A model generated the notes under the pieces. The model was not told where the DNA came from. It saw only the letters and a list, made by a program, of their open reading frames with translations, and ran no database searches. The translations under genes were made by a program, and so were the position numbers. From Candidatus Woesebacteria bacterium GW2011_GWA1_39_21 (lineage in GTDB: Bacteria; Patescibacteriota; Microgenomatia; UBA8517): a stretch of DNA of 64,000 nt. The stretch lies in NCBI GenBank assembly GCA_000993685.1, contig LBWP01000002.1, forward strand, positions 7,993 to 71,992, written 5' to 3'. The number at the start of each line of letters is the position of its first letter. Position 1 is the first letter of the stretch. Below are positions 1 through 64,000 of this stretch, piece by piece.

Positions 1-15
1 TGCTATTATTAACAT

Positions 16-468
16 ATGAAAAAGAAGCCTTTTCTAATCATAATTGTTGTTATTGTATTGGTTCTAAGTGGAATTTTTATTTACCAAAGAACTAGTAGAA
101 ATACCGTAGTTACAAACAAGGATTATCCTACTACACAAAATTTCAATTTTTATTCTATAAACGATATAAAACAGAAAAGCTTAGCAAGTGGGACCTATAA
201 CACCGAAGGGTATGTGGTCAAGCAATACGAATGTCCTTTTTGCCCACAAGAAACACAATGTAAACCCTGCATGAGAGATAACATTGTAATTTCAGAAAAT
301 AATAAACTTCTTGATACGTATATATTAACCAACAATGAAATAGTAGTATTTGCAAATAACCCAAAGCAGTTTGAACTAGGTAAAAAGTACAGTTTTTCCG
401 TTAAAATCCTAGACCATAAAAGCACCGATGAGCCGATTAACGATATTGAACTTGTTGGCTACCAGTGA
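16..468 (+). CDS. hypothetical membrane-anchored protein with a Cys cluster
   Basis: The ORF has an N-terminal hydrophobic helix (LIIIVVIVLVLSGIFIY) and a CPFCPQETQCKPC motif. I recognise no family. Confidence 0.35.
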   Translation: MKKKPFLIIIVVIVLVLSGIFIYQRTSRNTVVTNKDYPTTQNFNFYSINDIKQKSLASGTYNTEGYVVKQYECPFCPQETQCKPCMRDNIVISENNKLLDTYILTNNEIVVFANNPKQFELGKKYSFSVKILDHKSTDEPINDIELVGYQ

Positions 469-744
469 ATCTAAGATTTTCTAGTTGTTTTTTGAAATAG
501 GTTCCAACATAGTCAACCAGGCACTGCAGCAGGTCGATGGGCCGGTTTGAGGAGTAAATCATAGGGCTTTTGGTACGTCCACACGAGCTTTTTTGATGTA
601 ACAACAAGTTTCAACTGACTTTTACAACTGCTTTTCGTTTGGTTTCCAAATCATCGCTGTTTAACGTTTCCCGAGCTTGGTGGGCGGTAGTAAAGTAGTC
701 CTCTGAAAATTCTAACCAAGTGCATTGACTGGTGTAATCCATCG

Positions 745-2289
745 TCAGTCTTCTCTTTCGACTTTCCAAATGACCACTTGCTGATTTTTGAAAACTTCTT
801 TAATACTTCGGTAACTAGGCTTATCAAGTCTGGGGAACTGACTCCAAAGTTCGCTTTCGTTTTTCCAGACAACAAAATCGATATTATTTGAGTTTAAAAA
901 CGATCTGGCTTCATTCTCGCTCATTTTATTGTTGAAGAAACTTGTTAATTCTGCAATTTTTTCGACGGAGTTTGGGGTTTGGAAATAATGACCAAAATAA
1001 ACACTATTTCCGCTTATGGCCGGTATGTAGTTTGAAAAGGGATATGTAGCAACAATGTTTTTGGGGTAGTTTTTTTGAAGAAAATCTAATGCCGCCAAAT
1101 CATTTGAGTTCCAGTAGTATGGTGACAACATGTTTTGTACTTTTAGAACCCGATCTAACTGGATGAAAAACGATGTAAAAAAAGATGCTGTCAAAAATAA
1201 AATTGCAATAACCTTTCTAATTCCGTGTGGTAGGCTTTCAAGGAAGGAAGCGGTTAAAAAAGATAACGGAATAAAAATGCCGAGTAGGTAATAGCGTGCG
1301 AAACCAAACGGTAGATATGCCAAGATAATTTGTGAGGAAATCAGAAAGTAAATAAAAAGAAATGAATTATCGGATCTTATTTTCTTTATCTCGGTCACAA
1401 ATGGGATGATAAATATTCCACATCCGAGAAGAAATGAGACAAACACGGGAGTATTTAGAGAGGGGCTTAAAACGCTTTCGAGACCTTTTGCATTTAGGAT
1501 GTATAAAGCATAAGTTCCACCGCAAAGACCAAGAAAGGTAAGGGATAGAATTGTTTTGACCAAATAAGGTAAATATTTATTTTTTAGATAGATGGCTACT
1601 GCGAAAGATAAAACAACAATCGCGTAACTGAGATACAGGTAGGGGTAGATATAACCGGAAAAAAAAAAGAGTAAGGTTGAAAGGGTAATATATTTAAAAC
1701 GCATGGATTTTGTAAATTTGTAAAAAAATGACAGAGATAATATGTACAGACTTAGGGAGAGTGTTGCGTGAGGCCTTTGAAAGACATTAAGAAGCATGAA
1801 TGGTGTTACGGTTAAATCTGCAGAATTTATACCGAAACCATAAACCAACCAACCAAAACCGCCCGCAAAAGCCGCCGTTAATGTTGAGAGTAACGCTGTT
1901 TTGTGTGAAGAAGAAAGCGTTTTGGTGAAATAGTAAATTGAGACAAGGAGAAACGGTACAAATAATAAAGTTGAGATATTGTATAAGATGAAGGGGTTTG
2001 TCGTTCTGAATAACGTTCCAAAAAGCGTATAAATCGGATAGACAATCGTTTTGTTATCACCGGCTTGGGTTGTAAAAAGATTTTTGTATTTGAAGCCGTT
2101 TATCTGTGAATATTTGATGACAGAAACGTAAACATTCACATCCCACGGATCCCAAGTGTAACTATTGCCAGAGTATTTGTGTTGCGTGTCGGATTTTAGA
2201 TAGCCAATGGTGTCGGGGAGAAAAAATAAAAAGGCTATCAACAGTATCACGAGAATTGTTGACAAGTTAATTTTTGAAATAAATCTCAT
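745..2289 (-). CDS. polytopic membrane protein, GT-C-like (ArnT/PMT-type) glycosyltransferase candidate
   Basis: The protein has more than 10 predicted TM helices followed by a soluble C-terminal domain. The track ORF extends to 2505 and would overlap the divergent gene at 2321, so the start was moved to the internal Met of MRFISKINLST (2289). Confidence 0.45.
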   Translation of the reverse strand: MRFISKINLSTILVILLIAFLFFLPDTIGYLKSDTQHKYSGNSYTWDPWDVNVYVSVIKYSQINGFKYKNLFTTQAGDNKTIVYPIYTLFGTLFRTTNPFILYNISTLLFVPFLLVSIYYFTKTLSSSHKTALLSTLTAAFAGGFGWLVYGFGINSADLTVTPFMLLNVFQRPHATLSLSLYILSLSFFYKFTKSMRFKYITLSTLLFFFSGYIYPYLYLSYAIVVLSFAVAIYLKNKYLPYLVKTILSLTFLGLCGGTYALYILNAKGLESVLSPSLNTPVFVSFLLGCGIFIIPFVTEIKKIRSDNSFLFIYFLISSQIILAYLPFGFARYYLLGIFIPLSFLTASFLESLPHGIRKVIAILFLTASFFTSFFIQLDRVLKVQNMLSPYYWNSNDLAALDFLQKNYPKNIVATYPFSNYIPAISGNSVYFGHYFQTPNSVEKIAELTSFFNNKMSENEARSFLNSNNIDFVVWKNESELWSQFPRLDKPSYRSIKEVFKNQQVVIWKVERED

Positions 2290-2320
2290 ACTAGGGAAAT
2301 TATAATGTAAAATACTAAAT

Positions 2321-3910
2321 ATGATAACGTTTGAAGCGTTCAGAAGGTTCAAATCTTTTATCGCGCGTAACCAATTATTCCTTCTTTTTATCCTTACGTA
2401 TTTCACCTTCGTAACATATTTTTTGAGGGGGATTTCGTCACTCGATCCGGATTTTGGCTGGCGCTTGAAATTTGGACAAATGGTTATCGATAGTGGAATT
2501 CCCAAAACTGATCCTTTTTCATATACTATGCCTTCGTTTCCTTTTGTAGATCACTCCTGGCTGTTTAGTGTTTTTGCGGCTTTGACGTATCCGGTTTTCG
2601 CGAATATTCTGCTCTCTCTCTTGTTAGCCTTTGCTATCTTTACGGCCGTTATTTTATCAAACAAGAGATTAAAGGAGAGCGACTTTGGCCACTGCAACCT
2701 CAACTTCCGTTGGGAAAGATGGGTGCACCCAATGACCCTGGCGGTTTTGACATTTCTTTTGTTGTTTTTTGCTGTGAGAGCGCAGATAGTTTCTTGGCTG
2801 ATCTTTTCATTTTTAATGTTAATTCTATTTACAAAGGATTATTACTTTCGCTTTAAATATTTTTTGCCGGTTGTTTTTTTGGTGTGGGCAAATTTCCACG
2901 GCGGCTATTCAATCGGGCTTTTTATTTTGGGGTATTTTCTTGCGTTTAGATATTTAATTAATAAAAAAGGTTCTTGGAAGGATGTGTTGGTTTTGTTTTT
3001 GTGCATTGCCGCTACTTTGGTTACACCTTATGGACTTGCCGGCTGGAGGGAAGTGGCTTCTTCGGTTTTGGACTCAAGGCTGCGTTACACAATTGCGGAG
3101 TGGATGCCGTCGGTGACGTTTTTTGACTTGTCGATGATTTTTTACATTTCGATGTCGACCTTTATGGTTTTTTACAAAAGGCGTGAAATTCCAAAAATCC
3201 AATTTTATCTTTTTTGGGCGCTGTTTATTTTTGCCTTGAGTAGTCGACGCAACATGCCATATTTTATGTTGTATTCACTTCCATTGACGGTTGTTGCGGT
3301 CGAAAAGCTGTATCAGGAGGTTAAAGATAAAAGTGTTGGGAGAGAGCGCTTTTCGATCGCTTTTAATTTTTTAAGAATCTTTGCTGTTATCCTCCTTTTT
3401 GGCCAGCTATATTTTAGTTACTGGAGGGCATATACGCAGAGGGGTGTTCCATCCCGGGGGGGAGGTTTTTACCCCGAGAGCGCTGTTTCCTTCTTAAAAT
3501 CGGAAAATCTTTCCGACGAAACCTTTTCCAGTTATGGGTGGGGTGGTTATCTTATTTGGAAACTGCCCGGTAAGAGAATTTTTGTCGACGGGAGAATGCC
3601 GAGTTGGAAATTTAACCCGGCCGACTCAAGTCGCGAAACAACATCCGCGTACAGTGACTACCTAAATATCGAAAATGGCGAGTTGGACTTCAACTCACAG
3701 GCAAACAAATACTCCATTGGCCATGTCTTATGGCCTGTGGAAAAACCCAGTTTTTTCGGAAGTCTTGGAAAGAAGGCGAGAAAGCTATTTACCACGAGTG
3801 AAAAAGCAGATTTTTCTTTTACAAAATATCTGTTAGAGAACGGTTGGAAAATAATCTACTCGGACGAAACCTCCGTTGTTTACAAAAGGATTGATAAGTC
3901 GACGTGGTAA
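2321..3910 (+). CDS. polytopic membrane protein with C-terminal soluble domain, GT-C-like glycosyltransferase candidate
   Basis: It has multiple TM helices, an early DP/DH loop motif (SLDPDFGW, FVDHSW) and a ~150-aa C-terminal hydrophilic domain. It is divergent to the previous gene. Confidence 0.45.
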   Translation: MITFEAFRRFKSFIARNQLFLLFILTYFTFVTYFLRGISSLDPDFGWRLKFGQMVIDSGIPKTDPFSYTMPSFPFVDHSWLFSVFAALTYPVFANILLSLLLAFAIFTAVILSNKRLKESDFGHCNLNFRWERWVHPMTLAVLTFLLLFFAVRAQIVSWLIFSFLMLILFTKDYYFRFKYFLPVVFLVWANFHGGYSIGLFILGYFLAFRYLINKKGSWKDVLVLFLCIAATLVTPYGLAGWREVASSVLDSRLRYTIAEWMPSVTFFDLSMIFYISMSTFMVFYKRREIPKIQFYLFWALFIFALSSRRNMPYFMLYSLPLTVVAVEKLYQEVKDKSVGRERFSIAFNFLRIFAVILLFGQLYFSYWRAYTQRGVPSRGGGFYPESAVSFLKSENLSDETFSSYGWGGYLIWKLPGKRIFVDGRMPSWKFNPADSSRETTSAYSDYLNIENGELDFNSQANKYSIGHVLWPVEKPSFFGSLGKKARKLFTTSEKADFSFTKYLLENGWKIIYSDETSVVYKRIDKSTW

Positions 3911-3924
3911 CTTATGGGGTATAA

Positions 3925-5706
3925 TTGAAGGCAATGGCGGGAACTGTTGAGGAAATAAAAGCAAAAGCTGATATTGTTCAAATCATATCGGAAAGAATTA
4001 ACGTAAAAAAAGCTGGAAAACATTTTAAGGCACTTTGTCCGTTCCACGGAGAAAAAACACCTTCTTTTATGATTTCACCGGAGTTGCAGATTTATAAATG
4101 CTTTGGCTGTAGTTTGGGTGGTGATGTGATCGACTTTTTGGAAAGGTATGAAGGAATGGATTTTAACGAGGCAGTGGAGTACCTTTCAGAAAGAACGGGA
4201 ATCAAGCTTGAATCGAGTTTTTTTCAACCTAAAAAAGACAGGGAAAAGATTGTTGAAATAAACGAGCTCGCTTCGAAGTACTACCAATATCTTCTCCTTA
4301 AACACAAGCTTGGTAAGGAGGCCCTAGCGTATTTGTTAGAAAAACGTAAATTGACGATTGCGACAATTCAAAAATTCAGAATTGGATATTCGCCGGGCAA
4401 TCAAGAAATTTTCGAATCCTTCTTTATCAAAAAAAAAGGCATCCGAGTTCGCGATTTGGCCATGGCGGGTATTTGTTACGAGAAGTATGGTAAAGCAATT
4501 GATAGGTTTTCAGGAAGAGTTATTTTTCCGCTTTTTGACCATCGTAACAATGTTGTAGGTTTTTCTGGAAGGGTGATGCCGGGCTCCAGCCAAGAACTTG
4601 CCAAATATATCAACACCCCCGAAACGCCTGCGTACCATAAATCCGAGGTCTTGTTTGGGTTGAATTTTACTAAAGAGGAAATCAAAAAGAGTGCTTTTGC
4701 GATAATTACAGAAGGCGAGCTCGATGCAATTTCACCCTGGCAAAGGGGGGTAAAAAACATCGTTGCAATTAAGGGTTCGGCCTTGACCGAAGCGCATGCG
4801 CATCTTCTCTCGCGCTTTACAAAAAATATTACATTGGCACTCGATGCTGATTTTGCCGGAAATGCCGCCGCGAAAAGGGGAATAGAAATTGCCCAACGCC
4901 TGGGTTTAAAAGTAAAAGTAGCAGTGCTTAAGGGTTACAAAGATCCGGACGAAATGGCGCTTGTTGGGATCGAGAAGTTTTCTGACTGCGTCAAGAAAGC
5001 AGTTTCGGTATACGACTTTATTATCGGTTCCGCAATGGAAAAGTATGACAGGCAGACGATTGAGGGAAAGATGGATATTGCAAGGGAGGCAATTCCGTTT
5101 CTGGCGAAGATTGAGGATGAAATTGTTAAAGCGTACTATATTGAGAGTTTGTCGAAGAAACTTGGAGTTCCATACGAATCCGTGTATTCGGAGGTGGAAA
5201 AAAACAGAATTTCAAAAATTGGAAAACAGGACGAGAAGCGTATCGACGATCCCGTTGCTAGAAAAAGAAGAGATAGAGTGGAAGAGATGTTTTTGGTTTT
5301 ACTTTTGCTTGAGCAGCCAGAAAAAGTAAAAGAGTATGCGCTCTATTTCAAGTCGACCTTCATTTCTAAGGTTGTTGACACGCTTGGAGTTTTTCTGAAG
5401 AAAAAAGTCTTTGATATCCGAGGTTTTGTCCAGAATCTGCCGGATGAGCTTAAAGATAAGTTTAATGATATTTACCTAATCAACAGTTCCGAATTTGATA
5501 ATCTTACTTCGTTGGAGGTGAAAAAGGAAATTGAGTTGTTGAGAAAGACGCTTGAGCTAATTACTATTTCGGAAAAGCAGAATGAGATTATAGAACGAAT
5601 CAAAAAAAGTGAGAAAAATAAAGACAAAGACGACGTTAAAAAATATCAGAAACAGTTAAACGATTTAGTGAAAACGAAACTGAGACTTGAAGGTAAGGCA
5701 AGCTAG
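3925..5706 (+). CDS. dnaG: DNA primase
   Basis: A CHC2 zinc finger (CPFHGEKTPSF...CFGCSLGGD) is present. The TOPRIM region (ITEGELDAIS, ALDADFAGN) is present. The gene sits upstream of rpoD in the macromolecular-synthesis arrangement. Confidence 0.9.
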   Translation: MKAMAGTVEEIKAKADIVQIISERINVKKAGKHFKALCPFHGEKTPSFMISPELQIYKCFGCSLGGDVIDFLERYEGMDFNEAVEYLSERTGIKLESSFFQPKKDREKIVEINELASKYYQYLLLKHKLGKEALAYLLEKRKLTIATIQKFRIGYSPGNQEIFESFFIKKKGIRVRDLAMAGICYEKYGKAIDRFSGRVIFPLFDHRNNVVGFSGRVMPGSSQELAKYINTPETPAYHKSEVLFGLNFTKEEIKKSAFAIITEGELDAISPWQRGVKNIVAIKGSALTEAHAHLLSRFTKNITLALDADFAGNAAAKRGIEIAQRLGLKVKVAVLKGYKDPDEMALVGIEKFSDCVKKAVSVYDFIIGSAMEKYDRQTIEGKMDIAREAIPFLAKIEDEIVKAYYIESLSKKLGVPYESVYSEVEKNRISKIGKQDEKRIDDPVARKRRDRVEEMFLVLLLLEQPEKVKEYALYFKSTFISKVVDTLGVFLKKKVFDIRGFVQNLPDELKDKFNDIYLINSSEFDNLTSLEVKKEIELLRKTLELITISEKQNEIIERIKKSEKNKDKDDVKKYQKQLNDLVKTKLRLEGKAS

Positions 5707-5741
5707 AAATTATTATTAATTGAATAATAGAGTATTTTGAG

Positions 5742-5950
5742 TATAATACTATAGCGACATTCAGAAGCACCGTGGTAATGTCCCTGGGTGGATTGAACGT
5801 AGATATTCCTCCTTTGGGGTCGTCCCGACGAAGTCGGGTAGGAGAGTATCAGTAAAGTGAGGTTTTCCTAATGACACTGGTGGGGGACGTCATAAAATCG
5901 GCTTTAGCGCGCCCCTCTCTGGCATTGGCAAGGTGGTTGCGTTTTTACAT
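5742..5950 (+). ncRNA. candidate structured RNA or long rpoD leader
   Basis: There is a -35/-10-like pair (ttgaat ... tataat at 5720-5747). A nested GC-rich hairpin follows (cctcc-ttggggtcgtcccgac-gaa-gtcgggta-ggag). It ends in a weak hairpin plus T-run (gcaaggtggttgcgttttt). No ORF longer than 21 aa is present. Confidence 0.25.
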
Positions 5951-6002
5951 AAAGACGGTAGTGTTAAAGTAAGGTTTTGTTTTCTTCAGAAATATTTCAT
6001 TT

Positions 6003-7082
6003 ATGATCAGACAAGAAGTCGGAGAGCTTATTAAACACGCACGAGAGCAGGGGTTTCTGACTCAAGACGAAATTCTTGAGGTTTTTTTTGACGCAGAAGA
6101 TAGGTTAGAAGAGCTGGATAATCTTTACGACAGCCTTCTGTCTGAAGGGATCGACGTTTTTGAGTCGGTCGAGGCAGAGGAAACAGAAAGCGAAGAGAAA
6201 GCAAAAGAAAAACTCGAGCGGGAAATTGAGATTTTAACAAAACTAACCGGAGCTGAGTCAACCGACCCCGTTAGGCAATATTTGAGGGAGATCGGAAAGG
6301 TGTCGCTTTTGACGGCTGAAGATGAGGTTGAGTTGGCGAAGCGCTACGAGAAAGGCGAGAAATACTCCAAAGACAAGTTGACAGAATCAAACCTGCGTTT
6401 GGTTGTTTCCATTGCTAAAAAATATATAGGAAGAGGACTTTCACTACTGGATCTTATTCAAGAAGGCAACCAGGGCTTGATCCGCGCTGTGGAAAAATAC
6501 AATTGGCGCAAAGGCTTTAAATTTTCAACGTATGCGACATGGTGGATCAGACAGGCAATCACTCGAGCGATTGCCGATCAGGCAAGGACGATCAGAATCC
6601 CCGTCCACATGGTCGAGACAATTAACAAGCTTTACCGTACATCACGGAGGTTGATGCAAACACTTGGTCGTGAACCAACGTCTGAAGAAATTGGTGACGA
6701 GGTGGGTATTGAGTCAGATCGCGTCAGAGAAATTTTCAAAATTGCACAAGAAGTGACTTCTTTGGAGGCGCCGGTCGGCGAGGATAAAGAAAGCTTTTTG
6801 GGTGACTTCATTCCGGATGAATCACAGCTTTCTCCGGTTGACGCCGCATCAAAACAACTTTTAAAAGACCACCTGGAAGAAGTTTTAAAGACACTTTCAG
6901 AACGGGAGGCAAAGGTGTTGAAGCTGCGATTCGGACTTGAAGGGACAAAATCAATGACTTTGGAAGAAGTAGGAAAAGTTTTTGGAGTAACCCGCGAGAG
7001 AATCCGGCAAATTGAAGCTAAAGCTTTAAGGAAACTCAAGCATCCCAGTCGCAGAAAGAAATTACAAGACTATCTGGAATGA
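6003..7082 (+). CDS. rpoD: RNA polymerase sigma-70 factor (primary sigma)
   Basis: Region 2 is canonical ([54 protein letters not shown]). The region 4 HTH ([26 protein letters not shown]) is also present. Confidence 0.9.
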
Positions 7083-7091
7083 AGAAAACAA

Positions 7092-7134
7092 GACGGGTTT
7101 ATCCGTCGCAGCCCCGCACTTTTAGGGTGCGGGA
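7092..7134 (+). terminator. tandem hairpins downstream of rpoD (putative terminator)
   Basis: Hairpins gacgggtttatccgtc and cccgcac-ttttag-gtgcggg are present. No clean T-tract follows on the + strand. Confidence 0.35.
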
Positions 7135-7181
7135 AAACTTCAGGATTACCTGGAATAAGAATTTGATAGTATTATTGGTTA

Positions 7182-8357
7182 ATGTCGGTTAAAAGATATC
7201 TCTTAGCAACCTCTCTTTTCATCTATGCAGTGTTGATTGTTTTTATTTATTGTTATTACTTTACGCGCCCATATTTTCTAATCCAGACGGATCTAGTCAG
7301 TTTTTTGACCGGCGCAAAAATAGTAAGTGATGGTAAAAGCGATCTTTTATATAACACCAGTACACAGCTTACGTACCAAAACAGTCTCGTTTCAGAGTAT
7401 GGCAAAAAGCTTCTCTTGCCATTTAGAAATTTACCGATGATGGCGAGTTTGTATCAGCCGCTTCTTTCCTTAAACTTAAGAGACTCTTTTCTTTTAGTAT
7501 TTTTCCTAAACACATTGTTACTTCTGGTGTTTTATCTGGTTTTCATCCATTTCTATCCGGAGTTAAAAAGGTACAAATATTTATTTTTTTTAACACTTCT
7601 TTTTTACCCTTCTGCATCTAACCTGATTGTCGGGCAGTATACTCCGTTGATTTTATTAACACTCCTTTGTGTTTACCTGTCGATCAAAAGTGAAAAAGCC
7701 TTTTTGACGGGTTTTGCGACGTCAATTCTTGCTATTAAATCGCAGTATCTACTTTTTCTCCCTTTTTCCCTCATTTTAACCAAGGACAAAAGAAGATATT
7801 TTTTGGGTGCGTTTGTCGGTCTAACACTGTTTTTGCTTTTAAATATTGTTGCAGCTAGAGGAATAAACCCGATTCTTGACTATCCAAAATTCATACTCGA
7901 AACCGAGAGCTCTGCGTACGGCAGTAGGCCGTATCAGATGTTTACATTGACCGGAGTGATTAAACAATTTTTTCCCAAAATCTCGAGTCTCGTCGCAATC
8001 GCAATTAATCTGTTTTTGTATACCTTAAGCGTTCTCTTTTTGTTTAAAATGAGGGCGACGAAAGACTTGGAGGCGATATTTTCTGTGGGTATTGTGCTTA
8101 CGGTTTTATTTTCGGTTCATGCGTTGGCACACGATCTACTTGTTTTGTTAATTCCGCTATTTTTATATCTTGCTTCTGAAAAAAAAGGAAGTGGTTTGAT
8201 AGCTGGATGTATTTTTGTCGTATCCGGTGTTTTTTCTTTATTGGATAACGCAACGGCCTCGGTTGTTTTAATGGTTATTCTTAGTGTCTTGATTTTGGCG
8301 AAGTCGATATTCCGCAAGGGAAAGTTTTCAGTTTTTTGTTTTCCTAAGTACTTCTAA
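7182..8357 (+). CDS. polytopic membrane protein (DUF2029/GT87-like candidate)
   Basis: About 10 TM helices are predicted. There are no soluble catalytic motifs. Architecture resembles the neighbouring GT-C-like proteins. Confidence 0.4.
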   Translation: MSVKRYLLATSLFIYAVLIVFIYCYYFTRPYFLIQTDLVSFLTGAKIVSDGKSDLLYNTSTQLTYQNSLVSEYGKKLLLPFRNLPMMASLYQPLLSLNLRDSFLLVFFLNTLLLLVFYLVFIHFYPELKRYKYLFFLTLLFYPSASNLIVGQYTPLILLTLLCVYLSIKSEKAFLTGFATSILAIKSQYLLFLPFSLILTKDKRRYFLGAFVGLTLFLLLNIVAARGINPILDYPKFILETESSAYGSRPYQMFTLTGVIKQFFPKISSLVAIAINLFLYTLSVLFLFKMRATKDLEAIFSVGIVLTVLFSVHALAHDLLVLLIPLFLYLASEKKGSGLIAGCIFVVSGVFSLLDNATASVVLMVILSVLILAKSIFRKGKFSVFCFPKYF

Positions 8358-8467
8358 AAGTTGAGATTGGAATTTATTGATAAACTTCTTGTCGCGTATC
8401 GTTTTATCTGATTTTTTCAGAAAATGTTTGACCATTTGAGGGTTTGTTAGGTGTAAGATTTTTAGTC

Positions 8468-9616
8468 TTATATGATTAAAATCCCTATACTCCAAGCCAT
8501 CATAAAAACGACTTGTATGGGAATTAAAAATATTGTGAGTAGCTTTTTAGAGATGCTGTTTTCGGCAACAAGTGCCAGTGCTAAAAAAAGTGGAAAGACT
8601 GCCGCCGACATCCTCGGAATTCCGATTGCGATTTCAACACCGTTGACTAAAGGTATCCCAACTACAATCAGAGAAAGCATCAAATATTCCAAGACATTGC
8701 TTTTAAGATAGGCGTGCAGGAGTAAAATTATCTCCAAGATTGTAAATATTCCGATAACCATTGTGGCTTCGGTTGTAGATAAAAGTTCATACAAGACTAT
8801 AAGTGGGTTTGAAAAAACCGCACCCCATGGCGCGTGCGAAAAAGCTAAAGGGTTCCCAGTCAAAAAATACAGATATGTGGAAAATAGAATTAAACCGGCT
8901 GCGTAGAGAAATAAATAAATTGAATTTTTATGGATCTTAAACCCGTTTTGTTTAATATAAAGATAGGCAATCGGCAACAGACAAAAAACACCGGTAGGAC
9001 GGGTTAGTGAAAGTAAAAACCCCGAAAAGCCACAGAGTGCCCAGTTGTTTTTTCTCGCGAAATAAAAACATAAAATGGTCAAAAGTAAAAAAAGCGACTC
9101 CGAAAAAATGCCTGACAGTACGAAAGCAGTGGGGAAGAGAAAGAGAAAAAGAAGACTTTGTTTTGCAACCTTTTCATTAAAAGTCAAAAGTGCAAGTTTA
9201 TAAAGATAGATGGCAGAAAAGATTAAACTGATATTTGACAGTAAAAGTCCGGCAAGATAGTAATTGTTAATCACTCTTCCAAGCAGACCGACAGAAACGG
9301 GGTATAAAGGGAAGAAAGCGGTATTCGTTTGATTGCAACAAGCCTTGGGAAGTTGCGAAGGTTCAGTCGAATACCCATTTTGTGCAACGTCCAGATACCA
9401 CGCCGAATCCCAAACGCTCCAAAGGTCCAACCATTGTGTTTTGGCGATTTTCCACTCATACCAGTTTTCATATACACTGGTAAAAACGTTTCTTGAGACT
9501 AACCCTGAGAAGACGAGAGTAATTCTGGTGATAAAAAAAAGAATCAATATAAAACCAAGTATCTTTAATGGTACAAAACGGTCAACTTTTTTAGAAATCT
9601 CTGTTATGATTTTCAT
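8468..9616 (-). CDS. polytopic membrane protein, GT-C-like mannosyltransferase candidate
   Basis: Multiple TM helices are predicted. A loop motif WLDLWSVWDSAWYLD is typical of lipid-linked-sugar-using glycosyltransferases. Confidence 0.4.
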   Translation of the reverse strand: MKIITEISKKVDRFVPLKILGFILILFFITRITLVFSGLVSRNVFTSVYENWYEWKIAKTQWLDLWSVWDSAWYLDVAQNGYSTEPSQLPKACCNQTNTAFFPLYPVSVGLLGRVINNYYLAGLLLSNISLIFSAIYLYKLALLTFNEKVAKQSLLFLFLFPTAFVLSGIFSESLFLLLTILCFYFARKNNWALCGFSGFLLSLTRPTGVFCLLPIAYLYIKQNGFKIHKNSIYLFLYAAGLILFSTYLYFLTGNPLAFSHAPWGAVFSNPLIVLYELLSTTEATMVIGIFTILEIILLLHAYLKSNVLEYLMLSLIVVGIPLVNGVEIAIGIPRMSAAVFPLFLALALVAENSISKKLLTIFLIPIQVVFMMAWSIGILII

Positions 9617-9625
9617 ACCAGGATT

Positions 9626-10582
9626 TTACTTGTCATTTGTGGCAACAACAAGCAGGTCCTCGCCAGAATCCGAAAAATATAGCAACAAGTTAATTAAAAA
9701 CACGGGAAGTGTAAGAAGTGCAAAGAGTAAAATGTGAGGCAATGTGTTCTTTCGAGATGTGTTTCCTTGAATAAGATTGAAAAAGACACTGTCGGTTTTT
9801 GTTATCCAGCTAACAATGCTTTGGACAGAGGTAAAGGTTGAATATTCCAACGAAAAAGTGTGAACTTTTTGAATTTTAAAACCGTGGCTTTGTAATAAAC
9901 CGCATAAAGACATTTTATTAAAAAAGTACAAGTGGTATTTTAAATCCAAACCTAACCAGTACTCTTGACAAAATCTTCTTGTCCACGAGTCGAAATTTGG
10001 CACCTCAATCACGACGTGTCCATCTTTTTTTAATAAGCTTTTTATTTTTACAATATATTCTTCCGGGTATTTGACATGTTCGAGAACGTGCAGAATTGTT
10101 ACAAAGTCAAAACTGTTTTTTGGAAGGTTCAGATCTAGTAGATCTTTGTCATAAATTTCCAATTTGAGGACATTTTTTGAGAAGTTGTAAGCATGTTTTT
10201 CGATTTGTGTTCCGACGGTTTTGTCATAATTGAAATATTTTCGTAAAAAGAGTAGGGTGTAACCGCGGCCACTGCCGATGTCGAGGATCTTTTTTGCGTG
10301 AGGGTCGATTGTGAAGAGTTTAAAAGCACGGAAGAGCCTGAACGCTTTTACGATAAACTCTATTCCAAAACGGAATCTAATTGGAGTTTCGTTTTGATAA
10401 TAATTTACATAAACAGAATTCGGGTCAACAGATTTGAATTTGGCGGAAAAAATTATCCCGCACTCGAGGCACCTGTTGAGTTGATATCGTCCATAGGAAT
10501 GAATTGTTTTGCTATAGGTGTGTTGACAAATATGATCTTTACTTTTTGTAAAAGATTTTGCTCGAATAGATTTTTGAGACAT
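9626..10582 (-). CDS. class I SAM-dependent methyltransferase with N-terminal zinc ribbon
   Basis: Motif I is LDIGSGRGYTLLFL. An N-terminal CxxC zinc ribbon (CLECGIIFS) is present. The start was trimmed to the internal Met to avoid a ~200 nt overlap with the upstream GT2 gene. Confidence 0.65.
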   Translation of the reverse strand: MSQKSIRAKSFTKSKDHICQHTYSKTIHSYGRYQLNRCLECGIIFSAKFKSVDPNSVYVNYYQNETPIRFRFGIEFIVKAFRLFRAFKLFTIDPHAKKILDIGSGRGYTLLFLRKYFNYDKTVGTQIEKHAYNFSKNVLKLEIYDKDLLDLNLPKNSFDFVTILHVLEHVKYPEEYIVKIKSLLKKDGHVVIEVPNFDSWTRRFCQEYWLGLDLKYHLYFFNKMSLCGLLQSHGFKIQKVHTFSLEYSTFTSVQSIVSWITKTDSVFFNLIQGNTSRKNTLPHILLFALLTLPVFLINLLLYFSDSGEDLLVVATNDK

Positions 10583-11291
10583 CAAGTAAGTAGAGAAGAA
10601 GCGAGGCGATAGTTGATAAACCGTACTTAACAGATCTTTTAAAATTAATTGAAGAGGCGTCTGGGAAATAGCGAACCGGGACGGGAATTTCTCCAATTTT
10701 AAACCCGCTTCTAATGGCGGAAACCAAGATTTGCTGATCAAAAACAAAATCATCTGAAAATTTGTGAAACGGTATCTTTTGCAAGACTTCGTATTTAAAT
10801 GCCCTTAAACCAGTGTGATATTCGGACAAATTCTGTCCGAGGATGACGTTTTGTGTAATTGTCAGAAGACGGTTTCCCAAGTACTTATAAAGCGGCATTC
10901 CTCCTTTGAGTGACTCCGCGCGTGTACGTATTCGTGAACCGAGCATGATGTCAAATCGTTTTTTGACAATTGGTTCAATTAGCTCGGGAATTCGCGTTGC
11001 GTCATACTGATAATCCGGGTGGAGCATGACAACAATTTTGGCATTATCGTTCAGAGCGGTGGTGTAGCAGGTTTTTTGGTTGCCTCCGTAACCCCTGTTT
11101 TGTGGATGAACAACAACATCCAAACCTAATTTTTTCGCAACCTTGACTGTTTTATCGTGGCTGCCGTCGTCGACAAGAATAATCCTCTCAACGAGATTTT
11201 TGGGAATATCCTTGTAAGTTTTTACCAAGGTCTTTTCTGCATTATATGCAGGCATAACAACAAAAACACCATTTTTGTTCGGTTTATTCAT
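10539..11291 (-). CDS. GT2 family glycosyltransferase (polyprenyl-phosphate sugar synthase, DPM1/ArnC-like)
   Basis: It has the N-terminal MPAYNAEKTL...ILVDDGSHDKT motif. DxD-type motifs and a C-terminal TM helix are present. Confidence 0.8.
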   Translation of the reverse strand: MNKPNKNGVFVVMPAYNAEKTLVKTYKDIPKNLVERIILVDDGSHDKTVKVAKKLGLDVVVHPQNRGYGGNQKTCYTTALNDNAKIVVMLHPDYQYDATRIPELIEPIVKKRFDIMLGSRIRTRAESLKGGMPLYKYLGNRLLTITQNVILGQNLSEYHTGLRAFKYEVLQKIPFHKFSDDFVFDQQILVSAIRSGFKIGEIPVPVRYFPDASSINFKRSVKYGLSTIASLLLYLLDVSKIYSSKIFYKK

Positions 11292-11382
11292 GAAAATTTT
11301 TTAGAACAAAAAACCCACAACCCTGAATATATTTCAGAATCGTATCATAAACCTTAAGCTCCAAGAAAGTTTGGATAAAGAT

Positions 11383-11658
11383 TTACTGTTGAGGCTGGTT
11401 CTCTCTTGGTTGTTGTGGTCTTGCGTCGCTTACGGAAATTGCTCTTCCGTCAAGTTCCTGACCATTAAGCTTTGCTTTGGCTTCTTCGGCTTCTTTCTCA
11501 GAGCCCATTTCAACGAAACCAAAACCTTTGGATTTTCCAGTGTATTTGTCGACAATTACCTGTGCCGAAACCACTGTTCCAACAGTTGAGAAGAAGTTTT
11601 TCAGAGAGTCATCGCGGGTAGTCCAAGCTAAACCTCCGACGAATAATTTGGTTGCCAT
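11383..11658 (-). CDS. RRM-type RNA-binding protein
   Basis: RNP-2 (KLFVGGLAW) and RNP-1 (KGFGFVEM) motifs are both present. Confidence 0.85.
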   Translation of the reverse strand: MATKLFVGGLAWTTRDDSLKNFFSTVGTVVSAQVIVDKYTGKSKGFGFVEMGSEKEAEEAKAKLNGQELDGRAISVSDARPQQPRENQPQQ

Positions 11659-11850
11659 TAATTAATCACCACCTTTCAGAGTGTTAATTTTCTTACCTAA
11701 GCCGTTACACAGTTTTGTTACACCCAAATTATTTACGGGGTAAAAAAAGTTGTCCAGCTGTCAGTCTTAACATTAACTAACACTAATATTATATGAAAAT
11801 AAACTACAAGAGTGAAGAGGTAAAAGAATAGAGACCCGCACCCTTCGGCG

Positions 11851-12420
11851 TTATTGGTTTATCCTTGCCAAGTAGTCTCCGGTTGTTGTATCAACGGAAA
11901 CCTTGTCACCGGTTTTGATGAAGATTGGTGCTTGAATTTCGATTCCAGTTTCTAGTTTTACTGATTTTTTTGGAGCATTTACACGGTTTCCGGCAATTGC
12001 CTCGTGCGCTTCGGCAACTGTCAGGACAACGTTTGGTGGAATTTCTACACCAATCGCTTTGTCACCGTGCCACAAAACGACACATTTTTGATCTGTGACT
12101 AAAAAGCCGATTTTATTCTCAAGAAGTGTTAGGGGAACACTTACCTGGTCGTAAGTTCTCGGGTTCATAAAGACGGCTTCAGATGTATCGGAATATAAAA
12201 AGTGCATGTCTTTTTTAGCAACATCGGCAACCTCAACGGCTTCGTTTGATTTGTATGTAAATTCACTCGCTGCGCCGGTCGTTGCGTTTTTCATCTTGAC
12301 GCGCATGATTGGAGCACCTTTTCCCGGAGACATGAATTCGGTTTTCGTAACGTAATGCGGTGCTCCTTTATAGATTATAAAGCTCCCTTTGGTGATGTTA
12401 CCTGCGTTAATTGTTGACAT
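11851..12420 (-). CDS. efp: elongation factor P
   Basis: The N-terminus is typical of EF-P (STINAGNITKGSFIIYKGAPHYVTKTEFMSPGKGAPIMRVKMKN). The 189-aa length also fits. Confidence 0.9.
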   Translation of the reverse strand: MSTINAGNITKGSFIIYKGAPHYVTKTEFMSPGKGAPIMRVKMKNATTGAASEFTYKSNEAVEVADVAKKDMHFLYSDTSEAVFMNPRTYDQVSVPLTLLENKIGFLVTDQKCVVLWHGDKAIGVEIPPNVVLTVAEAHEAIAGNRVNAPKKSVKLETGIEIQAPIFIKTGDKVSVDTTTGDYLARINQ

Positions 12421-12552
12421 ATGTTTTTAAGATAAAAAAGTGAAAGGGTAAAAAGGTGAAAACAGAAATTCAATTCTTTACTATTACTCTTTCGCCATTT
12501 TACCTTTTTTCAAAATAAATCGCCCCATTTGAAGCGATACTGTATTGTAGCT

Positions 12553-13611
12553 TTAAGTTTCCTGCAGGTCAAATATTTCTTTAGCTGGAAAAAAGAGTGT
12601 TTCCGAAATTGTGGCGAAATCTCCGGCGAGCATAATTAATCTATCAACACCAACGGCAATTCCGGCCGTTTGAGGTATTCCTGCCGACAAAGCCTTGATT
12701 AACTCTCTGTCGAGAGGGTATGAACTCTTACCGCGCCTTTTGCGCTCCCCGAGATCTTTTTTAAAACGCAATTCCTGCTCGGGGGCGTTGGATAATTCTG
12801 AAAAACAGTTACCAAGCTCAATTCCTGCGAGAAATACCTCAAACCTTTCTGCAAATCGGGGATCCAGTGACTTCTTTTTTGAAAGCGATGCGAGTGGTGT
12901 GGGGTAATCGTAGAGAAAATATGGTTTGTTGTATTTTCTTAAAGCTGGCTCAACCTCGTTAAATAAAATTTGGTTAAATATCGCTTCCCATGTCGTTTCC
13001 TGACTTATTTCATAACCTTTCGATTTGGCCACTTCTGGAAGTTTATTTTTTGAAAGCATCGTGTCCGTGTCTATTTCTGCAAACCTTTCAAAGGCATCTG
13101 CAACTGAAAATTTCATCCATGGAGGCGTTAAGTCATAGCTTTTTTTCTGGTAAATCCAATTTGATAAATTTGCTTTGGGATCGGTTTGGGTGATAATTTT
13201 TGAGAAAAGTTTCTCGAAATCGTTCATAATATCCGTATAATCGGCGTTAGTTCTATACCACTCAAGCATTGTAAACTCCGGGTTGTGAAGCCTTGAGACC
13301 TCCTCTTCGTTTCGGAAACATTTTGTAATTTCAAAACAATTACCAATTCCTGCTGCGAGCAGTTTTTTTATTGAATACTCAGGGCTCATGATGAGATATG
13401 CATCTTTTTTCGTTCCCCTGAAAGTTTTCAAGTTTGTTTTAAACACCTCGAGATTCGGCTCACAAGAAGGGGTGGACACAAGAATCGGGGTAGATACTTC
13501 GTGGAAGCCTATTTCTTTGAAGAAATTTCGGACTGTGTCAACCACTTTTTCTCGAACGAGATATTTAGCCAGTTGGTCGGGTTTGTTTTTGATTTTCTCC
13601 CAGGTTTGCAT
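12553..13611 (-). CDS. epmA: EF-P lysine ligase (class II LysRS paralog lacking anticodon-binding domain)
   Basis: Class II aaRS motifs 2 and 3 are present (FEVFLAGIELGNCFSE; GIAVGVDRLIMLAG). No N-terminal OB domain is present. The gene lies adjacent to efp. Confidence 0.8.
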   Translation of the reverse strand: MQTWEKIKNKPDQLAKYLVREKVVDTVRNFFKEIGFHEVSTPILVSTPSCEPNLEVFKTNLKTFRGTKKDAYLIMSPEYSIKKLLAAGIGNCFEITKCFRNEEEVSRLHNPEFTMLEWYRTNADYTDIMNDFEKLFSKIITQTDPKANLSNWIYQKKSYDLTPPWMKFSVADAFERFAEIDTDTMLSKNKLPEVAKSKGYEISQETTWEAIFNQILFNEVEPALRKYNKPYFLYDYPTPLASLSKKKSLDPRFAERFEVFLAGIELGNCFSELSNAPEQELRFKKDLGERKRRGKSSYPLDRELIKALSAGIPQTAGIAVGVDRLIMLAGDFATISETLFFPAKEIFDLQET

Positions 13612-13656
13612 CTGGATGATATTATATTTCTAAAACGGCTTTATTGCCACCTTGCT

Positions 13657-13750
13657 TAAAACCACGGCATTTATGCCGTGAATGAGCAAATTTTCGCGAT
13701 GAACGAAGTTAACCGCAGGCGACAAAATACCACGGGCTTTAGCCCGTGGA
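13657..13750. repeat. dispersed hairpin-repeat element (AAAACC-hairpin-ATGA ... aatacca-hairpin)
   Basis: Sequence aaaaccacggcatttatgccgtgaatga is followed by cgacaaaataccacgggctttagcccgtgg. It is near-identical in architecture and partly in sequence to 49537-49618. Confidence 0.6.
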
Positions 13751-13767
13751 AATTTATTATGTGGTTT

Positions 13768-14538
13768 TTACCGCTTTCGCCTGATGAAGTTGCTTACTAC
13801 AAAAAGTGAGGCAGACGTAAGAACAACGGCAGGTCCTGACGCAATTCCTACAATTTTTGATATGGTGACGCCGATGACCATCGATGTTGCTCCAATTACG
13901 GCTGCGTAAAATTGAAACCCTTTAATATTTTTTGCGATGTTCTTGGCTGCCACTGCAGGAATGATTACAAGCGATCCTGTTAAAAGGGTACCGACGAATT
14001 TCACGCCGATAGCAACCACCAATCCGACTGCGAGTAGATAAAGAAGATTAATCTTAGAGACGTTGATTTTCTTTGATCTGGCCAATTCTTCTGAAATTAC
14101 CCCAAGAAGAAGTTCACTAGATATTTTTTTAATGACAACATAAATTGAGAGAGAGGTTGCAATTATGACCACACCATCAAGAAAGGAGATTTTTTCGAAA
14201 TTACCAAAAAGCGCCTCCAGAAGTTCGGGTTCCGGTGTAATTAAAATTCCGATTGCGAGGCTTGCAGTGAAAAAAATTCCAACCAAGGCCTCGGAATAAA
14301 TTTCAGTTTTTTCGCCTAAATACCAAACTCCAAGAATGGCGGCGCTTAAGGCAATAAATGCACCAAGCATGGGATTAATTCCAAGCATCAGTGCGATTGC
14401 CAAACCAGGAAGAGCAACGTGCGACAAAGCATCGCCAACGAGCGACATCCGCTTGATCACCATAAACGAACCCAAAAATCCCGAAGCGGCTCCGACGAGG
14501 GCTCCGACAGCTAGTGTAAATAAAAGGTTATTTTCCAT
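13768..14538 (-). CDS. znuB: metal (Zn/Mn) ABC transporter permease
   Basis: An ABC-3 family polytopic permease. It overlaps the start of the ATPase gene. Confidence 0.8.
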   Translation of the reverse strand: MENNLLFTLAVGALVGAASGFLGSFMVIKRMSLVGDALSHVALPGLAIALMLGINPMLGAFIALSAAILGVWYLGEKTEIYSEALVGIFFTASLAIGILITPEPELLEALFGNFEKISFLDGVVIIATSLSIYVVIKKISSELLLGVISEELARSKKINVSKINLLYLLAVGLVVAIGVKFVGTLLTGSLVIIPAVAAKNIAKNIKGFQFYAAVIGATSMVIGVTISKIVGIASGPAVVLTSASLFVVSNFIRRKR

Positions 14539-14540
14539 AT

Positions 14541-15281
14541 CTACTCATGTTTATGGTTGTGATTATGGTGTTGATAAAAACGAACATCTTCACCGTATAA
14601 TTTATTGATGCTTCGTTTGTCGATAGCAATGTGGGGTGGTCCCCAACAGACCATTTCTTTATTTAAACACAAAACGTTCGCTGCATACCGATAGACAATT
14701 TCAAGCTCGTGCGAGATAAAAATAATTGTCAAGTCTTTTTCCTTCTTTAGCCTGTCAATTAACACATAGACCGTTTCCTCGCTTGAGACATCAACCCCAC
14801 TTGTTGGCTCGTCAAAAAGTAGAACATTTGGATTACCAAGTAGTGCGAACGCAATTAGAACCCTCTGAAATTCACCCCCGGAGAGAACTCCTAACCTAAC
14901 TTTTAGTAGCCGTTTGCCTTTGTGAATCAGATGTTCGTCTTTAGTCTCAAACCCAACTTGAGAAAGTACAGATTCGATTTTGACTTGGTCTTTTTCTTTA
15001 AACTTAAGAAATTCCTCTACTGTTAGGGGGATGTCTTTACTGACAGTGAGTCGTTGTGGGACGTATCCAATTCTCGTGTCGTCTGCCCAGCTGACGGTGC
15101 CTTTGTATGGTAAGAGATTTAAAAGGCATTTAAATAAAACAGTTTTTCCGGCGCCATTGGGGCCAATAATTGCCAAGGTGTCGTCTCTTTTAACCTCGAA
15201 TGAAAGGTTGTCCAATATTTTATGGTTATTAAACTCTACCACAAGGTTTGATACCGTTAAGATATTATTTTCCATACGCAA
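14541..15281 (-). CDS. znuC: metal ABC transporter ATP-binding protein
   Basis: Walker A is GPNGAGKT. The ABC signature is LSGGEFQRV. Walker B is LLFDEPTSG. The C-terminal tail is His-rich (HHNHNHKHE). Confidence 0.85.
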   Translation of the reverse strand: MRMENNILTVSNLVVEFNNHKILDNLSFEVKRDDTLAIIGPNGAGKTVLFKCLLNLLPYKGTVSWADDTRIGYVPQRLTVSKDIPLTVEEFLKFKEKDQVKIESVLSQVGFETKDEHLIHKGKRLLKVRLGVLSGGEFQRVLIAFALLGNPNVLLFDEPTSGVDVSSEETVYVLIDRLKKEKDLTIIFISHELEIVYRYAANVLCLNKEMVCWGPPHIAIDKRSINKLYGEDVRFYQHHNHNHKHE

Positions 15282-15282
15282 A

Positions 15283-15711
15283 TCATTGGCAGTTTGGACA
15301 CAAGCCGAAAAATTCTAACGAATGATTTTTTACTTCGAAATTTGATTTACGTTTGACCTGGGCCAGTAATAGTTTCTCGTTTAGCGGTACATCCTCAACC
15401 GAACCGCAGTTGTTGCAAATAAGATGGTGGTGATGATCCGGACTGGCGAGCTCGTATTGGGCAGTGACACCATTAAAATGTGTTTTGTTGATAAGATTTA
15501 ACTGGGAAAAATACTCCAACGTTCGGTAGATCGTTGTTTTATCAACGGTTTCTTCTTTCTTCTCCAGTACGTCTTTTATTTCAGCTACACTTTGTGGATG
15601 CAGGTCGAGAGCTTCGAAGATGGAACATCTTTGTTTGGTTAGACGGTGTCCGTTTTGGGAAAGTAATTTTTTATTCATAATGTTAAATAGATTGTTGCAA
15701 ACCAGTTGCAA
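15283..15711 (-). CDS. zur: Fur-family metalloregulator (probable Zur)
   Basis: The Fur-fold HTH is present. Metal sites HHHHLICNNCG and CPNCQ are present. It is the first gene of the znuCB operon. The true start may be the internal MNKKLL (15678). Confidence 0.7.
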   Translation of the reverse strand: MQLVCNNLFNIMNKKLLSQNGHRLTKQRCSIFEALDLHPQSVAEIKDVLEKKEETVDKTTIYRTLEYFSQLNLINKTHFNGVTAQYELASPDHHHHLICNNCGSVEDVPLNEKLLLAQVKRKSNFEVKNHSLEFFGLCPNCQ

Positions 15712-15772
15712 TAAGTCAATGTGTAACCTGTCAATAGATTATAAGCAGATGAGTGGGAATTGGTATCCAAAG

Positions 15773-18091
15773 TTACTCATGTGGCGGTTTAATATTACAT
15801 CCGGTTACGACACCATCCTCCTGTAAAAACCACTCTGTAAATTTATTAACAACCACTTCTTCACTATCGGGTTTTTTATATAAAAAACAGATTATGGTTT
15901 TTTTAAGTCCATTAGGAACCTCCCAGGAGTGATTTGTTGTATTTTCCAGTAGCTTGGTCATAATTCTGTTAAAAATTGGAGTAGCTCCAGTGACACCTGA
16001 GGCTACTCGAGCCATTGGGGAATTGTCGTTGTTTCCTACCCACACCGCGACTAGATAATTCTGGTTATAGCCAATGGTTAAATTGTCGCGCAGGTTATTG
16101 CTAGTTCCCGTCTTGACGGCAACTTCTTTATGAGCCGGAATGTTTAAGAGCGAGTTTTGCCCGAATGCGGGAGTGCGCGCCTTGTTATCTTTCAAAATGT
16201 CGGTAAGTATAAAAGCGACGCGTGGGTCGATAATCTGTTTGACGGACGCGGTGACTTTTTTCTCGACAACATTGTTTTGATTGTCGGTAATTTTTTCAAT
16301 TGGGTTGAAGTCAACTTTGTTACCGTAATTGGCAACCACCGAATAAACTTGGGCGAGGTCAATGAGTTTAATGTCACCTCCACCAAGAGTTAGTGAAAGT
16401 CCATAGTTCTTTGGGTTGGTCCAGGTTGTAATTCCCATCTCACGTCCCAGATCGATCATTTTGTCAACACCATAGCTGGCAAGCACTTTAACTGCGGGAA
16501 TGTTTCTTGATTGTGCAAAAGCGGATCTTAATGTTAAGTTTCCTTTAAATATTCCATCGTAGTTTTTTGGCGAGTAGGGTGGAGAGCCCTTGAAAGAAAA
16601 GGTGATTGGCGCATCGTTGATGGTTGTTGATGCTTGGTATCCGTGGCCGAGGGCATATGCGTAGTTAATTATTTTAATTGACGAACCAGGCTGCTGGAGT
16701 GATGTCACAATGTTTACCTGCCCGTCTTCATCGGAGTTGAAAAAATCTTTTGATCCTGCCATGGCCAAGATGTCTCCATTTTTTGGGTTGGCAACAATTA
16801 CGGCAGCGTTTGTGACGTGGTAGTTTGTCAGCTTTTTTAACTCCAGATTAATTTCAGAATCGACCATCGCCTGGATATTAAGATCGAGCGTAGTTGTTAT
16901 CTCTAAACCCCCCGCTTCAAGCACTTTATTACCATACTTCTTTTCCAGGAGGTCTCGAACAAATATTACGAAATGCGGAGCCAAAATTGGATTTTGTGGT
17001 TTAAAAAAAATCAGTTTCTCACTGTAGGCTTTTTGATAATCACCTTGGCTGATATATGAATTTTCAAGCATCGACCTTAAAATTTCTTTTTGTCTGTTTA
17101 GTAAATTTGTTGGGTTGTCGGTGTAGGGTGAAAGCTTGGTCGGGCTTTTTGGGAGAGCTGAAAGAAGTGACGCCTCGGTTAGGGTAAGATCTGTTGCGTT
17201 TTTGTTAAAATATCTTTGTGCCGCCTCCTGGATTCCATACTCGGTTCCGCCGTATGGAATTTGGTTAAGATACATTTGCAGAATTTCATTTTTTGAATAT
17301 ATTGATTCAACTTGTATAGCCAGAACAACCTCCTTGAGTTTCCGAACGATACTTTTTTCGGGTGTAAGGAGTGTGTTTTTTACCAGCTGTTGTGTAATTG
17401 TTGAACCCCCCTCCATTTTATTTTCTCTAATGTCTTTAACAAGTGCCCTCACAATTCCTTTTATTGAAATACCGTAGTGTTGGTAGAACTCGTTGTCTTC
17501 TGCTGCGAGAGTTGATAGGATAACTATTTTTGGAAGGCTTTCGAGTTTTACTGGGGTTCTGTTTTCGTCTTTGTAGATTTTATAAAGAAGAACGCCATTT
17601 CTGTCATATATTTTGGACGTTACCCTGAAATTGTATGAAGAAAGTTGACGGGGGGAAGGCAGGTCTTTAAAAATAAAATGCCAGCCTGGTAATCCAATAA
17701 GAAGTGTCATCACAAACGCAAAGGTAAACGTTTCTGCAAGACTTTTTACAACCGTCGTAACTGGAAAATCAATCTGACGTGTATGTCTACTAATTTTTTT
17801 TAGAAAACGAAGCAGGCTTTTTACCAGTTGTTTTGAGACAATTACTAGGAGATTGAAAAGAGTTGAGACGATAAAAAATATTATCTTAAAAATCACGGAA
17901 ACAACTCCTTTTTCCGTAAACACACTTTCCGTCACCATTACAATCATCGTGAGAAGAACAACGATCGCAAGAAGAAAAAAGTAAAAAGGTCTCCCAACCA
18001 AAAAGACCAAGTCTCGGGAAAAATTGAGACTTGCTTTTGCTAATTTTGAAAAACGGTTTCCATTTGTTTTGGCAGGTTTAGGGACACCCAC
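15773..18091 (-). CDS. class A penicillin-binding protein (transglycosylase/transpeptidase)
   Basis: An N-terminal TM anchor is present. GT51 motifs (EDNEFYQHYGIS; GGSTITQQLVKN) are present. Transpeptidase motifs (SxxK region SSIKII; KTGT) are present. Confidence 0.85.
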   Translation of the reverse strand: MGVPKPAKTNGNRFSKLAKASLNFSRDLVFLVGRPFYFFLLAIVVLLTMIVMVTESVFTEKGVVSVIFKIIFFIVSTLFNLLVIVSKQLVKSLLRFLKKISRHTRQIDFPVTTVVKSLAETFTFAFVMTLLIGLPGWHFIFKDLPSPRQLSSYNFRVTSKIYDRNGVLLYKIYKDENRTPVKLESLPKIVILSTLAAEDNEFYQHYGISIKGIVRALVKDIRENKMEGGSTITQQLVKNTLLTPEKSIVRKLKEVVLAIQVESIYSKNEILQMYLNQIPYGGTEYGIQEAAQRYFNKNATDLTLTEASLLSALPKSPTKLSPYTDNPTNLLNRQKEILRSMLENSYISQGDYQKAYSEKLIFFKPQNPILAPHFVIFVRDLLEKKYGNKVLEAGGLEITTTLDLNIQAMVDSEINLELKKLTNYHVTNAAVIVANPKNGDILAMAGSKDFFNSDEDGQVNIVTSLQQPGSSIKIINYAYALGHGYQASTTINDAPITFSFKGSPPYSPKNYDGIFKGNLTLRSAFAQSRNIPAVKVLASYGVDKMIDLGREMGITTWTNPKNYGLSLTLGGGDIKLIDLAQVYSVVANYGNKVDFNPIEKITDNQNNVVEKKVTASVKQIIDPRVAFILTDILKDNKARTPAFGQNSLLNIPAHKEVAVKTGTSNNLRDNLTIGYNQNYLVAVWVGNNDNSPMARVASGVTGATPIFNRIMTKLLENTTNHSWEVPNGLKKTIICFLYKKPDSEEVVVNKFTEWFLQEDGVVTGCNIKPPHE

Positions 18092-18300
18092 GTTAAAAAA
18101 AATTTTATAACTTATAGAATTAGAAAATAAATAGGATTAAGTCGGTACAAATGATACATAGTAAGTCAATTTTAAAAATTATCTAAATAACGCAGTCTCT
18201 GATATTTTAATTTAAATACTAGCAAGGGTTTGTCCAACACTAAAAAACGGTTGTCATGTGTTGTCATGGGTGTAGACCTCTTAGAAAGTAGGGTATGTAT

Positions 18301-18621
18301 TTAATTGTTGTTGGAAGAAGTGGGTGACTTTGTGGGAATCAGAAGCTGTTTTGGTTGAACCGACTCTCTGTATTTTTGTGTGTTGCGCTGCGAAATAATT
18401 AGTCCGGCAGCGGCGGTTACTAAAAACAGAATCAGCAAAATAACCGTTAATTTTTTGTTGGGTTGGTAGACAACCGGTTTTACGGTGTCTTGGATTTGTT
18501 TACTGTTGGGGTCAACGTAGTTTGCATCTGTAACCACGGGCGCATTTGGCTGGCTATTAATTAGTTGATTTTGGTCTGCTTGAGATTTGTTTTCCATTAC
18601 GCTATTGTAGCACTGCCTCAT
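18301..18621 (-). CDS. small single-pass membrane protein
   Basis: A central TM helix is predicted (LTVILLILFLVTAAAGLII). Its start overlaps the stop of the upstream gene, which suggests an operon. Confidence 0.35.
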   Translation of the reverse strand: MRQCYNSVMENKSQADQNQLINSQPNAPVVTDANYVDPNSKQIQDTVKPVVYQPNKKLTVILLILFLVTAAAGLIISQRNTQKYRESVQPKQLLIPTKSPTSSNNN

Positions 18622-19739
18622 TCGGTAAAGTTAAATGTGGAGAGGATTGGATCGACAGTTTCTATATGAGATGGACTACTTCCATCTGTAATTTCAGCAA
18701 ACAAATTGGGATTATTATTGGATTGAACTAGATAATAACCATTAAATCCCTCGGTTTCGTATGAGAAGATGTAGGAGTTATAAACGTTAATTTTAGTCTT
18801 CGTTAATTCTCGGATAACATTAACCCTATTTGACCCCACCAACCTCTGGTATAAATTTTGGACATATTCTTTAAAGGAGTTATTAGGCTGAACATTTTTT
18901 GGTTCTTCAATTCTTACTGCCAACATATTGTAGGGACTGGTTTCTAAATTAATAAGGATAGCCCCTTGATCCTTATGGACAGTCGCACCATTGGGATATT
19001 TAAATGAATAGTTCTGGTCAGAATATGTTTGCCAATCTGAAGTATCAATAGGTATTTTAGTTGGAGTAGGTTCTTCGGTGAAGTTAAAAGTAGAGAGGAT
19101 TTGGTTTCTAAGATCTTTGTATTTTGTTACGTTTGCCTCGTTGTCCAGATTACATTTTGATTGCTGATCTACTGTTATATTAGAACAACCCGCCGACGTG
19201 TGTGAAAAGTATAGATACAAATCGTTCGGTTTAAGGTTCCTTACTGGGATGTAATCAATTATTTTATATGCGGATTCAACCTCAAACTGCTTATGGGTGT
19301 TTAATTGAAAAGTTTTATTATCTATGTTTACGGATTCCTGGCTTATAATCTCGGTTCCATCGCTTATAATGTCCTGGGCAAAGGTTCTTTCGTATGGTTG
19401 GGTACTGATATAAAAAATCATGGGTGATGAACCTCCGGGATCACCACCATCGAAATATTCACCTAACTGAAATATTATATCCTTTGAATTAACAGATTGA
19501 CTTTCCCAGTCGGAAGGATACATAAATTCAAAACCCCACTTATCATTTTTATACGTTTTCCAGTTATCGGTAGTATTTTCTGTCGCGTTGGGTTTGGTTT
19601 TTACTATTTCCTTGGAATACTGTTTGAGCATTCTATTTTGATAAACAAGAAGAGTTACGTACATCCATACTAAGGTAATTAACGTGGCGAGGGTATATGT
19701 GAGGACATTTTGCAGAAAGCGCAGTTTATTGAAGCGCAT
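18618..19739 (-). CDS. membrane-anchored secreted protein with internally duplicated domain
   Basis: An N-terminal TM helix is present. Two homologous modules each end in ILSTFNFTE. The duplication is also visible in DNA at ~18630 and ~19075. Confidence 0.45.
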   Translation of the reverse strand: MRFNKLRFLQNVLTYTLATLITLVWMYVTLLVYQNRMLKQYSKEIVKTKPNATENTTDNWKTYKNDKWGFEFMYPSDWESQSVNSKDIIFQLGEYFDGGDPGGSSPMIFYISTQPYERTFAQDIISDGTEIISQESVNIDNKTFQLNTHKQFEVESAYKIIDYIPVRNLKPNDLYLYFSHTSAGCSNITVDQQSKCNLDNEANVTKYKDLRNQILSTFNFTEEPTPTKIPIDTSDWQTYSDQNYSFKYPNGATVHKDQGAILINLETSPYNMLAVRIEEPKNVQPNNSFKEYVQNLYQRLVGSNRVNVIRELTKTKINVYNSYIFSYETEGFNGYYLVQSNNNPNLFAEITDGSSPSHIETVDPILSTFNFTE

Positions 19740-19832
19740 AGTAACTAATTATATCGCAAAAATTTAAAACTCAAAAATAACATTGAATTTAAAGAGAAAT
19801 TCTAGGTCGACAAAGATAAGAAGCTGTTGTGT

Positions 19833-22298
19833 TTATGGTACGGATGTTGAGGTTGTGTTGACTAAAGGATAGTTTATTTTTGCCGATTCGCTGGCAATCG
19901 GGCAATCAAGACACACTAATGTACCGAGCGGGTCGAGCAAAAATGGATGGTTTTGTGTTTCAATATTTTCCGGTGGTGTGTCTGGGAATGCTAACATTCC
20001 GGTAGTTTTGTCGATTTGCAGATCCCTTTGTCCTGACTCGACATTTGCGCCGATGTTATCTTTAAGAAAATATTCAAATCTAGTTGGACATCCAGGGTTA
20101 CTTTCATCGGCAGGGAGGTTTCCGGTTGTTGCACAAACGTTTCTTCCGACAACGTTATCGGGTTGCCCGGGCCAGGCGTGGCCGTCGTCTTGGTTATAGA
20201 AACCTTTTTCTGCCTTGTCGAGTGTGTATTTGATGATCTTATTCCAAATAGGTGAGGCTCCGGAAACGCCGGAGACAGCACCACTCATCGCGGAGTTGTC
20301 GTTATTGCCGACCCAGACGACAACAACAACCTGTGGAGTGTAACCAATTGTCCAGTTATCCCGTCGGTCGTTGGTTGTCCCGGTTTTTACAGAAACTTCC
20401 GGATGACCGTTTACAACTAAATATGAACTCGGTCCGAACGCAGCAACTCGCGCATTGTTGTCGTATAAAACGTGCGATATGAGAAAGGTTGCGTCTGGAT
20501 CCAATATCCTTTGTCCGTCAACGTCATTGGGATTGTTGTCCTCATAAATTTTTCCCTTCCAATCCGTTACCTTGAGTATCGGGTTAAGGGGAACTTTTAC
20601 GCCGGCATTGGCAAAGACGCCGAAAGAAACCGCCATGTCATACGGTTTCACTTCGCCACCACCGAGTGTTAGTGACAAACCATAATTTTTGGGATCGGTT
20701 AGTGTTGTTATTCCCATATTTGTGGCAAAATAAATAAAATTTTCAAGGCCGTTTAGCGCAAGTACCCGCACTGCGGGAACATTATAGGAATTCCCCAAAG
20801 AAAACCTCGGTTGTACTGCGCCATGGAAAGTTCCGTCATAATTGACAGGGCAATACTCTTTCTGCCCAAAAACGTTGAAACACGTTGGTACGTCCGCCAA
20901 CGGAGTTGAAAGTGTTATTTTTTTGTCTCTAAGAGCAAGCGCGTAATTTAGGGGTTTTATCGACGACCCGGGTTGTCGGTTGGCAAGAATGACATTGAAT
21001 TTTCCATCCTCGTCTTTGGCAAAATAATCTTTGGAGCCAACCATTGCCAATATCTCACCTGACTTGGGTCGTGTGACTAATACAGCGCCGTTTCTAACAT
21101 TTTGTTTTTTAAGTTTTGCCAATTCTGCCGAAACGGTAGCCTCTGCGTATTCCTGAAGATCCAAGTCTAGTGTTGTTATCACACGAAGGCCGCCTTGTTC
21201 GACAACGGCGTCACCGTACTTATCTGCAAGTAGTTCTTTTACCCAAAGGGAAAAATGGGGGGCTTTGAATTTTTCCGGCTCTGCATAGTTGAGTTTCTCT
21301 GAGTTTGCCTCGTCAGCTTGTCCACTTGATATTAACCCATCCTCGACCATCCGCCGCAGTACTAGCTCTTGTCGAGTCTTTGCAATTTCAGGATGGGCGC
21401 CGAAAGGAGAATATTTTGTCGGAGCAGCCGTAATTCCCGCTAGGAGAGCCGCCTCTGATAAAGTTAAATCTTTGGCTTCTTTATTAAAATAAAGTTCGGA
21501 AGCGGCACCGATGCCGTAGGCAGTTGACCCGTACGGTATTTGGTTGAAATACATGCTTAGGATTTGTTTTTTGGAATACATCGCCTCAACAAAAACTGTA
21601 ATAACAATCTCTCTTAATTTTCTCTTTATCGTACGGTCTGGAGTAAGGAGCGCGTTTTTGACCAACTGCTGCGTAAGGGTTGATCCGCCTTGTAGTTTTT
21701 GTTTAAAAACAGTGTTATATGCTGCGCGGGCAATTCCGGTTAGTGAGATGCCGTGGTGTTTATAGAAATCCTTGTCCTCGATAGAAATTGTTGCATCAAC
21801 AACATAAGACGGAAGGCTGTCAACATCAACCGGTGTGCTTCTTTTGTCGGTATAGATTTCATAGATGGGTTTTCCTGTTCGGTCATAAATTTTAGTTGAA
21901 ACGGGAACTTGGGTTTGCAACAGCTTGGTTGGAAGTGGAAGTCCCCAAAAAAGCCATGTAAAAAACACAACCGCTGCGGCAAGTACCAAGAAAAAAAGTG
22001 TGAAACGAAGCCTATTATTTGCAAGTGGCGATTTACCAGCTTTTTGATCTTTCCTTGGGTTTGGGCCTTTTCTTTTATAGAAAATCTTTAACGGAAGTTG
22101 ATATATATACTTAAGAAGATGATAGATGGAAAGAAAAAGGTACTTTCCAACTTTTTGGAAAACTGTCCAAAAAAAAGATGATAGCTTTTTAAGGGTGGAT
22201 GTTTTGGTTTTGGTTAAGTTTTCATCAACGATTTTTGTGTGTTCAACTAAGGCCTTTCTTTTCTTGAGAACTTTTTTGTTTTTCATTTTGATGGACAT
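19833..22298 (-). CDS. class A penicillin-binding protein (second paralog)
   Basis: A TM anchor is present. GT51 motifs (EDKDFYKHHGIS; GGSTLTQQLVKN) are present. Transpeptidase motifs (SSIKPL; KTGT) are present. The C-terminal tail is long. Confidence 0.85.
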   Translation of the reverse strand: MSIKMKNKKVLKKRKALVEHTKIVDENLTKTKTSTLKKLSSFFWTVFQKVGKYLFLSIYHLLKYIYQLPLKIFYKRKGPNPRKDQKAGKSPLANNRLRFTLFFLVLAAAVVFFTWLFWGLPLPTKLLQTQVPVSTKIYDRTGKPIYEIYTDKRSTPVDVDSLPSYVVDATISIEDKDFYKHHGISLTGIARAAYNTVFKQKLQGGSTLTQQLVKNALLTPDRTIKRKLREIVITVFVEAMYSKKQILSMYFNQIPYGSTAYGIGAASELYFNKEAKDLTLSEAALLAGITAAPTKYSPFGAHPEIAKTRQELVLRRMVEDGLISSGQADEANSEKLNYAEPEKFKAPHFSLWVKELLADKYGDAVVEQGGLRVITTLDLDLQEYAEATVSAELAKLKKQNVRNGAVLVTRPKSGEILAMVGSKDYFAKDEDGKFNVILANRQPGSSIKPLNYALALRDKKITLSTPLADVPTCFNVFGQKEYCPVNYDGTFHGAVQPRFSLGNSYNVPAVRVLALNGLENFIYFATNMGITTLTDPKNYGLSLTLGGGEVKPYDMAVSFGVFANAGVKVPLNPILKVTDWKGKIYEDNNPNDVDGQRILDPDATFLISHVLYDNNARVAAFGPSSYLVVNGHPEVSVKTGTTNDRRDNWTIGYTPQVVVVVWVGNNDNSAMSGAVSGVSGASPIWNKIIKYTLDKAEKGFYNQDDGHAWPGQPDNVVGRNVCATTGNLPADESNPGCPTRFEYFLKDNIGANVESGQRDLQIDKTTGMLAFPDTPPENIETQNHPFLLDPLGTLVCLDCPIASESAKINYPLVNTTSTSVP

Positions 22299-22437
22299 GG
22301 CTTGCTAATTATATTATAAATGGTTGTTTTTCGTGTGTTTATGAATTGATATCCCAAGAAACTTAGAATTACCTAAAGTTTTAAATGGTGGTAAGGCCTT
22401 ACGATACTTCGGGTGGTTTATCTGTTATTATTAAATC

Positions 22438-22968
22438 ATGATTGATGATTTAGAAAAAAGGCCATGGTGGGGGTACATTCACGAGGATATCAAAGAACTT
22501 TTGATTCAGTCGCTTTTGCTTGTCGAAACTGCGGATAAATGGGAGGCTAAATTTACGGAAACTTTTGGGCGGGGCACTTTGAAGAAAGAGGGTTTCCATG
22601 ACTACGCCTTTATCGTTTTTCCCGCAGCTAAAGCATATGAAGGTTTTTTGAAAAAACTATTTTTAGATATGGGTTTTATCAGCCCAGAAGATTATTATGG
22701 AAAACATTTTAGGGTAGGCAAGGCACTGAACCCGTCTTTAGAAAAAGAACTACGCGAAAGAGAGGGTGTTTATGACAAAATTGTCCAATACTGCGGTGGA
22801 GAGGATCTTGCCGGAAAAATGTGGTTTTGTTGGAAGGAGTGCCGTAATCTTCTATTCCACTGGTTTCCCAATGAAAAAAACGCGATATCTCTTGTCGAGG
22901 CAAAAGAGAAAGTTAATTTGATTGTCGAGACAATCGACAGTGCGTTTGGAAGGTGTAATATTAAGTAA
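22438..22968 (+). CDS. hypothetical protein with HEPN-like Rx4H motif
   Basis: The predicted protein is soluble and 176 aa. It carries a C-terminal RNLLFHW (Rx4H) motif. I recognise no other family. Confidence 0.35.
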   Translation: MIDDLEKRPWWGYIHEDIKELLIQSLLLVETADKWEAKFTETFGRGTLKKEGFHDYAFIVFPAAKAYEGFLKKLFLDMGFISPEDYYGKHFRVGKALNPSLEKELREREGVYDKIVQYCGGEDLAGKMWFCWKECRNLLFHWFPNEKNAISLVEAKEKVNLIVETIDSAFGRCNIK

Positions 22969-22985
22969 TTGAGCTTCAAACACAT

Positions 22986-23642
22986 ATGAAAAAAAAGCCT
23001 GACGGGAGAAGAATTTCTTTGAAAGTACCTCTTTTATATTTTCTTTATTTGTTTATCGGTTGGTCGATTTATCGGATAGGTTTCAAATTTTCTGACTCCT
23101 TAGAGGAGCTTTATATCAAACCGATTATTTGGCTTTTGCCGTTTTTATATTTAATTCCTAAAGAAAAACTAAAGATTGCAGATTTGGGAATCACTGTAAA
23201 AAATTTTTTTCCGTCGATTTATTTATCCTTGGCTTTGGGAGTCGGTTTTGCTTTTCTTGGGATAATTGCAAATATGGCGAAATATGGAGGGATTGATTTT
23301 GGCGCGAATATCGGTTCGGGTTTCTTTGCTACAGCGCTTTTTATTTCCTTTGCTACATCGGTTACAGAGGAGTTTGTTTTTAGGGGATATCTTTTAGGGC
23401 GGCTTATGAGGAAATTTGATGAATGGATGTCTGTTGCGCTTGCAACCGTTTTATGGACAGCAATTCATGTCCCAATAATATTTTTTGTTTGGGGGATAAG
23501 CGGGATGCAAATTGCCGTGTATCTGGGTTTAACTTTTATTTACGGACTTGGAGCTTCGGTTGTGTTTGTCAGGACCAAAAATCTGGTTGCGCCGACTCTT
23601 CTGCATGTCCTTTGGGAATGGCCGGTTATTTTATTTAGATAG
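22986..23642 (+). CDS. CPBP-family intramembrane metalloprotease (CAAX protease/bacteriocin-immunity type)
   Basis: The EExxxR motif (TEEFVFRGYLLGRL) is present. FxxxH (LWTAIHV) and HxxxW (LLHVLWEW) lie within polytopic TM segments. Confidence 0.75.
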   Translation: MKKKPDGRRISLKVPLLYFLYLFIGWSIYRIGFKFSDSLEELYIKPIIWLLPFLYLIPKEKLKIADLGITVKNFFPSIYLSLALGVGFAFLGIIANMAKYGGIDFGANIGSGFFATALFISFATSVTEEFVFRGYLLGRLMRKFDEWMSVALATVLWTAIHVPIIFFVWGISGMQIAVYLGLTFIYGLGASVVFVRTKNLVAPTLLHVLWEWPVILFR

Positions 23643-23695
23643 AAAACTTACGGGTAATTAGTTTAGAGACACACCAAGTCCTTTTCGGATTTGAA

Positions 23696-23952
23696 TATAA
23701 TCCCCCCTGGAAAACCCTGCGAGCTTTTTCCGTAGCCTTGAAGTTGTTAAGGAAATTCTCACAAGTAGTAACCCCGACAGCATTGCTATTGAAGCAGGTT
23801 TGAGTAAGAAACAATGGGAATGTATATCTTACTATTTGGATGACCCGAATTTTTATAGTATTTCCGAACAATTGGGAACAGGAAGAGCTAATATTTATCA
23901 GTATTTAGGACTCGGATTTGCGAAACTGGAAAAGAGGAGAAGGGGAAAATGA
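23696..23952 (+). pseudogene. remnant of sigma-70 region-4/LuxR-type HTH gene (no ATG start, upstream stops)
   Basis: The open frame encodes ...LSKKQWECISYYLDDPNFYSISEQLGTGRANIYQYLGLGFAKLEKRRRGK*. This matches sigma region 4 / ECF C-terminal HTH. No region 2 is present and no ATG is available. The only candidate start is TTG at 23800. Confidence 0.3.
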
Positions 23953-23992
23953 TTTGATTTCAGGTATAAATTCGAGTATATTTAATCTCACT

Positions 23993-24616
23993 ATGCTCCG
24001 GAAGATCTTAGTTTCCTCGGCCGTCTTTCTATTTGCTTTGGCAATTCTTTTTATTTCGGTGTTAAGAACTGCCGCAGTCAGATATGAAACAAATGGGGTG
24101 AAGTCTGAAAGGGTCCTGTCTGATAGCGTTAGTATTGATTATAATCTTGCATACCCGGGTAAAATTCTTCCAGATAGCTTTTTGTGGCCACTAAAGGCAG
24201 TTAGAGACAAAATCTGGCTTTTGACAACAACTGATAAATTGAAGAAAAATGAAATTGAAATTTTGTTTGCAGACAAGCGCTTGGGGGGAGCGGTCACTCT
24301 TTTTGAAAATGGAAAAAATGAGATTGCGATTTCAACATTGACGAAAGCGGAAAAATATTTGGAGGAGGCTTCTTTGACAGAGGAAAGGTTGAGATTAAGT
24401 GGCGTTGCACAGTCCGATGAGGTTTGTCTTAGGCTTGCGAACGCTTCACTGAAACACTACGAAGTTTTGAAAAGGTTGGAAGACAAGGTTCCTGATGATG
24501 TGCGACCGATAATTATATCTTCAGAACAAATACCTATAAAAGCTTACGAAAGGGCAAGGAATGCTCTACTTTCGAAGGGTATCACTCCACCGAACAACCC
24601 GTTTAAATGGGACTAA
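23993..24616 (+). CDS. hypothetical signal-anchored protein
   Basis: The track ORF starts at 23918. The likely start is MLRKILVSSAVFLF, followed by a TM helix. The rest is an alpha-rich soluble domain. Confidence 0.4.
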   Translation: MLRKILVSSAVFLFALAILFISVLRTAAVRYETNGVKSERVLSDSVSIDYNLAYPGKILPDSFLWPLKAVRDKIWLLTTTDKLKKNEIEILFADKRLGGAVTLFENGKNEIAISTLTKAEKYLEEASLTEERLRLSGVAQSDEVCLRLANASLKHYEVLKRLEDKVPDDVRPIIISSEQIPIKAYERARNALLSKGITPPNNPFKWD

Positions 24617-24707
24617 GTTGAATTATTGAGGAAATCTCCGTGGATATAGAAGGTATCCGAAGAATAAACTTATAATAATTCTTAACTGATTTTCGGCAAT
24701 TAAAAAA

Positions 24708-24746
24708 CCGCGCAGCTTCATTTCGTGCGCGGGGTGGTTTATTTTG
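24708..24746 (+). terminator. rho-independent terminator
   Basis: Hairpin ccgcgca-gcttcatttcg-tgcgcgg is followed by ggtggtttatttt. It lies downstream of the 23993-24616 gene. Confidence 0.6.
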
Positions 24747-24836
24747 ATGTAGTTTCTTATAGTTGACTTGATGCAGGTAGCGTAAGAATATCTTTTCAGC
24801 ACTAGCGGTAGTATACTTTCTTTTCATTCATGAAAT

Positions 24837-25277
24837 ATGCGATGTCCTTTTTGTAGAGCGGCGAATACACAAGTTTTGGAGTCGAGAACGGTTGACGATG
24901 GCAGGTCATTACGAAGAAGACGGGAATGCTTAAAATGTAAAAAGCGTTTTACGACCTACGAAAAAGTTGGGGGATCTGCACTTTGGGTTGTCAAAAAGGA
25001 TGGTAGACGCGAGCCCTTTGATAGAGAAAAAGTAAAAAGAGGAGTTTTGCGGGCGGTTGAAAAAAGACCGGTTTCGATGGACTTTGTTAACGATTTGGTG
25101 GACCGGGTCGAGCGAGAAATGATGCGCAAGGAAAAAGAGGAGGTCTCAAGTAAGGCAATCGGTAAATCAGTGCTTAAGCGACTGAAAAGAATAGATAAAG
25201 TAGCGTGGTTGCGATTTGCAAGCGTCTATTTGCAATTTGAGGATTTGGAAGATTTCGCCAAAGCAATTAAGGAATAA
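24837..25277 (+). CDS. nrdR: transcriptional repressor NrdR
   Basis: An N-terminal zinc ribbon is present (MRCPFCRAANTQVLESR...CLKCKKRFTTYE). An ATP-cone domain follows. Confidence 0.9.
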   Translation: MRCPFCRAANTQVLESRTVDDGRSLRRRRECLKCKKRFTTYEKVGGSALWVVKKDGRREPFDREKVKRGVLRAVEKRPVSMDFVNDLVDRVEREMMRKEKEEVSSKAIGKSVLKRLKRIDKVAWLRFASVYLQFEDLEDFAKAIKE

Positions 25278-25324
25278 ATTTACAGCAACAAAGTTAAGAT
25301 GTGGTTTCGTAAATTACAATACTT

Positions 25325-27733
25325 ATGAAGGCAACAGAGTTTGATTACACTACCAAAACGCAATTGTCAGGAATAAGACAGAAACTATTTCTTGATCGTT
25401 ATTCGTTAAAAAACGAGAATGGTGAGCCGATCGAAAAATACCCTGAACATATGTGGAAGCGAGTGGCAGAGGCTTTGGCGGCAGTTGAAAAAACTTCAAA
25501 ATTGCGAAAAGTATGGGCGGATAAGTTTTATACATCAATGTTGGAATTCAAACTTTGTCCGGCGGGAAGATTTTTGACTTCAGCTGGGACAGGTACTGAT
25601 ACGACGATGATCAACTGTTATGTTCTTCCAAATCCTGAAGACACAAGAACGGGAATTATCAAAACTTTAGAATATGTTACGGAAATTTCTGCAAGAGGTG
25701 GTGGGGTTGGCTTTAATCTTTCGTCGCTGCGTCCCAGGGGTTCCTATCTAAAATCTGTTAATGGGACATCGTCGGGTGCGGTCTCTTGGGCAAATCTCTA
25801 TTCTGTGGCGGCACACGACATTATTCAACAGGGTGGAACAAGGCGGGGAGCTTTGATGTTGATGCTTTGGGATTGGCACCCCGATGTTGAGGAATTTATT
25901 ACCGTTAAAAGGGAGCAGGGGAAAATTCTTGGCGCCAATTTAAGCGTTTGTGTTTCCGACGAATTTATGAAGGCGTTAAAGGAAGATAAAGATTGGGATC
26001 TAAAGTTTCCAGATACAGATTTTGAAAAGTATCGCAGTGACTGGCATGGTGACATTAAGGGTTGGGAAAAGAAAGGTTATCCGGTCAAAGTTTATAAAAC
26101 GATCAGGGCTGTTGAGCTTTGGAATTTAATCTGTGATTCCGCTTGGGCGTCGGCAGAGCCGGGTATTGTCTTTTTGGATTTAGGAAATAGGATGAATAAC
26201 ACTTGGTATTTTGAAGAAAACATTTCAACAAATCCCTGCGGTGAACAACACTTGCCCGCGTGGGGCGTTTGCAATTTAAGCTCAATCAATTTATCGACTT
26301 TGGTTAAAGACGGGACGTTTGATTTCGACGAGTTTGGAAAAGTTATAAGAGTCGGCGTCAGATTTTTAGATAATGCTGTTGATACGGAGAACTATTTATA
26401 TTCGGAAATTAAAGAAGTACAGGAGAAAGAAAGAAGAATTGGTTTGGGAACTATCGGGCTAGCAGACGCACTGATTAAAATGAAGATTCGTTACGGTTCG
26501 CAAGAGTCTCACGCCTTTATTGAAAAGACCTTTAAGATGCTTCGTGATGTCGCATACGAGGAATCGATTTCTTTGGCAAAAGAGAAGGGCTCCTTCCCAC
26601 AGTTTATCGCAAATAAGTTTTTGTACAGCGGTTTTATAAAAACTTTGCCGAAAAGCATCAAGGACGGGATCAAAAAGTGGGGGATAAGAAACGCTTTAGT
26701 TTTAACCGAGGCGCCGACAGGTAAAATTTCTCTTTTGGCGGGTGCGTCGTCAGGCATTGAACCTGTCTTTTCGTTTTCTTACACCCAAAAAGATCGTTTG
26801 GGCGAAAGAACAATGTATCATCCTTTGTATCAAGAATGGGTCGATAAACATCCGGATGAGAAAATTCCTGATTATTTTGTTACAGCAGACGATCTGTCGC
26901 CTGAAGAACATATTAACGTTCAAGCCTTAATTCAAAAATACACGGATTCGTCGATTAGTAAAACGGTGAACGCCCCAAAGACACACTCGGTTTCTGATGT
27001 TAAAAAACTCTACCTTTTAGCCTATGAGAAAGGGTGTAAAGGTATTTCCTATATGCGCGAGGGTTCGCGTGAGGGGACGCTTGTTCGAGGTAGTAGCGAG
27101 GCGAAAAAAGAAACTGAAGAAGCAAAGAAAACTGAAGAGCAAAAAGCCAGTGTTTGGGTTAGACCAATTAAAATATCTGGATCCACCTATAGGTTAAAGA
27201 CCCCTGTGGGAACAGCTTTTATTACTGTAAATCATGACGAAACAGACTCTCCTGTTGAGACTTTCATTAACATCGGACGCGCCGGAAGCGATGTCCAAGC
27301 AATGGCGGAGGCGCTGGGTCGCGTGATTTCAAAGTCGTTGAAAATGGGAAGTAATTTGACAGGTAAAGAGAGGGCGATTTTAATGATCGAACAACTTCAG
27401 GGAATTGGTGGTTCAAGAAGTGTTGGTTTTGGTGCCGAACGAATTCTTTCACTCCCCGATGCAATCGCCAAAGCACTTTCTTTAGATATGGGACTTTTGC
27501 CACAGAAGCAAATGGAGATTCCTGTTCAGGAAAAATTGTTAAGCAATGGCCACACTAATGGTGTAGTTCACACGAACGGAGAGGTTGCCATATCTGAAAG
27601 CGTTGAAGATTCTGGAGACCAACTGTCGTTTTTGGCGAAGCATGCCGACTTTTGCCCGTCGTGTGGAAATGCCACGCTCGTTCACGAGATGGGTTGTAAA
27701 ACTTGCCATGGGTGTGGCTATTCTGAATGTTGA
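25325..27733 (+). CDS. nrdJ: class II (adenosylcobalamin-dependent) ribonucleotide reductase, no ATP-cone
   Basis: The active-site motif is NPCGEQHLPAWGVCNLSSINL. A C-terminal CxxC...CxxC zinc ribbon is present (CPSCGN...CKTCHGCGYSEC). Confidence 0.85.
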   Translation: MKATEFDYTTKTQLSGIRQKLFLDRYSLKNENGEPIEKYPEHMWKRVAEALAAVEKTSKLRKVWADKFYTSMLEFKLCPAGRFLTSAGTGTDTTMINCYVLPNPEDTRTGIIKTLEYVTEISARGGGVGFNLSSLRPRGSYLKSVNGTSSGAVSWANLYSVAAHDIIQQGGTRRGALMLMLWDWHPDVEEFITVKREQGKILGANLSVCVSDEFMKALKEDKDWDLKFPDTDFEKYRSDWHGDIKGWEKKGYPVKVYKTIRAVELWNLICDSAWASAEPGIVFLDLGNRMNNTWYFEENISTNPCGEQHLPAWGVCNLSSINLSTLVKDGTFDFDEFGKVIRVGVRFLDNAVDTENYLYSEIKEVQEKERRIGLGTIGLADALIKMKIRYGSQESHAFIEKTFKMLRDVAYEESISLAKEKGSFPQFIANKFLYSGFIKTLPKSIKDGIKKWGIRNALVLTEAPTGKISLLAGASSGIEPVFSFSYTQKDRLGERTMYHPLYQEWVDKHPDEKIPDYFVTADDLSPEEHINVQALIQKYTDSSISKTVNAPKTHSVSDVKKLYLLAYEKGCKGISYMREGSREGTLVRGSSEAKKETEEAKKTEEQKASVWVRPIKISGSTYRLKTPVGTAFITVNHDETDSPVETFINIGRAGSDVQAMAEALGRVISKSLKMGSNLTGKERAILMIEQLQGIGGSRSVGFGAERILSLPDAIAKALSLDMGLLPQKQMEIPVQEKLLSNGHTNGVVHTNGEVAISESVEDSGDQLSFLAKHADFCPSCGNATLVHEMGCKTCHGCGYSEC

Positions 27734-27742
27734 TATTTAAAA

Positions 27743-30064
27743 ATGAAAATTAGAAACGGCAAGGAACCAAAGACTAATATTTTTTCTCCAAAGTTAACCA
27801 ACAAACAAATTGCCTTAAAACCGGTAAAGTTTGAACTATATCGAAACAGAATCGGTAATTTGGATCTGTTGGTTACCAACGTTATCAAATCTTCGGGTAA
27901 GAAGGAACCTTTCAATCTGGAAAAAATCGAAAGAAGTATTTATTTTGCAGGAAGAGATACCGATGCTTATGGGAAAAAAGAAGCGCGAGAAATTTTGAAA
28001 AAGGTTTACATTGTACTTTCTCAAGTAAAGAGAAAGGTTATCACAACGGAAGGTGTTCGTCGGATAGTTGAGCCGATAATTGCCCAAGCGGGATACTTTG
28101 AAACAGCAAAATACTACATTCTCTTTAAAGAGCGCAAAGAGCAGTCGAAAAAAAGTGATTTCAAAATTTGGGAGCCAAAAATGACGGAAAATGCAAAAAC
28201 GGCCCTTGTTTCCCGTTGTGCGAAATTGGACGATGGTGGAAAGCCTTGTGAGACACCGGGACAAATTTTTTGGAGGGTGGCGAAACACATTGCAAAAGCC
28301 GAAATCAATTGGGGAGATGAAAGGGATGTGGATAAGGTTGCGCAAACTTTTTTCAAAAAGATGGTGGATTTTAAATTTATCTGCACGACGAGTGCAATGT
28401 ATGAAGCGGGTAACGAAGCTTGTATGCAGCAGTTGTCTCCCTGTTTTGTTTTAAAGATCGAAGACTCAATACCCAAGATTTTTCAGACACTCGGTGAGGC
28501 GGCGCTTATTCAAAAGAATTTTGGCGGAACGGGTTTTAATTTCAGTCAGATCAGATTTAGAGGCGACAAAGTGAGAAACGTTCCCAAAGCTGCCTCGGGA
28601 CCAGTTGATTTTTTACAAGTATATAGCGCTGCCTTGTCAAAAATTATGCAGGGATCCAAAAAGCACGGCGGAAATATGGGGATACTAAATATTGATCATC
28701 CGGACGTTGAAGAATTTATCAAGGTTAAAGACGAAGACGGTAATATGAAGAATTTTAATATTTCCGTTGGTGCAACGAATGAGTTTATGGATGCAGTTAT
28801 TGCGGACAAGAAATTTTCCCTAAAAAACCCGCGCGACGACAGTGTTGTTAAAAGTATTTCGGCCAAAAAACTGTTTCATGAAATTTGTGAGCATGCTTGG
28901 AAAACGGGAGATCCGGGAATGATATTTTTAGATCGGATGGAGGAGGATAATTATACCCCGACACTTGGTGTTCTAAACGCGACCAATCCTTGTGGTGAGC
29001 AACCGCTTCTTCCCTACGAATCGTGCAATCTCTCTTCGCTTCACCTGGCGAACCATCTCGTTAAAAAGAATGGTAAGTGGGAGGTTGATTGGGATGATTT
29101 GGGCGAGACGGTAAAGACACTCGTTCTCTTTTTGGACAATATGATTGAAACGAACAAGTATGTTTTACCGGAAACGGAGAAAATGGTCAAATACGGAAAT
29201 AGAAAAATTGGACTTGGCGTAATTGGTTTTGGTGAAACTCTTTTTAAACTCGGTATTGCCTATAATGGCCCTGAAGGTGTGAGAATTGCCGATAAAGTGG
29301 CAAAATTTATTAAAGCAAAGGCTGAAGAAGCTTCGCTCGAATTGGCCAGGGTCCGTGGAGTTTTCCCCAATTGGGATATTTCAACTTATAAAGGTACGGC
29401 AGAAAAATATAGAAATTGTACAATGATGACGATTGCCCCAACAGGAACGGTTTCGATGATTGGTGACACTACGTCAGGTATTGAGCCGTCTTTTGCTTTG
29501 GTTTATGTACGCCATTCGTTTTACAACGAAGATAAAAATAATAATTCCACAAGGCAGCTTTACTATGTTGATAAAAATTTTGAAAAGGTCTTGTTAGACA
29601 GGGGTGTATATTCGAAAGGGCTGATCCAAAAAGTAGCAGAGAATCATGGGTCGGTGCATGATTTGAAGGAAATTCCGAGTGAAATTCGTAAGGTATTTGT
29701 GACGACTCACGACATTCACCCGCAATGGCATGTTAAGATTCAAGCAGCTTTTCAAAAATATACCGACAATGCGGTTTCAAAGACAATTAATTTTTCCAAC
29801 GACGCCACAATTTCCGACATTGAAGATGCGTACATGTTAGCCTGGAAATTGGGATGTAAGGGAATAACAATTTATCGTGACGGGAGCAAGGAGGATCAGG
29901 TCTTGAATGCCGGGAGTGTAAAAGTTGCCGGTGAGAAGGTAAAAACAGCGGAATCAGAAGCTGAATTTGCGGAAAAAGAGTGTCCGGAATGTAGTGGGGT
30001 CTTGGAGTTTGAGGGTGGATGCGTAAGTTGCAAAGAATGTGGTTGGAGCGAATGTAAACTTTGA
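27743..30064 (+). CDS. nrdJ: class II ribonucleotide reductase with N-terminal ATP-cone (paralog 2)
   Basis: The ATP-cone sequence is LLVTNVIKSSGKKEPFNLEKIERSIYFAG. The active-site motif is NPCGEQPLLPYESCNLSSLHL. A C-terminal zinc ribbon is present (CPECSG...CVSCKECGWSEC). Confidence 0.85.
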   Translation: MKIRNGKEPKTNIFSPKLTNKQIALKPVKFELYRNRIGNLDLLVTNVIKSSGKKEPFNLEKIERSIYFAGRDTDAYGKKEAREILKKVYIVLSQVKRKVITTEGVRRIVEPIIAQAGYFETAKYYILFKERKEQSKKSDFKIWEPKMTENAKTALVSRCAKLDDGGKPCETPGQIFWRVAKHIAKAEINWGDERDVDKVAQTFFKKMVDFKFICTTSAMYEAGNEACMQQLSPCFVLKIEDSIPKIFQTLGEAALIQKNFGGTGFNFSQIRFRGDKVRNVPKAASGPVDFLQVYSAALSKIMQGSKKHGGNMGILNIDHPDVEEFIKVKDEDGNMKNFNISVGATNEFMDAVIADKKFSLKNPRDDSVVKSISAKKLFHEICEHAWKTGDPGMIFLDRMEEDNYTPTLGVLNATNPCGEQPLLPYESCNLSSLHLANHLVKKNGKWEVDWDDLGETVKTLVLFLDNMIETNKYVLPETEKMVKYGNRKIGLGVIGFGETLFKLGIAYNGPEGVRIADKVAKFIKAKAEEASLELARVRGVFPNWDISTYKGTAEKYRNCTMMTIAPTGTVSMIGDTTSGIEPSFALVYVRHSFYNEDKNNNSTRQLYYVDKNFEKVLLDRGVYSKGLIQKVAENHGSVHDLKEIPSEIRKVFVTTHDIHPQWHVKIQAAFQKYTDNAVSKTINFSNDATISDIEDAYMLAWKLGCKGITIYRDGSKEDQVLNAGSVKVAGEKVKTAESEAEFAEKECPECSGVLEFEGGCVSCKECGWSECKL

Positions 30065-30085
30065 CCGAATAAAACCAATCCTGTT

Positions 30086-32227
30086 ATGAAAAAAACAAAA
30101 CAAGTTATCAAAGCTAATGGTAATTTTCAGGAATTCGACACTGAAAAAATTTACAAAAGTATTTGGTTGGCTGCGCAAAATGTCGGTGGAAAGGATGATA
30201 AAACTGCGGTATTGCTTAAAAATGAAGTCGTTGCTGTACTCACAGAGAAATATCCAAATGGGGAGTACATCAAAACTTCGGAGATTGGCGAGATTGTCGA
30301 AAAGGTTCTGATTGAACACGGACATGCAAAAACAGCAAAAGAATTCATCCGCTTTCGGGAAAATAAAAAGCACTATCGTCAGGACAAAGAAAGCCTTGGG
30401 ATTAAAGACGATATCGGTTTGGGTTACAACACGCTGTATATTTTAAAGGAACGTTACCTTAAAAGAGACGAAAAGGGAAAGATTATTGAGACACCAAAGG
30501 GAATGTTTAAGCGGGTGGCAAAGTTTTTGGCAAGTGTTGAAAAGACAAAAGCACTTCGTGATAAATGGTATGAAAAATTTTATGACGTCATGGTTAAATT
30601 TGAGTTTCAACCGGGAACTAGACCGCTGGCCAACGCTGGAAAAAAAGAAGCACAACTTGGAAATTGTTTTGTCTGGCCGCTGAATGATGACATCAATCAT
30701 ATCTTTAAAATCCTGCACGAGTCGACTCTGATTAAAAAGCACGGTGGGGGGTGTGGTTATAACTTTTCCAATTTACGACCCGAGGGAGATGCTGTCGGTG
30801 GGATTCCAGATCTTGCGGCGGGCCCGGTCAAAATAATTGAAATGTTTGATTTAATGACCTCGCTTTTCAGACAAGAGGGAAAATACGAAAGCGGAAACAT
30901 GGCTGTTTTAAATGCCAACCACGCAGACATCTTTAATTTTATTTCCGCAAAACAAACTGACGGACATCTCTCAAAAACGAACATTTCTGTCGGTATTACG
31001 GATGAATTCATGAACGCAGCCCTTGAGGGAAAAGATTGGAAACTGATTAACCCAAGAAACGGTGAGGTGGTTAATGTTGTTAAGGCAAAATCGGTTCTTG
31101 AACTGATGGCGGCGATGGCCTGGCAAACCGGTGACCCGGGAATTCTTAATCTTTCTGCGATTAACAAGGGAAACCAATTTGGAAATCCGCTTTTGAAAAA
31201 GTGCGGACCGATAATGTCAACAAATGTTTGTGGAGAAATTCCACAGTACCCATACGAGTCCTGCAATTTGGGTTACGTCAACTTTACCAAATTTATAAAA
31301 GGTAAATCGTTTGATTTTGCGCATTTAAAAGAGGTGGTGGCAATTGCAGTCAGGTTGATGGACAACGTCATTTCCGCATCGTGGTTTCCAGTTCCCGAGG
31401 TTACAAAATCAGTGCAAGACCATCGAAGAATTGGAATTGGCTGTGTTGGTTGGGCGGAAACTTTAGCGAGGCTTGAAATTCCCTATGACAGTGAAGAAGC
31501 TTATGAGCTGGCGGAAAAAGTTACAAGGGCGATGTATCAATCCGCTTTTGTAACATCGGCCAAACTTGCCAAAGAAAAGGGGCCTTTTCCCCTTATATCT
31601 GATTCGATTTGGGCAAATAAAAAAGATAAACCACGAAACGTTGCGCTTTTGACTTTTCCGCCGTCTAGTGGAAATGCTGTCATTGCCGAAACAACTTTTG
31701 GTATTGAACCATACTTTGCTTTGGCCTATGAGCAAAATGTTCTTGGGGGAATGAGGCTTCGGACAATCATTCCGTATTTTGTCGAGAAATTAAAGGAAAG
31801 AGGAATTTATTCAGAAGAGCTAGTTCAAAAAGTTATCGACAATCATGGAAGTATTCAGGCACTTTCCGAAATCCCAGCCGATTTAAAAAAGATCTTCAAA
31901 GTTGCTCACGATATCCGGTGGCGGGATCATATCAAAATGCAGGCGGCTTTCCAAAAATGGACCGATAACGCAATCACAAAAACGATCAACATGCCCTCAA
32001 GTGCGACTCCAAACGATATTGAAGAAGCATACACTTTGGCTTGGAAATTGGGGTGCAAGGGACTGACGGTTTACCGTGATCGAACGAAAAAAGATCAGGT
32101 CTTTGAATTTGGAAAATCGGAGAATGACGTCATTTCTGTCAAGTGTCCCAATTGTGAAGCGCTGCTTACTAAGGAAAGAAAATGCTACAAATGTAAGAAG
32201 TGTGGATATTCGACGTGTGAAATTTGA
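30086..32227 (+). CDS. nrdJ: class II ribonucleotide reductase with N-terminal ATP-cone (paralog 3)
   Basis: The ATP-cone sequence is KQVIKANGNFQEFDTEKIYKSIWLAAQ. The active-site motif is TNVCGEIPQYPYESCNLGYVNF. A C-terminal zinc ribbon is present (CPNCEA...CYKCKKCGYSTC). Confidence 0.85.
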   Translation: MKKTKQVIKANGNFQEFDTEKIYKSIWLAAQNVGGKDDKTAVLLKNEVVAVLTEKYPNGEYIKTSEIGEIVEKVLIEHGHAKTAKEFIRFRENKKHYRQDKESLGIKDDIGLGYNTLYILKERYLKRDEKGKIIETPKGMFKRVAKFLASVEKTKALRDKWYEKFYDVMVKFEFQPGTRPLANAGKKEAQLGNCFVWPLNDDINHIFKILHESTLIKKHGGGCGYNFSNLRPEGDAVGGIPDLAAGPVKIIEMFDLMTSLFRQEGKYESGNMAVLNANHADIFNFISAKQTDGHLSKTNISVGITDEFMNAALEGKDWKLINPRNGEVVNVVKAKSVLELMAAMAWQTGDPGILNLSAINKGNQFGNPLLKKCGPIMSTNVCGEIPQYPYESCNLGYVNFTKFIKGKSFDFAHLKEVVAIAVRLMDNVISASWFPVPEVTKSVQDHRRIGIGCVGWAETLARLEIPYDSEEAYELAEKVTRAMYQSAFVTSAKLAKEKGPFPLISDSIWANKKDKPRNVALLTFPPSSGNAVIAETTFGIEPYFALAYEQNVLGGMRLRTIIPYFVEKLKERGIYSEELVQKVIDNHGSIQALSEIPADLKKIFKVAHDIRWRDHIKMQAAFQKWTDNAITKTINMPSSATPNDIEEAYTLAWKLGCKGLTVYRDRTKKDQVFEFGKSENDVISVKCPNCEALLTKERKCYKCKKCGYSTCEI

Positions 32228-32265
32228 ATTGATAAAGTTTCTACTCCCCCATATACTTCAAGAAA

Positions 32266-32802
32266 ATGACAATCTACACGAAAAAGGGCGATAAGGGTAA
32301 GACAGGACTATTTAAGAAGGTTAACGGTAAATCGGTGCGTGTTTCAAAATCTTCTTGTAACACCCGAGCAATTGGCGCGATTGACGAGGTTGACAGTTTT
32401 ATCGGTGTTGTCATTTCGCTCTCGCACGATGAGTATCTGAAGGAGAGGTTGCATCAAGTTCAAAACAATTTATTAACAACCGGTTCAATTCTCGCCGGTT
32501 CTGATTTAAAAATTCAACCGAGCGAAACAAAAAAGCTCGAAAAAGAAATCGACGAATGCGATAAATTTCTTCCCGCACTAACCAATTTTATTTTTCCGGG
32601 AGGGAGTCCGATCGCAGCTTATTTACAATACGCAAGAACACTGGCAAGAAAAGCGGAGCGGGAAGTGGTTGCGCTAAATGAAGAAACTCGCATATCGGCT
32701 TCAATATTAAAATATATCAACCGTCTTTCGGACTATCTTTTTACCCTGGCAAGAGTGGAGAATTTTAAATTGAAAGTCAAAGACGAAGTCTGGAAGAAAT
32801 AG
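32266..32802 (+). CDS. pduO: PduO-type ATP:cob(I)alamin adenosyltransferase
   Basis: The N-terminal signature is MTIYTKKGDKGKTGLF. The 178-aa length fits this family. It lies immediately downstream of the B12-dependent RNRs. Confidence 0.8.
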   Translation: MTIYTKKGDKGKTGLFKKVNGKSVRVSKSSCNTRAIGAIDEVDSFIGVVISLSHDEYLKERLHQVQNNLLTTGSILAGSDLKIQPSETKKLEKEIDECDKFLPALTNFIFPGGSPIAAYLQYARTLARKAEREVVALNEETRISASILKYINRLSDYLFTLARVENFKLKVKDEVWKK

Positions 32803-32851
32803 ATTAAGATTTGCACTCCGATTCAATTTTAGTAGTATATAATGGATTTAT

Positions 32852-33208
32852 ATGCCTGATGTGGAAAGAGAAAATGTTACTTCTGTACAGCCGTTGGTGA
32901 AAGAACGTCCGACAGACATGGAAATTCCACCGGAGTTGGAGCGTGGAGGAGTAGCTCAGGCGGTACCAAGTCAATTTAAAGGCCAGGTTAACGACGATTT
33001 CGGGAAACCCCTAATTCAGACACCACCAGCTTCGGCGGTAACAATTCAGGTTCCGGCTTCACAACAACAATTGGAAGGCTGGTCAAAAGGCGATCCTGAA
33101 AACGCTCTGACTTGGTTTGCGGTTTTTTGGATTCGATTGATTAAAAAGGCACTTCATTTTAGTTGGCGAATGGTTAAAAAAATTACAGGAGGTGAGCCAA
33201 ATGTATAG
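32852..33208 (+). CDS. hypothetical small protein with C-terminal hydrophobic helix
   Basis: The protein is Pro/Gln-rich and ends with a TM-like segment (LTWFAVFWIRLIKKAL). It overlaps the start of the ATPase gene. Confidence 0.3.
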   Translation: MPDVERENVTSVQPLVKERPTDMEIPPELERGGVAQAVPSQFKGQVNDDFGKPLIQTPPASAVTIQVPASQQQLEGWSKGDPENALTWFAVFWIRLIKKALHFSWRMVKKITGGEPNV

Positions 33209-35525
33209 TGAAGTCGAGGTTGCGATGATATTGTTACTAGTATTCTCTCTTTTTATTTTTGTTGTGGCTGTTGCAGTATTTTTTATTGTTACTCAAATTA
33301 AACACAGAAATCGTGAGGAGGAATCGATTGACTCAGTACTACTGCAAGTTGCAGTTCACAAAAATAACGAAATAAAAATTGATGCGATGGAACAGCTTTT
33401 TTCGGCTTTGTATTCAATCAAGGGGGGTGGTTGGAAGCAAAAATACAAAACACAACCGATATTGTCGTTTGAAATTGTTGCAAAAAAAGAGGACATCAGA
33501 TTTTACGTCTGGACGCCGAAGAAGTTTAAGGACATGATCGAAAAACAAATTCACGGTGCATACCCTGACGCAGAGGTAATAGAAGTTCAGGAATATAACA
33601 TTTTTACAGAAGAGGGGAAGGTTGCCTACAAATGCCTGCAATTGGCACGGGACAATTTTTATCCGATTAAGACTTTTAAGGAGTTGCCAACAGATCCTAT
33701 GTCGGTTATTACTTCAGCACTTGCCAAGATGGGAGATGGTGAAGCGGCAGCAATCCAGATTTTGATTTCTCCTGCTGATAGCACCTGGAGCAAACAGGGA
33801 ACGTCTTTCATCTCCGCTACCAAAAAGCAGGAAGCTGATCCGGAAAAGGCAAAGTTTTCCGTTCCGGCAAAAACACTGGAAGCGGTGGAAAATAAAGTTA
33901 CCAAATCGGGCTTTGATACGTCAGTTCGAATTGTCGTTGTGTCGAAAGATAAAGAATCGGCAAAATCGCATCTTTCGAACATTTCCAGTTCTTTCGCCCA
34001 GTTTAATGGAGATCTTAACTATCTCAAAAGCCGCGTGATCCGACAGAAGGGTGCATTTATTGAGGATTTTATTTACAGGTACCATCCAATGTTCCACGTC
34101 TTCGGCAATAAAAAATCAATTCTGAGTGTTGAGGAATTGGCGTCAATTTATCATTTTCCTAATAAAGCTATTACCACACCGCACATTAAATGGGTTTATT
34201 CGAAAACAGCTCCGGCACCTTCCGCAATTCCCGAATCCGGTATCTATTTGGGAGTAAGTTCTTATCAGGGAACAAAACGTCCAGTCTACATTTCTGATGA
34301 GGATCGGATGCGCCACATGTACATTGTCGGAAAAACCGGTGTCGGGAAGTCGGAGTTTTTAAAAGACCTAGTAATTCAAGATATTAGAAACGGTCAAGGA
34401 GTTTGTTTTATTGATCCGCACGGTGATGCGGTGGAAGATTTGTTGAACCTTATTCCTCCCGAGCGGGCAGAGGACGTAATTTACTTTAATCCTTCGGATT
34501 CCGAGCGGCCGATAGGACTTAACTTATTGGAAGCCAATACGGAAGATCAAAAACATTTTGCAGCCACAGCTGTGATTAATATGATGTACAAGCTTTTTGA
34601 TCCTTACAAAACGGGTATTGTCGGCCCACGTTTCGAACACGCTGTCAGAAATGCAATGCTTACGGCAATGAGTGATGAAGGTTCGACTTTTGTTGAAGTG
34701 ATGCGAATTTTAACCGACTCGCGTTATGTGCAAGAACTTCTTCCAAAAGTTACCGACCCGATAGTGAGGCGGTATTGGACAGATCAAATTGCACAGACCT
34801 CCGACTTTCATAAATCCGAAGTTTTGGATTACATCACCTCAAAATTCGGGCGCTTTGTCACAAACAGAATGATTAGAAATATTATCGGCCAATCTGAATC
34901 GTCTTTCTCGTTGCGTAGAGTTATGGACGAAGGGAAAATTCTATTTATTAATTTATCAAAGGGAACAATCGGTGAGGAAAACTCCAGCTTTTTGGGGCTC
35001 ATTTTGGTTCCAAGAATACTAATGGCGGCGATGAGTAGGACTGATGTTCCAAAGGAACAAAGACGCCCTTTTTATCTTTATGTTGACGAGTTTCAGAATT
35101 TTGCCACGCCGGACTTCGCAGTAATTTTATCCGAGGCGAGAAAATATGCACTGGCACTTTGTGTGGCGAATCAGTTTATCGGGCAAGTTGAGGAAGAAGT
35201 CAAAAATGCGGTTTTTGGTAACGTTGGAACAATTGTTTCTTTCCGAATTGGAACCACCGATGCTAATTATCTGCAGCACGAATTCGCTCCGGTTTTTGCT
35301 GAGGACGACCTATTAAATATCGAGAAATATCACGTCTACATTAAAACGACCGTCAACAACGAACCTGTACCTCCATTTTCAATGGACTTATTCCGTGATA
35401 TGGACAAGTTGAAGGCGATGGAAAATCCTAAAGTTGCCGGAATCATCAAAGAAATGAGCCGTCTTAACTACGGGCGTGACTTAAAACTGGTCGAGGCAGA
35501 AATCGCGCGAAGAGCAAAACTGTAA
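33192..35525 (+). CDS. membrane-anchored HerA/VirB4/VirD4-superfamily P-loop ATPase (type IV coupling-protein-like)
   Basis: An N-terminal TM helix is present. Walker A is GKTGVGKSEF. The sequence CFIDPHGD is a DPxGE-like motif. Walker B is FYLYVDEFQNF. Confidence 0.55.
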   Translation: MSQMYSEVEVAMILLLVFSLFIFVVAVAVFFIVTQIKHRNREEESIDSVLLQVAVHKNNEIKIDAMEQLFSALYSIKGGGWKQKYKTQPILSFEIVAKKEDIRFYVWTPKKFKDMIEKQIHGAYPDAEVIEVQEYNIFTEEGKVAYKCLQLARDNFYPIKTFKELPTDPMSVITSALAKMGDGEAAAIQILISPADSTWSKQGTSFISATKKQEADPEKAKFSVPAKTLEAVENKVTKSGFDTSVRIVVVSKDKESAKSHLSNISSSFAQFNGDLNYLKSRVIRQKGAFIEDFIYRYHPMFHVFGNKKSILSVEELASIYHFPNKAITTPHIKWVYSKTAPAPSAIPESGIYLGVSSYQGTKRPVYISDEDRMRHMYIVGKTGVGKSEFLKDLVIQDIRNGQGVCFIDPHGDAVEDLLNLIPPERAEDVIYFNPSDSERPIGLNLLEANTEDQKHFAATAVINMMYKLFDPYKTGIVGPRFEHAVRNAMLTAMSDEGSTFVEVMRILTDSRYVQELLPKVTDPIVRRYWTDQIAQTSDFHKSEVLDYITSKFGRFVTNRMIRNIIGQSESSFSLRRVMDEGKILFINLSKGTIGEENSSFLGLILVPRILMAAMSRTDVPKEQRRPFYLYVDEFQNFATPDFAVILSEARKYALALCVANQFIGQVEEEVKNAVFGNVGTIVSFRIGTTDANYLQHEFAPVFAEDDLLNIEKYHVYIKTTVNNEPVPPFSMDLFRDMDKLKAMENPKVAGIIKEMSRLNYGRDLKLVEAEIARRAKL

Positions 35526-35603
35526 TAGTTTTGTTTAAAAGACGGGTGGATACTTCGTGGAGAATGGGAAATTAGTTAGCTTCTTGGTATAATTACCTCA
35601 CTT

Positions 35604-35679
35604 GGCCTGGTAACTCAGTGGTTAGAGTGCCATTCTTATAAAATGGAAGTCGATGGTTCGAACCCATCCCAGGCCACCA
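35604..35679 (+). tRNA. tRNA-Ile (anticodon UAU), CCA encoded
   Basis: I hand-folded a cloverleaf. The acceptor pairs ggcctgg/ccaggcc. The D-stem pairs actc/gagt. The anticodon stem pairs ccatt/aatgg around loop cttataa, giving anticodon UAU at positions 34-36. The T-arm pairs gatgg/ccatc with loop ttcgaac. The 3' end is ACCA. Confidence 0.75.
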
Positions 35680-35725
35680 ATATTCTTACATGTCAAAACG
35701 AGGTTTTGTCATAAAGTCGATGTAC

Positions 35726-35756
35726 TTGGTTCGACTCCAAGCGGCTCCACCAAATT
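35726..35756 (+). other. orphan tRNA 3' fragment (T-arm plus 3' acceptor strand plus CCA; tRNA-Ala/tmRNA-like end GCUCCACCA)
   Basis: Sequence cttgg-ttcgact-ccaag-cggctcc-a-cca is present. No complementary 5' acceptor strand lies upstream. It is preceded by a 10-bp inverted repeat (atgtcaaaac-gag-gttttgtcat). Confidence 0.4.
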
Positions 35757-36022
35757 TTGATATGTCGAAGCTCTGCTTCGTCATAAAATCGAATTGGTCG
35801 TATCTATATAATCTTCAAGAAATATATAATGATTTAGTATTACCACCGATCGGATTTTTATTTTTTTGTAATATGGTTGGCATTTTGGGGAGTTTATAAT
35901 TTCTTTCTCTTGCCTAAAAAAATCTCTACAGAAAAATCACCTCGACTTTTGTCATTGACTTTTTATCTCTCACCCTAATTGACTTTTGTCTGTCTCGATT
36001 AATTTACACCAGAGAAGTTTCC

Positions 36023-36394
36023 TTGTTTGTTGTTTTGGTTTGTTTGATTGTACCGCTAGTATTTGTATATAAAAATAAAATATTTGCAAGGCTTGCAAAC
36101 TCAGTTTTTCAAGTAACGTGGATTTATTTTATAGCGAACTTTTTGGAGAACAAAAGTTTGATAATTGTATTATTTGTACTTGCGCACTTGCCAATATTAT
36201 TAGTAAAACACCTGGTAATGTTTTCGAAGTTATCAATATTAATCCTTTCTGTTTTTTATGGAATTGTGCTTATGTTATTGTTTACCAATTTTGATTTTCC
36301 CACAAATATTTTAATGGGAATAGCAATACATTTTTTAGGCTATTTGCTTTTTAGACCAATTGATCAAAGATTCAAGTTCAAAATTATCAACTGA
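36023..36394 (+). CDS. hypothetical small polytopic membrane protein
   Basis: 3-4 TM helices are predicted. I recognise no motif. Confidence 0.35.
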   Translation: MFVVLVCLIVPLVFVYKNKIFARLANSVFQVTWIYFIANFLENKSLIIVLFVLAHLPILLVKHLVMFSKLSILILSVFYGIVLMLLFTNFDFPTNILMGIAIHFLGYLLFRPIDQRFKFKIIN

Positions 36395-36435
36395 TAAGAG
36401 GAGTTTGAGGAATTTATAATTTTGTTGATTGTCGA

Positions 36436-37299
36436 TTAAAGTTCAACCAGTTCTTGTTTTTTTCCGGGTTGGGTTATCTCTGCGAGTGTGAGGTAGCGCT
36501 CAGTTGTAGAAAGCCTCTTGTGCCCTGATACTTGTGAGAGAAAGACAAGATCGACACCGGTTTTGAGGTTTTGGACAACGAAAGTTGTTCTTAAATCGTT
36601 AACAGTGTAACCTGGAATTTCTGCTTTCTGAAAGTATCTGTCGATTGCTGCTCTGATATTCCTTATTGCCAGCGGTTTTCCATTTTTGCTCACGAAAATA
36701 TATGGAGAATCTGACTTTGGCCGTTCATTAAGATATTTTTCCAACGTTAGTTTGGCTGACGAATTTAAGGGAATATCTCTTGATGCTTGAGTCGCATATG
36801 CATCAACGTGGACGGTTGCGTTTTTGATGTTTTCTTTCTTAAGCGCGGCAACTTCAGATATCCGTAGCCCGGTTTGGAGAATTAATTCTACGATTGCTGC
36901 AACTCTTGTGTCGTTTCTGACAACGTCGCGCAGAGCACGGTACTCAATTGCTGAAAGAAATTTTGGTGTTGAAGCTTCGATTTTGGGGTGGGAAACTGGG
37001 GAAGAGGGATCGCGTGAGGTGATTTTCTCATCCATGAGAAATCTGAAAAAGGTTTTAACGGCATTCAGTTTTCTTGAAACTGACTTTGGTGTATATTTTT
37101 GGGATAGCAGTTGATCACGAAAACCTTCAACATCGGTGGATTCGACAAGATCAGGCATCACTTTGTTCTTGCCGGTTAAATAGTCGACTAACTGTTCTAA
37201 ATCTGCTCTATAGGCTAGAATTGTTGAAGGCGATCTATTTTTATCTTTTAGGTTTTGGATAAATTTTGGCAGAAGATTTTTTAAGGTATCTTGTGGCAT
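36436..37299 (-). CDS. XerC/XerD-family site-specific tyrosine recombinase
   Basis: The N-terminal core-binding domain is TILAYRADLEQLVDYL. Catalytic box residues are present (GLRISEV; SGHKRLSTTERYLTL). The 287-aa length is typical of Xer rather than phage integrases. Confidence 0.75.
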   Translation of the reverse strand: MPQDTLKNLLPKFIQNLKDKNRSPSTILAYRADLEQLVDYLTGKNKVMPDLVESTDVEGFRDQLLSQKYTPKSVSRKLNAVKTFFRFLMDEKITSRDPSSPVSHPKIEASTPKFLSAIEYRALRDVVRNDTRVAAIVELILQTGLRISEVAALKKENIKNATVHVDAYATQASRDIPLNSSAKLTLEKYLNERPKSDSPYIFVSKNGKPLAIRNIRAAIDRYFQKAEIPGYTVNDLRTTFVVQNLKTGVDLVFLSQVSGHKRLSTTERYLTLAEITQPGKKQELVEL

Positions 37300-37496
37300 A
37301 GGTTAAAATATTGTTATATAGATTTTAATTTTCTGATCTTAAGAAAAATTAGCTATAGTCTACGCTTGTTGTTTGATTATATCTGTATTCTATAGGTTTA
37401 AAAAACATACCCAGGTTCAGTTTGGACAAAAACTGAAATTATTTGGGTATAATATTCGCAATATTAACACAACTTATAGTCTAAGGTCAATATATT

Positions 37497-37913
37497 ATGA
37501 GACATAACCGTTTAAGAAAGCAAGGGGAAAATACGAAGGAAAAGAGGACAAAAGACAGGCTAATGACATTTTTTTTAGTTATCTCGATAATTTTATTTGC
37601 GGGTTCAGTTACTCAGACGTCAAAAAAAATTGGAAAAGTAAATAAAGAGGTTAAGGATCGTGAGGAGCAACTTCGCAATCTTCAGAGCGAAGAAAAGAAG
37701 CTCGAAGAAAAATATCAAGAAGTCACAAGTAACGAATACATGGAAAAACAACTGCGCAACCAACTGAATTTGTCCAAAGAGAACGAGATTACACTGGTTC
37801 TCCCTGAAGACGAATTGTTGCGAAAACTGGTTCCAACGGATGATTTTGAGACGGAAGTGGATTTGACGCCAAATTATAAGAAATGGGCACGGGTCTTCGG
37901 TGTTGAGTTGTGA
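37497..37913 (+). CDS. FtsB/DivIC-like septum formation initiator (TM plus coiled coil)
   Basis: A TM helix is followed by a coiled coil. The C-terminal EYMEKQLRNQLNLSKENEITLVLPE resembles the FtsB/DivIC signature. Confidence 0.5.
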   Translation: MRHNRLRKQGENTKEKRTKDRLMTFFLVISIILFAGSVTQTSKKIGKVNKEVKDREEQLRNLQSEEKKLEEKYQEVTSNEYMEKQLRNQLNLSKENEITLVLPEDELLRKLVPTDDFETEVDLTPNYKKWARVFGVEL

Positions 37914-37916
37914 ATT

Positions 37917-38249
37917 TCAATCAGATTCGTTGGAATCGAAGAAGAAACCCTCTGGCGACAGCTCAAGACCGTTTGCTGTTTCTCTGTTTATTAGCAAACA
38001 TAAATTATTAATCTGCGATGGGCTATATCCTGTAATATCAGCTACCTTCTTACGGTCGAAACGTTTTCCCTCAGTGTTTTCAAACCAACTTGAATAGCAT
38101 CTGCAGAAAGCTTTCCATCTAGTCAGATCCGTTTCTTCCTTCGGCCAGTGAATTCTATACTCGTGCATTTTGTGGATTTTAACGAAGACTTTTGCTTTTG
38201 GATAGAGGACTTTTAAAAATAGACTTAAAAATGCGATTATGGCATGCAA
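37917..38249 (-). CDS. hypothetical protein with possible HTH
   Basis: Segment KVADITGYSPSQINNL is HTH-like. I recognise no family. Confidence 0.3.
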   Translation of the reverse strand: MHAIIAFLSLFLKVLYPKAKVFVKIHKMHEYRIHWPKEETDLTRWKAFCRCYSSWFENTEGKRFDRKKVADITGYSPSQINNLCLLINRETANGLELSPEGFFFDSNESD

Positions 38250-38296
38250 TGTTCGATCAAATTCCTTCTTGGTTAACGCTTAACCGTAAGTTTAAT

Positions 38297-38575
38297 TTAT
38301 TGTGTTGGAAACAGTCTCTGTCGTGAATGGTAGTATTTTCTGTCGCTCAACTCCCACAAAAGTCCATCAAGTAATCTTGAAGACTCGGGATTTGTATCAG
38401 TAAACGGATTTTTTTCAATGGGAAAAACCGGATTGTCCCTTAACATTTTCAACACCTTTTGTGCCTGAAAGATGGTATTAGTATATGTTGCTTTATCCAA
38501 TTTTTGCGTCTCGAATGCGTCTCCAATTAGATCATGTCTGACGGCTTTCTCTTTTCGTTCGTTGAAGCTGGACAT
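38297..38575 (-). CDS. hypothetical protein
   Basis: Only the ORF is seen. I recognise no motifs. Confidence 0.3.
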   Translation of the reverse strand: MSSFNERKEKAVRHDLIGDAFETQKLDKATYTNTIFQAQKVLKMLRDNPVFPIEKNPFTDTNPESSRLLDGLLWELSDRKYYHSRQRLFPTQ

Positions 38576-39013
38576 GGCCGCAATTATAACATTGGATCAA
38601 AAGCAGAACAAATTATTGGAAAACATTGAAGCGTTATTATTTCCGTTTATTGTTGCGGGGTCAGGAGTTGGACCTGATCTGGAAGATTATGCACCTTCTT
38701 GTGTTACCACAAGGGTAGGACTATATCATCATCCCGGCTTTAATCGGGAGTTTGGCGTGTAGTCTCTACGGAGTCCAAAATAAAATATTTTAATTTTAAA
38801 AAGGTTCCCTCGGTATTGTCCTGACATAATCAGGGTGTCCACCGATATAGCCAAATTCTCATTTATAATTACTCATAAATGGGCCCATTTCTACTAGCCT
38901 TCCGTGCAGCCGTACACTACCCCGCATGTCAACGAACAAACCATATTATATTTACTTTATACTGTGAAAGCAACATGGAATTGTACCTGCGTGAATAGTA
39001 TAATATTACTTGA

Positions 39014-39694
39014 ATGGCAAAATTTGCACAAAAAATAGAAGCCAGAAAATTGAGAAGAAAAGGTCAAAGTATAAAAGGAATTGCAAAATCACTTAATGTT
39101 TCTCCAGCTTCAGTAAGTGAATGGTGTCATGATATCAGTCTTACTGTTAACCAGATAAAGATTTTAGAACTACACTCAAGGGATCCTTCTTATGGTAGAA
39201 GATTAACTTATTCATTAAAACAGAAGCAACAAAGGGTAGAAAAAACAAAAAGGTTAATGGAAGAAGGAAAAAAAGATGTTGGAATTTTAAGTGAACGCGA
39301 ACTTTTTATAGCTGGGATTGCTCTATATTGGGCTGAAGGGTTTAAGAAAGATAGTCAAGCTGGTTTGGCAAACCTTGATCCTTACATGATTAAATTTTTT
39401 ATTAGGTGGTTGAATGAATGTTTTCACTATCATGTTGACAATCTCATTTTGAGAGTAACTGTAAATATAAGTCATAAAGAGAGAATTAACGAGATTGAGG
39501 GATATTGGTCTACGGTTACAGGATTTCCTGTAGATAAATTTCAAAAACCTTTTTTTCAGAAGGTTTTGTGGAAAAAAGTATATGAGAACCCCAATGACTA
39601 TCATGGAATATTAAGAGTAAAAGTTAGGAAAAGCGTCGATTTTTTGAGAAGACTAAATGGTTGTATTGAAGGTTTGAGAATGACTACAGATTAA
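39014..39694 (+). CDS. HTH-domain DNA-binding protein of unknown function
   Basis: An N-terminal resolvase/psq-like HTH is present (KGQSIKGIAKSLNVSPASVSEW). The C-terminal ~150 aa has an IAGIALYWAEGF segment. It lies immediately upstream of the tRNA cluster. Confidence 0.4.
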   Translation: MAKFAQKIEARKLRRKGQSIKGIAKSLNVSPASVSEWCHDISLTVNQIKILELHSRDPSYGRRLTYSLKQKQQRVEKTKRLMEEGKKDVGILSERELFIAGIALYWAEGFKKDSQAGLANLDPYMIKFFIRWLNECFHYHVDNLILRVTVNISHKERINEIEGYWSTVTGFPVDKFQKPFFQKVLWKKVYENPNDYHGILRVKVRKSVDFLRRLNGCIEGLRMTTD

Positions 39695-39798
39695 GATAAA
39701 ATACGTGTTACGCCAGGGTGGCTCACTCGGTACCTGCCCGCAATCGCTAAAGCGATAGCCTTTTGCAGACGGGGAGCACAGGATTAATCACAAAAATT

Positions 39799-39835
39799 GC
39801 CAACGTAGCTCAGCGGTAGAGCAATCGTTTCATAA
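39799..39835 (+). other. truncated 5' copy of tRNA(CAU) (acceptor 5' strand, D-arm, anticodon stem 5' side and loop)
   Basis: Sequence gccaacgtagctcagcggtagagcaatcgtttcataa parallels the first 37 nt of the intact tRNA 11 nt downstream. It then diverges, with no 3' half. Confidence 0.45.
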
Positions 39836-39846
39836 CACAAACATTT

Positions 39847-39918
39847 GCCAAGGTAGCTCAGTGGAAGAGCACGCGTTTCATAAGCGCGGTGTCGAGAGTT
39901 CGATCCTCTCCCTTGGCA
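39847..39918 (+). tRNA. tRNA-Met or Ile2 (anticodon CAU), CCA not encoded
   Basis: I hand-folded a cloverleaf. The acceptor pairs gccaagg/ccttggc. The D-stem pairs gctc/gagc. The anticodon stem pairs cgcgt/gcgcg around loop ttcataa, giving anticodon CAU. The T-arm pairs gagag/ctctc with loop ttcgatc. Confidence 0.75.
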
Positions 39919-40090
39919 CAACAATTTTGAGACATATCAGAATTTTCTGCCATAAACCCGCGGTCGTGGGAGAGTAACCAATTTGTCTTAGGCGGGCGAA
40001 TTGTCGATTCCCACCTCTGGCGCCAGTTTTATCTCCCAAAATGCTTCAAGCCATTTCTCTTTAGTAATTTATTAAGATATAATTCGCTGC

Positions 40091-40363
40091 ATGAAAGCCA
40101 TTAAACAGTTTGTTGAGGAATTAGTAAAGAATAAGGAGAGAGTACTTAAAAGAGAAATTTCAGATATGGAGGCACGGGTTATTCTGGCTGAAAGCGGGAA
40201 ATTTCCTGAGATGAATGAAGAGCTAAGACTAAGAGCAATAGCTTCGAGCGCCGAACATAGGAACAAAGGAACGCTTTTGGGAAGACAAAAATATATTTTA
40301 GATGGAGAAAAGCAGTTAAGGGCAATTATTTTGGGAAAAGAAAGAGATCGAGAGGGGGATTAA
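40091..40363 (+). CDS. hypothetical small protein
   Basis: The ORF encodes a charged alpha-helical protein. I recognise no family. Confidence 0.3.
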   Translation: MKAIKQFVEELVKNKERVLKREISDMEARVILAESGKFPEMNEELRLRAIASSAEHRNKGTLLGRQKYILDGEKQLRAIILGKERDREGD

Positions 40364-40408
40364 TTACGAAAAGAGTATCGCAGCTTAATTGTCTTTCCAT
40401 TTCTTTAC

Positions 40409-40593
40409 TGGTATAATAATTCTCACAATTTAACAAAAGCTGCGAAGGGATTGATTGGGATCCTGGAGCTGAATAGGCATTAGTCTATTACGGAGGCGAA
40501 ACCGTAAAAGTCAGCAGCAATTGTCGCGCAAGCGGAGATTGTATCAAATAAGGTTTATTCATTGATATAACTCTTCTTCCGAAGAGTTTTTTA
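40409..40593 (+). ncRNA. candidate small RNA (~170 nt) with its own promoter and terminator
   Basis: An extended -10 (tggtataat, 40409-40417) and a -35-like ttgtct (40388) are present. The region has no ORF and shows long-range complementarity (gctgc...gcagc). It ends at terminator 40571-40593. Confidence 0.3.
40571..40593 (+). terminator. rho-independent terminator
   Basis: Hairpin ctcttc-ttcc-gaagag is followed by tttttt. Confidence 0.6.
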
Positions 40594-40711
40594 ATGGATC
40601 GACAAAACAAGGTGGCAACGTCTTTTAGCTGTTAGCAGTTGGAGTTTAGAAATTAGTTAGAAGGCCCTTGTTTGATCATCATATTTTGGTGGTTAAGCAA
40701 GGGCTTTTTAT

Positions 40712-40921
40712 ATGAAAGAAAATTGTAAAACGTGTGGAGGAAAAGGTGTTATAGATATTGCACAAACTTGGCATGAACTAACGCTATGGTGTCCAAAGTG
40801 CGAAAGGGAAAAATTCGAACATGCGAGTGAGGTTTATATAAAAAAATATGGAATTGACAATTCGAAATCATTGATAAGTTTGGGAAATGAGATGGACGTA
40901 CAAAACAAAATGGAAGATTGA
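40712..40921 (+). CDS. small zinc-ribbon protein
   Basis: Motifs CKTCGGKG and CPKCERE give two CxxC pairs. Confidence 0.35.
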   Translation: MKENCKTCGGKGVIDIAQTWHELTLWCPKCEREKFEHASEVYIKKYGIDNSKSLISLGNEMDVQNKMED

Positions 40922-40971
40922 TAAATTGGTTTTATAAAATTTATATGTTTATAGTAAGATAGTAATCAATT

Positions 40972-42027
40972 ATGAAAAAACGAATATTATCAGGAATTAG
41001 AGCCACCGGCAGGCTTCATTTGGGAAATTATCTTGGAATGATTAAAGGAATGCTTACTCTTCAAGATGATCCCGAGTATGAAGTTTTCTTCATGGTCGCA
41101 GATTTGCACGCACTAACGACTCCGTTTGATCCGAAAACGTTGGGACCAAACTCCAGAGACGTTGTTTTGGACTATCTTGGCGCAGGTCTTGATCCGGAAA
41201 AAGCGTCGGTTTTTATCCAATCGCACGTTCGAGAACACGTCGAACTTTCCTATCTGTTTTCGACTGAAGTGACAATTGCGAGGTTGGGTCACTTACCAAC
41301 CTACAAAGACAAGCTTAAACAGTTTCCGGAAAATAATACCTTGGCGCTTTTGTACTACCCGGTTTTAATGGCTGCAGATATTTTGCTTTATAAAACGGAA
41401 CTTCTTCCGGTCGGGGATGACCAGCTGCCACATCTTGAGATCTCTCGCGAAATTGCAAGAAAGTTTAATGAAAAATACGGGATGGATTTCCCGGAGCCGG
41501 GACAAATTAAAACAGAAGGACATTACGTTCCATCGCTAACGGGAGAAGGAAAGATGAGTAAGTCGGTAGAAGGGAGTTACATTAATCTGACTGACGATTT
41601 GACGACAATTAAGGAAAAGTTGGCAATAGTTCCGACAGACTCTGGAAAAGGTAAAATCGAAACTCAAAACTCAAATGTCAAAAGTCAAAATGACAACTCA
41701 AAACTCAAAATTTATAAATCTGGAGGAATCGAGTCGAAGGGGATATCTGCATTAATGGCACTGGTAGACTTATTTGAAGGTGAAGAAAAAAGAAAAGAAT
41801 ATGAAGAGAAATATTTGGGAGAGGGTGTTCGGTACGGTAATTTGAAAAATGAACTAGCTGAAGAAATTTATAAAGAACTTGAGCCGATTCAAGCGCGAAG
41901 GAAAAAGTACGAAGACGATCCGGATTTGGTAGAGAAAATCTTAAAAGACGGTGCCGAAAAAGCTCGAAAAATCGCCAAGGAAACAGCCAGAAGATTTGGA
42001 AGGAAAACAGCTTCCTTTTGTTATTAA
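40972..42027 (+). CDS. trpS: tryptophanyl-tRNA synthetase
   Basis: The HIGH motif reads GRLHLGNY. KMSKS is present. It carries an in-frame insertion KIETQNSNVKSQNDNSKLKIY encoded by a repeat also found in the polA-like gene. Confidence 0.9.
   Translation: MKKRILSGIRATGRLHLGNYLGMIKGMLTLQDDPEYEVFFMVADLHALTTPFDPKTLGPNSRDVVLDYLGAGLDPEKASVFIQSHVREHVELSYLFSTEVTIARLGHLPTYKDKLKQFPENNTLALLYYPVLMAADILLYKTELLPVGDDQLPHLEISREIARKFNEKYGMDFPEPGQIKTEGHYVPSLTGEGKMSKSVEGSYINLTDDLTTIKEKLAIVPTDSGKGKIETQNSNVKSQNDNSKLKIYKSGGIESKGISALMALVDLFEGEEKRKEYEEKYLGEGVRYGNLKNELAEEIYKELEPIQARRKKYEDDPDLVEKILKDGAEKARKIAKETARRFGRKTASFCY
41662..41712 (+). repeat. in-frame ~51 nt repeat copy A (inside trpS)
   Basis: Sequence aactcaaaactcaaatgtcaaaagtcaaaatgacaactcaaaactcaaaatt shares 33 nt of exact identity with 46201-46252. 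It contains the tgtca/tgaca inverted repeat. Confidence 0.8.
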
Positions 42028-42416
42028 TCTGGAAAAAAAGAAAATCGGCCTGGAGGGTGATCATTCTGAAGGGATGATGTTAATGGCTGTGGCGTCAAAA
42101 AAGGAAATGGGGCAGGATCCGGTAAAGGTTGGCGAGGAAGAAGTTGACGAGTATCCAATTTTGTTCGACCTTCCCGAGAAAGTTTCAAACGGAACAAGAG
42201 TAATGTAGGGAATTTGAGTTTACGCGTAAGAGGAAGGAAGTGGAAAATTTCTTTGTATTCTCCATACTTATACTTCCTACAACAACGAATTCTTACATGT
42301 TATAATTCAGCTTGTTTACAGGGAGACTTGTTACTTTACGTAAACGGGTGGAAGTGTTTTGTGGTAAGATAACTGCTACTTCTGTCTCAGGCAGAGATTA
42401 GGTTTCCAAAAATATT

Positions 42417-44354
42417 ATGTTACCGGTTAAATTCAAACTTGTAAAAATCAAAAGTCCCAAAGATCTTGAAAAATTGGTAAAAAGGGATCAAAAACAAGAT
42501 TTGCAAAAAGGGAAGGAAAAAGGTAAAGATGGAAAAAAGAAGGTTGAACTGAAGGTCAAGATTAATCTTTGGAAAGTTCTCATTGTAATCGTTCTCTTTA
42601 TATTTTTCGCCCCGTTTCTTTTTTCTGTTTTTGAAGTTGCAAACTCCAGTCAAAAAGAAGATATCTCGCAGGTACTAACAGACATTAAGGACCACAAAGT
42701 TAAAGAGGTTGTTGTCGAAGGGTCGAAACTCGTTTTGACTTATCAGGATGGCACGATTAAGACGGCTACAAAAGAACCTGCGGAAAGTTTTGCCGAGCTT
42801 TTAAAAAGCGAAGATATCAAACCCTCCGATGTTAAATATAGTGTTGTCGACCAATCGCTATCCCAGACCTTGGGAAGTATTTTAGGGATAGTCCTTCCGA
42901 TTGTCATTACAGGAGTGATCTTTTTCGCCATCCTTCGAGCGCAGAACCGAAGTGCACAAGATATTTTTTCCTTTGGTAGAAGTAAGGCCAAGCTGTTTTC
43001 AAAAGGTAAACAGGATGTAACTTTTGCCGACGTTGCTGGAGTAGACGATGCTAAAAAAGAATTGGAAGAAATTGTCGACTTTCTGAAAAACCCGGCGAAG
43101 TATCGAAAAATTGGCGCGCGTACACCCAAGGGAGTATTGCTTTTTGGCCCGGCGGGAGTTGGTAAAACATTATTGGCAAGAGCTGTTGCCGGACAAGCTG
43201 GAGTACCCTTCTTCTCAATGGCAGGGAGTGAATTTATGGAAATGCTTGTCGGAGTTGGGGCCTCGAGAGTGCGCGATCTGTTCGCTACCGCAAAGGCGCA
43301 GTCTCCCTCCATTATTTTTATAGATGAAGTAGATGCCATCGGACGACAGAGGGGTCGCGGTTTTATTGGTGGACATGACGAAAGAGAGCAAACCTTGAAC
43401 CAGATACTTGTAGAAATGGATGGCTTTACTCCAAATGACAACGTTGTAGTTATTGCTGCGACTAATCGCGGAGATCTTTTAGATCCGGCTCTTTTAAGAC
43501 CTGGTCGCTTTGACAGAAGGGTAATGCTTGACATGCCTGACAAAGATGGGCGTTTGGCTATTTTAAAAATTCACGCCAAAGGTAAAAAATTTGTTAATAA
43601 GATCGACTGGGAAAAAATTGCCGATTCAACCGTCGGTTTTTCCGGAGCAGATCTTGAGAACATGTTAAACGAAGCGGCGATTCTGGCCGCCCGTGATGAC
43701 AAGGAAGCAATTGAGCAGAAAGATATCGATGAAGCCGCAACTAAGGTTAAACTGGGTCCTGCGAAAAAGAGAATGCAATCTGAGGAAGATAAAAAAATTA
43801 CAGCCTATCATGAGGCTGGTCATGCTATCGTCACGCACTTTCAGGCCCATATGGATCCGGTACAAAGAATTTCGATTGTCGCAAGAGGGATGAGTCTTGG
43901 TCACACGCTGATTCCACCGGCTGCTGATCGTACGCACGAGACAAAAACTAGGATTCAGGAACAGGTCGCGGCGATGTTGGGAGGAAGAGCGGCTGAGGAA
44001 GTGGTCTTTAATGAAATGACTTCTGGGGCAAGTAACGATATCGAACAAGCCACCCGGCTTGCCCGAGCAATGGTGGTTGAATTTGGAATGAGCCCACTTG
44101 GCCCGATCAATTTAGGTCCACAGTACGATTCTGACGAAATGGGTAAGGCAATGTATTATGAACCAGCAAATATTTCTCCGGCAATGCTGGAAAAAGTGGA
44201 TGCAGAAATTAAAAAAGTAATGGATGCAGCTTATAAAGAAGCAGTGGTATTGGTTAAGAAAAATAAAACGAAACTGGACAAAGTGGCTGCGGAACTTCTC
44301 AAAACAGAAACCCTTGATCGAGAACAGTTTGAAAAGATTGTTGGGAAGAAATAA
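42417..44354 (+). CDS. ftsH: ATP-dependent zinc metalloprotease FtsH
   Basis: A TM helix is present. The AAA Walker A is GPAGVGKT. Walker B is IIFIDEVDAIG, with SRH downstream. The zinc site HEAGHAIV is present. Confidence 0.9.
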   Translation: MLPVKFKLVKIKSPKDLEKLVKRDQKQDLQKGKEKGKDGKKKVELKVKINLWKVLIVIVLFIFFAPFLFSVFEVANSSQKEDISQVLTDIKDHKVKEVVVEGSKLVLTYQDGTIKTATKEPAESFAELLKSEDIKPSDVKYSVVDQSLSQTLGSILGIVLPIVITGVIFFAILRAQNRSAQDIFSFGRSKAKLFSKGKQDVTFADVAGVDDAKKELEEIVDFLKNPAKYRKIGARTPKGVLLFGPAGVGKTLLARAVAGQAGVPFFSMAGSEFMEMLVGVGASRVRDLFATAKAQSPSIIFIDEVDAIGRQRGRGFIGGHDEREQTLNQILVEMDGFTPNDNVVVIAATNRGDLLDPALLRPGRFDRRVMLDMPDKDGRLAILKIHAKGKKFVNKIDWEKIADSTVGFSGADLENMLNEAAILAARDDKEAIEQKDIDEAATKVKLGPAKKRMQSEEDKKITAYHEAGHAIVTHFQAHMDPVQRISIVARGMSLGHTLIPPAADRTHETKTRIQEQVAAMLGGRAAEEVVFNEMTSGASNDIEQATRLARAMVVEFGMSPLGPINLGPQYDSDEMGKAMYYEPANISPAMLEKVDAEIKKVMDAAYKEAVVLVKKNKTKLDKVAAELLKTETLDREQFEKIVGKK

Positions 44355-44378
44355 CAGGAGGTAAGACAGCGTAGACAA

Positions 44379-44975
44379 CTACCAAGCGGTTCGTTTTTGT
44401 TTCAGATTTCTCATCAACCCGGCAGCGTAGCCTCCGGGAACAGTTGTGGTTTCTTTGATTCCCAATACTTTCAGAAAATCCAGAATTTTTTGATAACTTT
44501 TTTTAACACCGCCTTTGTTTTTAATAGATTCGACTTCGATGAAATACCCAAGATTTTTAACCTCGTCCAGCGCAATTTCAAACTCATTTTTATTGTAAAT
44601 TGTTCTTTTTTTGTCGACTGTCACAAAATTTTCAAAATTCAGAGCTTTGAGAATGTTTTCTATCTGCTCTTTGTTTGCAACTTCTGTTTCGTACTCGTGA
44701 CAGTGGGTCGTGTTTTTAACGCCTTCCGGATACCAATGTTTGAAGTTAAGTGTTACTTTTCCGTCGCGCTGCCGAACCGCCAACCATTTGTAAGGATATT
44801 TTGGCTTTAAAAAACTCTTATCAACCGGATTATAGTAAGCGTCGATGTGGTGAGAAGTTTTTATTTTTTTGGCAATTTTGGAGAGCTGCTTTTCAATTTT
44901 ATCGAACCTCGTTTTTGTCAGCTTAATTTTTATTTCTACTTCAACATTGTCATTAGCCATTAGCGTATTATACAC
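44379..44975 (-). CDS. CYTH-domain protein (class IV adenylyl cyclase / triphosphate tunnel metalloenzyme family)
   Basis: The N-terminal motif is VEVEIKIKL. Later tunnel motifs are present (HCHEYETEV, EFEIALDEV, YFIEVESI). Confidence 0.55.
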   Translation of the reverse strand: MYNTLMANDNVEVEIKIKLTKTRFDKIEKQLSKIAKKIKTSHHIDAYYNPVDKSFLKPKYPYKWLAVRQRDGKVTLNFKHWYPEGVKNTTHCHEYETEVANKEQIENILKALNFENFVTVDKKRTIYNKNEFEIALDEVKNLGYFIEVESIKNKGGVKKSYQKILDFLKVLGIKETTTVPGGYAAGLMRNLKQKRTAW

Positions 44976-45038
44976 ATTATGACTTGCACTCGTGGGGTTT
45001 GGACATCAAAGATTGTTGAAAAAAAATGACAAAAATAT

Positions 45039-45623
45039 TCAGTCAGGGATTGCAATTGTTTTTTTATAGGGATTTAACTTGTCTTCTCGTGTCGGTTTAT
45101 AACCTTCTGGTAAATTGCGTTTTCTTGCTTCCAACAACTCTTCCACTTGTCTTCTCAACTCTTTGTAAGTTGGGCTGTTTCGCAACGGTCGAAAACCGAA
45201 AGTGAAGCGTGGAATCTTCTTTAAGTATTCAAGTTGTCCCTCAAGTGCCCCAATTTCTGCGGTGTCCAAATTATGTGGTGGTACGCCTCCTATCTCTTTT
45301 GGTGACAAACCGCTTCTCAACGCATGGATGAATTGTTCGATATGGAAAAACTCGTGTACAGCGAGACTTTCGTTGCCGCCGTGTTCAATAAAAGGCACTG
45401 ACGTATTTTTAGTACCGTCAGTGTGTATTTCTGTAAATCCGAAAGGGGTGTCTCGTTCGATAATATTTATGCCACAACCCCGAAATTTTTCGGCCATCTC
45501 TCTGATTTTCAAAGGAGAGAGGTGTTCTCTCTTGATGATTTCTGAAATTAATGGCGCATTGGAATAAAGTTCTTTATCTGATTTGTTGAAATGGGAGGAA
45601 TCTACTTCAATGTTGTTTTCCAT
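45039..45623 (-). CDS. hypothetical protein with HExxH motif
   Basis: The only recognisable feature is HEFFHIEQF, a zincin-like HExxH...E arrangement. Confidence 0.3.
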   Translation of the reverse strand: MENNIEVDSSHFNKSDKELYSNAPLISEIIKREHLSPLKIREMAEKFRGCGINIIERDTPFGFTEIHTDGTKNTSVPFIEHGGNESLAVHEFFHIEQFIHALRSGLSPKEIGGVPPHNLDTAEIGALEGQLEYLKKIPRFTFGFRPLRNSPTYKELRRQVEELLEARKRNLPEGYKPTREDKLNPYKKTIAIPD

Positions 45624-45844
45624 TTAATAATAAGTGTAACAAAGTCTTCGAGCTGAATATATATTGGGTTGAACAATATTCAGAAATTCTTCAGCAGCTT
45701 GATTAGATGTGGTCATTTCACCTGTCATTTGGGTTATTGTATATTACAGGGATTTTTTCGGGTAAAATACAGAAGTGGAGTAAAAGAACAAGAGGGTGAA
45801 AGAGTAAAAATATATGAGCGGAAATGTAAATGGAGGTGTAGAAA

Positions 45845-47260
45845 ATGTCTAAACTTATACTTATAGATGGGAATGCGATTATGCATCGGGCGTATCACGC
45901 ACTGCCTCCGCTGACGACAAAATCCGGCGAGCCGATTAATGCTGTTTACGGTTTTATCTCGATGCTTTTGGGGATAATAGCTGATATGAAACCGACGCAT
46001 CTTGCAGTATGTTTTGACAGACCCGAAAAAACTTTTCGCAGGGAAAAATATATCCACTACCAAGCCCAGCGGCCGGAAATGGATGATTTATTGGTTACTC
46101 AAATAACCAAAATGCACGGTGTTTTGCAAGCTTTTAAAATTCCTGTTTATGAAAAAGCCGGATATGAGGCGGATGATTTGCTTGGCACAATTGCCAAGCA
46201 AACTCAAAACTCAAATGTCAAAAGTCAAAATGAAAAATCAAAACTTAAAATTGATGAAACAGTGATTGTAACTGGAGATAGGGATATCTTTCAGTTGATT
46301 ACTAAAAAAGTCAAAGTATATTTCCCGATAAAAGGAATTAAGGAAGGAAAATTATACGGCGTTTCTGACGTCAAACACGAATTTGATTTTGAGCCGATTA
46401 AAATGATTGACTACAAATCTCTGGTGGGGGATTCTTCAGATAATTACCCCGGAGTTACCGGAATAGGTCCAAAAACGGCGATTGGTTTACTGAACAAATT
46501 TCAAACAAAACAAAACATTTATAAACACCTTGAAGACATTCCGGAAAAAACCAGGACAAAATTAGAGCAGGGAAAAGATATGGCAGACATGTCGTACGAC
46601 CTGGCGACAATCCGCACAAATGTTCCAGTTGAGGTAGACATCAAAAAAATGGGCGATTGGGATTTGGGGAGCATGGAGGCAATAAGGCTTTTTATGAGTT
46701 ATGGTTTTAGAACCTTGCTTGGAAGAATTACAAACGGGAACGAAGTGGCGAAAGTTGCAGCCTTAAAAAAAGACCTGAAGAAAAGAGACGTTGAAGAAGT
46801 AGCAATTGTTTTGGCTAAAAAATTAAAAAATGGTCAATTTGCAATACGCGGAACAGCAAATATGGTTTTGCAAGGTCTGGATATGGGTGTAGCCGATATT
46901 GATTTAATTGCAGATAAAGATACCGCGCTTTCGATGAATAAAATATTTAATAAAGAGCTATTGGAAGAGGTGAAGTTTTCAGAAGCGGACAAGTTCAGAT
47001 CGTACTTCGGAAAGTTTGTTATAAAAGGCGTTTTGGTAGAGATGATGGGAGAATTTCAAGTCAAAGATAAAAATGGTGTGTGGAGCGAAAAATTGGACGC
47101 TTCGGAGGATGAAGTCGTTGAAATAAAAATTGCTGGAAATAAAGTAAAAGTTACGAGACTGGATTTAGAAATGAAATTTTCAGCAATGATGGGCCGCTTC
47201 AACGAGTTAAATAAAATTAAGAAACAGGTTGACTTGAAGCTACAGGGAAGCTTGTTTTAA
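45845..47260 (+). CDS. standalone PolI-type 5'-3' exonuclease (FEN) fused to C-terminal nucleotidyltransferase-like domain
   Basis: The N-terminus is MSKLILIDGNAIMHRAYHALPPL...VYGFISML. H3TH is GDSSDNYPGVTGIGPKTA. The C-terminal ~180 aa carries GTANMVLQGLDMGVADIDLI (G[ST]x9-13D.D, pol-beta NTase-like). It carries the in-frame repeat insertion TQNSNVKSQNEKSKLKID. Confidence 0.8.
   Translation: MSKLILIDGNAIMHRAYHALPPLTTKSGEPINAVYGFISMLLGIIADMKPTHLAVCFDRPEKTFRREKYIHYQAQRPEMDDLLVTQITKMHGVLQAFKIPVYEKAGYEADDLLGTIAKQTQNSNVKSQNEKSKLKIDETVIVTGDRDIFQLITKKVKVYFPIKGIKEGKLYGVSDVKHEFDFEPIKMIDYKSLVGDSSDNYPGVTGIGPKTAIGLLNKFQTKQNIYKHLEDIPEKTRTKLEQGKDMADMSYDLATIRTNVPVEVDIKKMGDWDLGSMEAIRLFMSYGFRTLLGRITNGNEVAKVAALKKDLKKRDVEEVAIVLAKKLKNGQFAIRGTANMVLQGLDMGVADIDLIADKDTALSMNKIFNKELLEEVKFSEADKFRSYFGKFVIKGVLVEMMGEFQVKDKNGVWSEKLDASEDEVVEIKIAGNKVKVTRLDLEMKFSAMMGRFNELNKIKKQVDLKLQGSLF
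46201..46252 (+). repeat. in-frame ~51 nt repeat copy B (inside 5'-3' exonuclease gene)
   Basis: Sequence aactcaaaactcaaatgtcaaaagtcaaaatgaaaaatcaaaacttaaaatt sits at the position where canonical FEN domains have a short loop. Confidence 0.8.
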
Positions 47261-47261
47261 T

Positions 47262-48365
47262 ATGCGAGTTGCATTGGTTCACGACTACATTAAAGAGTAC
47301 GGCGGAGCGGAAAGGGTTTTAGAAACGCTTTGTGAAATGTTTCCTGATGCTCCCATTTACACTGCCTTTAGAGTCGCTGGCTCTACTGCCGATAAAGTAT
47401 TTCGGGGTAAAAAGATCATCGAGAGCTGGTTGGCGCCTATTTTGAAAATCGATTCTTTCTATAGCCCTCTGCGCTTTTTGACGCCGTTGGTCTGGGGAAG
47501 TATGAATTTATCGGAATATGGTTTGGTAATAAGCTCCTCCAGCTGGTTTATCACCAGAGGCTTTAAAGTCGGAAAAAAAACTAAAGTTGTGTGTTATTGC
47601 CATACACCTCCGCGTTGGTTATACGGATATGAAACCTCGGTTGGTTTCACACGGTATTGGCCCGTAAAAATCTATTCTGCGGTTGTTGGGCATTTTATGC
47701 GAATGTATGATTTTAGTTCTGCGCAAAAAATTGACATTTGGATCGCAAATTCGGAAAATGTCGCCGTAAGGATAAAGAAGTTTTATCGCAAAGAGGCAAG
47801 GGTAATTTATCCACCTGTGGAAGTTGAAAAGATTGCCAAAGTAACATCTGGGCTCAAGAAGAAAAACTATTTTTTGCTGGTATCCAGGCTCGTTGGGGCG
47901 AAGGGTATCGAGACGGTAATTGCGCTTTCTAAAGTGCTGGGTTTTAAACTTAAGATTGTTGGCGAAGCCGCTGGATTTTCAAGTGTGGAGGAATTAAAAA
48001 GCAGCGCCGGCGAGAATGTTGAGTTTTTGGGTCGGGTTTCTGACGGGGAACTTTATCGGCTTTACGGGTGCGCAAAAGGATTTATCACCCTTGCAAAAGA
48101 TGAGGATTTTGGTATGACGCCTGTTGAAGCACAAGCCGCCGGTACCCCCGTCATTGCCTTTAATGGCGGAGGTTTTAAGGAATCTATTGTCGATGGAGTT
48201 ACGGGAGTTTTGGTAAATTCAACGGATGAGAAAACTATTTCTGCCGCAATTAAGAGATTTGAAAAAATAAAATGGGACAAAAGTAAAATTCAAAAGAATG
48301 CGAAAAAATTTTCGAAAGAGATTTTTGTAAAAGACGTGGGTAGGCTAATAGAAAAAATAGTATAA
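47262..48365 (+). CDS. GT4 family glycosyltransferase
   Basis: The C-terminal E-x7-E-type motif is EDFGMTPVEAQAAGTPVIA. The 367-aa length fits a GT-B enzyme. Confidence 0.8.
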   Translation: MRVALVHDYIKEYGGAERVLETLCEMFPDAPIYTAFRVAGSTADKVFRGKKIIESWLAPILKIDSFYSPLRFLTPLVWGSMNLSEYGLVISSSSWFITRGFKVGKKTKVVCYCHTPPRWLYGYETSVGFTRYWPVKIYSAVVGHFMRMYDFSSAQKIDIWIANSENVAVRIKKFYRKEARVIYPPVEVEKIAKVTSGLKKKNYFLLVSRLVGAKGIETVIALSKVLGFKLKIVGEAAGFSSVEELKSSAGENVEFLGRVSDGELYRLYGCAKGFITLAKDEDFGMTPVEAQAAGTPVIAFNGGGFKESIVDGVTGVLVNSTDEKTISAAIKRFEKIKWDKSKIQKNAKKFSKEIFVKDVGRLIEKIV

Positions 48366-48602
48366 TACGCGTGTTTATATGACAGAAGCGATAACCACTG
48401 TAGAAAGATTATTATATAGAATAGAAGAGTGCGGCGGCCGATTGAAATACAAGCGGGGGAGTATTACGTAAAAACGGATCTAATTTCCGGGGAAAAAATT
48501 ACATACGCTGCAAACGAGGTTGTCAAAAGTGATGTTGATGTTATGATTTTGCGGAACATTAGTTCTCGAAAGAAAAATATCTTGCCTAGAGAGGGGGATT
48601 AA

Positions 48603-49451
48603 ATGCCTGAGCTTCCTGAAGTTGAATCGATAAAAATACAACTTAATAAATTTCTTGTTGGTCATAGGGTTTCAGGTGTTGATGTTCGTTTCCCCAAAGC
48701 TTTCCAGGGTGATGAAAAAAGTTTAATCGGTGGAAAGGTTAAGCAGGCCAGACGGTTTGGTAAAGTGACCGTAATTGATTTTGACAACGGCTATTCGTTG
48801 GTAATTCACATAAAGCTAACTGGCCAATTAATTTACCGTGGTCCGAATTTGAAAACTCCACCAAAGCTTTCACCTAAAATTTTTGGCGGTTTAGACGGTA
48901 AACATACGGTGGTAATTTTTAGGCTAGACAGAGGGGGAAAACTATATTACAACGATTTTCGCAAATTTGGTTGGCTCAAAATTGTAAAAACAAAAGAGGT
49001 TGGGAACATAGATTTTATAAAGAAGTTAGGTCCAGAGCCACTTGGCAGCTTAACACACCCTAAATTTAAAGAAATTACAGGTTCGACAGGCAGGGCAATA
49101 AAAACGCTGATCATGGATCAGAGTAAGATGGCTGGGGTGGGAAATATTTATGCGAACGACGCGTTGTATCTGGCCAAAATTCATCCTGAAAGAAAAGCGA
49201 ATAGTTTGACAGAGGATGAAGTTAAAACCCTTTATGAAGCGGTTGAGAAGGTCTTAAGACGGGGTCTTAAATACGGAGGAGCAAGCGAACTTTCATTTGT
49301 AACCCCTGATGGTTCAGATGGAAAATACCAAGAGCACACTTTAATTTATGGGAAAACTGGCGAAAAATGCAAAAGATGTGGTGGTGTTATCAAAAAAAAT
49401 ACAGTCGGAGGTCGCGGAACTTACTTTTGCCCCTCTTGCCAGCCCGCATAA
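48603..49451 (+). CDS. mutM: formamidopyrimidine-DNA glycosylase
   Basis: The N-terminus is MPELPEVE. H2TH is present. A C-terminal zinc finger is present (CKRCGGVIKKNTVGGRGTYFCPSCQ). Confidence 0.9.
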   Translation: MPELPEVESIKIQLNKFLVGHRVSGVDVRFPKAFQGDEKSLIGGKVKQARRFGKVTVIDFDNGYSLVIHIKLTGQLIYRGPNLKTPPKLSPKIFGGLDGKHTVVIFRLDRGGKLYYNDFRKFGWLKIVKTKEVGNIDFIKKLGPEPLGSLTHPKFKEITGSTGRAIKTLIMDQSKMAGVGNIYANDALYLAKIHPERKANSLTEDEVKTLYEAVEKVLRRGLKYGGASELSFVTPDGSDGKYQEHTLIYGKTGEKCKRCGGVIKKNTVGGRGTYFCPSCQPA

Positions 49452-49536
49452 CTTTGCTTGGCATTGCCGACGGGCCAACGCTGACGCGTAAGCGCTACGA
49501 GTAGATCCACTTGCTAAAAATTATTGAATTCATCTG

Positions 49537-49618
49537 CGAAAACCACGGACTTTAGTCCGTGGATGAAGCAAGAATCCAATCTCGTCGACAAAATACCATG
49601 GGCTTTAGCCCGTGGTAG
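49537..49618. repeat. dispersed hairpin-repeat element overlapping recF start
   Basis: Sequence aaaaccacggactttagtccgtggATGAagc is followed by cgacaaaataccatgggctttagcccgtgg. It parallels 13657-13750. The first in-frame ATG of recF is the ATG of the ATGA motif. Confidence 0.6.
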
Positions 49619-50714
49619 TAATTTTACTCAGAAGTCGATATCTTTTTCAAAAGATGTCACTCTAATTTTGGGAAACAATGCTTCAGGAAAAACCAATATC
49701 TTGGAAGCGATTGTGTTTTTATCGACAGGGAAAAGTTTTAAGGCCAGGTTGGAGTCGGAAGTGATTACCTATCAAAAGGATGTATCGCGGATTAAAGGTA
49801 AAATCGACTCAGGAATCAATTTAGAGATTGTTATTACGAATGGTTCAGTAAGAGTAGGTGACAGTCCGTCCAGTCTAAAAAAAGCACAGCGTAAGAAGCT
49901 TTTGGTAAACGGTGTAGCGCGCCGACTGCTTGATTTTGCGGGAAATTTAAAGGTTGTAATTTTCGGACCTTGGGATATGGATTTGGTGACAGCTTCGCCT
50001 TCAGTTAGACGAAAATTTTTAGATTCCGTACTTGCCCAAGTGGATAGGGAATACCGCAGATCGTCTTTGATTTACGACAGGGGTATGCGACAAAGAAACA
50101 GACTCCTTTTGCGGATTCGCGATGAAGGGTTGTCTGCGTCACAACTGTTGTACTGGGATAAGCTTTTGATTAAGCACGGAAACTATATAACAAAACGGCG
50201 CGGTGATTTTATTGATTTTGTCAACGGCAGCAAAAGTGGTGGAACAAACTTATTATTGAATGACATTCAAAATGGAGAGAAAATGAATTTTTCTCTAGCC
50301 GGCAACTACCAACTGGAATACGACAGAAGCGAAATCTCCATTGGAAGATTAAAGCAATATGAACGAGAAGAGGTTGCCGCGGCAACAACTCTTGTCGGTC
50401 CGCACCGTGACGATTTTCTATTTAAGATTGGATTGCAAAAGACGAAGTTTGGCGACAGCGACCGCGACCTTGCGAAATACGGAAGCAGGGGAGAACAAAG
50501 AATGGGTATACTTTGGTTAAAGTTGGCCGAACTGTCTTTTATCAAACAACAAACGAACGAAAAACCACTGCTTTTGCTAGACGATATTTTTTCTGAACTG
50601 GACCACGAACACCGAAAAATTGTAACAGCTGTTTGTGAACAGCAGCAAACAATTGTAACAACAGCCGACCCGCATTACATTGAAGCTACGAAAGCAAAAG
50701 TAATTAGATTGTAA
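49563..50714 (+). CDS. recF: DNA replication/repair protein RecF
   Basis: Walker A is GNNASGKTNILEAI. The SMC-like signature and Walker B (LLLLDDIFSELD) are present. The start was chosen at ATG 49563; the track gives a TTG at 49524. Confidence 0.85.
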   Translation: MKQESNLVDKIPWALARGSNFTQKSISFSKDVTLILGNNASGKTNILEAIVFLSTGKSFKARLESEVITYQKDVSRIKGKIDSGINLEIVITNGSVRVGDSPSSLKKAQRKKLLVNGVARRLLDFAGNLKVVIFGPWDMDLVTASPSVRRKFLDSVLAQVDREYRRSSLIYDRGMRQRNRLLLRIRDEGLSASQLLYWDKLLIKHGNYITKRRGDFIDFVNGSKSGGTNLLLNDIQNGEKMNFSLAGNYQLEYDRSEISIGRLKQYEREEVAAATTLVGPHRDDFLFKIGLQKTKFGDSDRDLAKYGSRGEQRMGILWLKLAELSFIKQQTNEKPLLLLDDIFSELDHEHRKIVTAVCEQQQTIVTTADPHYIEATKAKVIRL

Positions 50715-50761
50715 CGTCGGAGCTATAAAAAAACTTCAAAGATTGTCGATAAAATATATAC

Positions 50762-51085
50762 TTAACCAGGATCCGAGTCTTTTGAGAGCTTGCTTAATTG
50801 ATATGTGATAAGAACGGCAAGAGCAGTTACGAAGACGGCATAGATGGCCAATGAAATAATGCCCGAGTTTTCTCCGAGGTATGGTTTAATGAAAACGTTT
50901 ACGATTTCGGTGATAAGTCCGTTCCAGGCAAGTGCAGCAACGAGTCCAAAACCACTTGTGACTAGCTCAAGCGAGCGTTTGATAAATTGTTTTTTGAACT
51001 GCTTTGAATCCTCAAGGATCGTCTCATGAATTCTTTTTTGTTTTGAAAGCTCCTCTTGTTGAATTTCTTCTTTTGATTTTTTCAT
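50762..51085 (-). CDS. hypothetical small membrane protein
   Basis: A coiled N-terminus is followed by two TM helices. Confidence 0.35.
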   Translation of the reverse strand: MKKSKEEIQQEELSKQKRIHETILEDSKQFKKQFIKRSLELVTSGFGLVAALAWNGLITEIVNVFIKPYLGENSGIISLAIYAVFVTALAVLITYQLSKLSKDSDPG

Positions 51086-51130
51086 GGAAAATTTAAAGAT
51101 AAATATTATAATTTATTATATCATCTTAAT

Positions 51131-51994
51131 ATGGAAGTTTTTAACCCGCAGGAGTTGAAACAGTTATACCAGCCGGCATTTAATTCCAATGGGGAAGACA
51201 ATGGGCAAGTGACAATTGTCGGAGGATCAAAGCTTTTCCACGGTGCGCCAATTTTGGCGCTTAAGGCGGCATCAAGAATTGTCGATATGGTTTTTTTCAC
51301 ATCTCCTGAGCCGGGTCAAAATTCAGTCATAAGTTCAATTAAGGCAACGCTTTCTTCATTTATTTGGGTCCCTTTTGAAGAAGTTGCTGCATATATTGAA
51401 AAGTCGGATGCGGTTTTGATCGGGCCAGGCCTAATGAGATACTCAAAAGAAACGGTGAATATTAACGACGGTGATTGTGATCAGGAATGCGTTAAAACCC
51501 GAGAAGTTACAAGACAGCTACTCAAAAAATTTCCACAAAAAAAATGGGTGATTGATGCGGGGAGTTTGCAAACGATGGACGAGCAGTGGATTCCCAAAAA
51601 TGCAATTATTACACCTAACGTCAAGGAGTTTGAAATGTTGTTTAAAATAAAGGGGGGAAACACAGACCCACGAGTGTTACAGCAAAAAGCGAAAGAGCAT
51701 GATTGTGTGATTGTTGCAAAAGGGGTAGAAACATTGGTGGTCTCGCCGGATGGAATCTTGCTTATTAAAGGTGGAAATCCCGGTTTGACAAAAGGCGGAA
51801 GCGGTGATCTTCTGGCTGGTTTGACACTTGCTCTCGCGGCAAAGAATGACCCTTTTCTTGCGGCATGTTCGGCATCGTATCTTGAAAAATATGCTGCCGA
51901 TGAACTTTATGCAAAGGTAGGAATAAATTACAATATGGATGATTTGGCTGACAAAATCCCGGAAACCTTTCAGACACTTTTGAAGTCAAAATAG
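51131..51994 (+). CDS. nnrD: ADP-dependent NAD(P)H-hydrate dehydratase (YjeF C-terminal/carbohydrate kinase family)
   Basis: The motif GGSGDLLAGLTLALAAK is present. The 287-aa length fits this family. Confidence 0.7.
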   Translation: MEVFNPQELKQLYQPAFNSNGEDNGQVTIVGGSKLFHGAPILALKAASRIVDMVFFTSPEPGQNSVISSIKATLSSFIWVPFEEVAAYIEKSDAVLIGPGLMRYSKETVNINDGDCDQECVKTREVTRQLLKKFPQKKWVIDAGSLQTMDEQWIPKNAIITPNVKEFEMLFKIKGGNTDPRVLQQKAKEHDCVIVAKGVETLVVSPDGILLIKGGNPGLTKGGSGDLLAGLTLALAAKNDPFLAACSASYLEKYAADELYAKVGINYNMDDLADKIPETFQTLLKSK

Positions 51995-52003
51995 ACTATT
52001 TTC

Positions 52004-53536
52004 TTACCCCACGTTAAAAGGAGAATTTTGCGCGTAAATTGCTTCGTGGAATGCAGGGCCGGTTCCGATGGCAACGATCGGCAGATTGGTAAGGTGTTCC
52101 AGCGTGGCGACGGCGGCCCTAAGTTGTCTTGGCGCGTCTTCGAAGGTGTTAAGTCCGGCCGTTGAAGTCTTCCAACCATCAAGTTTTAAGGTATTCATAC
52201 GTGTGCGTTCGTCGAGCATTCTTGGGTCGTCCGGGTCGTAGTCGGTTGTTGTATAACCGTCAGGGAAAACATATTCCACGCCAAAGCGGATTTCCGGTAA
52301 AGTGTCCACAGCGTCGACTTTGGCTAGGACTAAGGCATTAAGGTTGTAAGTTTCAATAGCTGCACAAATTTCAGGTACCGATAGCCAGTAATATTTACGA
52401 CGTCTGCCCGATACTGTACCTGCTTCAGGTCTACCTCTTTCTTCAGTCCGTAAATAGAGTGGCTCTTGATGTTCTTGCGAAAGCGGCGAGTGAATGACAT
52501 GGTTTCCGACGCAGGTGGGAACCAGTTTGAGAACTCCAATTCTCCACCCCAGTCTATTTTCTGATGTCCTGTAACGTCTGGTGAAAGACCCCGGTCCGCT
52601 GTCGGTTGAGGTAACGGATCCGCGAAAACCGGTATCGAGACTTATTCCGAAAGCTTGTGCTCCTTCAAAGATCAAATTTCCATTTTCTTTTAGGGCTCTC
52701 GTTACAACAGGATATGTATTTCCAATATAAGGACCTAATATTTTTACCCATTCCTTGAATTTTTCCAACGTTTCGTTTGGGTCGAGGTTAAACTCGGAAG
52801 GAAGAGAAGTCAAAATTCTGTTTTGCCTTTCCACCTCGTCCTGAACAAGCCTTTCCGTTTCCTGCTTCGTTTTGAGAAGACAGTCCATCCGAAGGCCCAC
52901 TCTGGCCGTGTAGTCGGATGCGGCAGGTCCGACACCGCTTTTTGTAGTTCCGATGGCATCCTTCCCGCGCGATTTCTCTTCAGCGATATCTCTCTGAATG
53001 TGGGCGTCCCAAGCTAAAAAAGCCGCTCCGTCAATCATAATGTTTTTGGGAGTAGGGTTATAACCGAGCCTTTTTAGTATTTGCATTTCATTAATTACAA
53101 GCTCAGGTACAACCAGTTCACCCCGGCCGGCAATTTTCACCCAACCGTCGTCAATTGAAGTGGGTAGCATACGGAAACCAACTTCTTCACTTTCGTTTTC
53201 AGGCCGGATCATATGGCCCGCTCCTGGACCACCTGCACGTATCGCGACACCGCCCGCTGGTCTTAAATGGGAATACCGGTAACTCCAAGTACCTTTGCTT
53301 TCGTCACCTTTTTGTGCACCAAAGATGCCTATCGCATTAGTGTTGGGGACAACTCTTTGCTGCCCGGCAAATCTTATTGATAAATCGTTGGCTATTAGGT
53401 GCTTAGGGGGATTTTCCCAAATCTCATTCAAATCGGGATCAACATCAACCGTTCTGGTTAGCGATTCCACCCCCATGAAGACAATCTGATTATTATGTTT
53501 TGTAGGATGAATGTCAATATTGTTTTTTCCGCACAA
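52004..53536 (-). CDS. purA: adenylosuccinate synthetase family protein (divergent, ~60-aa N-terminal extension)
   Basis: The P-loop-like motif is GAQKGDESKGT. Other PurA motifs are present: GGPGAGHM, GTTKSGVGPA, FEGAQA, GRRRKYYWL, KVDAVD and GTGP. Confidence 0.7.
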   Translation of the reverse strand: MCGKNNIDIHPTKHNNQIVFMGVESLTRTVDVDPDLNEIWENPPKHLIANDLSIRFAGQQRVVPNTNAIGIFGAQKGDESKGTWSYRYSHLRPAGGVAIRAGGPGAGHMIRPENESEEVGFRMLPTSIDDGWVKIAGRGELVVPELVINEMQILKRLGYNPTPKNIMIDGAAFLAWDAHIQRDIAEEKSRGKDAIGTTKSGVGPAASDYTARVGLRMDCLLKTKQETERLVQDEVERQNRILTSLPSEFNLDPNETLEKFKEWVKILGPYIGNTYPVVTRALKENGNLIFEGAQAFGISLDTGFRGSVTSTDSGPGSFTRRYRTSENRLGWRIGVLKLVPTCVGNHVIHSPLSQEHQEPLYLRTEERGRPEAGTVSGRRRKYYWLSVPEICAAIETYNLNALVLAKVDAVDTLPEIRFGVEYVFPDGYTTTDYDPDDPRMLDERTRMNTLKLDGWKTSTAGLNTFEDAPRQLRAAVATLEHLTNLPIVAIGTGPAFHEAIYAQNSPFNVG

Positions 53537-53561
53537 TCCCCGTAAGATTAGGGGTTAGATA

Positions 53562-54626
53562 ATGTTTTCTCCAAAATTTGCAATTACAAATAATATCTTA
53601 AAAAACATCGGTGCGATTGAGGCCGCTAAGGAAGTCATTGAAAACGCCCCCTTGGTGCCTTTGTATGAAAAAAGGTTTAAGAGTGAAGCGTTATTGAAAA
53701 CTGTTCACCACGGAACCCACATTGAAGGAAATGACTTGAACATTGATCAGACGAGACAGGTTTTAGAAGGGGAAGAAATATTTGCGCGTGATCGAGATAT
53801 CCAAGAAGTTATCAATTACCGAAGAGTTATTGATCTATTGGATGAGTTGAAAGATAAACGTGGAGGTTACGATTTGGGAATGCTGACAGAAATTCATAAA
53901 GAAACTGTTGGGAAAGTCGTCCCTCCGGAAAAATGTGGAGTTGTTCGAAAAAGTGAAGTAGTAATCAAGGAGGAGGGAACAGGCAAAATCGTTTTTCAAC
54001 CTCCGCCATATCACCAGGTAATGAGTCTTTTGGAAGAGTTTTTTTCCTGGTTAAATGACCCATCTTCTTTGGAGTATCACTCAATATTGAAGGCGGGAAT
54101 TGTCCATTATATTTTAGTGTCAATCCATCCTTTTGTTGAAGGAAACGGTAGAACCGTCCGCGCCTTTTCGATTTTGGTATTAATGCGGGAGAATTATGAC
54201 ATTAAAAGGTTCTTTTCACTCGAAGAGCACTTCGACTCTGACCCGTCAAGTTATTATGACGCCTTTTCCAAAACGGACGCACTTGTCGGTGGAGTTTTCG
54301 AAAAAAATCTCACTGGTTGGCTGGAATATTTTACGCAGGTTGTTGCGATTGAATTAACAAAGATCAAAGAAAGAATCAGGAAACTTTCTGTTGACTCAAG
54401 ACTTAAGGGGATAATCGGTTCTCAAGTGGCGTTGACCGAAAGACAAATGAAACTGATTGAACACATGGGGGAGATGGGGTATGTTGGAATGTCGGAGCTT
54501 AAAAAACTGTTTCCGATGGTTTCCGAAGATACAATTCTTCGCGACATGAATTATCTCATTGATAAAAAGATTATTAAAAAAGAGGGAAAGACGAAGGCGG
54601 CTAGGTATGTCATGGTGAGCAAATAA
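53562..54626 (+). CDS. Fic/DOC family protein with C-terminal wHTH
   Basis: The Fic motif HPFVEGNGRTVRAF is present. Confidence 0.85.
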   Translation: MFSPKFAITNNILKNIGAIEAAKEVIENAPLVPLYEKRFKSEALLKTVHHGTHIEGNDLNIDQTRQVLEGEEIFARDRDIQEVINYRRVIDLLDELKDKRGGYDLGMLTEIHKETVGKVVPPEKCGVVRKSEVVIKEEGTGKIVFQPPPYHQVMSLLEEFFSWLNDPSSLEYHSILKAGIVHYILVSIHPFVEGNGRTVRAFSILVLMRENYDIKRFFSLEEHFDSDPSSYYDAFSKTDALVGGVFEKNLTGWLEYFTQVVAIELTKIKERIRKLSVDSRLKGIIGSQVALTERQMKLIEHMGEMGYVGMSELKKLFPMVSEDTILRDMNYLIDKKIIKKEGKTKAARYVMVSK

Positions 54627-54639
54627 ATCGTTTCTGAAA

Positions 54640-54690
54640 TGGCAAGTTATAACAGCTTTCAAGAAGACCCCGATTTAATCGGGGATGAAT
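54640..54690. repeat. hairpin-repeat element (ttataacagctttcaagaa ... ccccgatttaatcggggATGAA)
   Basis: It shares a 19-nt 5' arm with 54931-54980 and the AAACC-hairpin-ATGAA architecture with 13657, 49545 and 59345. Confidence 0.55.
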
Positions 54691-54725
54691 AGTGTTTTAA
54701 GATTTACGTTCGATTTTCATAAATT

Positions 54726-54929
54726 ATGAGTCCAAGTGATCCACAGTTTTTATATCTTGTTTTGGTTTTGCCGGCGTTGTTTGGAATAACGATGCTTGGC
54801 GATGGGATCAATAAACTGGCTCATAAAAATAGTGGCGGTTATATAACTCTGGTTTTTGGAATTTTGTTTTTTTTGCTCGTTGTTTTTGGATATATCTTCT
54901 TTTCAACCTACCTTTTGGGGTCAGGTTAA
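54726..54929 (+). CDS. small membrane protein
   Basis: Two TM helices are predicted. It is flanked by the two ttataacagctttcaagaa repeats. Confidence 0.3.
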   Translation: MSPSDPQFLYLVLVLPALFGITMLGDGINKLAHKNSGGYITLVFGILFFLLVVFGYIFFSTYLLGSG

Positions 54930-54930
54930 G

Positions 54931-54980
54931 GTTTATAACAGCTTTCAAGAAAACCCCACCCTTAAGGGCGGGGGTGACCC
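54931..54980. repeat. hairpin-repeat element (second copy)
   Basis: Sequence tttataacagctttcaagaaaaccccacccttaagggcgggggtga. Confidence 0.55.
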
Positions 54981-55192
54981 GCCTGCTTAGCTGCGCAAGC
55001 TGCGGGCTGGATTGAACTCTGAAAATGCGTATGAAGAGTCAAGCTTTGCTTTTGATAAAGTCTTAAGCTTTGCTTATATATCATCCCCCTTGGGGAAACC
55101 CCCGCTTTTTTAAGCGGGGAGAATGTCATAAAAACCAGCCACAATAGTTTATTGGAGATTAGACAAAAAGATTAGTAGAATGATTTTTAATT

Positions 55193-56950
55193 TTGTATAA
55201 TGCGGATAATATGACCTTCTTTGAACTGACTAAATATTTGGAAAAGTTGGAAAAAACTTCTTCACGGCTTGAAATAACACAAATCCTTGCCGACCTTTTT
55301 AAGAAGTCAAAAGTCGACGAGATTGATCGAATTGTCTATCTCACTCTGGGAAGCCTCGCCCCGAATTATCGGGGAATGGTCTTTAATATCGCCGATAAAA
55401 TAATGCTTCAGATTATTGCTAAGGCATGTGGTATTGATGCCGGAAGGGTTCGGGAAAGTTACAAAAAGGAAGGCGATTTGGGCGTTGTAACAGAAAAATT
55501 GTTGGAGAGCGGCAAACAGAAAAACTTCAGCAGTAAGATAACAGTTGGTGAAATTTATGAGGAACTCTTTCAGATTGCCCAGGATGAAGGCGGGGGGAGC
55601 GTAGATCGAAAAATTGATCAGATGGCACGGCTATTGGGAAAGGTCGATCCGCTTTCCGCAAGGTATTTGGTTAGAATTCCTGTTGGCAAACTGCGTTTGG
55701 GGTTTTCCGACAAAACGGTTATAGATGCGCTCTCGTGGATGGAAACGGGGAGTAAAGTCAAGAATAAAATTATTTCGGAAGCATACAACATCCTGCCGGA
55801 CGTTGGTCTTTTGGCAAAAAAAGTCAGGCGGGAAGGTATCGATAAAGCCTGTGAGAATGTTTTACCTATTGTTGGAATCCCCGTTCTTCCGATGCTTGCA
55901 CAGCGACTAAAAAGTCCTACAGAAATGATTGAGAAAATGGGGAAAGTATATGTCGAGCCGAAATTTGATGGCTTGAGAGTTCTTGTACATTTTCAGAAGT
56001 CTAAAGATAAATCTGGACACGATTTGGTCAAAGCTTTTACGCGAAATTCAAATGACGTGACGGAAATGTTTCCCGAGATTCTTCGTGTTGGGGAGTTTAT
56101 CAACGCTGGTGCGGTGATTTTGGACAGCGAGGCCGTGGGAATGGACCCGCAAATGAAGTTACTTGCCGATTTTCAAACAACCATGAAAAGAAGAAGAGTC
56201 CACCAAATCGATTTAACGGCAAAAGAAATTCCGCTTCGTTTCCAGATTTTTGATGTTTTATATAAGGACGGGGAAAGTTTGATGGATCGCCCGTACAAAG
56301 AACGGAGAAATATTCTCGAAAAACTATTTAATGATAACAAACTTTTTGTCGTAGATGAAAAGGTAGAAACGTCGGATCCCGAGGTTATCAACGAGCAATA
56401 TCGAAAAAGAATTAAAGAGGGTTTGGAAGGTGTGATTGTTAAAAAGATTGACGCAAAATATGTCGCCGGAAGAACTGGTTGGCGTTGGGTTAAAATGAAG
56501 CAGGAAGAACAGTCTCAAGGAAAGCTTTCAGATACCGTAGACGCTGTGGTTATGGGCTATACACTCGGAAAAGGGAAAAGAGCGGGCTTTGGGGTCGGTC
56601 AATTTTTGGTTGGAGTGGTTGAACCGTCGGGAAATATTAAAACCTTAACGAAGATTGGTACGGGTTTGACCGACGAACAATTTAAAGAGCTGGCAAAAAG
56701 ACTTACGAAACTAAAAATTGGTCAAAAGCCTAAAGAATATGAAGCGCATAAAAATTACACACCGGATTTTTGGGTCGTGCCAAAGCTCGTTGTTGAACTT
56801 GCCGGTGATGACTTAACAAAAAGTCCGACGCACACGAGCGGCTACGCGCTTCGTTTTCCCAGACTGGTAAACTTCAGAGATGACAAGTCGGTTTCACAAG
56901 CAACAACGGTGGGGGAAGTGGTGAAGCTCTTTAAACTTCAGAGAAAATAG
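55193..56950 (+). CDS. lig: ATP-dependent DNA ligase (archaeal/eukaryotic type)
   Basis: Motif I is VEPKFDGLRV (KxDGxR). The OB domain and adenylation motifs are present. The 585-aa length fits. Confidence 0.85.
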   Translation: MYNADNMTFFELTKYLEKLEKTSSRLEITQILADLFKKSKVDEIDRIVYLTLGSLAPNYRGMVFNIADKIMLQIIAKACGIDAGRVRESYKKEGDLGVVTEKLLESGKQKNFSSKITVGEIYEELFQIAQDEGGGSVDRKIDQMARLLGKVDPLSARYLVRIPVGKLRLGFSDKTVIDALSWMETGSKVKNKIISEAYNILPDVGLLAKKVRREGIDKACENVLPIVGIPVLPMLAQRLKSPTEMIEKMGKVYVEPKFDGLRVLVHFQKSKDKSGHDLVKAFTRNSNDVTEMFPEILRVGEFINAGAVILDSEAVGMDPQMKLLADFQTTMKRRRVHQIDLTAKEIPLRFQIFDVLYKDGESLMDRPYKERRNILEKLFNDNKLFVVDEKVETSDPEVINEQYRKRIKEGLEGVIVKKIDAKYVAGRTGWRWVKMKQEEQSQGKLSDTVDAVVMGYTLGKGKRAGFGVGQFLVGVVEPSGNIKTLTKIGTGLTDEQFKELAKRLTKLKIGQKPKEYEAHKNYTPDFWVVPKLVVELAGDDLTKSPTHTSGYALRFPRLVNFRDDKSVSQATTVGEVVKLFKLQRK

Positions 56951-57053
56951 AGACATCACACGAACACAATTTACACTTCTAAACTAGAACGCAAAAAAGA
57001 TGTGTCTAATATGGTGGGTATTGGGGGTTGGAATATGATAGGATGAAGGTAGT

Positions 57054-58019
57054 ATGTCGTATCTTCTTCTAGCACTAATTGTTATTTTTTCCGTCGTTTT
57101 GATTAAGTCGGCGGACATGACGGTTGTTGGGTTGCGGAAAGTGACAGGGCGGGCGCATTTAATTGGTCTGACCGCGATCATTGTTGCAATTGGAACATCT
57201 TTTCCGGAATTCTTCGTAGCGATTACATCTGCGATCGAAAATAAACCACGTTTATCTTTGGGAGTTGCACTTGGCTCGAATATCGCCAATATTGCCCTCA
57301 TTGGTGCCGGATCAGCAATTCTTTCCGGTAGGGTCTCAATTTCCGAAAAGGTGATGAATAAAATTGTCTGGATTAGTTTAATTTGTGGAATGCTTCCATA
57401 CGCTCTTCTTTTAGACGGCAGTCTAAGCAGGGTAGATGGAATTATTATGCTTTTAGTTTATGCGGCATACATCCTTAGTTTTTTCCGACAATATAACGAA
57501 CGGGCGCAGGAGGAATACCAAAAAGGCATCTCGTTTACAAAATTAATTCGTAAAATTGAGCATTTTGCGGAAGATAAATGGAGGAGCATCGCGGCAATTT
57601 TTATTGGAATTTCTTTAATGCTTTTTTCTGCAGACACGATCGTCAAGTTTTCGAACCTTTTAGCCGAAAGGGTCAACATTCCGATTTTTGTGATCGGACT
57701 TTTTATCTTGGCGATCGGAACGTCGCTTCCCGAGTTTGCATTTTCTTTAAGATCGCTAAAAGATCATGAGCCACAGATGTTTATTGGAAATCTTTTGGGG
57801 TCAGTGGTTGCCAATACGACTTTAGTCATCGGAACATCTGTCTTGATTAGTCCAATATATTCGCTTAATGTTTCAAGTTATCTAGTCCCAGGTTTAACTT
57901 TTGTTGCCGTTTATCTTCTTTTTTATTACTTCATCCGAACAAAAAGTAGATTGGAAAGATGGGAAGCCGGGATTTTACTTTTAATTTACATTGTGTTTTT
58001 TTTGATAGAATTAAGGTAG
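57054..58019 (+). CDS. Na+/Ca2+ exchanger (CaCA family, YrbG-like)
   Basis: Two alpha-repeats carry GTSFPEF and GTSLPEF. About 10 TM helices are predicted. Confidence 0.85.
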   Translation: MSYLLLALIVIFSVVLIKSADMTVVGLRKVTGRAHLIGLTAIIVAIGTSFPEFFVAITSAIENKPRLSLGVALGSNIANIALIGAGSAILSGRVSISEKVMNKIVWISLICGMLPYALLLDGSLSRVDGIIMLLVYAAYILSFFRQYNERAQEEYQKGISFTKLIRKIEHFAEDKWRSIAAIFIGISLMLFSADTIVKFSNLLAERVNIPIFVIGLFILAIGTSLPEFAFSLRSLKDHEPQMFIGNLLGSVVANTTLVIGTSVLISPIYSLNVSSYLVPGLTFVAVYLLFYYFIRTKSRLERWEAGILLLIYIVFFLIELR

Positions 58020-58106
58020 TCCCGGTTGGATAGCACAAAGTGCATCCAACGGGATCCCGTGAGATAGCTTGAAAAGCTTATCTCACTGGGAGGGGGTGAG
58101 TAAGTT

Positions 58107-58442
58107 ATGGCTGATGATAAAAAAGGTGTAACAGGTCTTCCCAAAAATACGGCAGGGGCACTGTCTTATGTTTTAGGGCCCTTATCAGGAGTGGTTTTTC
58201 TGATTCTCGAGAAGGATCCGTTTGTTAAATTTCACGCAATGCAGTCGATTGTTGTTTTTGGAGTGATCTTTATATTGCAGTGGGCTTTTGCAATAACAAT
58301 TTTCCTTGCTCCTTTAAGCGGTCTTTTAGCAATATTGGCTTTTGTGGCGTGGCTAATGCTAATTTATAAAGCGTGGAGAGGTGAAGAGTGGGAAGTTCCG
58401 CTTTTGGGGAAATACGCAAGAATATTTGTTAAGAAGGTCTAA
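58107..58442 (+). CDS. small membrane protein (DUF4870-like)
   Basis: The sequence ALSYVLGPLSGVVFLILEKDPFVKFHAMQS is followed by TM helices. Confidence 0.4.
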   Translation: MADDKKGVTGLPKNTAGALSYVLGPLSGVVFLILEKDPFVKFHAMQSIVVFGVIFILQWAFAITIFLAPLSGLLAILAFVAWLMLIYKAWRGEEWEVPLLGKYARIFVKKV

Positions 58443-58595
58443 ACGGTTTGCTGATGGTGAGTAAGGTGGGACGGGTCATTCGCCGGATATTGTTTTGTCG
58501 GTTTTGAAGTAAGCACTAAGACTGACAGCTGATTATTTTTAAGAATACTGCATAAACCTCTGAAAGAATCTGACTGCTTAAAAAGTCGGGAAAAG

Positions 58596-59267
58596 ATGAT
58601 TAAAACCATCAGGGATGAGTATGGTTTAGTCTCCCCGCAAGTGCTTGGTGTAATGTTGAAAGTTCCACGGCACGAATTTGTCCCAAAAGGGTTTCAAAAA
58701 GTTGCTTACGAAGACAAGCCGATCGAAATTGGTTTTGGGCAGACGATGAGCCAACCTTACACTGTTGCAATGATGACACATCTTGCAACAGAAATTCCAA
58801 ATACCAAATACCAGTTTTCAAACAGATTGCAAAATACAAATAGAACGAGTGGTAAGATAAAAAGACGTAAAGTTTTGGAAATTGGAACAGGGTCGGGTTA
58901 CCAGGCGGCGCTTCTGTCTTATTTTTTTGACGAGGTTTATACAATAGAAATCATTCCCCAATTGTCGGAATTTGGTAGAAACAATCTTTTCCGGTTGGGG
59001 TATAAAAATGTTTTCGTCAGAGAGGGAAGCGGAGAATACGGATGGAAAGAAAAATCTCCTTTTGACGCAATAATAATTACCGCCGCACTTGAGAAAGACC
59101 TACCGCCAGTTCTGAAAACCCAACTTGTTAAAGGTGGAATTTTAGTGGCCCCGATTGGACCGCGGTATTCGCAGGTTATGACCAGATTTGCGAGGTTAAA
59201 AAACGGGAAATTTAAAAAGGAGGAATTCCAGAAGTTTGTTTTTGTACCTTTTGTAAGAAACGAATAA
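58596..59267 (+). CDS. pcm: protein-L-isoaspartate O-methyltransferase
   Basis: The motif MSQPYTVAMM is present. SAM motif I is LEIGTGSGYQAALL. A ~25-aa insertion (IPNTKYQFSNRLQNTNRTSGKIKRR) sits between them. Confidence 0.85.
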   Translation: MIKTIRDEYGLVSPQVLGVMLKVPRHEFVPKGFQKVAYEDKPIEIGFGQTMSQPYTVAMMTHLATEIPNTKYQFSNRLQNTNRTSGKIKRRKVLEIGTGSGYQAALLSYFFDEVYTIEIIPQLSEFGRNNLFRLGYKNVFVREGSGEYGWKEKSPFDAIIITAALEKDLPPVLKTQLVKGGILVAPIGPRYSQVMTRFARLKNGKFKKEEFQKFVFVPFVRNE

Positions 59268-59344
59268 AAATCACCGATATCGTAGGGTGAAAATTATTTA
59301 AATCGGGGATTAACCTGACGTTTCAATTTTATTCAAACTGCGCC

Positions 59345-59376
59345 AAAACCGTGGACTCTTAGTACACGGATGAAAG
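59345..59376. repeat. hairpin-repeat element
   Basis: Sequence aaaaccgtggactcttagtacacggATGAAagg shares the AAAACC-hairpin-ATGAA architecture. Confidence 0.5.
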
Positions 59377-59479
59377 GAGGGAGCGATCAAATGGTTCTGC
59401 CAGCTCACCATCTTAAGTAAAAACTGAAGAACTTGTTAAGCCCAAAGGGCGAGAATACAGAGGGCTTTTCCTCGGTAGT

Positions 59480-59776
59480 TTATTTTCCAGGTTCAAAGGG
59501 GGTTATGATTTCAGCTATTACTTTAATTCCCGCTTTTCCCAACTGTCCTTCTTGCACTTTCAAAAATCCATCAACCGCCTTTTTATTTTCCGCCGGAGTG
59601 CCTCCATAGCGGCTACCGATAAATACACGTTTTATTTTATTCGTTTCAGTGGAAACAGCTCTGGGTGTGTTAAAAAGGTTGTTGGGATCTTCTATTATTG
59701 CTTCAAGCGTGACACCTAAACCTTCTTGTTCTTTTCCTGTTGAGATTCGGATTGGTGGATAAGTAGTTTTCGCCAT
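59480..59776 (-). CDS. hypothetical protein
   Basis: Only the ORF is seen. I recognise no motifs. Confidence 0.3.
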   Translation of the reverse strand: MAKTTYPPIRISTGKEQEGLGVTLEAIIEDPNNLFNTPRAVSTETNKIKRVFIGSRYGGTPAENKKAVDGFLKVQEGQLGKAGIKVIAEIITPFEPGK

Positions 59777-59828
59777 CTTTTATCACCCCTTTTTTAATTA
59801 AAACCGATTATAGTTTAAAATAGTTATT

Positions 59829-60389
59829 ATGCAACTAATAGTAGGACTTGGTAATCCAGGGGAGAGGTACAAAAATGCAAGACACAATACAGGGTTTTTA
59901 GTTTTAGAAAAAATAAAAACCGAATTAGCCAAATCGCAATTTTCAATTTCCAAACAAATAACAAATAACAATTTTCGGGAGGAAAACAGGTTTAAGGCCG
60001 AAGTATTGAAACTGGGCAATGTAATGTTAGCAAAACCCACAACGTTTATGAATGACTCCGGCCTTGCAGTTTCAAAAATCGCTAATTTTTATAAGATTGC
60101 TCTGGGTGATATCTACGTTATTCACGACGATTTGGACCTTCGTTTGGGCGAATACAAAATTCAAAAAGGAGTTGGTCCAAAACTGCATTACGGAATTGCG
60201 TCAATAGAAGAGAAACTTGGAAGTAAGGATTTTTGGAGAGTGCGGGTTGGTATTGACAGCAGAACGGTCGAAAACAGATTGTCTGGCGAAGAGTATGTTT
60301 TGCAAAATTTTAATGAGCAGGAAGAGGAAGTTTTTGAGGCGACTCTGGAAAGATTAACAGATGAGTTATTTAAAATGATTTTTAAGTGA
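59829..60389 (+). CDS. pth: peptidyl-tRNA hydrolase
   Basis: The N-terminal motif is LIVGLGNPGERYKNARHNTGF. The 186-aa length fits. Confidence 0.9.
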   Translation: MQLIVGLGNPGERYKNARHNTGFLVLEKIKTELAKSQFSISKQITNNNFREENRFKAEVLKLGNVMLAKPTTFMNDSGLAVSKIANFYKIALGDIYVIHDDLDLRLGEYKIQKGVGPKLHYGIASIEEKLGSKDFWRVRVGIDSRTVENRLSGEEYVLQNFNEQEEEVFEATLERLTDELFKMIFK

Positions 60390-60395
60390 ATTTAA

Positions 60396-60698
60396 ATGAC
60401 GGGTGCAAAAACATTTTCTACGGTCGGCGATGTTTTACAAAAATTCAATAAAAATGAAGACAAATACATCAGCCGCGAATTTCAGAAGTATGCTTACGGT
60501 CTTGCGAGAGAGTTGAATGATTTGGAACATAAATCGCTCTACATGAGATTGGCTAAAAATACCCCGAGGCCGCTTCTTGAAGTTGCTCGAAGTTTTGTCA
60601 AAGATGCTTATCAAGTAAAATCAAAAGCCAGATTGTTTATGTGGAAGCTTGCGAAGCTGAAAAGCGAGAAAGTTGACACACAAGAGGGGCGCAGGTAA
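60396..60698 (+). CDS. hypothetical protein
   Basis: Only the ORF is seen. Confidence 0.3.
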   Translation: MTGAKTFSTVGDVLQKFNKNEDKYISREFQKYAYGLARELNDLEHKSLYMRLAKNTPRPLLEVARSFVKDAYQVKSKARLFMWKLAKLKSEKVDTQEGRR

Positions 60699-60841
60699 TA
60701 ACCGAGAACTCTTATGTGGAAGCTGAGCGAGTTAAGACGAGCGAAGCGCTCACTCAAGAGGAGTTGAGCGAAGCGAAAATCTCTTATCTGGAGGTTAAAG
60801 AAATTGAAAGAAGAAAATAATTCTTAATTAGCTGTTTTTTT

Positions 60842-61810
60842 ATGTCTTTACAAGGTAATTGGGTAGATTTAGTAATAATCCTAGTTCTGCTGTATTTCTT
60901 TCTTGATTCTTTTAGACATAATTTTTTTGTCATTTTGATTGAGTTCCTTTCGTTTTTGATATCTCTTCTTTTGGGAATCCGTTTTTATAATCAGGTTGCA
61001 AAACTATTTTCTGTAAACTTTTCAATATCGACAACAGTTTCAAAGCCAGTCGGCTTTTTCATTACCGTTGCCATCACCGAGTTATTTGTTGCGGCCCTGA
61101 TGTTTTACATTTTGAAAAAACTTCCCGCATACATAAAAAATTTAAAGACACTCAAATATTATAAATTTATTGTTGGACTATTGGATGGTCTACTGATCAT
61201 CTCCTTTCTTATTCCATTGGTACTTTCATTTCCGGTTCCGACCTTGATTAAAGACAGTATTGCAGGTTCAAAAATCGGAAATTTTATTTACACCAACACA
61301 ATAGTTTTTGAGAGAAATTATAAAGATATTTTTGGGGGTGTAGTTGAAGAGGGGATGAATCTTTTAACCGTTAAGCCGGAAAGTAGCACCAGTGTTCCGT
61401 TAAATGTTAAGAGTGTAAGTTTAACGATTGATTATGAAAGTGAAAACAATATGGTTAATTTAGTTAATTTAGAAAGAAAAAAGGTTGACGTCGCGCCTTT
61501 GGCAGTAAGACCCGAGATAGTTGAAATTGCTAGAAACTACGCGAAAGAAATGTGGCAACGCAGTTATTTCTCCCACTACTCACCAGAAGGAGAAGATGTT
61601 GCCGACAGATTGGGGAAGGCAGGGGTTTCTTTCCGAGTGGTGGGGGAAAATTTAGCACTGGCTCCGACACTTCTTGTTGCACATACAGGGTTGATGAATT
61701 CCGAGGGTCACAAAAAAAATATTTTAGACGTAGCATATCGCCAAGTAGCAATTGGTGTAGTTGACAATGGGATTTACGGCAAGATTTTTGTGCAGATTTT
61801 CACCGATTAG
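60842..61810 (+). CDS. CvpA-like membrane domain fused to CAP/SCP (PR-1-like, YkwD-type) domain
   Basis: An N-terminal four-TM region is present. The C-terminal YFSHYSPEGEDVADRLGKAGVSFRVVGENLA...HTGLMNSEGHKKNIL is typical of CAP domains. Confidence 0.55.
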   Translation: MSLQGNWVDLVIILVLLYFFLDSFRHNFFVILIEFLSFLISLLLGIRFYNQVAKLFSVNFSISTTVSKPVGFFITVAITELFVAALMFYILKKLPAYIKNLKTLKYYKFIVGLLDGLLIISFLIPLVLSFPVPTLIKDSIAGSKIGNFIYTNTIVFERNYKDIFGGVVEEGMNLLTVKPESSTSVPLNVKSVSLTIDYESENNMVNLVNLERKKVDVAPLAVRPEIVEIARNYAKEMWQRSYFSHYSPEGEDVADRLGKAGVSFRVVGENLALAPTLLVAHTGLMNSEGHKKNILDVAYRQVAIGVVDNGIYGKIFVQIFTD

Positions 61811-61837
61811 AAACAGACGAAATCAACAAAAAAAATA

Positions 61838-62023
61838 TTAATCAATATCACACGGCTGTTTTAAAACGCAGGTTAAGTGTCCGTTATGTCCACAGGTTGT
61901 GCATGGACAAGTATTTCTGATGGTTGTTGATTCGGAAGAACCATAAACGATGGGTGTTTGCATTTGGTTGACACTCTTGTCCTGATCCGTAATCTGTTCG
62001 ATTATTACACTTTCTGTTGCCAT
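61838..62023 (-). CDS. small Cys/Thr-rich peptide (61 aa); candidate secreted or modified peptide, or mini zinc ribbon
   Basis: The sequence MATESVIIEQITDQDKSVNQMQTPIVYGSSESTTIRNTCPCTTCGHNGHLTCVLKQPCDID is encoded here. A strong SD (aagggggtg) lies 6 nt upstream of the ATG at 62023. The track ORF 61838-62143 would overlap the upstream gene. Confidence 0.4.
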   Translation of the reverse strand: MATESVIIEQITDQDKSVNQMQTPIVYGSSESTTIRNTCPCTTCGHNGHLTCVLKQPCDID

Positions 62024-62063
62024 ATTTTTCACCCCCTTTTTCTTTTTGGCGGATTTGTCAGTT

Positions 62064-63110
62064 TTAAAATCTGTTATCGACATCAAGGACGTGAATTTTT
62101 TGACCAATCCCACCTTCTGGAATTTGATAATCTCGAATCTCAACTACAGAACCTTCACCAAAAATATTGTTTGCTCTTTCAACAGCCTCCTGAATTAGAA
62201 ATTTGTCCTGATTCAGAGTTTTAAGGATTACTGCTGCGGTTTTAAAATTAATATTGTTAAAAGAAAAAGTTGTTTGGTTGAGTGATTTTACCGGATGTTT
62301 CGGCTCTCTCAACCCTTTTAGAACTGTATTGATGTCGAAGGAGTAAGAATTTTCGTATTTGAATAAATCTTCAAAATTTGGAGTGTTAATTTGTATGGAT
62401 GGGATTAAACTGTCTGGGTTGTCCAGCTCACGAGCATGTAGAATTCCTGTTCCGATGTTTAGTTCTGCACCAGATTCTGATTTTCTGACTTTAATATGAT
62501 AAGCTTGGGTTTGTAGTAATTCATTATCGTCGTGGATCATTAAAAAGGTATCGTCTGGTACTCTTTTGACAAAATCGCTGATTGAATTGAGTTTTATGCT
62601 CTGGCCGTTTTCCTTTAGAATTAATTTTCTTTTGTCTTCTTCAATATTGATGGCTAAAAGCATTGGTTCCGAAACACTAACACCATTGTGGTTAGCGCCA
62701 TTTCTATTTTGATAGGGTCTGGCGGTTCTAACCACCAGGCTATTTGCTGGAGGAAGGCCAAGTCCTTGGTTTATCTGATTTGATAAATGAAGAATTTTTA
62801 TAAAGTCCTTTTCGTTCATTGCACGAACTATTTGTGAGTCGATGACGGTCGTTGCCAAGCCGTTTAAACCAGCCTCGTTAATTTGTAAGCGTTTTTTAAT
62901 TTTGTTTGGCAGGATGTTGATATACAACCTTAGGCTTTCTGGAATATTTTTCGCAATAATAATACTATTTTTATTCAGCTGATGGCAGGACTCTGGAGTT
63001 GTGTTTTCGACTTTTCCGTAACCAAATTCTTTCATAATATCGTGAATAATATTTGAATTTTGAACTTGATTCATTGACAGTCCTGTCAATGAAAGCTTAT
63101 TTCCAGGCAC
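62064..63110 (-). CDS. hypothetical 348-aa protein
   Basis: The long ORF is co-directional with the peptide gene and 40 nt upstream of it. I recognise no motifs. Confidence 0.4.
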   Translation of the reverse strand: MPGNKLSLTGLSMNQVQNSNIIHDIMKEFGYGKVENTTPESCHQLNKNSIIIAKNIPESLRLYINILPNKIKKRLQINEAGLNGLATTVIDSQIVRAMNEKDFIKILHLSNQINQGLGLPPANSLVVRTARPYQNRNGANHNGVSVSEPMLLAINIEEDKRKLILKENGQSIKLNSISDFVKRVPDDTFLMIHDDNELLQTQAYHIKVRKSESGAELNIGTGILHARELDNPDSLIPSIQINTPNFEDLFKYENSYSFDINTVLKGLREPKHPVKSLNQTTFSFNNINFKTAAVILKTLNQDKFLIQEAVERANNIFGEGSVVEIRDYQIPEGGIGQKIHVLDVDNRF

Positions 63111-63206
63111 AGAAGTGATATAATCGCTTAAGTTGCTAACAAGTCTTTCAAGGGCGCTTCAAAAATACTATTTCCGAAAAGGGAATCGGATTATTTTCTC
63201 CAACGG

Positions 63207-64000
63207 AATGTCATTAAATAAACTTGCTTTGGAAATGTGGGAAAGGCTGGGCTGTTCTGGTGTTGACCCAAGTGTATTATCTAAATCGCTTAGTGGGCAA
63301 CGGTTGTTAACATCTACCCAACTGGACATATTATGTAAATCCTTGAGGTTATCTAAAACAGAGAAACACAAGTTAAATGAGAATCTCAAGAAGGACATCT
63401 TAGATAGGTATGATTTGAAATACGTCGATGAAGACAGTGGCTCGAGTCAGAACGTGGCTCTACTCGAATTGGGGCTGAAATCCGCCAAGGATTTTATGAA
63501 AAAAGGACAGCCAAAATATACGTTAGGGTATATTGATTCTTTAGTTGATATTATTGCCAATACAAAAAAAAGTTGTGGGCAAAGAAATATCGAAAGAATC
63601 GATACTATTTCAGCAGAATTATATGTCGAATATATGGACTGTATGTATAGTGTTGTCAGCGAAAAAGAAATATTTAATCGATCGAAGTACCCCCTGAGAG
63701 TAATACGGGGAGTAGGAGAAAAATACAAGAACGAGAAATTAATAAACAGTTATTATTCGCTTTTGGCGAGTACGTATTATATTGGGAAAAACCCCGGTAA
63801 AACAATTCCTTGTGTGTATAAACACATGGATGTGGATAAAATTGACGATTTTCAAAAAATGACGGCTTTAAGGGCAGCGTTGATTTCTAGTGGACAAATT
63901 GGTAGAGGAGATCTTGTAAAACATAATTATCAAACGCTAATTGACTTGTCAAAGGATTGGAGCGATTCATACAAAGTTAATGTTTATGATGGGGTAGCTA
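63207..64000 (+). CDS. hypothetical protein with N-terminal XRE-like HTH (partial; continues past window end)
   Basis: An open frame runs from ATG 63207 to the window end with no stop. It is absent from the track because it is incomplete. The N-terminus LNKLALEMWERLGCSGVDPSVLSKSLSGQRLLTSTQLDILCKSL is HTH-like. Confidence 0.4.

Follow-up and report, generated by a model that had tools for sequence, protein, structure and literature searches.

Five dispersed hairpin loci in a Candidatus Woesebacteria genome are very probably ORF-less derivatives of IS200/IS605-family insertion sequences

Results

We analysed a window of 64,000 nt from Candidatus Woesebacteria bacterium GW2011_GWA1_39_21, a CPR bacterium (LBWP01000002.1:7993-71992). 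Five loci on its plus strand have a common layout: TTAT, 16-18 nt ending in AAAA, a GC-rich hairpin, and (G)ATGA. These loci are very probably non-autonomous, ORF-less derivatives of insertion sequences (IS) of the IS200/IS605 family, of the PATE or MITE kind. They belong to a family with sharp borders, ends similar to those of known IS, guides that covary with the adjacent motifs and a strand bias, and they fall into three subfamilies (Table 1). In this organism they would be mobilised by TnpA acting in trans, and a role in termination may come in addition. The association of one of them with recF is secondary: the start codon inside the element is the product of a deletion seen in this assembly only.

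Reality of the motif

A preliminary description of this DNA had proposed five hairpin loci, and all of them are present where it placed them, each with a hairpin. The stems differ in sequence but stay complementary, which confirms the compensatory changes it had claimed, with a single mismatch at 54954-54973 and at 59349-59369. The proposed frame, AAAACC before the hairpin and ATGA(A) after it, holds overall, except at 54664 (AAGACC) and 54974 (GTGA). A scan of the window for an A-rich guide, a hairpin and [AG]TGA returned 6 matches; 100 dinucleotide shuffles gave 0.57 on average and never more than 3. The true matches (5/5) are all on the plus strand, and all five have TTAT 16-18 nt upstream, against 0.04 expected under this criterion, which was picked post hoc. 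The bare pattern AAAACC-N18-30-ATGA, for which no hairpin is required, is not enriched in the window (6 versus 5.9 expected), and the signal is therefore the hairpin plus its flanks.

The near-identical second module described at two of the loci was also recovered (13720-13749 versus 49586-49615, 29/30 identical, 0 expected by chance), and a degenerate third copy lies at 59455-59483. The hairpin at 24708, said to begin with AAAACC, is in fact preceded by AAAAAACC and may represent either an isolated remnant resembling a right end or a normal terminator.

Table 1. Elements, their parts and associated features in the window (LE, left end; RE, right end).
Feature	Position	Strand	Description
E1	13645..13757	+	113-nt ORF-less miniature element of IS200/IS605 type
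E1 target motif TTAT	13641-13644	+	directly outside the element
E1 LE hairpin CACGGCA/TGCCGTG	13663-13680	+	AATGA next, then a decayed middle hairpin
E1 RE hairpin	13730-13749	+	guide AAATA before; terminal motif TTTAT at 13753-13757
Hairpin AAAAAACC-GCGCAGC…GTGCGCGG-GGTGGTTTAT	24702..24742	+	no LE upstream, no HMM match
E2	49525..49619	+	99-nt element of the commonest subfamily, minus its last 4 nt (TTAT)
E2 target TTAT	49521-49524	+	outside the left border
E2 LE hairpin CCACGGAC/GTCCGTGG	49543-49562	+	then ATGAAG
E2 RE hairpin	49596-49615	+	then TAGT
Chimeric recF ORF	49563..50714	+	first 19 codons MKQESNLVDKIPWALARGS from E2; native sequence resumes at NFTQKS
E4	54651..54720	+	left-end-only remnant related to E5; right border (…TTTTCAT) uncertain
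E4 TTAT	54647-54650	+	5' part AACAGCTTTCAAGAA in common with E5
E4 LE hairpin CCCCGAT/ATCGGGG	54668-54684	+	then ATGAA; RE hairpin absent
E5	54937..55129	+	193-nt element, second subfamily
E5 TTAT	54933-54936	+	outside the left border
E5 LE hairpin CCCCACCC/GGGCGGGG	54954-54973	+	one mismatch; internal hairpin downstream
E5 RE hairpin	55100-55119	+	GAAA before; element terminus …GAGAATGTCAT
E3	59333..59483	+	151-nt diverged element
E3 TTAT	59329-59332	+	outside the left border
E3 LE hairpin CCGTGGACT/AGTACACGG	59349-59369	+	one mismatch; then ATGAAAGGAGG
E3 decayed RE hairpin	59460-59473	+	tail GGTAGTTTAT ends at 59483

Dispersal and borders

Copies of the 99-mer typified by E2 come from at least 15 mutually unrelated metagenomic contexts, with unrelated flanks on both sides. 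Across 15 such copies, conservation starts exactly after TTAT and stops at …GTTTAT, with little or no variation in either TTAT or the element. Target-site duplications, which the preliminary description had proposed to look for, are absent from the borders of these dispersed copies. E1-type and E5-type copies are also found in other contexts, and head-to-tail and nested copies are positioned exactly at the motif that ends the element (hereafter TEM, as opposed to TAM for the target motif outside it). In the window, TTAT directly precedes all five copies. In E1, E2 and E5 the LE and RE hairpins share the plus strand and a direct orientation, and terminal inverted repeats are absent. A relative with 74% identity does not have the elements in its orthologous spacers. 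An exact-match search for the predicted empty site of E2 gave nothing, and none of the window copies could be matched to an empty site.

Matches to the family profile (nhmmer) are strong for E2 (E=2.4e-29) and E1 (E=6.7e-21) and weak for E4, where they cover the LE portion only (E=0.061). An intact E2 is present at 9849-9947 of contig L001; as single-stranded DNA, the intact element folds into two hairpins (z=-4.7). All aligned contigs of the same population have E2. The genes on either side of E1, for an ABC-3 permease and a class II aaRS, are on the minus strand, and E1 is identical at 99/114 positions to a copy whose context is different (L150/L186). The gap between these two genes measures 156 nt in the window and, by gene coordinates only, in all eight same-population contigs returned, so that E1 appears fixed. 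E5 is identical at 178/194 positions to a copy in another context (L143), and L181 and L189 carry versions shortened by deletion to 104 and 135 nt, with unchanged ends. E4 is missing from the orthologous spacer of contig L011. The profile search gave no match for E3, and its assignment therefore rests on its architecture and on an RE tail identical to that of E2. E3 also holds a 9-codon mini-ORF with a strong SD, and its terminal TTA is the minus-strand stop codon of the gene at 59480-59776.

Guides, stems and strand

The last base of the RE guide is concordant with the last base of the TEM in 57/58 cases (A/T 28, G/C 29, 1 exception), in a set whose two-family structure inflates its Fisher statistic. 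In a sister family, the LE guide pairs perfectly with the TAM in 20/22 cases, with all four bases represented (TTAA/AATT 10, TTAT/AATA 5, TTAC/AATG 4, TTAG/AATC 1, 2 exceptions). The putative LE guide of the window family, AAAA, matches TTAT at 3/4 positions, with A·A at the third as in IS608; among its variants (AAAA, AAAT, AAAC), the last base does not track the invariant TTAT. In 28 LE variants, a set pre-selected for pairing, 6/8 stem pairs change on both sides (40 cells). All the window copies (5/5) are on the G-rich strand, as are 15/18 family copies from elsewhere (loci ≥3 kb), with GC skew as a proxy for replication direction. This position of the active strand is what single-strand transposition predicts.

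Relatives that encode TnpB or TnpA

In a scan of a genome collection, TTAT-18/19 nt-AAAA-CCCAYGGTC-TTTA-GACCGTGGG-ATGAATGG was present, among the matches listed, in many Clostridia contigs, often at contig ends. Full TnpB genes lie downstream of this left-end motif in L067 and L068. The Pfam search, run on the L068 product, identified OrfB_IS605 (2.4e-28) and Cas12f1-like_TNB, and the L067 product is 85.6% identical to it. The flanks of these TnpB-encoding IS vary up to TTAT and the sequence is conserved directly after; their right end is a hairpin plus GGTAGTTCAC, followed by divergence, and the window elements end in a hairpin plus GGTAGTTTAT. Compared with the window family, these IS1341-like elements of Lachnospiraceae/Clostridia have a nearly equal LE core (AAAACC-CACGGnC-TTTA-GnCCGTGG-GATGAA) and the same RE tail (GGTAGTT…), but they are ~1.5 kb long, encode TnpB, conserve a region downstream of tnpB, have TTCAC as TEM, and come from an unrelated phylum.

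The RE hairpin leads to relatives of another kind. In L157 and L159, a Y1 transposase gene is located between an LE of the same layout and the RE hairpin CCACGGGTTTTAACCCGTGG plus AAATTTAC (Y1_Tnp, 4.7e-31, for the L157 product; L159 is a 79%-identical tblastn match). In L153, the 3' end of tnpA abuts the RE hairpin of E1, CCACGGGCTTTAGCCCGTGG, followed by TAGTTTAC; that of E2 is one base different. The sister family, which has the RE hairpin in common, encloses a Y1 transposase gene. The ends of the window elements are thus homologous in LE core and RE tail to the TnpB-encoding IS of L067/L068, and in RE hairpin to the tnpA-bearing L157/L159/L153. We found no autonomous element with full-length E2-type ends. 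Because neither tnpA nor tnpB was detected in the 64-kb window (ORFs searched with Pfam Y1_Tnp/OrfB_IS605) or in the CPR loci fetched (tblastn), mobilisation in this organism is something we can only infer.

The recF locus

No in-frame ATG of the recF ORF precedes that at 49563, and the second hairpin of E2 is translated. This earlier reading is right for the window, but the arrangement is confined to this assembly. Relative to all ten near-identical contigs (L001-L010, BLAST), the window lacks a 93-bp block, with the junction at 49619/49620, where E2 is fused to recF codon 13. The native recF promoter, ATG and 12 codons (MAIEGITLSNFR) are missing from the window. The deletion took them together with the last 4 nt of the element. 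Because of it, the ATG after the LE hairpin now opens the recF ORF of this assembly. In the near-identical contigs aligned (L001, L003, L007), recF has its own TATAAT and ATG downstream of the element, and the canonical start MAIEGITLSNFR lies 46 nt downstream of the element in near-identical contigs. In the relative with 74% identity, the recF spacer measures 56 nt and the element is absent. Among the best 120 RecF homologues, 118 (one of them 99% identical) have the canonical N-terminus, with its β1 strand, right at the start, the remaining two (P0092, P0112) have it after an extension of 5-7 residues, and none has a repeat-derived N-terminus. The public gene index has no record of either version of the recF ORF.

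Discussion

The organisation of these elements suggests how they may have moved. Each begins immediately 3' of a TTAT/TTTAT TAM, with a left end made of 16-18 nt ending in an A-rich guide, a GC-rich hairpin and (G)ATGAAG. An intact right end comprises the guide AAATA, the second hairpin and a short tail closing in the element's own TTTAT, the TEM, with both hairpins on one ('top') strand. By analogy with the established model for IS608 and the ISGst elements, a Y1 HUH transposase (TnpA) provided in trans would bind both hairpins in single-stranded DNA and locate the cleavage sites via base contacts of the guides with TAM and TEM. The top strand would then be excised as a circle and pasted 3' of another TTAT on the lagging-strand template, with no target duplication. 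Selection would act on the single-stranded hairpin and not on its sequence, from which compensatory stem changes would follow.

IS608 of Helicobacter pylori, on which the mechanism of the family is modelled, shares with the window elements the insertion 3' of a tetranucleotide, the guide 5' of the hairpin foot that pairs position by position (TTAC/AAAG in IS608, TTAT/AAAA here), an RE border a few nt past the hairpin, and a bias towards the lagging-strand template. It differs in carrying tnpA and tnpB, in its motifs and hairpin sequences, and in the corresponding distance, which is 19 nt in IS608 and 16-18 nt here. PATEs, known as ISGst derivatives in Geobacillus stearothermophilus (PMC10055086) and from Haloquadratum (PMC3119063), resemble the window elements in several respects: they have no ORF, carry LE and RE subterminal hairpins on one strand, and are multicopy and intergenic, with head-to-tail copies. 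ISGst2 has TTTAT as TAM and TTCAC as TEM, shows pairing of guides with TAM and TEM, and has ORF-less, PATE-like copies (PMC10055086). Like PATEs and ISGst2, the window family has TTTAT as TAM, a TEM similar to the TAM, guides that covary, and no target duplication. Unlike ISGst2, where TEM and TAM are two bases apart, the main subfamily here has a TEM equal to the TAM (TTTAT). The host also differs, being a CPR bacterium with a reduced genome, and the available sequence shows no cognate tnpA or tnpB.

The preliminary description had considered a REP/MITE-like family, which was correct as to the kind of element, although the loci do not form REP/BIME pairs and are better described as IS200/IS605-derived miniatures with LE and RE hairpins in direct orientation. 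That they are REP/BIME repeats serviced by a domesticated RAYT (TnpA_REP), maintained by the host for chromosome structure and not derived from IS, seems very improbable. REPs, too, are intergenic and resemble IS200/IS605 subterminal hairpins (PMC3333891), the window shows no transposase, and one TnpA homologue of the sister family bears the source label 'REP-associated tyrosine transposase'. However, a REP is a lone short palindrome, often paired with an inverted partner and tied to a single-copy RAYT, none of which is seen in the window. The guides are AAAA/AAATA, whereas that of REPs is GTAG. As in IS, the two ends of the window elements are unlike each other and directly oriented, the TAM being outside and the TEM inside; autonomous copies have tnpA or tnpB between these same ends, and head-to-tail insertion occurs at TEMs. 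It is also improbable that the loci are small RNA genes, e.g. PATE-borne ωRNA guides for a TnpB encoded elsewhere, with structure selected in RNA. In support of this, the ωRNA scaffold of TnpB-type IS overlaps their right end, TnpB-carrying IS conserve the sequence upstream of the RE, and ωRNAs are frequently encoded by PATEs (PMC10055086). Yet the Rfam 15 scan of the whole window at the gathering threshold, the one that covers E1 and E3, had no match in any element, nor were there any at related loci, and at E≤10 the regions 49440-49640 and 54600-55200 gave chance-level matches only. With 99-113 nt, E1 and E2 look rather short to hold a TnpB ωRNA scaffold; searches of the window and of the CPR loci retrieved gave no tnpB, and the autonomous elements closest in their RE have tnpA but no tnpB.

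Two further readings give the hairpins a function in the neighbouring genes. As ordinary, possibly bidirectional, intrinsic terminators, they would be alike only in form and would end the transcription of their neighbours. All copies are intergenic, the RE hairpins have an A-tract before and a T-rich tail after, a simple terminator scan accepts several hairpins, on one strand or on both, and the LE hairpin of IS200 is a documented bidirectional terminator (PMC4513863). The RE hairpins fit the terminator form on the plus strand, and the LE hairpins only on the minus strand. We consider this extremely unlikely as the primary explanation, which the preliminary description had entertained: unlinked copies have ~100 nt in common, and the 99 nt of the E2 type are near-identical between sharp TTAT/TTTAT borders in 15 unrelated contexts. 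Such homology and borders between unlinked sites argue for common origin, not convergence. Moreover, the LE hairpins lack a plus-strand T-tract, though three of them follow plus-strand genes, and the orthologous spacers of L011 do without elements. Termination as a by-product or exaptation is nevertheless plausible, given the terminator scan and the IS200 precedent. The other reading is a translational-control or leader module that would provide the start codon and N-terminus of RecF, and control other downstream genes by the hairpin and its ATG. Besides the window recF, it could draw on autonomous relatives, where some gene callers start tnpA at the ATG that follows the LE hairpin, which is in frame with the gene (154-aa versus 142-aa products). 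Its probability is close to nil: recF in near-identical contigs starts beyond the element, RecF orthologues keep their N-terminus without any repeat (an outcome that the preliminary description had named as refuting), and stop codons or opposite-strand genes come after the other copies. We rejected the recF leader module, as the motif is not linked to the recF start in orthologues.

In the main Woesebacteria subfamily, the motif of the right end is identical to the target motif TTTAT, whereas in characterised relatives the two differ. Identical motifs allow the elements to insert into one another head-to-tail, as is observed. It is a speculative and improbable extension that the element's own right junction would also be a substrate of TnpA or of a TnpB/ωRNA nuclease, and that the 93-bp deletion, which starts 4 nt short of the right end of E2 and results in an in-frame chimeric recF, could be a footprint of element-associated breakage. 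If true, these relics would actively remodel adjacent genes in a minimal genome instead of being inert.

The repeat family in the window

The window belongs to a genome of Candidatus Woesebacteria (CPR/Patescibacteria). All five loci of the preliminary description, together with their hairpins, are present in the window as described there. They include a 30-nt second module, whose copies at 13720 and 49586 match at 29/30 positions, and a further 24-nt 5' module is common to the two loci at 54.6-55.0 kb. A scan of the window (GC content about 40%), in which a hairpin (no more than one mismatch) had to stand between an A-rich pentamer and [AG]TGA, gave 6 matches, against 0.57 expected from 100 shuffles (maximum 3). 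The five true matches are all on the + strand, and in each of them TTAT precedes the foot of the hairpin by 16-18 nt. The flanking words show no enrichment in the window when no hairpin is required. A profile search of the window found no copies beyond the known elements. On their left side, these elements read TTAT, 16-18 nt ending in AAAA, a hairpin, and (G)ATGAAG; on their right side, AAATA, a hairpin, and (T/A)A(G/A)TTTAT, directly followed by the border. E3 and E4 are assigned to the family by this architecture only.

Repeat elements and other features of the window
Feature	Position (strand)	Observation
GC-rich hairpin	7113-7133	After a sigma-70 gene; A-tract downstream, without the usual T-tract on either side; outside the family
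Element E1	13645-13757 (+)
nrdR and ribonucleotide reductases	24837-32227	NrdR, then three consecutive large-subunit paralogues (802, 773, and 713 aa), each with an RNR barrel domain
Coupling-protein ATPase	33192-35525	TrwB/TraG-like; 33192-37299 could represent an element integrated at a tRNA gene
tRNA-Ile	35604-35679	Rare anticodon TAT; between the ATPase and the recombinase
Tyrosine recombinase	36436-37299 (-)
tRNA-like gene	38640-38945 (-)	Contains Rfam group I intron match (38697-38905, 75 bits); exon halves GCGGGGTAGTGTACGGCTGCACGGAAGGCT and CATAATCTTCCAGATCAGGTCCAACTCCTGACCCCGCA would join into a tRNA with CAU anticodon; no ARAGORN call
Variable segment	40155-40217	About 68 nt; in the window and L002, absent from L001
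Long hairpin	40658-40710	24 bp, perfect or G-U (TAGAAGGCCCTTGTTTGATCATCA…), then T-rich sequence; far longer than other hairpins of the window
263-bp deletion	41984/41985	Missing block is carried by five near-identical contigs (L001 2046-2308); it holds the end of a class I aaRS gene (tRNA-synt_1b), spacer with promoter, start of a tRNA_bind-domain gene
Element E2	49525-49619 (+)
93-bp deletion	49619/49620	In recF
Variable segment	~52068-52210	About 140 nt; absent from L010
Element E4	54651-54720 (+)
Element E5	54937-55129 (+)
Element E3	59333-59483 (+)	Terminal TTA is the stop codon of a convergent gene (59480-59776)

Identification of the ends as those of IS200/IS605 elements

Species-representative genomes were scanned with AAAA-N1-3-CCAYGGNNTTTANNCCGTG. 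Among the matches listed were many unrelated terminator-like hairpins and a recurrent motif of Clostridia, TTAT-18/19 nt-AAAA-CCCAYGGTC-TTTA-GACCGTGGG-ATGAATGG, often at contig ends. Two of these loci (L067 and L068) have a full-length TnpB gene after the motif. The two TnpB are 85.6% identical (tblastn), and the L068 product matches the Pfam families OrfB_IS605 (2.4e-28) and Cas12f1-like_TNB. The flanks of the Clostridia copies differ as far as TTAT, and conservation starts directly after it. At the other end of the element, four copies align through a second hairpin and GGTAGTTCAC, and then diverge. The elements of the IS200/IS605 family have subterminal hairpins on the top strand and a transposon-adjacent motif (TAM), e.g., TTTAT in ISGst2, whose transposon-encoded end motif (TEM) is TTCAC; DNA guides pair with the TAM and TEM, and ORF-less, PATE-like copies exist (Meers et al., PMC10055086). 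The window elements have the same layout. The MITE- or REP-like family that had been suspected is real, and we identified it as IS200/IS605-derived PATEs. Because the TEM and TAM are alike, the stop codon borne by E3 would read identically before and after the insertion.

In many gut MAGs of Clostridia (contigs L041, L058, L061, L073, L095, L115, and others), only a few tens of bases separate the left end of the TnpB-encoding IS from a contig end. This multicopy IS therefore often causes breaks in the assembly.

Autonomous relatives and the transposase

In two related loci (L157 and L159), a left end of this layout and the right end CCACGGGTTTTAACCCGTGG-AAATTTAC flank a gene for a Y1 transposase (Y1_Tnp, 4.7e-31 in Pfam, for the L157 product). 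The PATEs corresponding to them are those elements minus tnpA. In L153, the 3' end of tnpA directly abuts the right-end hairpin found in E1, from which that of E2 differs by one base, and TAGTTTAC. In a search for TnpA homologues, nearly all matches were on short contigs, and one was labelled Phycisphaerales. Searches with the TnpB of L068 and the TnpA of L157 (tblastn) gave no matches in the window or in the CPR loci fetched, and no autonomous E2-type element was found. We propose that the elements would be mobilised, through peel-and-paste of their top strand, by a TnpA encoded elsewhere, outside these 64 kb.

The ATG after the left hairpin of L157 is in frame with tnpA and is used by some gene callers. 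Since the ATGAA is also conserved in TnpB-only elements without a following ORF, it probably belongs to the region by which the left end is recognised. Directly after the left hairpin of E3 (59372-59428), AAAGGAGGG-N9-ATG opens a 9-codon ORF (MVLPAHHLK), which may be a remnant of the Shine-Dalgarno sequence and 5' end of a deleted tnpA.

Guides, hairpins, and strand bias

The bases 5' of the hairpin foot, i.e., the guides, covary with the motifs that they would pair with, at the right ends and, in a sister family, at the left ends. Across distinct right ends, the last base of the guide and the last base of the TEM are A with T in 28 cases and G with C in 29, with a single exception. In a sister family, which has the right-end hairpin in common, the left-end guide and the TAM form the pairs TTAA/AATT (10), TTAT/AATA (5), TTAC/AATG (4), and TTAG/AATC (1), with 2 exceptions. 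This table independently supports the guide-pairing model. The 28 variants of the left-end hairpin show changes on both sides in 6 of the 8 stem pairs (40 cells); they were chosen beforehand as hairpins, so that the diversity of the stems, not the percentage of paired bases, is independent evidence. As single-stranded DNA, the intact E2 folds into both hairpins (z=-4.7).

The + strand is G-rich throughout the window, since GC skew is positive along its entire length. The active strand of the elements is on this G-rich strand, corresponding to the lagging-strand template, in 5/5 copies of the window. Outside the window, in loci of 3 kb or longer, the same was found for 15 of 18 copies of the family. 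For all of these counts, GC skew is only a proxy for the direction of replication, and some of the loci may not be independent. The bias agrees with the published one.

Dispersal in Woesebacteria and other CPR

A scan of metagenomes with the right-end pattern resulted in 67 loci. The E2-type element, of 99 nt, occurs in 15 different genomic contexts. Its copies are invariant or nearly so from TTAT through …GGTAGTTTAT, both outer sides are unrelated, and there is no duplicated target. Copies in other contexts are 99/114 identical for the E1 type and 178/194 identical for the E5 type; the latter also has internal-deletion derivatives of 104 and 135 nt with the same ends. Some elements stand head-to-tail or exactly after the TEM of another (L171 5703-5842, L200 2148-2287, L173 ~1075-1117, and L181). 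One element type also occupies the position right behind the terminal TTTAT/TTTAC of another, an example of self-targeting of the end motif, as expected for a TEM similar to the TAM. Two-hairpin homologues with other stems are found in the CPR, in Woesebacteria (GW2011_GWA1_38_8 and RIFCSPLOWO2_01_FULL_39_23), WWE3, Daviesbacteria, and Harrisonbacteria. An exact search of metagenomes for the empty site of E2 gave no match.

The family is dispersed and was copied recently, and its ends, TAM/TEM, guides, and strand bias are of the IS200/IS605 type. Such miniature elements have been active in Woesebacteria, as shown by the near-identity of copies, the three subfamilies, and the number of insertion contexts (at least 15).

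The recF locus

One copy had been thought to supply the start codon of recF. The gene lies after those of a 5'-3' exonuclease, a glycosyltransferase, and Fpg/MutM, and its neighbours are not dnaA/dnaN. Of the 120 RecF homologues listed, P0001 (the best, 99% identical) and 117 others have the canonical β1 strand (e.g., MAIEGITLSNFRNFTQ) at the very start, and in the remaining two it follows an extension of 5-7 residues; the homologues that are named are from Woesebacteria or Patescibacteria. The window protein starts with MKQESNLVDKIPWALARGS-NFTQ. We aligned the locus with near-identical contigs, which derive from groundwater metagenomes. The sole difference from L001, L003, and L007 is a 93-bp block missing from the window, and BLAST gives the same break against all ten contigs (L001-L010). 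The block contains the last 4 nt of E2 and a T-rich tail, as well as the TATAAT box, the ATG, and 12 codons of recF. The normal place of the element is therefore the fpg-recF spacer, with 46 nt between it and the recF start. The idea of a start codon supplied by the motif is refuted; this ATG opens the ORF as a consequence of the deletion, and the conserved ATGAA of the left end explains why an ATG was available to the truncated gene. A more distant relative with a 74%-identical RecF has a 56-nt fpg-recF spacer without the element, and also lacks the hairpins around a small membrane-protein gene between Fic and ligase. An exact look-up in a public gene index found neither version of the window recF ORF on record.

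The recF deletion is assembly- or strain-specific. It and the 263-bp deletion both truncate genes and are peculiar to this assembly; they are either errors of the assembly or real alleles. Neither microhomology nor TAM-like motifs show a consistent pattern at the two sites. No polymorphism of E1 or E2 was seen among the near-identical contigs. Just upstream of the -10 box of the intact recF, GTATACAGCTTCAAAA (L001 9966-9990) is similar to the 5' part of the left end of E4/E5 (TATAACAGCTTTCAAGAAAA, window 54648-54671), as is the left flank of E2 (CCACTTGCTAAAA) to the interior of the left end of E1. These two regions may be older, decayed insertions.

Other readings of the hairpins and implications

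The hairpins could also act as terminators, one of the roles raised in the preliminary description. They match a simple terminator consensus, on the + strand in the case of the right ends and on the - strand in that of the left ends. For IS200, the left hairpin is a known bidirectional terminator (PMC4513863). Incidental termination by the hairpins of these transposon relics is thus plausible.

Searches of Rfam, at the gathering threshold for the whole window and at E≤10 for two loci and 16 related loci, gave no fitting family. From the sequence alone, we also considered integron attC sites, a CRISPR mini-array, a hammerhead core (GAAAC…CUGAUGA), and a K-turn or box C/D-like GAUGA motif. None of them fits the order and spacing in which the conserved parts occur, and the match to IS ends explains every conserved position. 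An outer helix flanking the first hairpin (TTCAT…ATGAA or TTGCT…AGCAA) seemed plausible in two copies and is not conserved across the family.

Annotation pipelines should not take the ATG of the motif as the native start of recF. The metagenomic copies provide an unusually clean natural covariation table of DNA guides and target motifs, covering all four bases. A conspicuous and structurally conserved repeat family of a CPR genome can be attributed to single-strand transposon relics, a class that is well understood. The past activity of such elements in Woesebacteria bears on the load of mobile DNA tolerated by reduced genomes of this kind.

Follow-up and report, generated by a model that had tools for sequence, protein, structure and literature searches.

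Three class II ribonucleotide reductase genes in a putative deoxyribonucleotide-supply operon of Candidatus Woesebacteria bacterium GW2011_GWA1_39_21

At the locus described here, a small groundwater bacterium has three different B12-dependent enzymes for DNA building blocks in what is probably one operon. Genomes with several NrdJ enzymes are already known: more than one NrdJ is present in 1108 of 24,059 GTDB genomes, and such genomes mix specificities by preference, in 760 of the 1108 (PMC8365446). The locus of Candidatus Woesebacteria bacterium GW2011_GWA1_39_21 is probably an NrdR-controlled deoxyribonucleotide-supply operon, with three non-redundant class II isozymes distinct in substrate and in regulation. 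The isozymes are termed J1, J2 and J3, and the window refers to the whole 64-kb stretch of DNA that was analyzed.

Gene arrangement and integrity

A preliminary description of this DNA placed three full-length class II ribonucleotide reductase (RNR) genes between nrdR and a PduO-type adenosyltransferase gene. The coordinates and lengths of all five open reading frames hold (Table 1), and the profile matches exceed the cutoffs. With the NrdJ_Z model (TIGR02504, cutoff 400 bits), J1, J2 and J3 score 566, 621 and 578 bits, respectively. The three nrdJ genes are co-oriented and tightly packed behind nrdR, as had been described, with stop-to-start gaps of 9 nt (J1/J2) and 21 nt (J2/J3) rather than the 10 and 22 nt first given. 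There is no terminator signal above background between them. This spacing suggests that nrdR and the three nrdJ genes form one co-transcribed unit. On its 5' side, the nrd unit is bounded by the terminator-like hairpin listed in Table 1. Most related loci also have pduO in synteny with the nrd genes. Here pduO may be transcribed independently from the promoter-like site that precedes it, a type of site whose count in the region is not above shuffle expectation.

Table 1. Features of the nrdR-nrdJ-pduO locus, with positions in the window
Feature	Position	Strand	Remarks
Terminator-like hairpin and T-run	24718..24747	+	Stem 24718-24737, then TTTATTTT; ends the upstream DUF5667 gene
Weak distal NrdR half-box	24768..24783	+	TTGATGCAGGTAGCGT; only right half (TAGCG) fits; 15 bp upstream of proximal box
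Proximal NrdR box	24799..24814	+	GCACTAGCGGTAGTAT; core CACTA-N4-TAGTG; 37 nt upstream of nrdR ATG
nrdR	24837..25277	+	Repressor; Zn-ribbon with RRRR motif and ATP-cone; TIGR00244 195 bits (cutoff 125)
J1	25325..27733	+	Class II RNR, 802 aa
J2	27743..30064	+	Class II RNR, 773 aa
J3	30086..32227	+	Class II RNR, 713 aa
Promoter-like site	32229..32257	+	TTGATA, 17 nt, TATACT; 10/12 matches; in 38-nt gap before pduO
pduO	32266..32802	+	PduO-type ATP:cob(I)alamin adenosyltransferase; PF01923 168 bits; TIGR00636 164 bits (cutoff 108)

A triplet of this kind could be an assembly or annotation artefact, i.e., a repeat that was collapsed or made chimeric, or fewer genes broken up by frameshifts. Nothing was found in favour of this reading, and it is refuted. 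The identical J2 protein is found on 13 independent contigs, drawn from several sequencing runs as assembled by JGI, ENA and Logan; its neighbours are unchanged on every contig that has flanks, and orthologous triples are present in related species (L011, L013, the closed 1.27-Mb genome L087 and the 432-kb contig L091). Pairwise identity between J1, J2 and J3 is only 31–38%, so the three genes are not a collapsed duplicate. The preliminary description had itself raised truncation, frameshift, loss of catalytic cysteines and collapsed assembly as objections; all were checked and none holds, the reading frames being intact and the catalytic residues kept.

Predicted control by NrdR

A search for NrdR boxes upstream of nrdR had been proposed. 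A box is present, but it is a lineage-specific variant that matches the canonical consensus (acaCwAtATaTwGtgt) at only 10 of 16 positions. This proximal box is the only match to the lineage motif with at most one mismatch in the window; taken singly it falls short of significance, as at least one match arises in 47 of 100 shuffles. In 12 of 16 loci, the DNA upstream of nrdR (3.7 kb in all) contains the lineage box with at most one mismatch, compared with 3 matches in about 359 kb elsewhere. The distal half-box overlaps a weak -35-like TTGACT at 24763–24768. In the window it has 5 mismatches among the 10 core positions and so lacks significance by itself. Among relatives, 8 of 14 loci have a partner box with at most three mismatches at -31 to -33, compared with 2.1% in the null. 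The spacing rule for pairs of NrdR boxes is 15–16 bp (PMC12051234).

The arrangement resembles that of nrdRJ in Streptomyces coelicolor, which is autoregulated and has paired NrdR boxes. In both, nrdR is directly upstream of nrdJ in what appears to be one unit, NrdR has a Zn-ribbon (RRRR) and an ATP-cone, and the promoter has a palindromic box and, across a 15-bp spacer, the position of a second one. The differences are that one nrdJ is present in S. coelicolor, whereas here there are three from three families, followed by pduO, and that the CACTA-N4-TAGTG core has a GC-tolerant centre in place of the AT-rich consensus, with a degenerate distal box.

By homology, a single promoter region with the lineage-specific box and the weak half-box would drive nrdR and then the three AdoCbl-dependent reductases, and high dATP relative to ATP would lead NrdR to repress the operon and nrdR itself. 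PduO would make the AdoCbl cofactor from cobalamin that the cell scavenges. The window contains no B12 uptake genes.

Catalytic core and substrate-binding elements

As judged from sequence, each of the three enzymes keeps the thiyl-radical Cys, the redox Cys pair, the ribose-holding Asn and Glu, and a six-Cys electron-shuttle tail. The active-site motifs NPCGEQ (J1), NPCGEQ (J2) and NVCGEI (J3) are as first described, and each enzyme has equivalents of Thermotoga maritima Cys134, Asn320, Cys322, Glu324 and Cys333. The presence of ATP-cones in two of the enzymes was also read correctly: they are at residues 46–132 in J2 and 6–95 in J3, and J1 has none. The proposed C-terminal CxxC-x-CxxC zinc ribbon falls short of the full Cys motif; the array in all three is C-x2-C-x9/10-C-x2-C-x2-C-x4-C. 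Such six-Cys C-terminal domains mediate re-reduction, and electron passage between subunits is possible (PMC5704485).

The best solved-structure match for all three enzymes is the dimeric T. maritima NrdJ (PDB 1XJE and related entries, E = 9e-72 to 9e-105). Its effector-site residues Asp141, Lys158 and Arg171 are kept in J2 and J3, both of which differ from it in carrying N-terminal ATP-cones. In J1, Lys158 is replaced by Ala, with an Arg at the next position. J1 has a canonical loop 2 (QQGGTRRGA) and, unlike the T. maritima enzyme, the apical phosphate loop P-A-G-R; in its family P[AG]GR is found in 93 of 120 database clusters. NDP versus NTP specificity is decided by the apical loop, and P-A-G-R is the signature assigned to triphosphate (NTP) reducers (Schell et al. 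2021, PMC8365446). The C-terminal domain of J1 is long and cysteine-rich (about residues 586–802, TSCPD match 628–720) with six Cys at its end. At about 217 aa it is within the 150–220 aa range published for the cysteine-rich domain (CRD), and the array at the extreme C-terminus of Stackebrandtia nassauensis NrdJd has nearly the same spacing (Loderer et al. 2017, PMC5704485). By comparison, J2 and J3 have short tails that extend only about 40–50 residues past the catalytic core; the six Cys are kept, but the hydrophobic body of the CRD is absent.

J2 has K-S-S-G in place of K-R-x-G in its ATP-cone, with loss of the canonical Arg, an uncharacterised apical loop (C-T-T-S) and an altered loop 2 (QGSKKHGGN); its distal loop is normal (APTGTVS). 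In J3 the ATP-cone is degenerate (K-A-N-G) and also without the canonical Arg. The effector-site residues are intact. The apical loop is P-G-T-R, the distal phosphate loop is FPPSSGNA and loop 2 is RQEGKYESGN, compared with P-N-S-P, APTGSIS and KQGSRRRGA in T. maritima, such that Tyr takes the place of Arg207 and Glu that of Arg208. These changes are fixed in the J3 clade: among 120 database clusters, [RK]Q[ED]G[KR]YESGNM is present in 117, FPPSS[GS]NA in 111 and PG[TS]R in 102. A reference set of about 45 NrdJs from diverse phyla is near-invariant for [IV]KQGGxRRGANMG in loop 2 and IAPTGTIS in the distal loop. J3 appears to represent a widespread NrdJ family with a rebuilt substrate-binding site, a family not found described in the literature searched; the motifs of J2 and J3 were likewise not found there. 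The nearest tested analogue of the J3 apical motif, P-A-S-R, was made by mutation in a phage enzyme and brought only a loss of activity (PMC8365446).

The loop-2 arginine (R298 in Escherichia coli, R207 in T. maritima) contacts the substrate base and beta-phosphate, and the R298A mutant is essentially inactive (PMC4728125). Its loss could make J3 a weak catalyst. A more far-reaching reading is that J3, and possibly J2, is catalytically dead or regulatory, sensing nucleotides via the effector site or ATP-cone and modulating a canonical partner. The missing loop-2 and cone arginines, the altered phosphate loops of J3 and its constant association with another NrdJ fit such a role. However, the five catalytic residues and six tail Cys are invariant in more than 100 J3-family clusters, which is unexpected for a non-catalytic protein, and a Lys/Arg at the preceding loop-2 position together with the new apical-loop Arg could restore the lost charge. 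A pseudo-enzyme is thus highly improbable.

Sub-functionalisation, which had been suggested at the outset, is the best reading, because the three enzymes diverge in each of the parts that touch the substrate or govern activity, namely the phosphate loops (apical and distal), loop 2, the ATP-cone and the C-terminal domain with its length. J1, J2 and J3 would share out ribonucleotide reduction by phosphorylation state and/or base, and by feedback control. The functional assignments follow motif-to-function rules derived from few characterised enzymes, and the apical motifs of J2 and J3 are outside the tested set. As in the multi-NrdJ genomes of PMC8365446, several oxygen-independent NrdJs with differing apical motifs are present in one genome. 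In contrast to these, none of the three has the NDP motif P-N-S-P, the apical motifs of J2 and J3 are absent from the motif list of that study, the genes are in tandem in a single NrdR operon, and J3 is also changed at the distal loop and loop 2.

Families and partners of the three enzymes

Neighbour-joining trees place J1, J2 and J3 in three separate NrdJ families, each with 100% bootstrap, although deep branching, including the placement of J3 among P-N-S-P enzymes, is weakly supported (16–39%). The C-T-[TR]-S subclade of J2 (99% bootstrap) is nested within a CPR-wide C-S-G-K / C-A-G-K clade. The genes had been taken for divergent copies of one gene; with these bootstrap values and the 31–38% identity they are instead three ancient families, assembled modularly. 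The arrangement had also been thought unusual, but for this lineage it is not: Woesebacteria as a rule have two NrdJ genes in tandem, and one sub-lineage conserves three. The triples in L011, L013, L087 and L091 are 68–75% identical to their orthologues here, similar to the flanking genes. A J1 and J2 pair without J3 is found in L092, from a different Microgenomates lineage, which suggests an operon built from modules.

Every Woesebacteria locus examined contains J3, and another NrdJ is directly upstream of it in 25 of 25 loci with visible upstream DNA. The partners are both NDP-type (Jx, with P-N-S-P) and NTP-type (J1, or an RTPR-like enzyme in L023), so the pairing cannot be put down to a simple split between NDP and NTP reduction. 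This distribution suggests that J3 is the constant Woesebacteria enzyme, always needing a second NrdJ alongside, and that in the sub-lineage the usual partner Jx was replaced by the J1 and J2 module.

The enzymes might instead lack any meaningful specialisation, being either interchangeable and kept for dosage or robustness, or horizontally acquired and only transient. Catalytic residues and cofactor logic are common to all three, the gene that occupies the slot before J3 changes readily in evolution, and RNR genes are reportedly often transferred horizontally. Redundancy is nevertheless improbable: each family has its own substitutions, fixed and strongly conserved, at elements near-invariant in other NrdJs, the triple has been passed down together in several species-level lineages (about 70% identity) with no decay, and in streamlined genomes of about 1 Mb redundant genes amounting to 7 kb would be a costly load.

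A further reading, which we consider doubtful, is a hetero-oligomer of a long-CRD enzyme without a cone (J1; Jx or Jy elsewhere) and the short-tailed, ATP-cone-bearing J3 and J2, none of which would then act independently. The former would give the oligomerisation and electron-relay domain, and the latter two the regulatory cones or altered active sites. J3 adjoins a cone-less NrdJ in 24 of the 25 loci, and this partner, wherever its C-terminus is visible, has a long one with a TSCPD-type domain; J1 and the Jx of L015 have nearly the same Cys tail. The very short junctions, which become overlaps in L091, fit co-translation. In a characterised NrdJd, the CRD brings about higher oligomers and electrons move from subunit to subunit, and CRD-less NrdJd is found only in genomes that also have a CRD-bearing NrdJd (PMC5704485). 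On the other hand, J2 and J3 own complete six-Cys arrays and have no obvious need for a partner's tail, in the exceptional locus L023 the partner, an RTPR-like enzyme of monomeric type, has no such CRD, and partners from several unrelated families are hard to square with a specific interface. The split NrdJa and NrdJb of Pseudomonas aeruginosa offer a parallel, in that more than one adjacent nrdJ gene serves class II reduction and CRD function can come from a separate polypeptide. There, one enzyme is split into catalytic and CRD parts, whereas the three enzymes of this locus are complete, each with its own core and Cys tail.

Genes of the cluster and their arrangement

The cluster contains an nrdR gene preceded by a putative NrdR box, three complete class II ribonucleotide reductase (RNR) genes in tandem (J1, J2 and J3) with intact catalytic and electron-shuttle residues, and a pduO gene. 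The curated cutoff of the NrdJ model TIGR02504 is 399.95 bits and all three RNR proteins score above it, which places them in class II. The best solved-structure match for each is the NrdJ of T. maritima. Ungapped HMMER alignments to this protein show that Cys134, Asn320, Cys322, Glu324 and Cys333 are kept in J1, J2 and J3. In T. maritima, C322 is the thiyl-radical cysteine, C134 and C333 are the redox pair, and N320 and E324 bind the ribose 3'-OH (PMC4728125, Table 4). The active-site motifs quoted in a preliminary description of this DNA are present in all three ORFs. That description gave intergenic gaps of 10 and 22 nt; the stop-to-start distances are 9 and 21 nt. It also reported a C-terminal CxxC...CxxC motif. 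A cysteine motif is indeed present there, but it is a six-cysteine array (C-x2-C-x9/10-C-x2-C-x2-C-x4-C) and not just two CxxC pairs. The NrdR protein has both the Zn-ribbon and the ATP-cone. The pduO gene adjoins the nrd genes and encodes a PduO-type ATP:cob(I)alamin adenosyltransferase, as had been proposed. The annotated gene set of the 64-kb window includes no NrdB-, NrdF- or NrdG-type gene. This context, with pduO adjacent, would fit radical generation from AdoCbl without a separate subunit for it.

Positions of genes, sites and other features in the window
Feature	Position	Strand	Size	Evidence or remark
Fur-family regulator and ABC-3 type metal ABC transporter	13768-15711	minus
Class A penicillin-binding protein	15773-18091	minus		transglycosylase + transpeptidase
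Class A penicillin-binding protein	19833-22298	minus		transglycosylase + transpeptidase
Second box position	24768-24783			15-bp spacer; right half-site only is kept
Putative lineage-specific NrdR box	24799-24814			37 nt before nrdR ATG; only match with <=1 mismatch in 64 kb
nrdR	24837-25277	+		NrdR equivalog TIGR00244, 195.4 bits (cutoff 124.65); PF22811 and PF03477
J1	25325-27733	+	802 aa	TIGR02504, 566.5 bits
J2	27743-30064	+	773 aa	TIGR02504, 621.2 bits
J3	30086-32227	+	713 aa	TIGR02504, 578.3 bits
Promoter-like site before pduO	32229-32257			promoter scan
pduO	32266-32802	+	178 aa	TIGR00636, 164.1 bits (cutoff 108.45); PF01923, 168 bits (cutoff 24)
ORF	32852-33208		118 aa	no family match
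DUF8128/TrwB-like ATPase	33192-35525
tRNA-Ile	35604-35679	plus		anticodon TAT (UAU); ARAGORN
tRNA-Met(CAT), split	38654-38925	minus		group I intron at 38697-38905 (Rfam RF00028, 75 bits)

The preliminary description had allowed that the arrangement could be a collapsed-assembly artefact of one gene. This is ruled out by independent contigs and a closed genome. An identical J2 protein is found on 13 contigs (JGI, ENA and Logan assemblies, from several groundwater runs), and its neighbors are identical wherever flanks are present. Orthologous triples with 68-75% identity and the same flanking synteny are found in four related loci, L011, L013, L087 (the closed 1.27-Mb genome CP065002.1) and L091 (a 432-kb contig). 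Database matches on contigs of equal length suggest at least 12 contigs with all three families, of which 4 were confirmed directly.

Pairwise identity between J1, J2 and J3 is only 31-38%. Neighbor-joining trees were made with all NrdJ ORFs of 78 related genome loci and database homologs; the analysis covered the 64-kb window and, for relatives, flanks of 10 kb. The three proteins fall into three separate families, each with 100% bootstrap, in trees whose deep nodes are weak. A recent tandem duplication is ruled out by the low identity, the separate families and the presence of relatives of each outside this genome. Plain redundancy of the three enzymes is improbable in a genome of approximately 1 Mb, a size at which redundancy should be costly. 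If the three enzymes are equivalent, the cluster is a lineage-specific gene arrangement of modest interest.

Phosphate loops, loop 2 and terminal domains

All functional statements made here are motif-based. An apical phosphate loop of the form P-N-S-P is characteristic of NDP reducers, and P-[ASG]-G-R, P-S-M-R and P-Q-G-S-P are characteristic of NTP reducers (PMC8365446). The apical loop of T. maritima consists of P89-P92, where Ser91 bonds the beta-phosphate. In approximately 45 NrdJs, drawn from many phyla of bacteria and archaea, an apical P-N-S-P, a loop 2 (the specificity loop) of [IV]KQGGxRRGANMG and a distal IAPTGTIS are near-invariant. P-N-S-P is absent from J1, J2 and J3. It is present in Jx, a cone-less and long-tailed NrdJ of other Woesebacteria. 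A clear NTP-type apical motif is found in J1 only, and P[AG]GR is found in 93 of the 120 J1-family database clusters. The apical motif of J2 is not of this type; its origin is within a CPR-wide clade in which the motif is C-S-G-K or C-A-G-K. The J3 motif differs from the NTP motifs at the third position, where it has Thr in place of Gly or Met. Neither P-G-[TS]-R nor C-T-[TR]-S was found in the literature searched, and PMC8365446 contains neither the P-G-T-R variant nor any other Thr-containing apical motif.

Motifs and terminal domains of the three NrdJ proteins
Protein	Apical loop	Loop 2	Distal loop	ATP-cone	C-terminus
J1	P-A-G-R	QQGGTRRGA	APTGKIS	none	long domain (~217 aa)
J2	C-T-T-S	QGSKKHGGN	APTGTVS	K-S-S-G	short tail
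J3	P-G-T-R	QEGKYESGN	PPSSGNA	K-A-N-G	short tail

Loop 2 links effector site and active site, and its Arg (E. coli R298, T. maritima R207) touches the substrate base and beta-phosphate (PMC4728125). The R298A mutant of E. coli is essentially inactive and the equivalent change in yeast is lethal (PMC4728125). The residues compared were E. coli Q294/R298 (T. maritima Q203/R207) and the effector-site residues Asp141, Lys158 and Arg171. J1 has the allosteric pattern: it keeps the loop-2 Gln and Arg, and has Ala at the position of Lys158, followed by an Arg. J2 nearly has it: the window enzyme has Lys at the position of Arg207, where most of its family retains Arg, and His at that of Arg208. J3 departs from it. 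The loop-2 Gln and the three effector-site residues are kept, and Arg207 and Arg208 are replaced by Tyr and Glu. The J3 family comprises well over 100 sequence clusters, is strictly conserved and lacks the loop-2 Arg on which the E. coli and yeast enzymes depend. Of 120 database clusters, 117 have its loop-2 signature, 111 the distal loop FPPSS[GS]NA and 102 the apical loop PG[TS]R. No NrdJ family without the loop-2 arginine was found in the literature searched.

By the published rules J1 would reduce triphosphates, have canonical allosteric specificity and lack control of overall activity. The conservation of J2 and J3 suggests that both are active enzymes that would recognize phosphate and base in a non-canonical way. 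In J3 the loop-2 Arg has been lost, as a fixed change, and an Arg has been gained in the apical loop; this suggests, speculatively, that a phosphate contact of J3 may have been relocated from the one loop to the other. It is highly improbable that J3, and possibly J2, represents a regulatory pseudo-enzyme. The altered loops are found together with a thiyl-radical Cys, a redox Cys pair and ribose-binding Asn and Glu that are invariant in all ortholog clades of J1, J2 and J3.

An N-terminal ATP-cone is present in J2 and J3 (Pfam matches of 53.5 and 61.9 bits, cutoff 25.8). Both cones, putative overall-activity domains, have lost the Arg of the canonical K-R-x-G nucleotide-phosphate motif (E. coli NrdA K9/R10). 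This position is variable in the J3 clade, where K-R-[DN]-G is found only in the deep-branching loci L023 and L026. The six-Cys array is at the extreme C-terminus of all three proteins. The class II cysteine-rich domain has been described as six conserved C-terminal cysteines on a domain of 150-220 aa (PMC5704485). J1 alone has a full-length domain, with a TSCPD-type match; in J2 and J3 the array is on a tail of approximately 40-50 aa, and the feature is therefore only partly present. The six-Cys tail of J1 is almost identical to that of Jx in the related locus L015. A hetero-oligomeric function of the NrdJs, organized by the long C-terminal domain, would accord with one long-tailed enzyme beside short-tailed ones; it is considered rather unlikely, each protein having a six-Cys array of its own.

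Gene partners and the proposed role of J3

J3 is found in every Woesebacteria-type locus, with 53-78% identity. Another NrdJ is directly 5' of it in 25 of the 25 loci with visible upstream DNA, and J3 alone was never seen. The partner varies. It is Jx in 13 loci, a J1-like enzyme in L018, a member of another family (Jy) in L024 and L026, and an RTPR-like monomeric-type enzyme with an ATP-cone in L023. In the sub-lineage of the window, which is missing Jx, the slot is filled by J1 and J2. In L092, from another Microgenomates lineage, nrdR is followed by a J1-type and J2-type pair and J3 is absent, and a J1-type gene is by itself in a Gottesmanbacteria locus (L086). The variable gene 5' of J3 and the occurrence of the pair elsewhere show that the operon is modular, with a J1 and J2 module in the slot 5' of a constant J3.

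Complementarity between an NDP and an NTP reducer was considered as the complete reason for the pairing and was rejected; P-N-S-P is absent from the window enzymes, and the partners of J3 are of both types. J3 always has a partner, in some loci of the NDP type and in others of the NTP type. It is therefore most likely that J3 is restricted in what it reduces and that complementarity is not a simple matter of NDP against NTP. A more detailed reading, which is possible but tentative, is that J3 represents an undescribed, Woesebacteria-wide class II subclass. The substrate site would have been rewired (apical P-N-S-P to P-G-[TS]-R; distal APTGTIS to PPSSGNA; the loop-2 Arg, thought to be universal and essential, to Tyr) and the radical chemistry kept. 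Such an enzyme might reduce a subset of ribonucleotides or another phosphorylation state, so that two or three RNRs would jointly make the four dNTPs. The C-T-T-S of J2 would then be a second and independent change in phosphate recognition, in an NTP-like clade.

DNA precursors are made de novo by ribonucleotide reductase alone, and in the textbook view one RNR, allosterically switched via loop 2, supplies all four dNTPs. If the reading of J3 as a rewired subclass is true, its division of labor departs from this single-RNR rule. J3 could reveal a new mode of substrate recognition in RNRs. CPR bacteria live on scavenged nucleotides and scavenged B12, and J3 could also show how they balance dNTP pools. 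Why an organism should maintain more than one oxygen-independent class II enzyme, as some do, is an acknowledged puzzle (Schell et al. 2021, PMC8365446). Genomes with several NrdJs number 1108 of 24,059 in GTDB, and 69% mix predicted specificities (PMC8365446). The operon, whose three probably co-regulated NrdJs each have a different phosphate loop, specificity loop and regulatory architecture, offers a compact natural setting in which to test this puzzle. The nrdR-nrdJ operons, the six-Cys domain, PduO and genomes with several NrdJs are already described. In the literature searched there was no account of tandem NrdJ operons in Patescibacteria and nothing relevant on RNRs in CPR/Patescibacteria, taxa that are absent from the supplements of PMC8365446. 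The NCBI names for J1-, J2- and J3-type proteins are generic only.

Several observations were made on the related loci. The RTPR-like enzyme of L023 (positions 7709-9973) has a P-S-M-R apical loop and an N-terminal ATP-cone, and is directly 5' of the J3 ortholog. Its TIGR02505 score of 298 bits is under the cutoff of 340; the presence of an ATP-cone may be unusual for a monomeric-type NrdJ. Several related NrdJs (loci L071, L073, L074, L075, L077 and L078; proteins P0179, P0190, P0214 and P0219) either have insertions of approximately 1 kb near the NPCGE active-site region of the gene or are 1120-1140 aa in length with intein or homing-endonuclease Pfam domains (PF14528, PF14890). These insertions and long forms are likely inteins. 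Loci L011-L014, L016, L020, L021, L023, L029 and L030 are from public MAGs labelled 'uncultured Gammaproteobacteria', 'Pseudomonadales' or 'Saccharibacteria'. They have Woesebacteria-type gene content and synteny, with proteins approximately 70% identical to those of the window, and the labels look wrong.

Transcription signals, cofactor supply and neighboring genes

The preliminary description had pointed to the canonical NrdR box, acaCwAtATaTwGtgt, but no match with <=3 mismatches is present near the operon. A comparison of 16 loci gave instead a lineage-specific palindrome in front of nrdR, tCACTA-N4-TAGTGa. At <=1 mismatch, 12 of the 16 upstream regions (3.7 kb in total) have a match, versus 3 matches in approximately 359 kb elsewhere, an enrichment of >100-fold over background. 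A second box 31-33 bp upstream, with <=3 mismatches, is present in 8 of 14 relatives versus a null of 2.1%. Known NrdR sites consist of two 16-bp palindromic boxes, 15-16 bp (or 25-26 bp) apart, that overlap the promoter (PMC12051234, PMC9110341), and the spacing of the paired boxes in the relatives agrees with this architecture. The 47-nt gap between nrdR and J1 has no NrdR box, and scans for terminators and promoters inside the operon gave no signal above shuffle expectation, a result that speaks neither for nor against internal transcription units. One autoregulated transcript spanning nrdR to J3 is likely.

The pduO gene may be transcribed on its own, as suggested by the promoter-like site before it and by the relatives, in which NUDIX or MazG genes often lie between the nrd genes and pduO. 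In L015 a perfect CACTA-N4-TAGTG box is present at position 12202, approximately 70 nt upstream of pduO, so in some relatives pduO may be under NrdR control by itself. The window has no equivalent of this box before pduO. Nucleotide pyrophosphohydrolase genes of the NUDIX/MazG type are in or beside the nrd-pduO cluster in L087 (17209-18069), L091 (15044-16718) and L092 (5972-6391), and suggest a wider neighborhood of dNTP-pool maintenance in these relatives; none is present in the cluster of the window.

B12 uptake genes (btuFCD), a check proposed in the preliminary description, were looked for within the 64-kb window. It contains no btuFCD-like gene, no DUF4430 or DUF6580 homolog and no other B12 transporter, and also no other RNR class, redoxin gene or other reductant. 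A DUF4430 protein and a DUF6580 membrane protein are encoded beside pduO in L008, L086 (15214-16250) and L087 (18702-19800). DUF4430 is a domain at the C-terminus of vertebrate cobalamin binders (PMC4350170), and the pair is a candidate cobalamin capture/uptake system.

Downstream of pduO, the 118-aa ORF and the DUF8128/TrwB-like ATPase gene form a pair that is 3' of nrd-pduO in at least 14 related loci. Elsewhere in the window, the two penicillin-binding protein genes are near one another and beside the Fur and ABC-3 genes. The tRNA-Met gene split by a group I intron was missed by ARAGORN. Its exon ends, GCGGGGT... and ...ACCCCGCA, pair as the acceptor stem, and in-silico removal of the intron restores tRNA-Met in 98 splice-boundary combinations. 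Group I introns in tRNA genes of Patescibacteria have reportedly been described recently. The window also encodes a tRNA-Ile with a UAU anticodon, which is an uncommon bacterial means of reading AUA.

Follow-up and report, generated by a model that had tools for sequence, protein, structure and literature searches.

A conserved tRNA-Ile(UAU) gene in Woesebacteria, a probable AUA decoder flanked by half-tRNA remnants

We describe a tRNA-Ile gene with an encoded UAU anticodon in Candidatus Woesebacteria GW2011_GWA1_39_21 (CPR/Patescibacteria), located at 35604-35679 of the 64-kb stretch of DNA that was analysed (the window). Judging from comparison with 80 related GTDB loci, we believe that it is quite likely a functional, chromosomally inherited minor isoleucine tRNA and a clade-fixed decoder of AUA. 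The discrimination of AUA from AUG is the one point of the bacterial code at which nearly all bacteria are believed to rely on the same essential enzyme, TilS. A clade-fixed UAU tRNA-Ile, if true, turns an exception of nine scattered species into a lineage-wide alternative in a large and deep-branching group of ultra-small groundwater bacteria, with many natural replicates for studying the adaptation of IleRS and of the ribosome to an unprotected U34, and it bears on the idea that UAU was the ancestral anticodon for AUA. There is also a warning for annotation, as a tRNA-Ile2(CAU) that seems to be "missing" from a Woesebacteria genome may not be missing.

The tRNA-Ile(UAU) gene and its chromosomal setting

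The gene, its putative promoter element and its two conserved neighbours are:

33192..35525, plus strand: TrwB/TraD-like coupling ATPase (DUF8128; Pfam, NCBIfam), the conserved upstream neighbour, syntenic with the tRNA in relatives
35585..35593, plus strand: extended -10 element TGGTATAAT, read from the sequence, 10 nt upstream of the tRNA 5' end
35604..35679, plus strand: tRNA-Ile(UAU) with encoded CCA (ARAGORN; Rfam tRNA, 70.5 bits; 44-sequence alignment A1)
36436..37299, minus strand: Xer-type tyrosine recombinase, the conserved downstream neighbour (Pfam Phage_integrase and SAM-like domains; NCBIfam)

The tRNA gene is 76 nt long and is called by both ARAGORN and Rfam. A first-pass annotation, made from the letters of the window, had folded it into a canonical cloverleaf with stems of 7, 4 and 5 bp, a TTCGAAC T-loop and an encoded CCA, and every one of these details is correct on direct reading. 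The acceptor is GGCCTGG/CCAGGCC (7 bp), the D stem ACTC/GAGT (4 bp), and the anticodon stem CCATT/AATGG (5 bp) with a C-T-TAT-A-A loop; the T arm is GATGG-TTCGAAC-CCATC, followed by the discriminator A at 35676 and the encoded CCA. The same annotation placed TAT at positions 34-36. We read it at 35637-35639, and the full-length ARAGORN call has the same register (tRNA-Ile, anticodon tat at 34, exactly 35604-35679 on the plus strand). With RF00005 the score is 70.5 bits (gathering score 29; E = 2e-13), and the full model is covered.

A tRNA-Ile(tat) gene lies 2.2-9.8 kb upstream of ftsH in 49 of the 80 related loci. When the count is restricted to loci whose upstream flank is 9 kb or longer, 45 of 50 species-level genomes have it there, and it is absent at the ftsH locus in the other five. 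The common gene order is TrwB-like gene, tRNA-Ile, Xer-like gene, tRNA-fMet-like, tRNA-Met, trpS and ftsH. The first-pass annotation had called a UAU tRNA-Ile rare, which holds for bacteria generally and fails for the Woesebacteria lineage; the genome, which it took to be AT-rich, is only moderately so because its G+C content is about 40%.

Across 44 aligned orthologues, 99.7% of 924 cells were paired, and 19 of the 21 stem pairs had compensatory (two-sided) changes. These values were reached in none of 500 shuffles, and slid controls gave 20-50% pairing. C32, U33, U34, A35, U36, A37 and A73 were invariant in all 44, and no C34 variant was found among 50 orthologues. The gene is under strong purifying selection clade-wide. 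Independent assemblies of the same population carry an identical gene, and this, together with the compensatory changes in 49 other species-level genomes, rules out a chance fold. From these alignments tRNA-Ile(UAU) appears to be fixed in the Woesebacteria/Microgenomates clade. Its gene belongs to a conserved cluster, upstream of trpS-ftsH, that also includes the initiator and elongator methionine tRNAs.

Transcription would start from the extended -10 promoter 10 nt upstream of the gene. The motif TGnTAnAAT occurs no more than 30 nt upstream of tRNA-Ile in 29 of 50 orthologous loci (about 0.005 expected per site) and within 200 nt in 44 of them. A consensus promoter scanner overlooked the element because the -35 hexamer is absent.

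With a TrwB/TraD-like ATPase on one side, a tyrosine recombinase on the other and half-tRNA remnants adjoining it, the tRNA could be read as carried by a prophage or another large mobile element that has integrated here, and therefore as uninformative on the host's own decoding. We regard this as very improbable. The tRNA and both flanking genes are syntenic, in a housekeeping setting, in relatives whose FtsH is 65-83% identical to that of the window, and only tens of nucleotides, rather than a kb-scale element, separate the remnants from the intact gene. The recombinase is Xer-like: NCBIfam gives 153 bits for XerA and 150 bits for XerC and also a likeness to XerD, all under the curated cut-offs. 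A gene with 66-71% nucleotide identity stands in the same position in six relatives (L008, L010, L013, L014, L024 and L070). A megablast search with 33000-41000 found nothing among 50,697 phage records, and both G+C content and GC skew are uniform along the window. The gene content of the window is cellular (DnaG, sigma-70, two PBP1 genes and EF-P, also NrdR with ribonucleotide reductases, TrpRS, FtsH and PurA). The window is core chromosome, neither phage nor island.

tRNA class and the decoding of AUA

The tRNAs with a CAU anticodon in the neighbourhood are only of the initiator and elongator-Met types:

38653..38926, minus strand: initiator-like tRNA(CAU) with a group I intron between U33 and C34 (Rfam; exons read by eye)
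38692-38895, minus strand: the group I intron, 204 nt (Rfam Intron_gpI, 75 bits; U.G pair at the 5' splice site, terminal G)
39847..39918, plus strand: intact elongator-type tRNA-Met(CAU) (ARAGORN; Rfam 64.8 bits)

Classes were assigned by the published 3:70, 4:69 and 5:68 discriminators. Silva et al. (2006, PMC1635315) reported that G3 or A3 with C70 or U70 never occurs in Met or fMet tRNAs, and that tRNA-Ile2 often has C4:G69 and C5:G68. Raw identity to E. coli reference tRNAs separates the initiator clearly, and Met from Ile2 weakly. By this measure metV is the best match of the initiator type in 47 of 47 cases and metT of the elongator type in 63 of 70; the elongator type also has C3:G70, the Met-type state, in 69 of 70 orthologues. 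According to ARAGORN, orthologues of the initiator-like tRNA lack the intron in 43 or more relatives.

The tRNA-Ile(UAU) family has G3 or A3 with C70 or U70 in 45 of 50 members, C4:G69 in 28 (56%) and C5:G68 in 32 (64%). The window copy has C4:G69 and U5:A68, but with C3:G70, a state common to Met tRNAs, it shows one of the three Ile2 marks, and it is therefore the family, not this copy, that supports the Ile2 signature. Features of isoleucine identity accompany it: A73 in 50 of 50, an invariant A37, A38 in at least 90%, and an invariant U12 paired with A23 or G23. By these discriminators the family appears to belong to the minor tRNA-Ile2 lineage, which in most bacteria has CAU with lysidine.

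AUA codons are common. The first-pass annotation had pointed to their usage as a check, and we counted 251 in 17,880 codons, or 14.0 per 1000 and 18.9% of isoleucine codons, which is "high" on the scale of PMC12514573. In 81 FtsH orthologues, where an alignment column contains ATA, 51% of the other sequences have ATT or ATC there and 2.5% have Met. Of the codons in columns that are at least 90% Ile, 21.5% are ATA, and only two ATA codons occur in columns that are at least 90% Met. On this codon evidence AUA is used as isoleucine. We give almost no credence to the idea of a pseudogene or of an anticodon read in the wrong register, or to the idea that AUA is reassigned (e.g. to Met) and the tRNA is not of isoleucine type. 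The general rarity of bacterial UAU tRNAs is its sole support, and it has to contend with full-length, high-scoring calls by two tools, perfect covariation around an invariant 7-nt loop, A73, A37 and A38 consistent with isoleucine identity, and ATA codons that align with ATT or ATC rather than ATG.

We propose that tRNA-Ile(UAU) would be charged by IleRS and would read the frequent AUA codons through a Watson-Crick U34:A pair, as the main, and probably the only, AUA decoder of the clade, with the lysidine route replaced. Misreading of AUG would be held in check in the manner of Mycoplasma mobile, through a U34 that is unmodified or carries a special modification, through discrimination on the ribosome and through competition from tRNA-Met, and IleRS would be adapted to U34.

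The alternative is that the gene is functional but redundant, with tilS and a tRNA-Ile2(CAU) elsewhere in the genome and AUA read by two tRNAs, in which case no alternative system of discrimination need have evolved. About 98% of bacteria have TilS (PMC6063277, PMC12514573), and it has been judged evolutionarily stable (PMC6063277), which makes for a strong prior against its loss. Dual systems are on record, for example in Lactobacillus casei and Cyanothece (PMC3575796), and the sequence examined is about 84 kb of a roughly 1-Mb genome. A redundant gene should be lost sporadically, however, and the UAU tRNA is kept in 45 of the 50 well-flanked relatives, with U34 invariant while 19 of the 21 stem pairs diverge and with a C34 variant in none of the 50 orthologues. 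The UAU tRNA itself also bears Ile2-class acceptor features, which give it the look of an orthologue of the CAU gene and not of an addition to it. We consider redundancy unlikely, while leaving it a real chance.

Our searches for the usual system are weak evidence against redundancy. With E. coli TilS as query, phmmer gave no match in the ORFs of the window, its extensions and the loci of the 80 relatives (1.58 Mb of Woesebacteria DNA), a scope of about 84 kb of the source genome and about 20 kb per relative that is uninformative for whole genomes. A search for the SGGxDS motif returned one NadE-like protein only, PF01171 was absent from the Pfam lists of the 10-kb extensions on both sides of the window, and a protein search seeded with E. 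coli TilS had only enterobacterial TilS among the best 120 of 8000 candidates, a seed from which CPR proteins are out of reach. There was no tRNA-Ile2(CAU) in the 64-kb window, about 20 kb of extensions or the 1.58 Mb of relatives' loci, and no IleRS gene within the window, extensions and relatives' loci searched. The literature that we searched held nothing linking lysidine or tilS to CPR/Patescibacteria or Woesebacteria.

Half-tRNA remnants and a candidate cassette

Nested half-tRNA remnants flank the tRNA-Ile gene in the window and in about a third of the relatives, and all of them are broken between anticodon nucleotides 35 and 36. Similar halves are found at the elongator tRNA-Met. In the window they are:

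35680..35711, plus strand: spacer unit 1, 32 nt, ATATTCTTACATGTCAAAAC-GAG-GTTTTGTCA, with a hairpin inside; the unit ends ...GTCA directly before a half-tRNA remnant
35712..35752, plus strand: 3' half of an older tRNA-Ile(UAU), U36 to CCA (nhmmer, model positions 33-73, E = 1e-5)
35753..35783, plus strand: spacer unit 2, AATTTTGATATGTCGAAGC-TCT-GCTTCGTCA, a second hairpin copy (repeat D1; read from the sequence)
35784..35800 (end approximate), plus strand: short decayed second 3' tRNA-Ile(UAU) remnant, TAAAATCGAA... (repeat D3)
39799..39832, plus strand: 5' half of an older elongator tRNA-Met, ending at A35 (nhmmer, 30.5 bits to the tRNA-Met model)
39953..40025, plus strand: decayed 3' half of an older tRNA-Met, starting at U36 (read from the sequence)
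39971-40003, plus strand: 33-nt insert in the T loop of this decayed 3' half (read from the sequence)

The first 3' half at tRNA-Ile is 93-100% identical to the 3' halves of intact tRNAs in L014, L070 and L024. A reading of 35712-35752 as the 3' end of a tmRNA or as an att site was rejected, as this stretch comes from a different type of tRNA-Ile(UAU), whose 3' half it represents; neither ARAGORN nor Rfam found a tmRNA. The shorter remnant (repeat D3) matches the 3' side of the anticodon arm of the intact gene at 91% and is the same as in L013-type tRNAs. The two spacer units form a direct-repeat family (D1) with copies 72 nt apart and 72% identical, and the hairpin of the second unit is preserved through compensatory changes. 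The junction that follows spacer unit 1, ...G(T/C)(C/T)A and then TAA, recurs in relatives. T-loop inserts of the kind seen in the tRNA-Met remnant (AGAGTAAY plus a hairpin) are also present in remnants of L008 and L025.

The break point is highly regular. The 5' halves end in T(T/C)A in 9 of 9 cases for Ile and 5 of 5 for Met, and the 3' halves begin with TAA in 13 of 13 and 5 of 5. CG-ended inserts place the break between 35 and 36 with no target duplication. The arms of the inserts are complementary: 9 of 50 genes have 10 or more Watson-Crick pairs out of 14, compared with 0.5% of shuffled pairs. From these patterns we believe that the remnants were probably left by inserts of about 100-190 nt, each with an intact replacement tRNA, and likewise at tRNA-Met.

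It seems to us plausible, if not quite the favoured reading, that in Woesebacteria a mobile cassette, undescribed in the literature that we searched, has the genes of tRNA-Ile(UAU) and of elongator tRNA-Met both as its targets and as its cargo. Such a cassette would be about 100-190 nt long, with an intact tRNA gene framed by two short arms that are complementary to each other, and its ends would read 5'-T(G/A)(A/G)C ... G(T/C)(C/T)A-3'. It would insert precisely between 35 and 36 of a resident tRNA gene of the same type, destroying that gene yet supplying a working copy, and would thus be a self-compensating "homing" tRNA gene. Successive events would leave nested 5' and 3' half-genes. The Xer-type recombinase conserved beside tRNA-Ile may act on the cassettes in trans. 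It is the only recombinase gene near the insertion hotspot. There is also a possible link with decoding, in that this lineage may have dispensed with TilS altogether.

Two other origins were rejected. An IS630/mariner-type TA duplication does not fit because the junctions have no consistent duplication, and reciprocal recombination inside a tRNA would yield two chimeric full genes and not halves. We also searched more widely for the inserts. A metagenome scan with the right-junction pattern TGTCATAAA-N10-13-GGTTCGA, which is too short, matched unrelated coding DNA in 119 of 120 cases and the same population in one, and a scan of viral contigs for the CTGACATGTCAG...CTGTCATAA module gave 0 matches.

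The nested half-genes indicate that repeated overwriting at one anticodon phosphodiester can befall a tRNA gene that is essential and present in a single copy. If a dedicated mobile cassette is responsible, it would be a new route for the horizontal spread of translation genes, and tRNA gene counts would be confused by tRNA-like fragments from a new source.

Comparison with known systems

Among mobile elements, the IS200/IS605 type (HUH, single-strand) resembles the inserts in that insertion is directly 3' of a fixed short target and without target duplication. IS200/IS605 elements have a subterminal hairpin at each end, whereas here the two ends are complementary to each other. Neither the scanned ORFs of the window nor the precomputed Pfam lists contained a transposase domain (Y1 TnpA); the one exception was a 226-aa ORF with a weak IS630/IS3-type HTH. 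Xer/integron-type cassettes, short hairpin-forming units with no recombinase gene inside, may be comparable in view of the Xer-like gene conserved beside tRNA-Ile and the complementary arms of the inserts; no dif- or attC-like consensus was established at the inserts, and the tRNA-Met hotspot is 2.5 kb from the recombinase gene.

Phage and ICE integrases also leave tRNA fragments (PMC9897764; bioRxiv 10.1101/2022.07.05.498093), usually one partial copy of the 3' end with an element of 9-120 kb in between. As there, partial tRNA copies adjoin an intact one and tRNA stem-loops are the targets of recombination. The difference is that here 5' and 3' halves are nested around the intact gene at distances of tens of nucleotides, that the insert amounts to little more than a tRNA gene and its short complementary arms, and that the break is always between 35 and 36. 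Group I introns at 35/36 are known from tRNA-Asn and tRNA-Asp of Patescibacteria (bioRxiv 10.1101/2025.07.03.662931), that is, from the same phylum and at the same anticodon phosphodiester. Those introns self-splice and the host tRNA stays functional, whereas the inserts here, in which intron features are absent, destroy the resident gene and supply another in its place. The true group I intron of the window is at 33/34 of the initiator-like tRNA, not at 35/36.

With respect to decoding, we class the Woesebacteria tRNA-Ile(UAU) as a new, clade-wide member of the known Mycoplasma mobile-type system because of its conservation, its tRNA type and the AUA codon use. It shares with M. mobile tRNA-Ile2(UAU) (PMC3575796; PMC1635315) the encoded UAU, A37, A73, a small genome and frequent AUA. 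For M. mobile, an origin by a C34-to-U change in the tRNA-Ile2(CAU) gene has been proposed (Taniguchi et al. 2013, PMC3575796), and this fits the tRNA-Ile2-type acceptor stems of the Woesebacteria family. By 2013, nine species without tilS were on record, in three clades (PMC3575796). While the trait is confined to a single species of its genus in M. mobile, in Woesebacteria it appears to be fixed across a candidate class-level lineage (45 of 50 species-level genomes). The absence of tilS, an unmodified U34, an IleRS change of the Arg865 type and ribosomal discrimination between AUA and AUG were all demonstrated in M. mobile (PMC3575796), whereas the Woesebacteria system is known here from partial sequence.

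The bacteria that have tilS and tRNA-Ile(TAT) together (Lactobacillus casei, L. plantarum, Cyanothece PCC 7424 and Ferrimonas balearica; PMC3575796) also have a UAU tRNA-Ile, and theirs is the state that would apply to Woesebacteria if tilS is present. Such cases are sporadic in their groups, whereas the Woesebacteria gene is conserved, syntenic and strongly constrained. Outside bacteria, as cited in PMC3575796, eukaryotes have a tRNA-Ile(UAU) with a pseudouridine-A-pseudouridine anticodon, and Nanoarchaeum and Korarchaeum, which are without TiaS, have a tRNA-Ile(UAU) as well. The likeness is that a U34-type anticodon, and not a modified cytidine, reads AUA; the differences are that these are other domains with other synthetase types, and that the eukaryotic genes have introns and a modified U34.

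The tRNA-Ile(UAU) gene and its conservation

ARAGORN found two tRNAs in the window, one of them a tRNA-Ile with anticodon tat at 35604–35679 (+). The first-pass annotation had claimed a UAU tRNA here, and ARAGORN, run as it suggested, made the same call with exactly the same ends. The Rfam tRNA model agreed, with a full-length match to 35604–35676 (70.5 bits; gathering score 29). The canonical cloverleaf that had been folded by hand (7-, 4- and 5-bp stems, TTCGAAC, CCA and TAT at positions 34–36) matches the sequence in all details:

Acceptor stem: 7 bp, GGCCTGG/CCAGGCC
D stem: 4 bp
Anticodon stem: 5 bp, CCATT/AATGG
Anticodon loop: C-U-UAU-A-A, with TAT at 35637–35639
T loop: TTCGAAC
3' end: discriminator A, then encoded CCA

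Independent assemblies of this population from JGI and ENA carry the identical gene.

To collect relatives, we searched the FtsH of the window against one genome per GTDB species. This gave 80 loci with 65–83% protein identity (L-numbers below) from Woesebacteria and other Microgenomates, many of them mislabelled as 'Gammaproteobacteria' through third-party submissions. Of the 80 loci, 49 have an ARAGORN call for tRNA-Ile(tat) upstream of ftsH; the figure is 45 of 50 when only loci with 9 kb or more of upstream sequence are counted, and in these the median distance to ftsH is 4.7 kb. The common order is TrwB/DUF8128-like ATPase, tRNA-Ile(UAU), Xer-like recombinase, initiator-like tRNA, tRNA-Met, trpS and ftsH. 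Upstream of the window gene, the extended -10 promoter motif TGGTATAAT lies at 35585–35593, its 3' end 10 nt from the tRNA; TGnTAnAAT occurs within 30 nt upstream in 29/50 orthologous genes (0.005 expected per site) and within 200 nt in 44/50.

We aligned 44 distinct orthologues. Standard pairs fill 99.7% of the 924 pair cells and 19 of the 21 pairs have changed on both sides, values that none of 500 shuffles reached; when the partner was slid by a few columns, pairing was only 20–50%. C32, U33, U34, A35, U36, A37 and A73 are invariant. The cloverleaf is under strong constraint. By all sequence-level tests the gene is real and functional, and its UAU anticodon is fixed. Bacterial tRNA-Ile(UAU) is a known class, to which this clade-wide tRNA is a new addition.

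The window is ordinary chromosome of a CPR/Patescibacteria bacterium whose genome was recovered from groundwater at Rifle. It encodes DnaG, sigma-70, two class A PBPs, Fur, EF-P, TrpRS, FtsH, Fpg, PurA, a 5'-3' exonuclease, an ATP-dependent ligase, and NrdR with three ribonucleotide-reductase large subunits. G+C is 0.37–0.43, GC skew is positive throughout, and nothing in it resembles a phage; the stretch 33000–41000 had no match among 50,697 phage records. The ATPase and the recombinase (which scores as XerA/XerC/XerD-like) look mobile, but they are conserved chromosomal genes, since the gene order is common to the relatives. Several genes of the window deserve mention in their own right:

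33192–35525 (+): TrwB/TraD-like coupling ATPase (DUF8128), directly upstream of tRNA-Ile(UAU) clade-wide, with no other conjugation genes in view
24837–32802 (+): NrdR, then a run of three genes for ribonucleotide-reductase large subunits (802, 773 and 713 aa; a TSCPD domain in one, ATP cones in two) and a cobalamin adenosyltransferase; such a triplication is unusual in a roughly 1-Mb genome
11851–13611 (-): EF-P adjoining a truncated class II aaRS paralogue (EpmA/PoxA-like)
55193–56950 (+): eukaryote/archaea-type ATP-dependent DNA ligase

The tRNA cluster and the reading of AUA

In bacteria, G3/A3 with C70/U70 is never seen in tRNA-Met or tRNA-fMet and marks tRNA-Ile(CAU), among which C4:G69 and C5:G68 are frequent (Silva et al., PMC1635315). 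We compared these discriminators in the UAU tRNAs and the two neighbouring CAU families:

UAU tRNAs (n=50): G3/A3 45/50; C4:G69 28/50; C5:G68 32/50; A73 50/50
CAU family 1, elongator type: G1:C72; C3:G70 69/70; C4:G69 never; nearest E. coli tRNA metT 63/70
CAU family 2, initiator type: invariant U1:A72, G2:C71 and C3:G70; nearest E. coli tRNA metV 47/47

The cluster therefore consists of tRNA-fMet, tRNA-Met and a probable Ile2-type tRNA that reads UAU instead of CAU. The window copy has C3:G70, C4:G69 and U5:A68, so its own class rests mainly on orthology. For Mycoplasma mobile, a C34-to-U change in tRNA-Ile2 has been proposed (PMC3575796), and the arrangement in Woesebacteria is what such a change predicts.

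The initiator-like tRNA (38653–38926, -) and its 46 orthologues in L007–L086 are atypical for bacteria in several clade-conserved features. They have U1:A72 where the bacterial norm is a C1xA72 mismatch, a D stem of GUGU/GCAC (hence U11:A24, not A11:U24), and A29:U41, G30:C40 and G31.U39 in place of three G:C pairs in the anticodon stem. The window copy carries a 204-nt group I intron at 38692–38895, between U33 and C34 (Rfam, 75 bits), and a group I intron sits at the same site in all seven relatives that we checked among those in which ARAGORN called no such tRNA. The 33/34 site is known from cyanobacterial tRNA-fMet (bioRxiv 10.1101/2025.07.03.662931).

We examined AUA codon usage, as the first-pass annotation had advised. 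AUA accounts for 251 of 17,880 codons in 56 non-overlapping window ORFs (14.0 per 1000, 'high' on the scale of PMC12514573), or 18.9% of Ile codons. In an alignment of 81 FtsH sequences, the other sequences at ATA positions have ATT/ATC in 51% of cases, mostly Val or Leu otherwise, and Met in 2.5%. Fifteen columns are 90% Ile or more, and 21.5% of their codons are ATA; the ten columns with 90% Met or more contain two ATA codons. AUA is read as isoleucine, and the codon is not avoided.

TilS was not found in the window, in the 10 kb to either side of it, or in the loci of relatives (1.58 Mb, searched by phmmer with the E. coli protein as query and for a PP-loop motif); this sequence amounts to a few per cent of each genome. 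IleRS was likewise missing from the sequence searched. In a protein search seeded with E. coli TilS, the best 120 of 8000 candidates were all enterobacterial. Between trpS and ftsH there is a conserved 129-aa stand-alone tRNA-binding domain protein (PF01588, Trbp111-like; ~41819–42208, +). Many bacteria have tilS-hpt upstream of ftsH, the position that this protein holds here. The literature that we searched contained no paper tying tilS or lysidine to CPR bacteria, and a 2026 preprint still describes UAU tRNA-Ile as 'rare cases'.

TilS occurs in about 98% of bacteria (PMC6063277), which is a strong prior against loss of the lysidine route. We nevertheless lean slightly towards a clade without this route, given that the tRNA has Ile2-type features, that its U34 is fixed and that the gene is almost universally retained. 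A different solution to AUA/AUG discrimination, as the first-pass annotation proposed, is plausible and partly supported; it hinges on the absence of tilS and of tRNA-Ile2(CAU), which is a whole-genome question.

What this clade has is a conserved, promoter-proximal tRNA with UAU, A37, A38 and A73, alongside frequent AUA codons that mean isoleucine. If M. mobile is a guide (PMC3575796), IleRS would accept U34, A37 would carry t6A, and U34 would pair with the A of the codon. The U34 state and the ribosome would both limit misreading of AUG, and the conserved tRNA-Met next door would do so through competition.

Nested half-gene remnants broken at the anticodon

The most surprising feature at this locus is a series of nested insertions in the anticodon. 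Directly 3' of the intact tRNA-Ile(UAU) in the window we found the following:

35680–35711 (+): hairpin unit, 32 nt
35712–35752 (+): 3' half, from U36 through CCA, of another type of tRNA-Ile(UAU), which loci L014, L070 and L024 still have intact
35753–35783 (+): the hairpin unit, copy 2
35784–~35800 (+): further short 3' remnant

Using nhmmer, we detected tRNA-Ile(UAU) halves at 17 or more of the 50 loci, nine of them 5' halves and thirteen 3' halves. Examples are at 35680–35800 (+) in the window, L008 2355–2695, L013 5881–6265, L031 4396–4578, L042 2465–2657 and L048 2725–2909. All 5' halves end in ...T-T-A35 and all 3' halves start with U36-A-A. L008 shows the nesting: two 5' halves (A, then B) precede the intact tRNA C, and the 3' halves follow it in the order B, then A. 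In six cases cognate halves form 7/7 acceptor pairs and 4–5 of the 5 anticodon-stem pairs, and non-cognate combinations fail.

The elongator tRNA-Met has the same pattern at 35/36 in eight loci (the window, L008, L010, L022, L037, L039, L069 and L070), with 5' halves ending in ...T-C-A35 and 3' halves starting with TAA. In the window, a 5' half at 39799–39832 and a decayed 3' half at 39953–40025 (+) flank the intact tRNA-Met at 39847–39918. The initiator-like tRNA has no such remnants. Three decayed tRNA 3' halves carry a 23–33-nt insert in the T loop (window 39971–40003, +; L008 ~2654–2676; L025 ~4069–4095), which begins AGAGTAA(C/T) and continues into a hairpin whose stem varies between copies while pairing is kept. 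CPR tRNAs have been noted to contain 'small introns' (bioRxiv 10.1101/2025.07.03.662931), to which this insert may be related.

Each inserted piece is ~100–190 nt long and consists of an intact tRNA of the resident's type, preceded by a short leader and followed by a trailer. These two arms are complementary, with 10 or more of 14 Watson-Crick pairs in 9/50 Ile genes, compared with 0.5% of shuffled pairs. The ends are 5'-T(G/A)(A/G)C ... G(T/C)(C/T)A-3', with no consistent target duplication at the junctions. From the half-gene pattern we conclude that insertions have occurred repeatedly at one anticodon phosphodiester, the centre of the palindrome TTA/TAA. Each insertion destroys the resident tRNA gene and supplies a replacement. 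Where only 3' halves are left, as in the window, the 5' halves were probably lost later.

Candidate enzymes and known systems

The obvious candidate for the insertion enzyme is the conserved Xer-like recombinase next door. The inserts lie 3' of a fixed target and leave no duplication, a pattern that also fits an IS200/IS605-like single-strand mechanism; there is no IS200/IS605-like transposase near the inserts. Between the intron-bearing tRNA and tRNA-Met lies a 226-aa ORF (39014–39694, +), conserved in L007 and L070, whose one recognizable feature is a weak IS630/IS3-type helix-turn-helix at the N terminus. Its product may be a DNA-binding protein tied to the tRNA hotspot, or else a degenerate transposase.

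A scan of viral contigs for examples of the inserts gave 0 matches. Group I introns of Patescibacteria tRNA-Asn and tRNA-Asp occupy the same 35/36 site (bioRxiv 10.1101/2025.07.03.662931), whereas the Woesebacteria inserts are not introns. The inserts also differ from classical integrase scars, in which there is one partial copy across a 9–120 kb element (PMC9897764).
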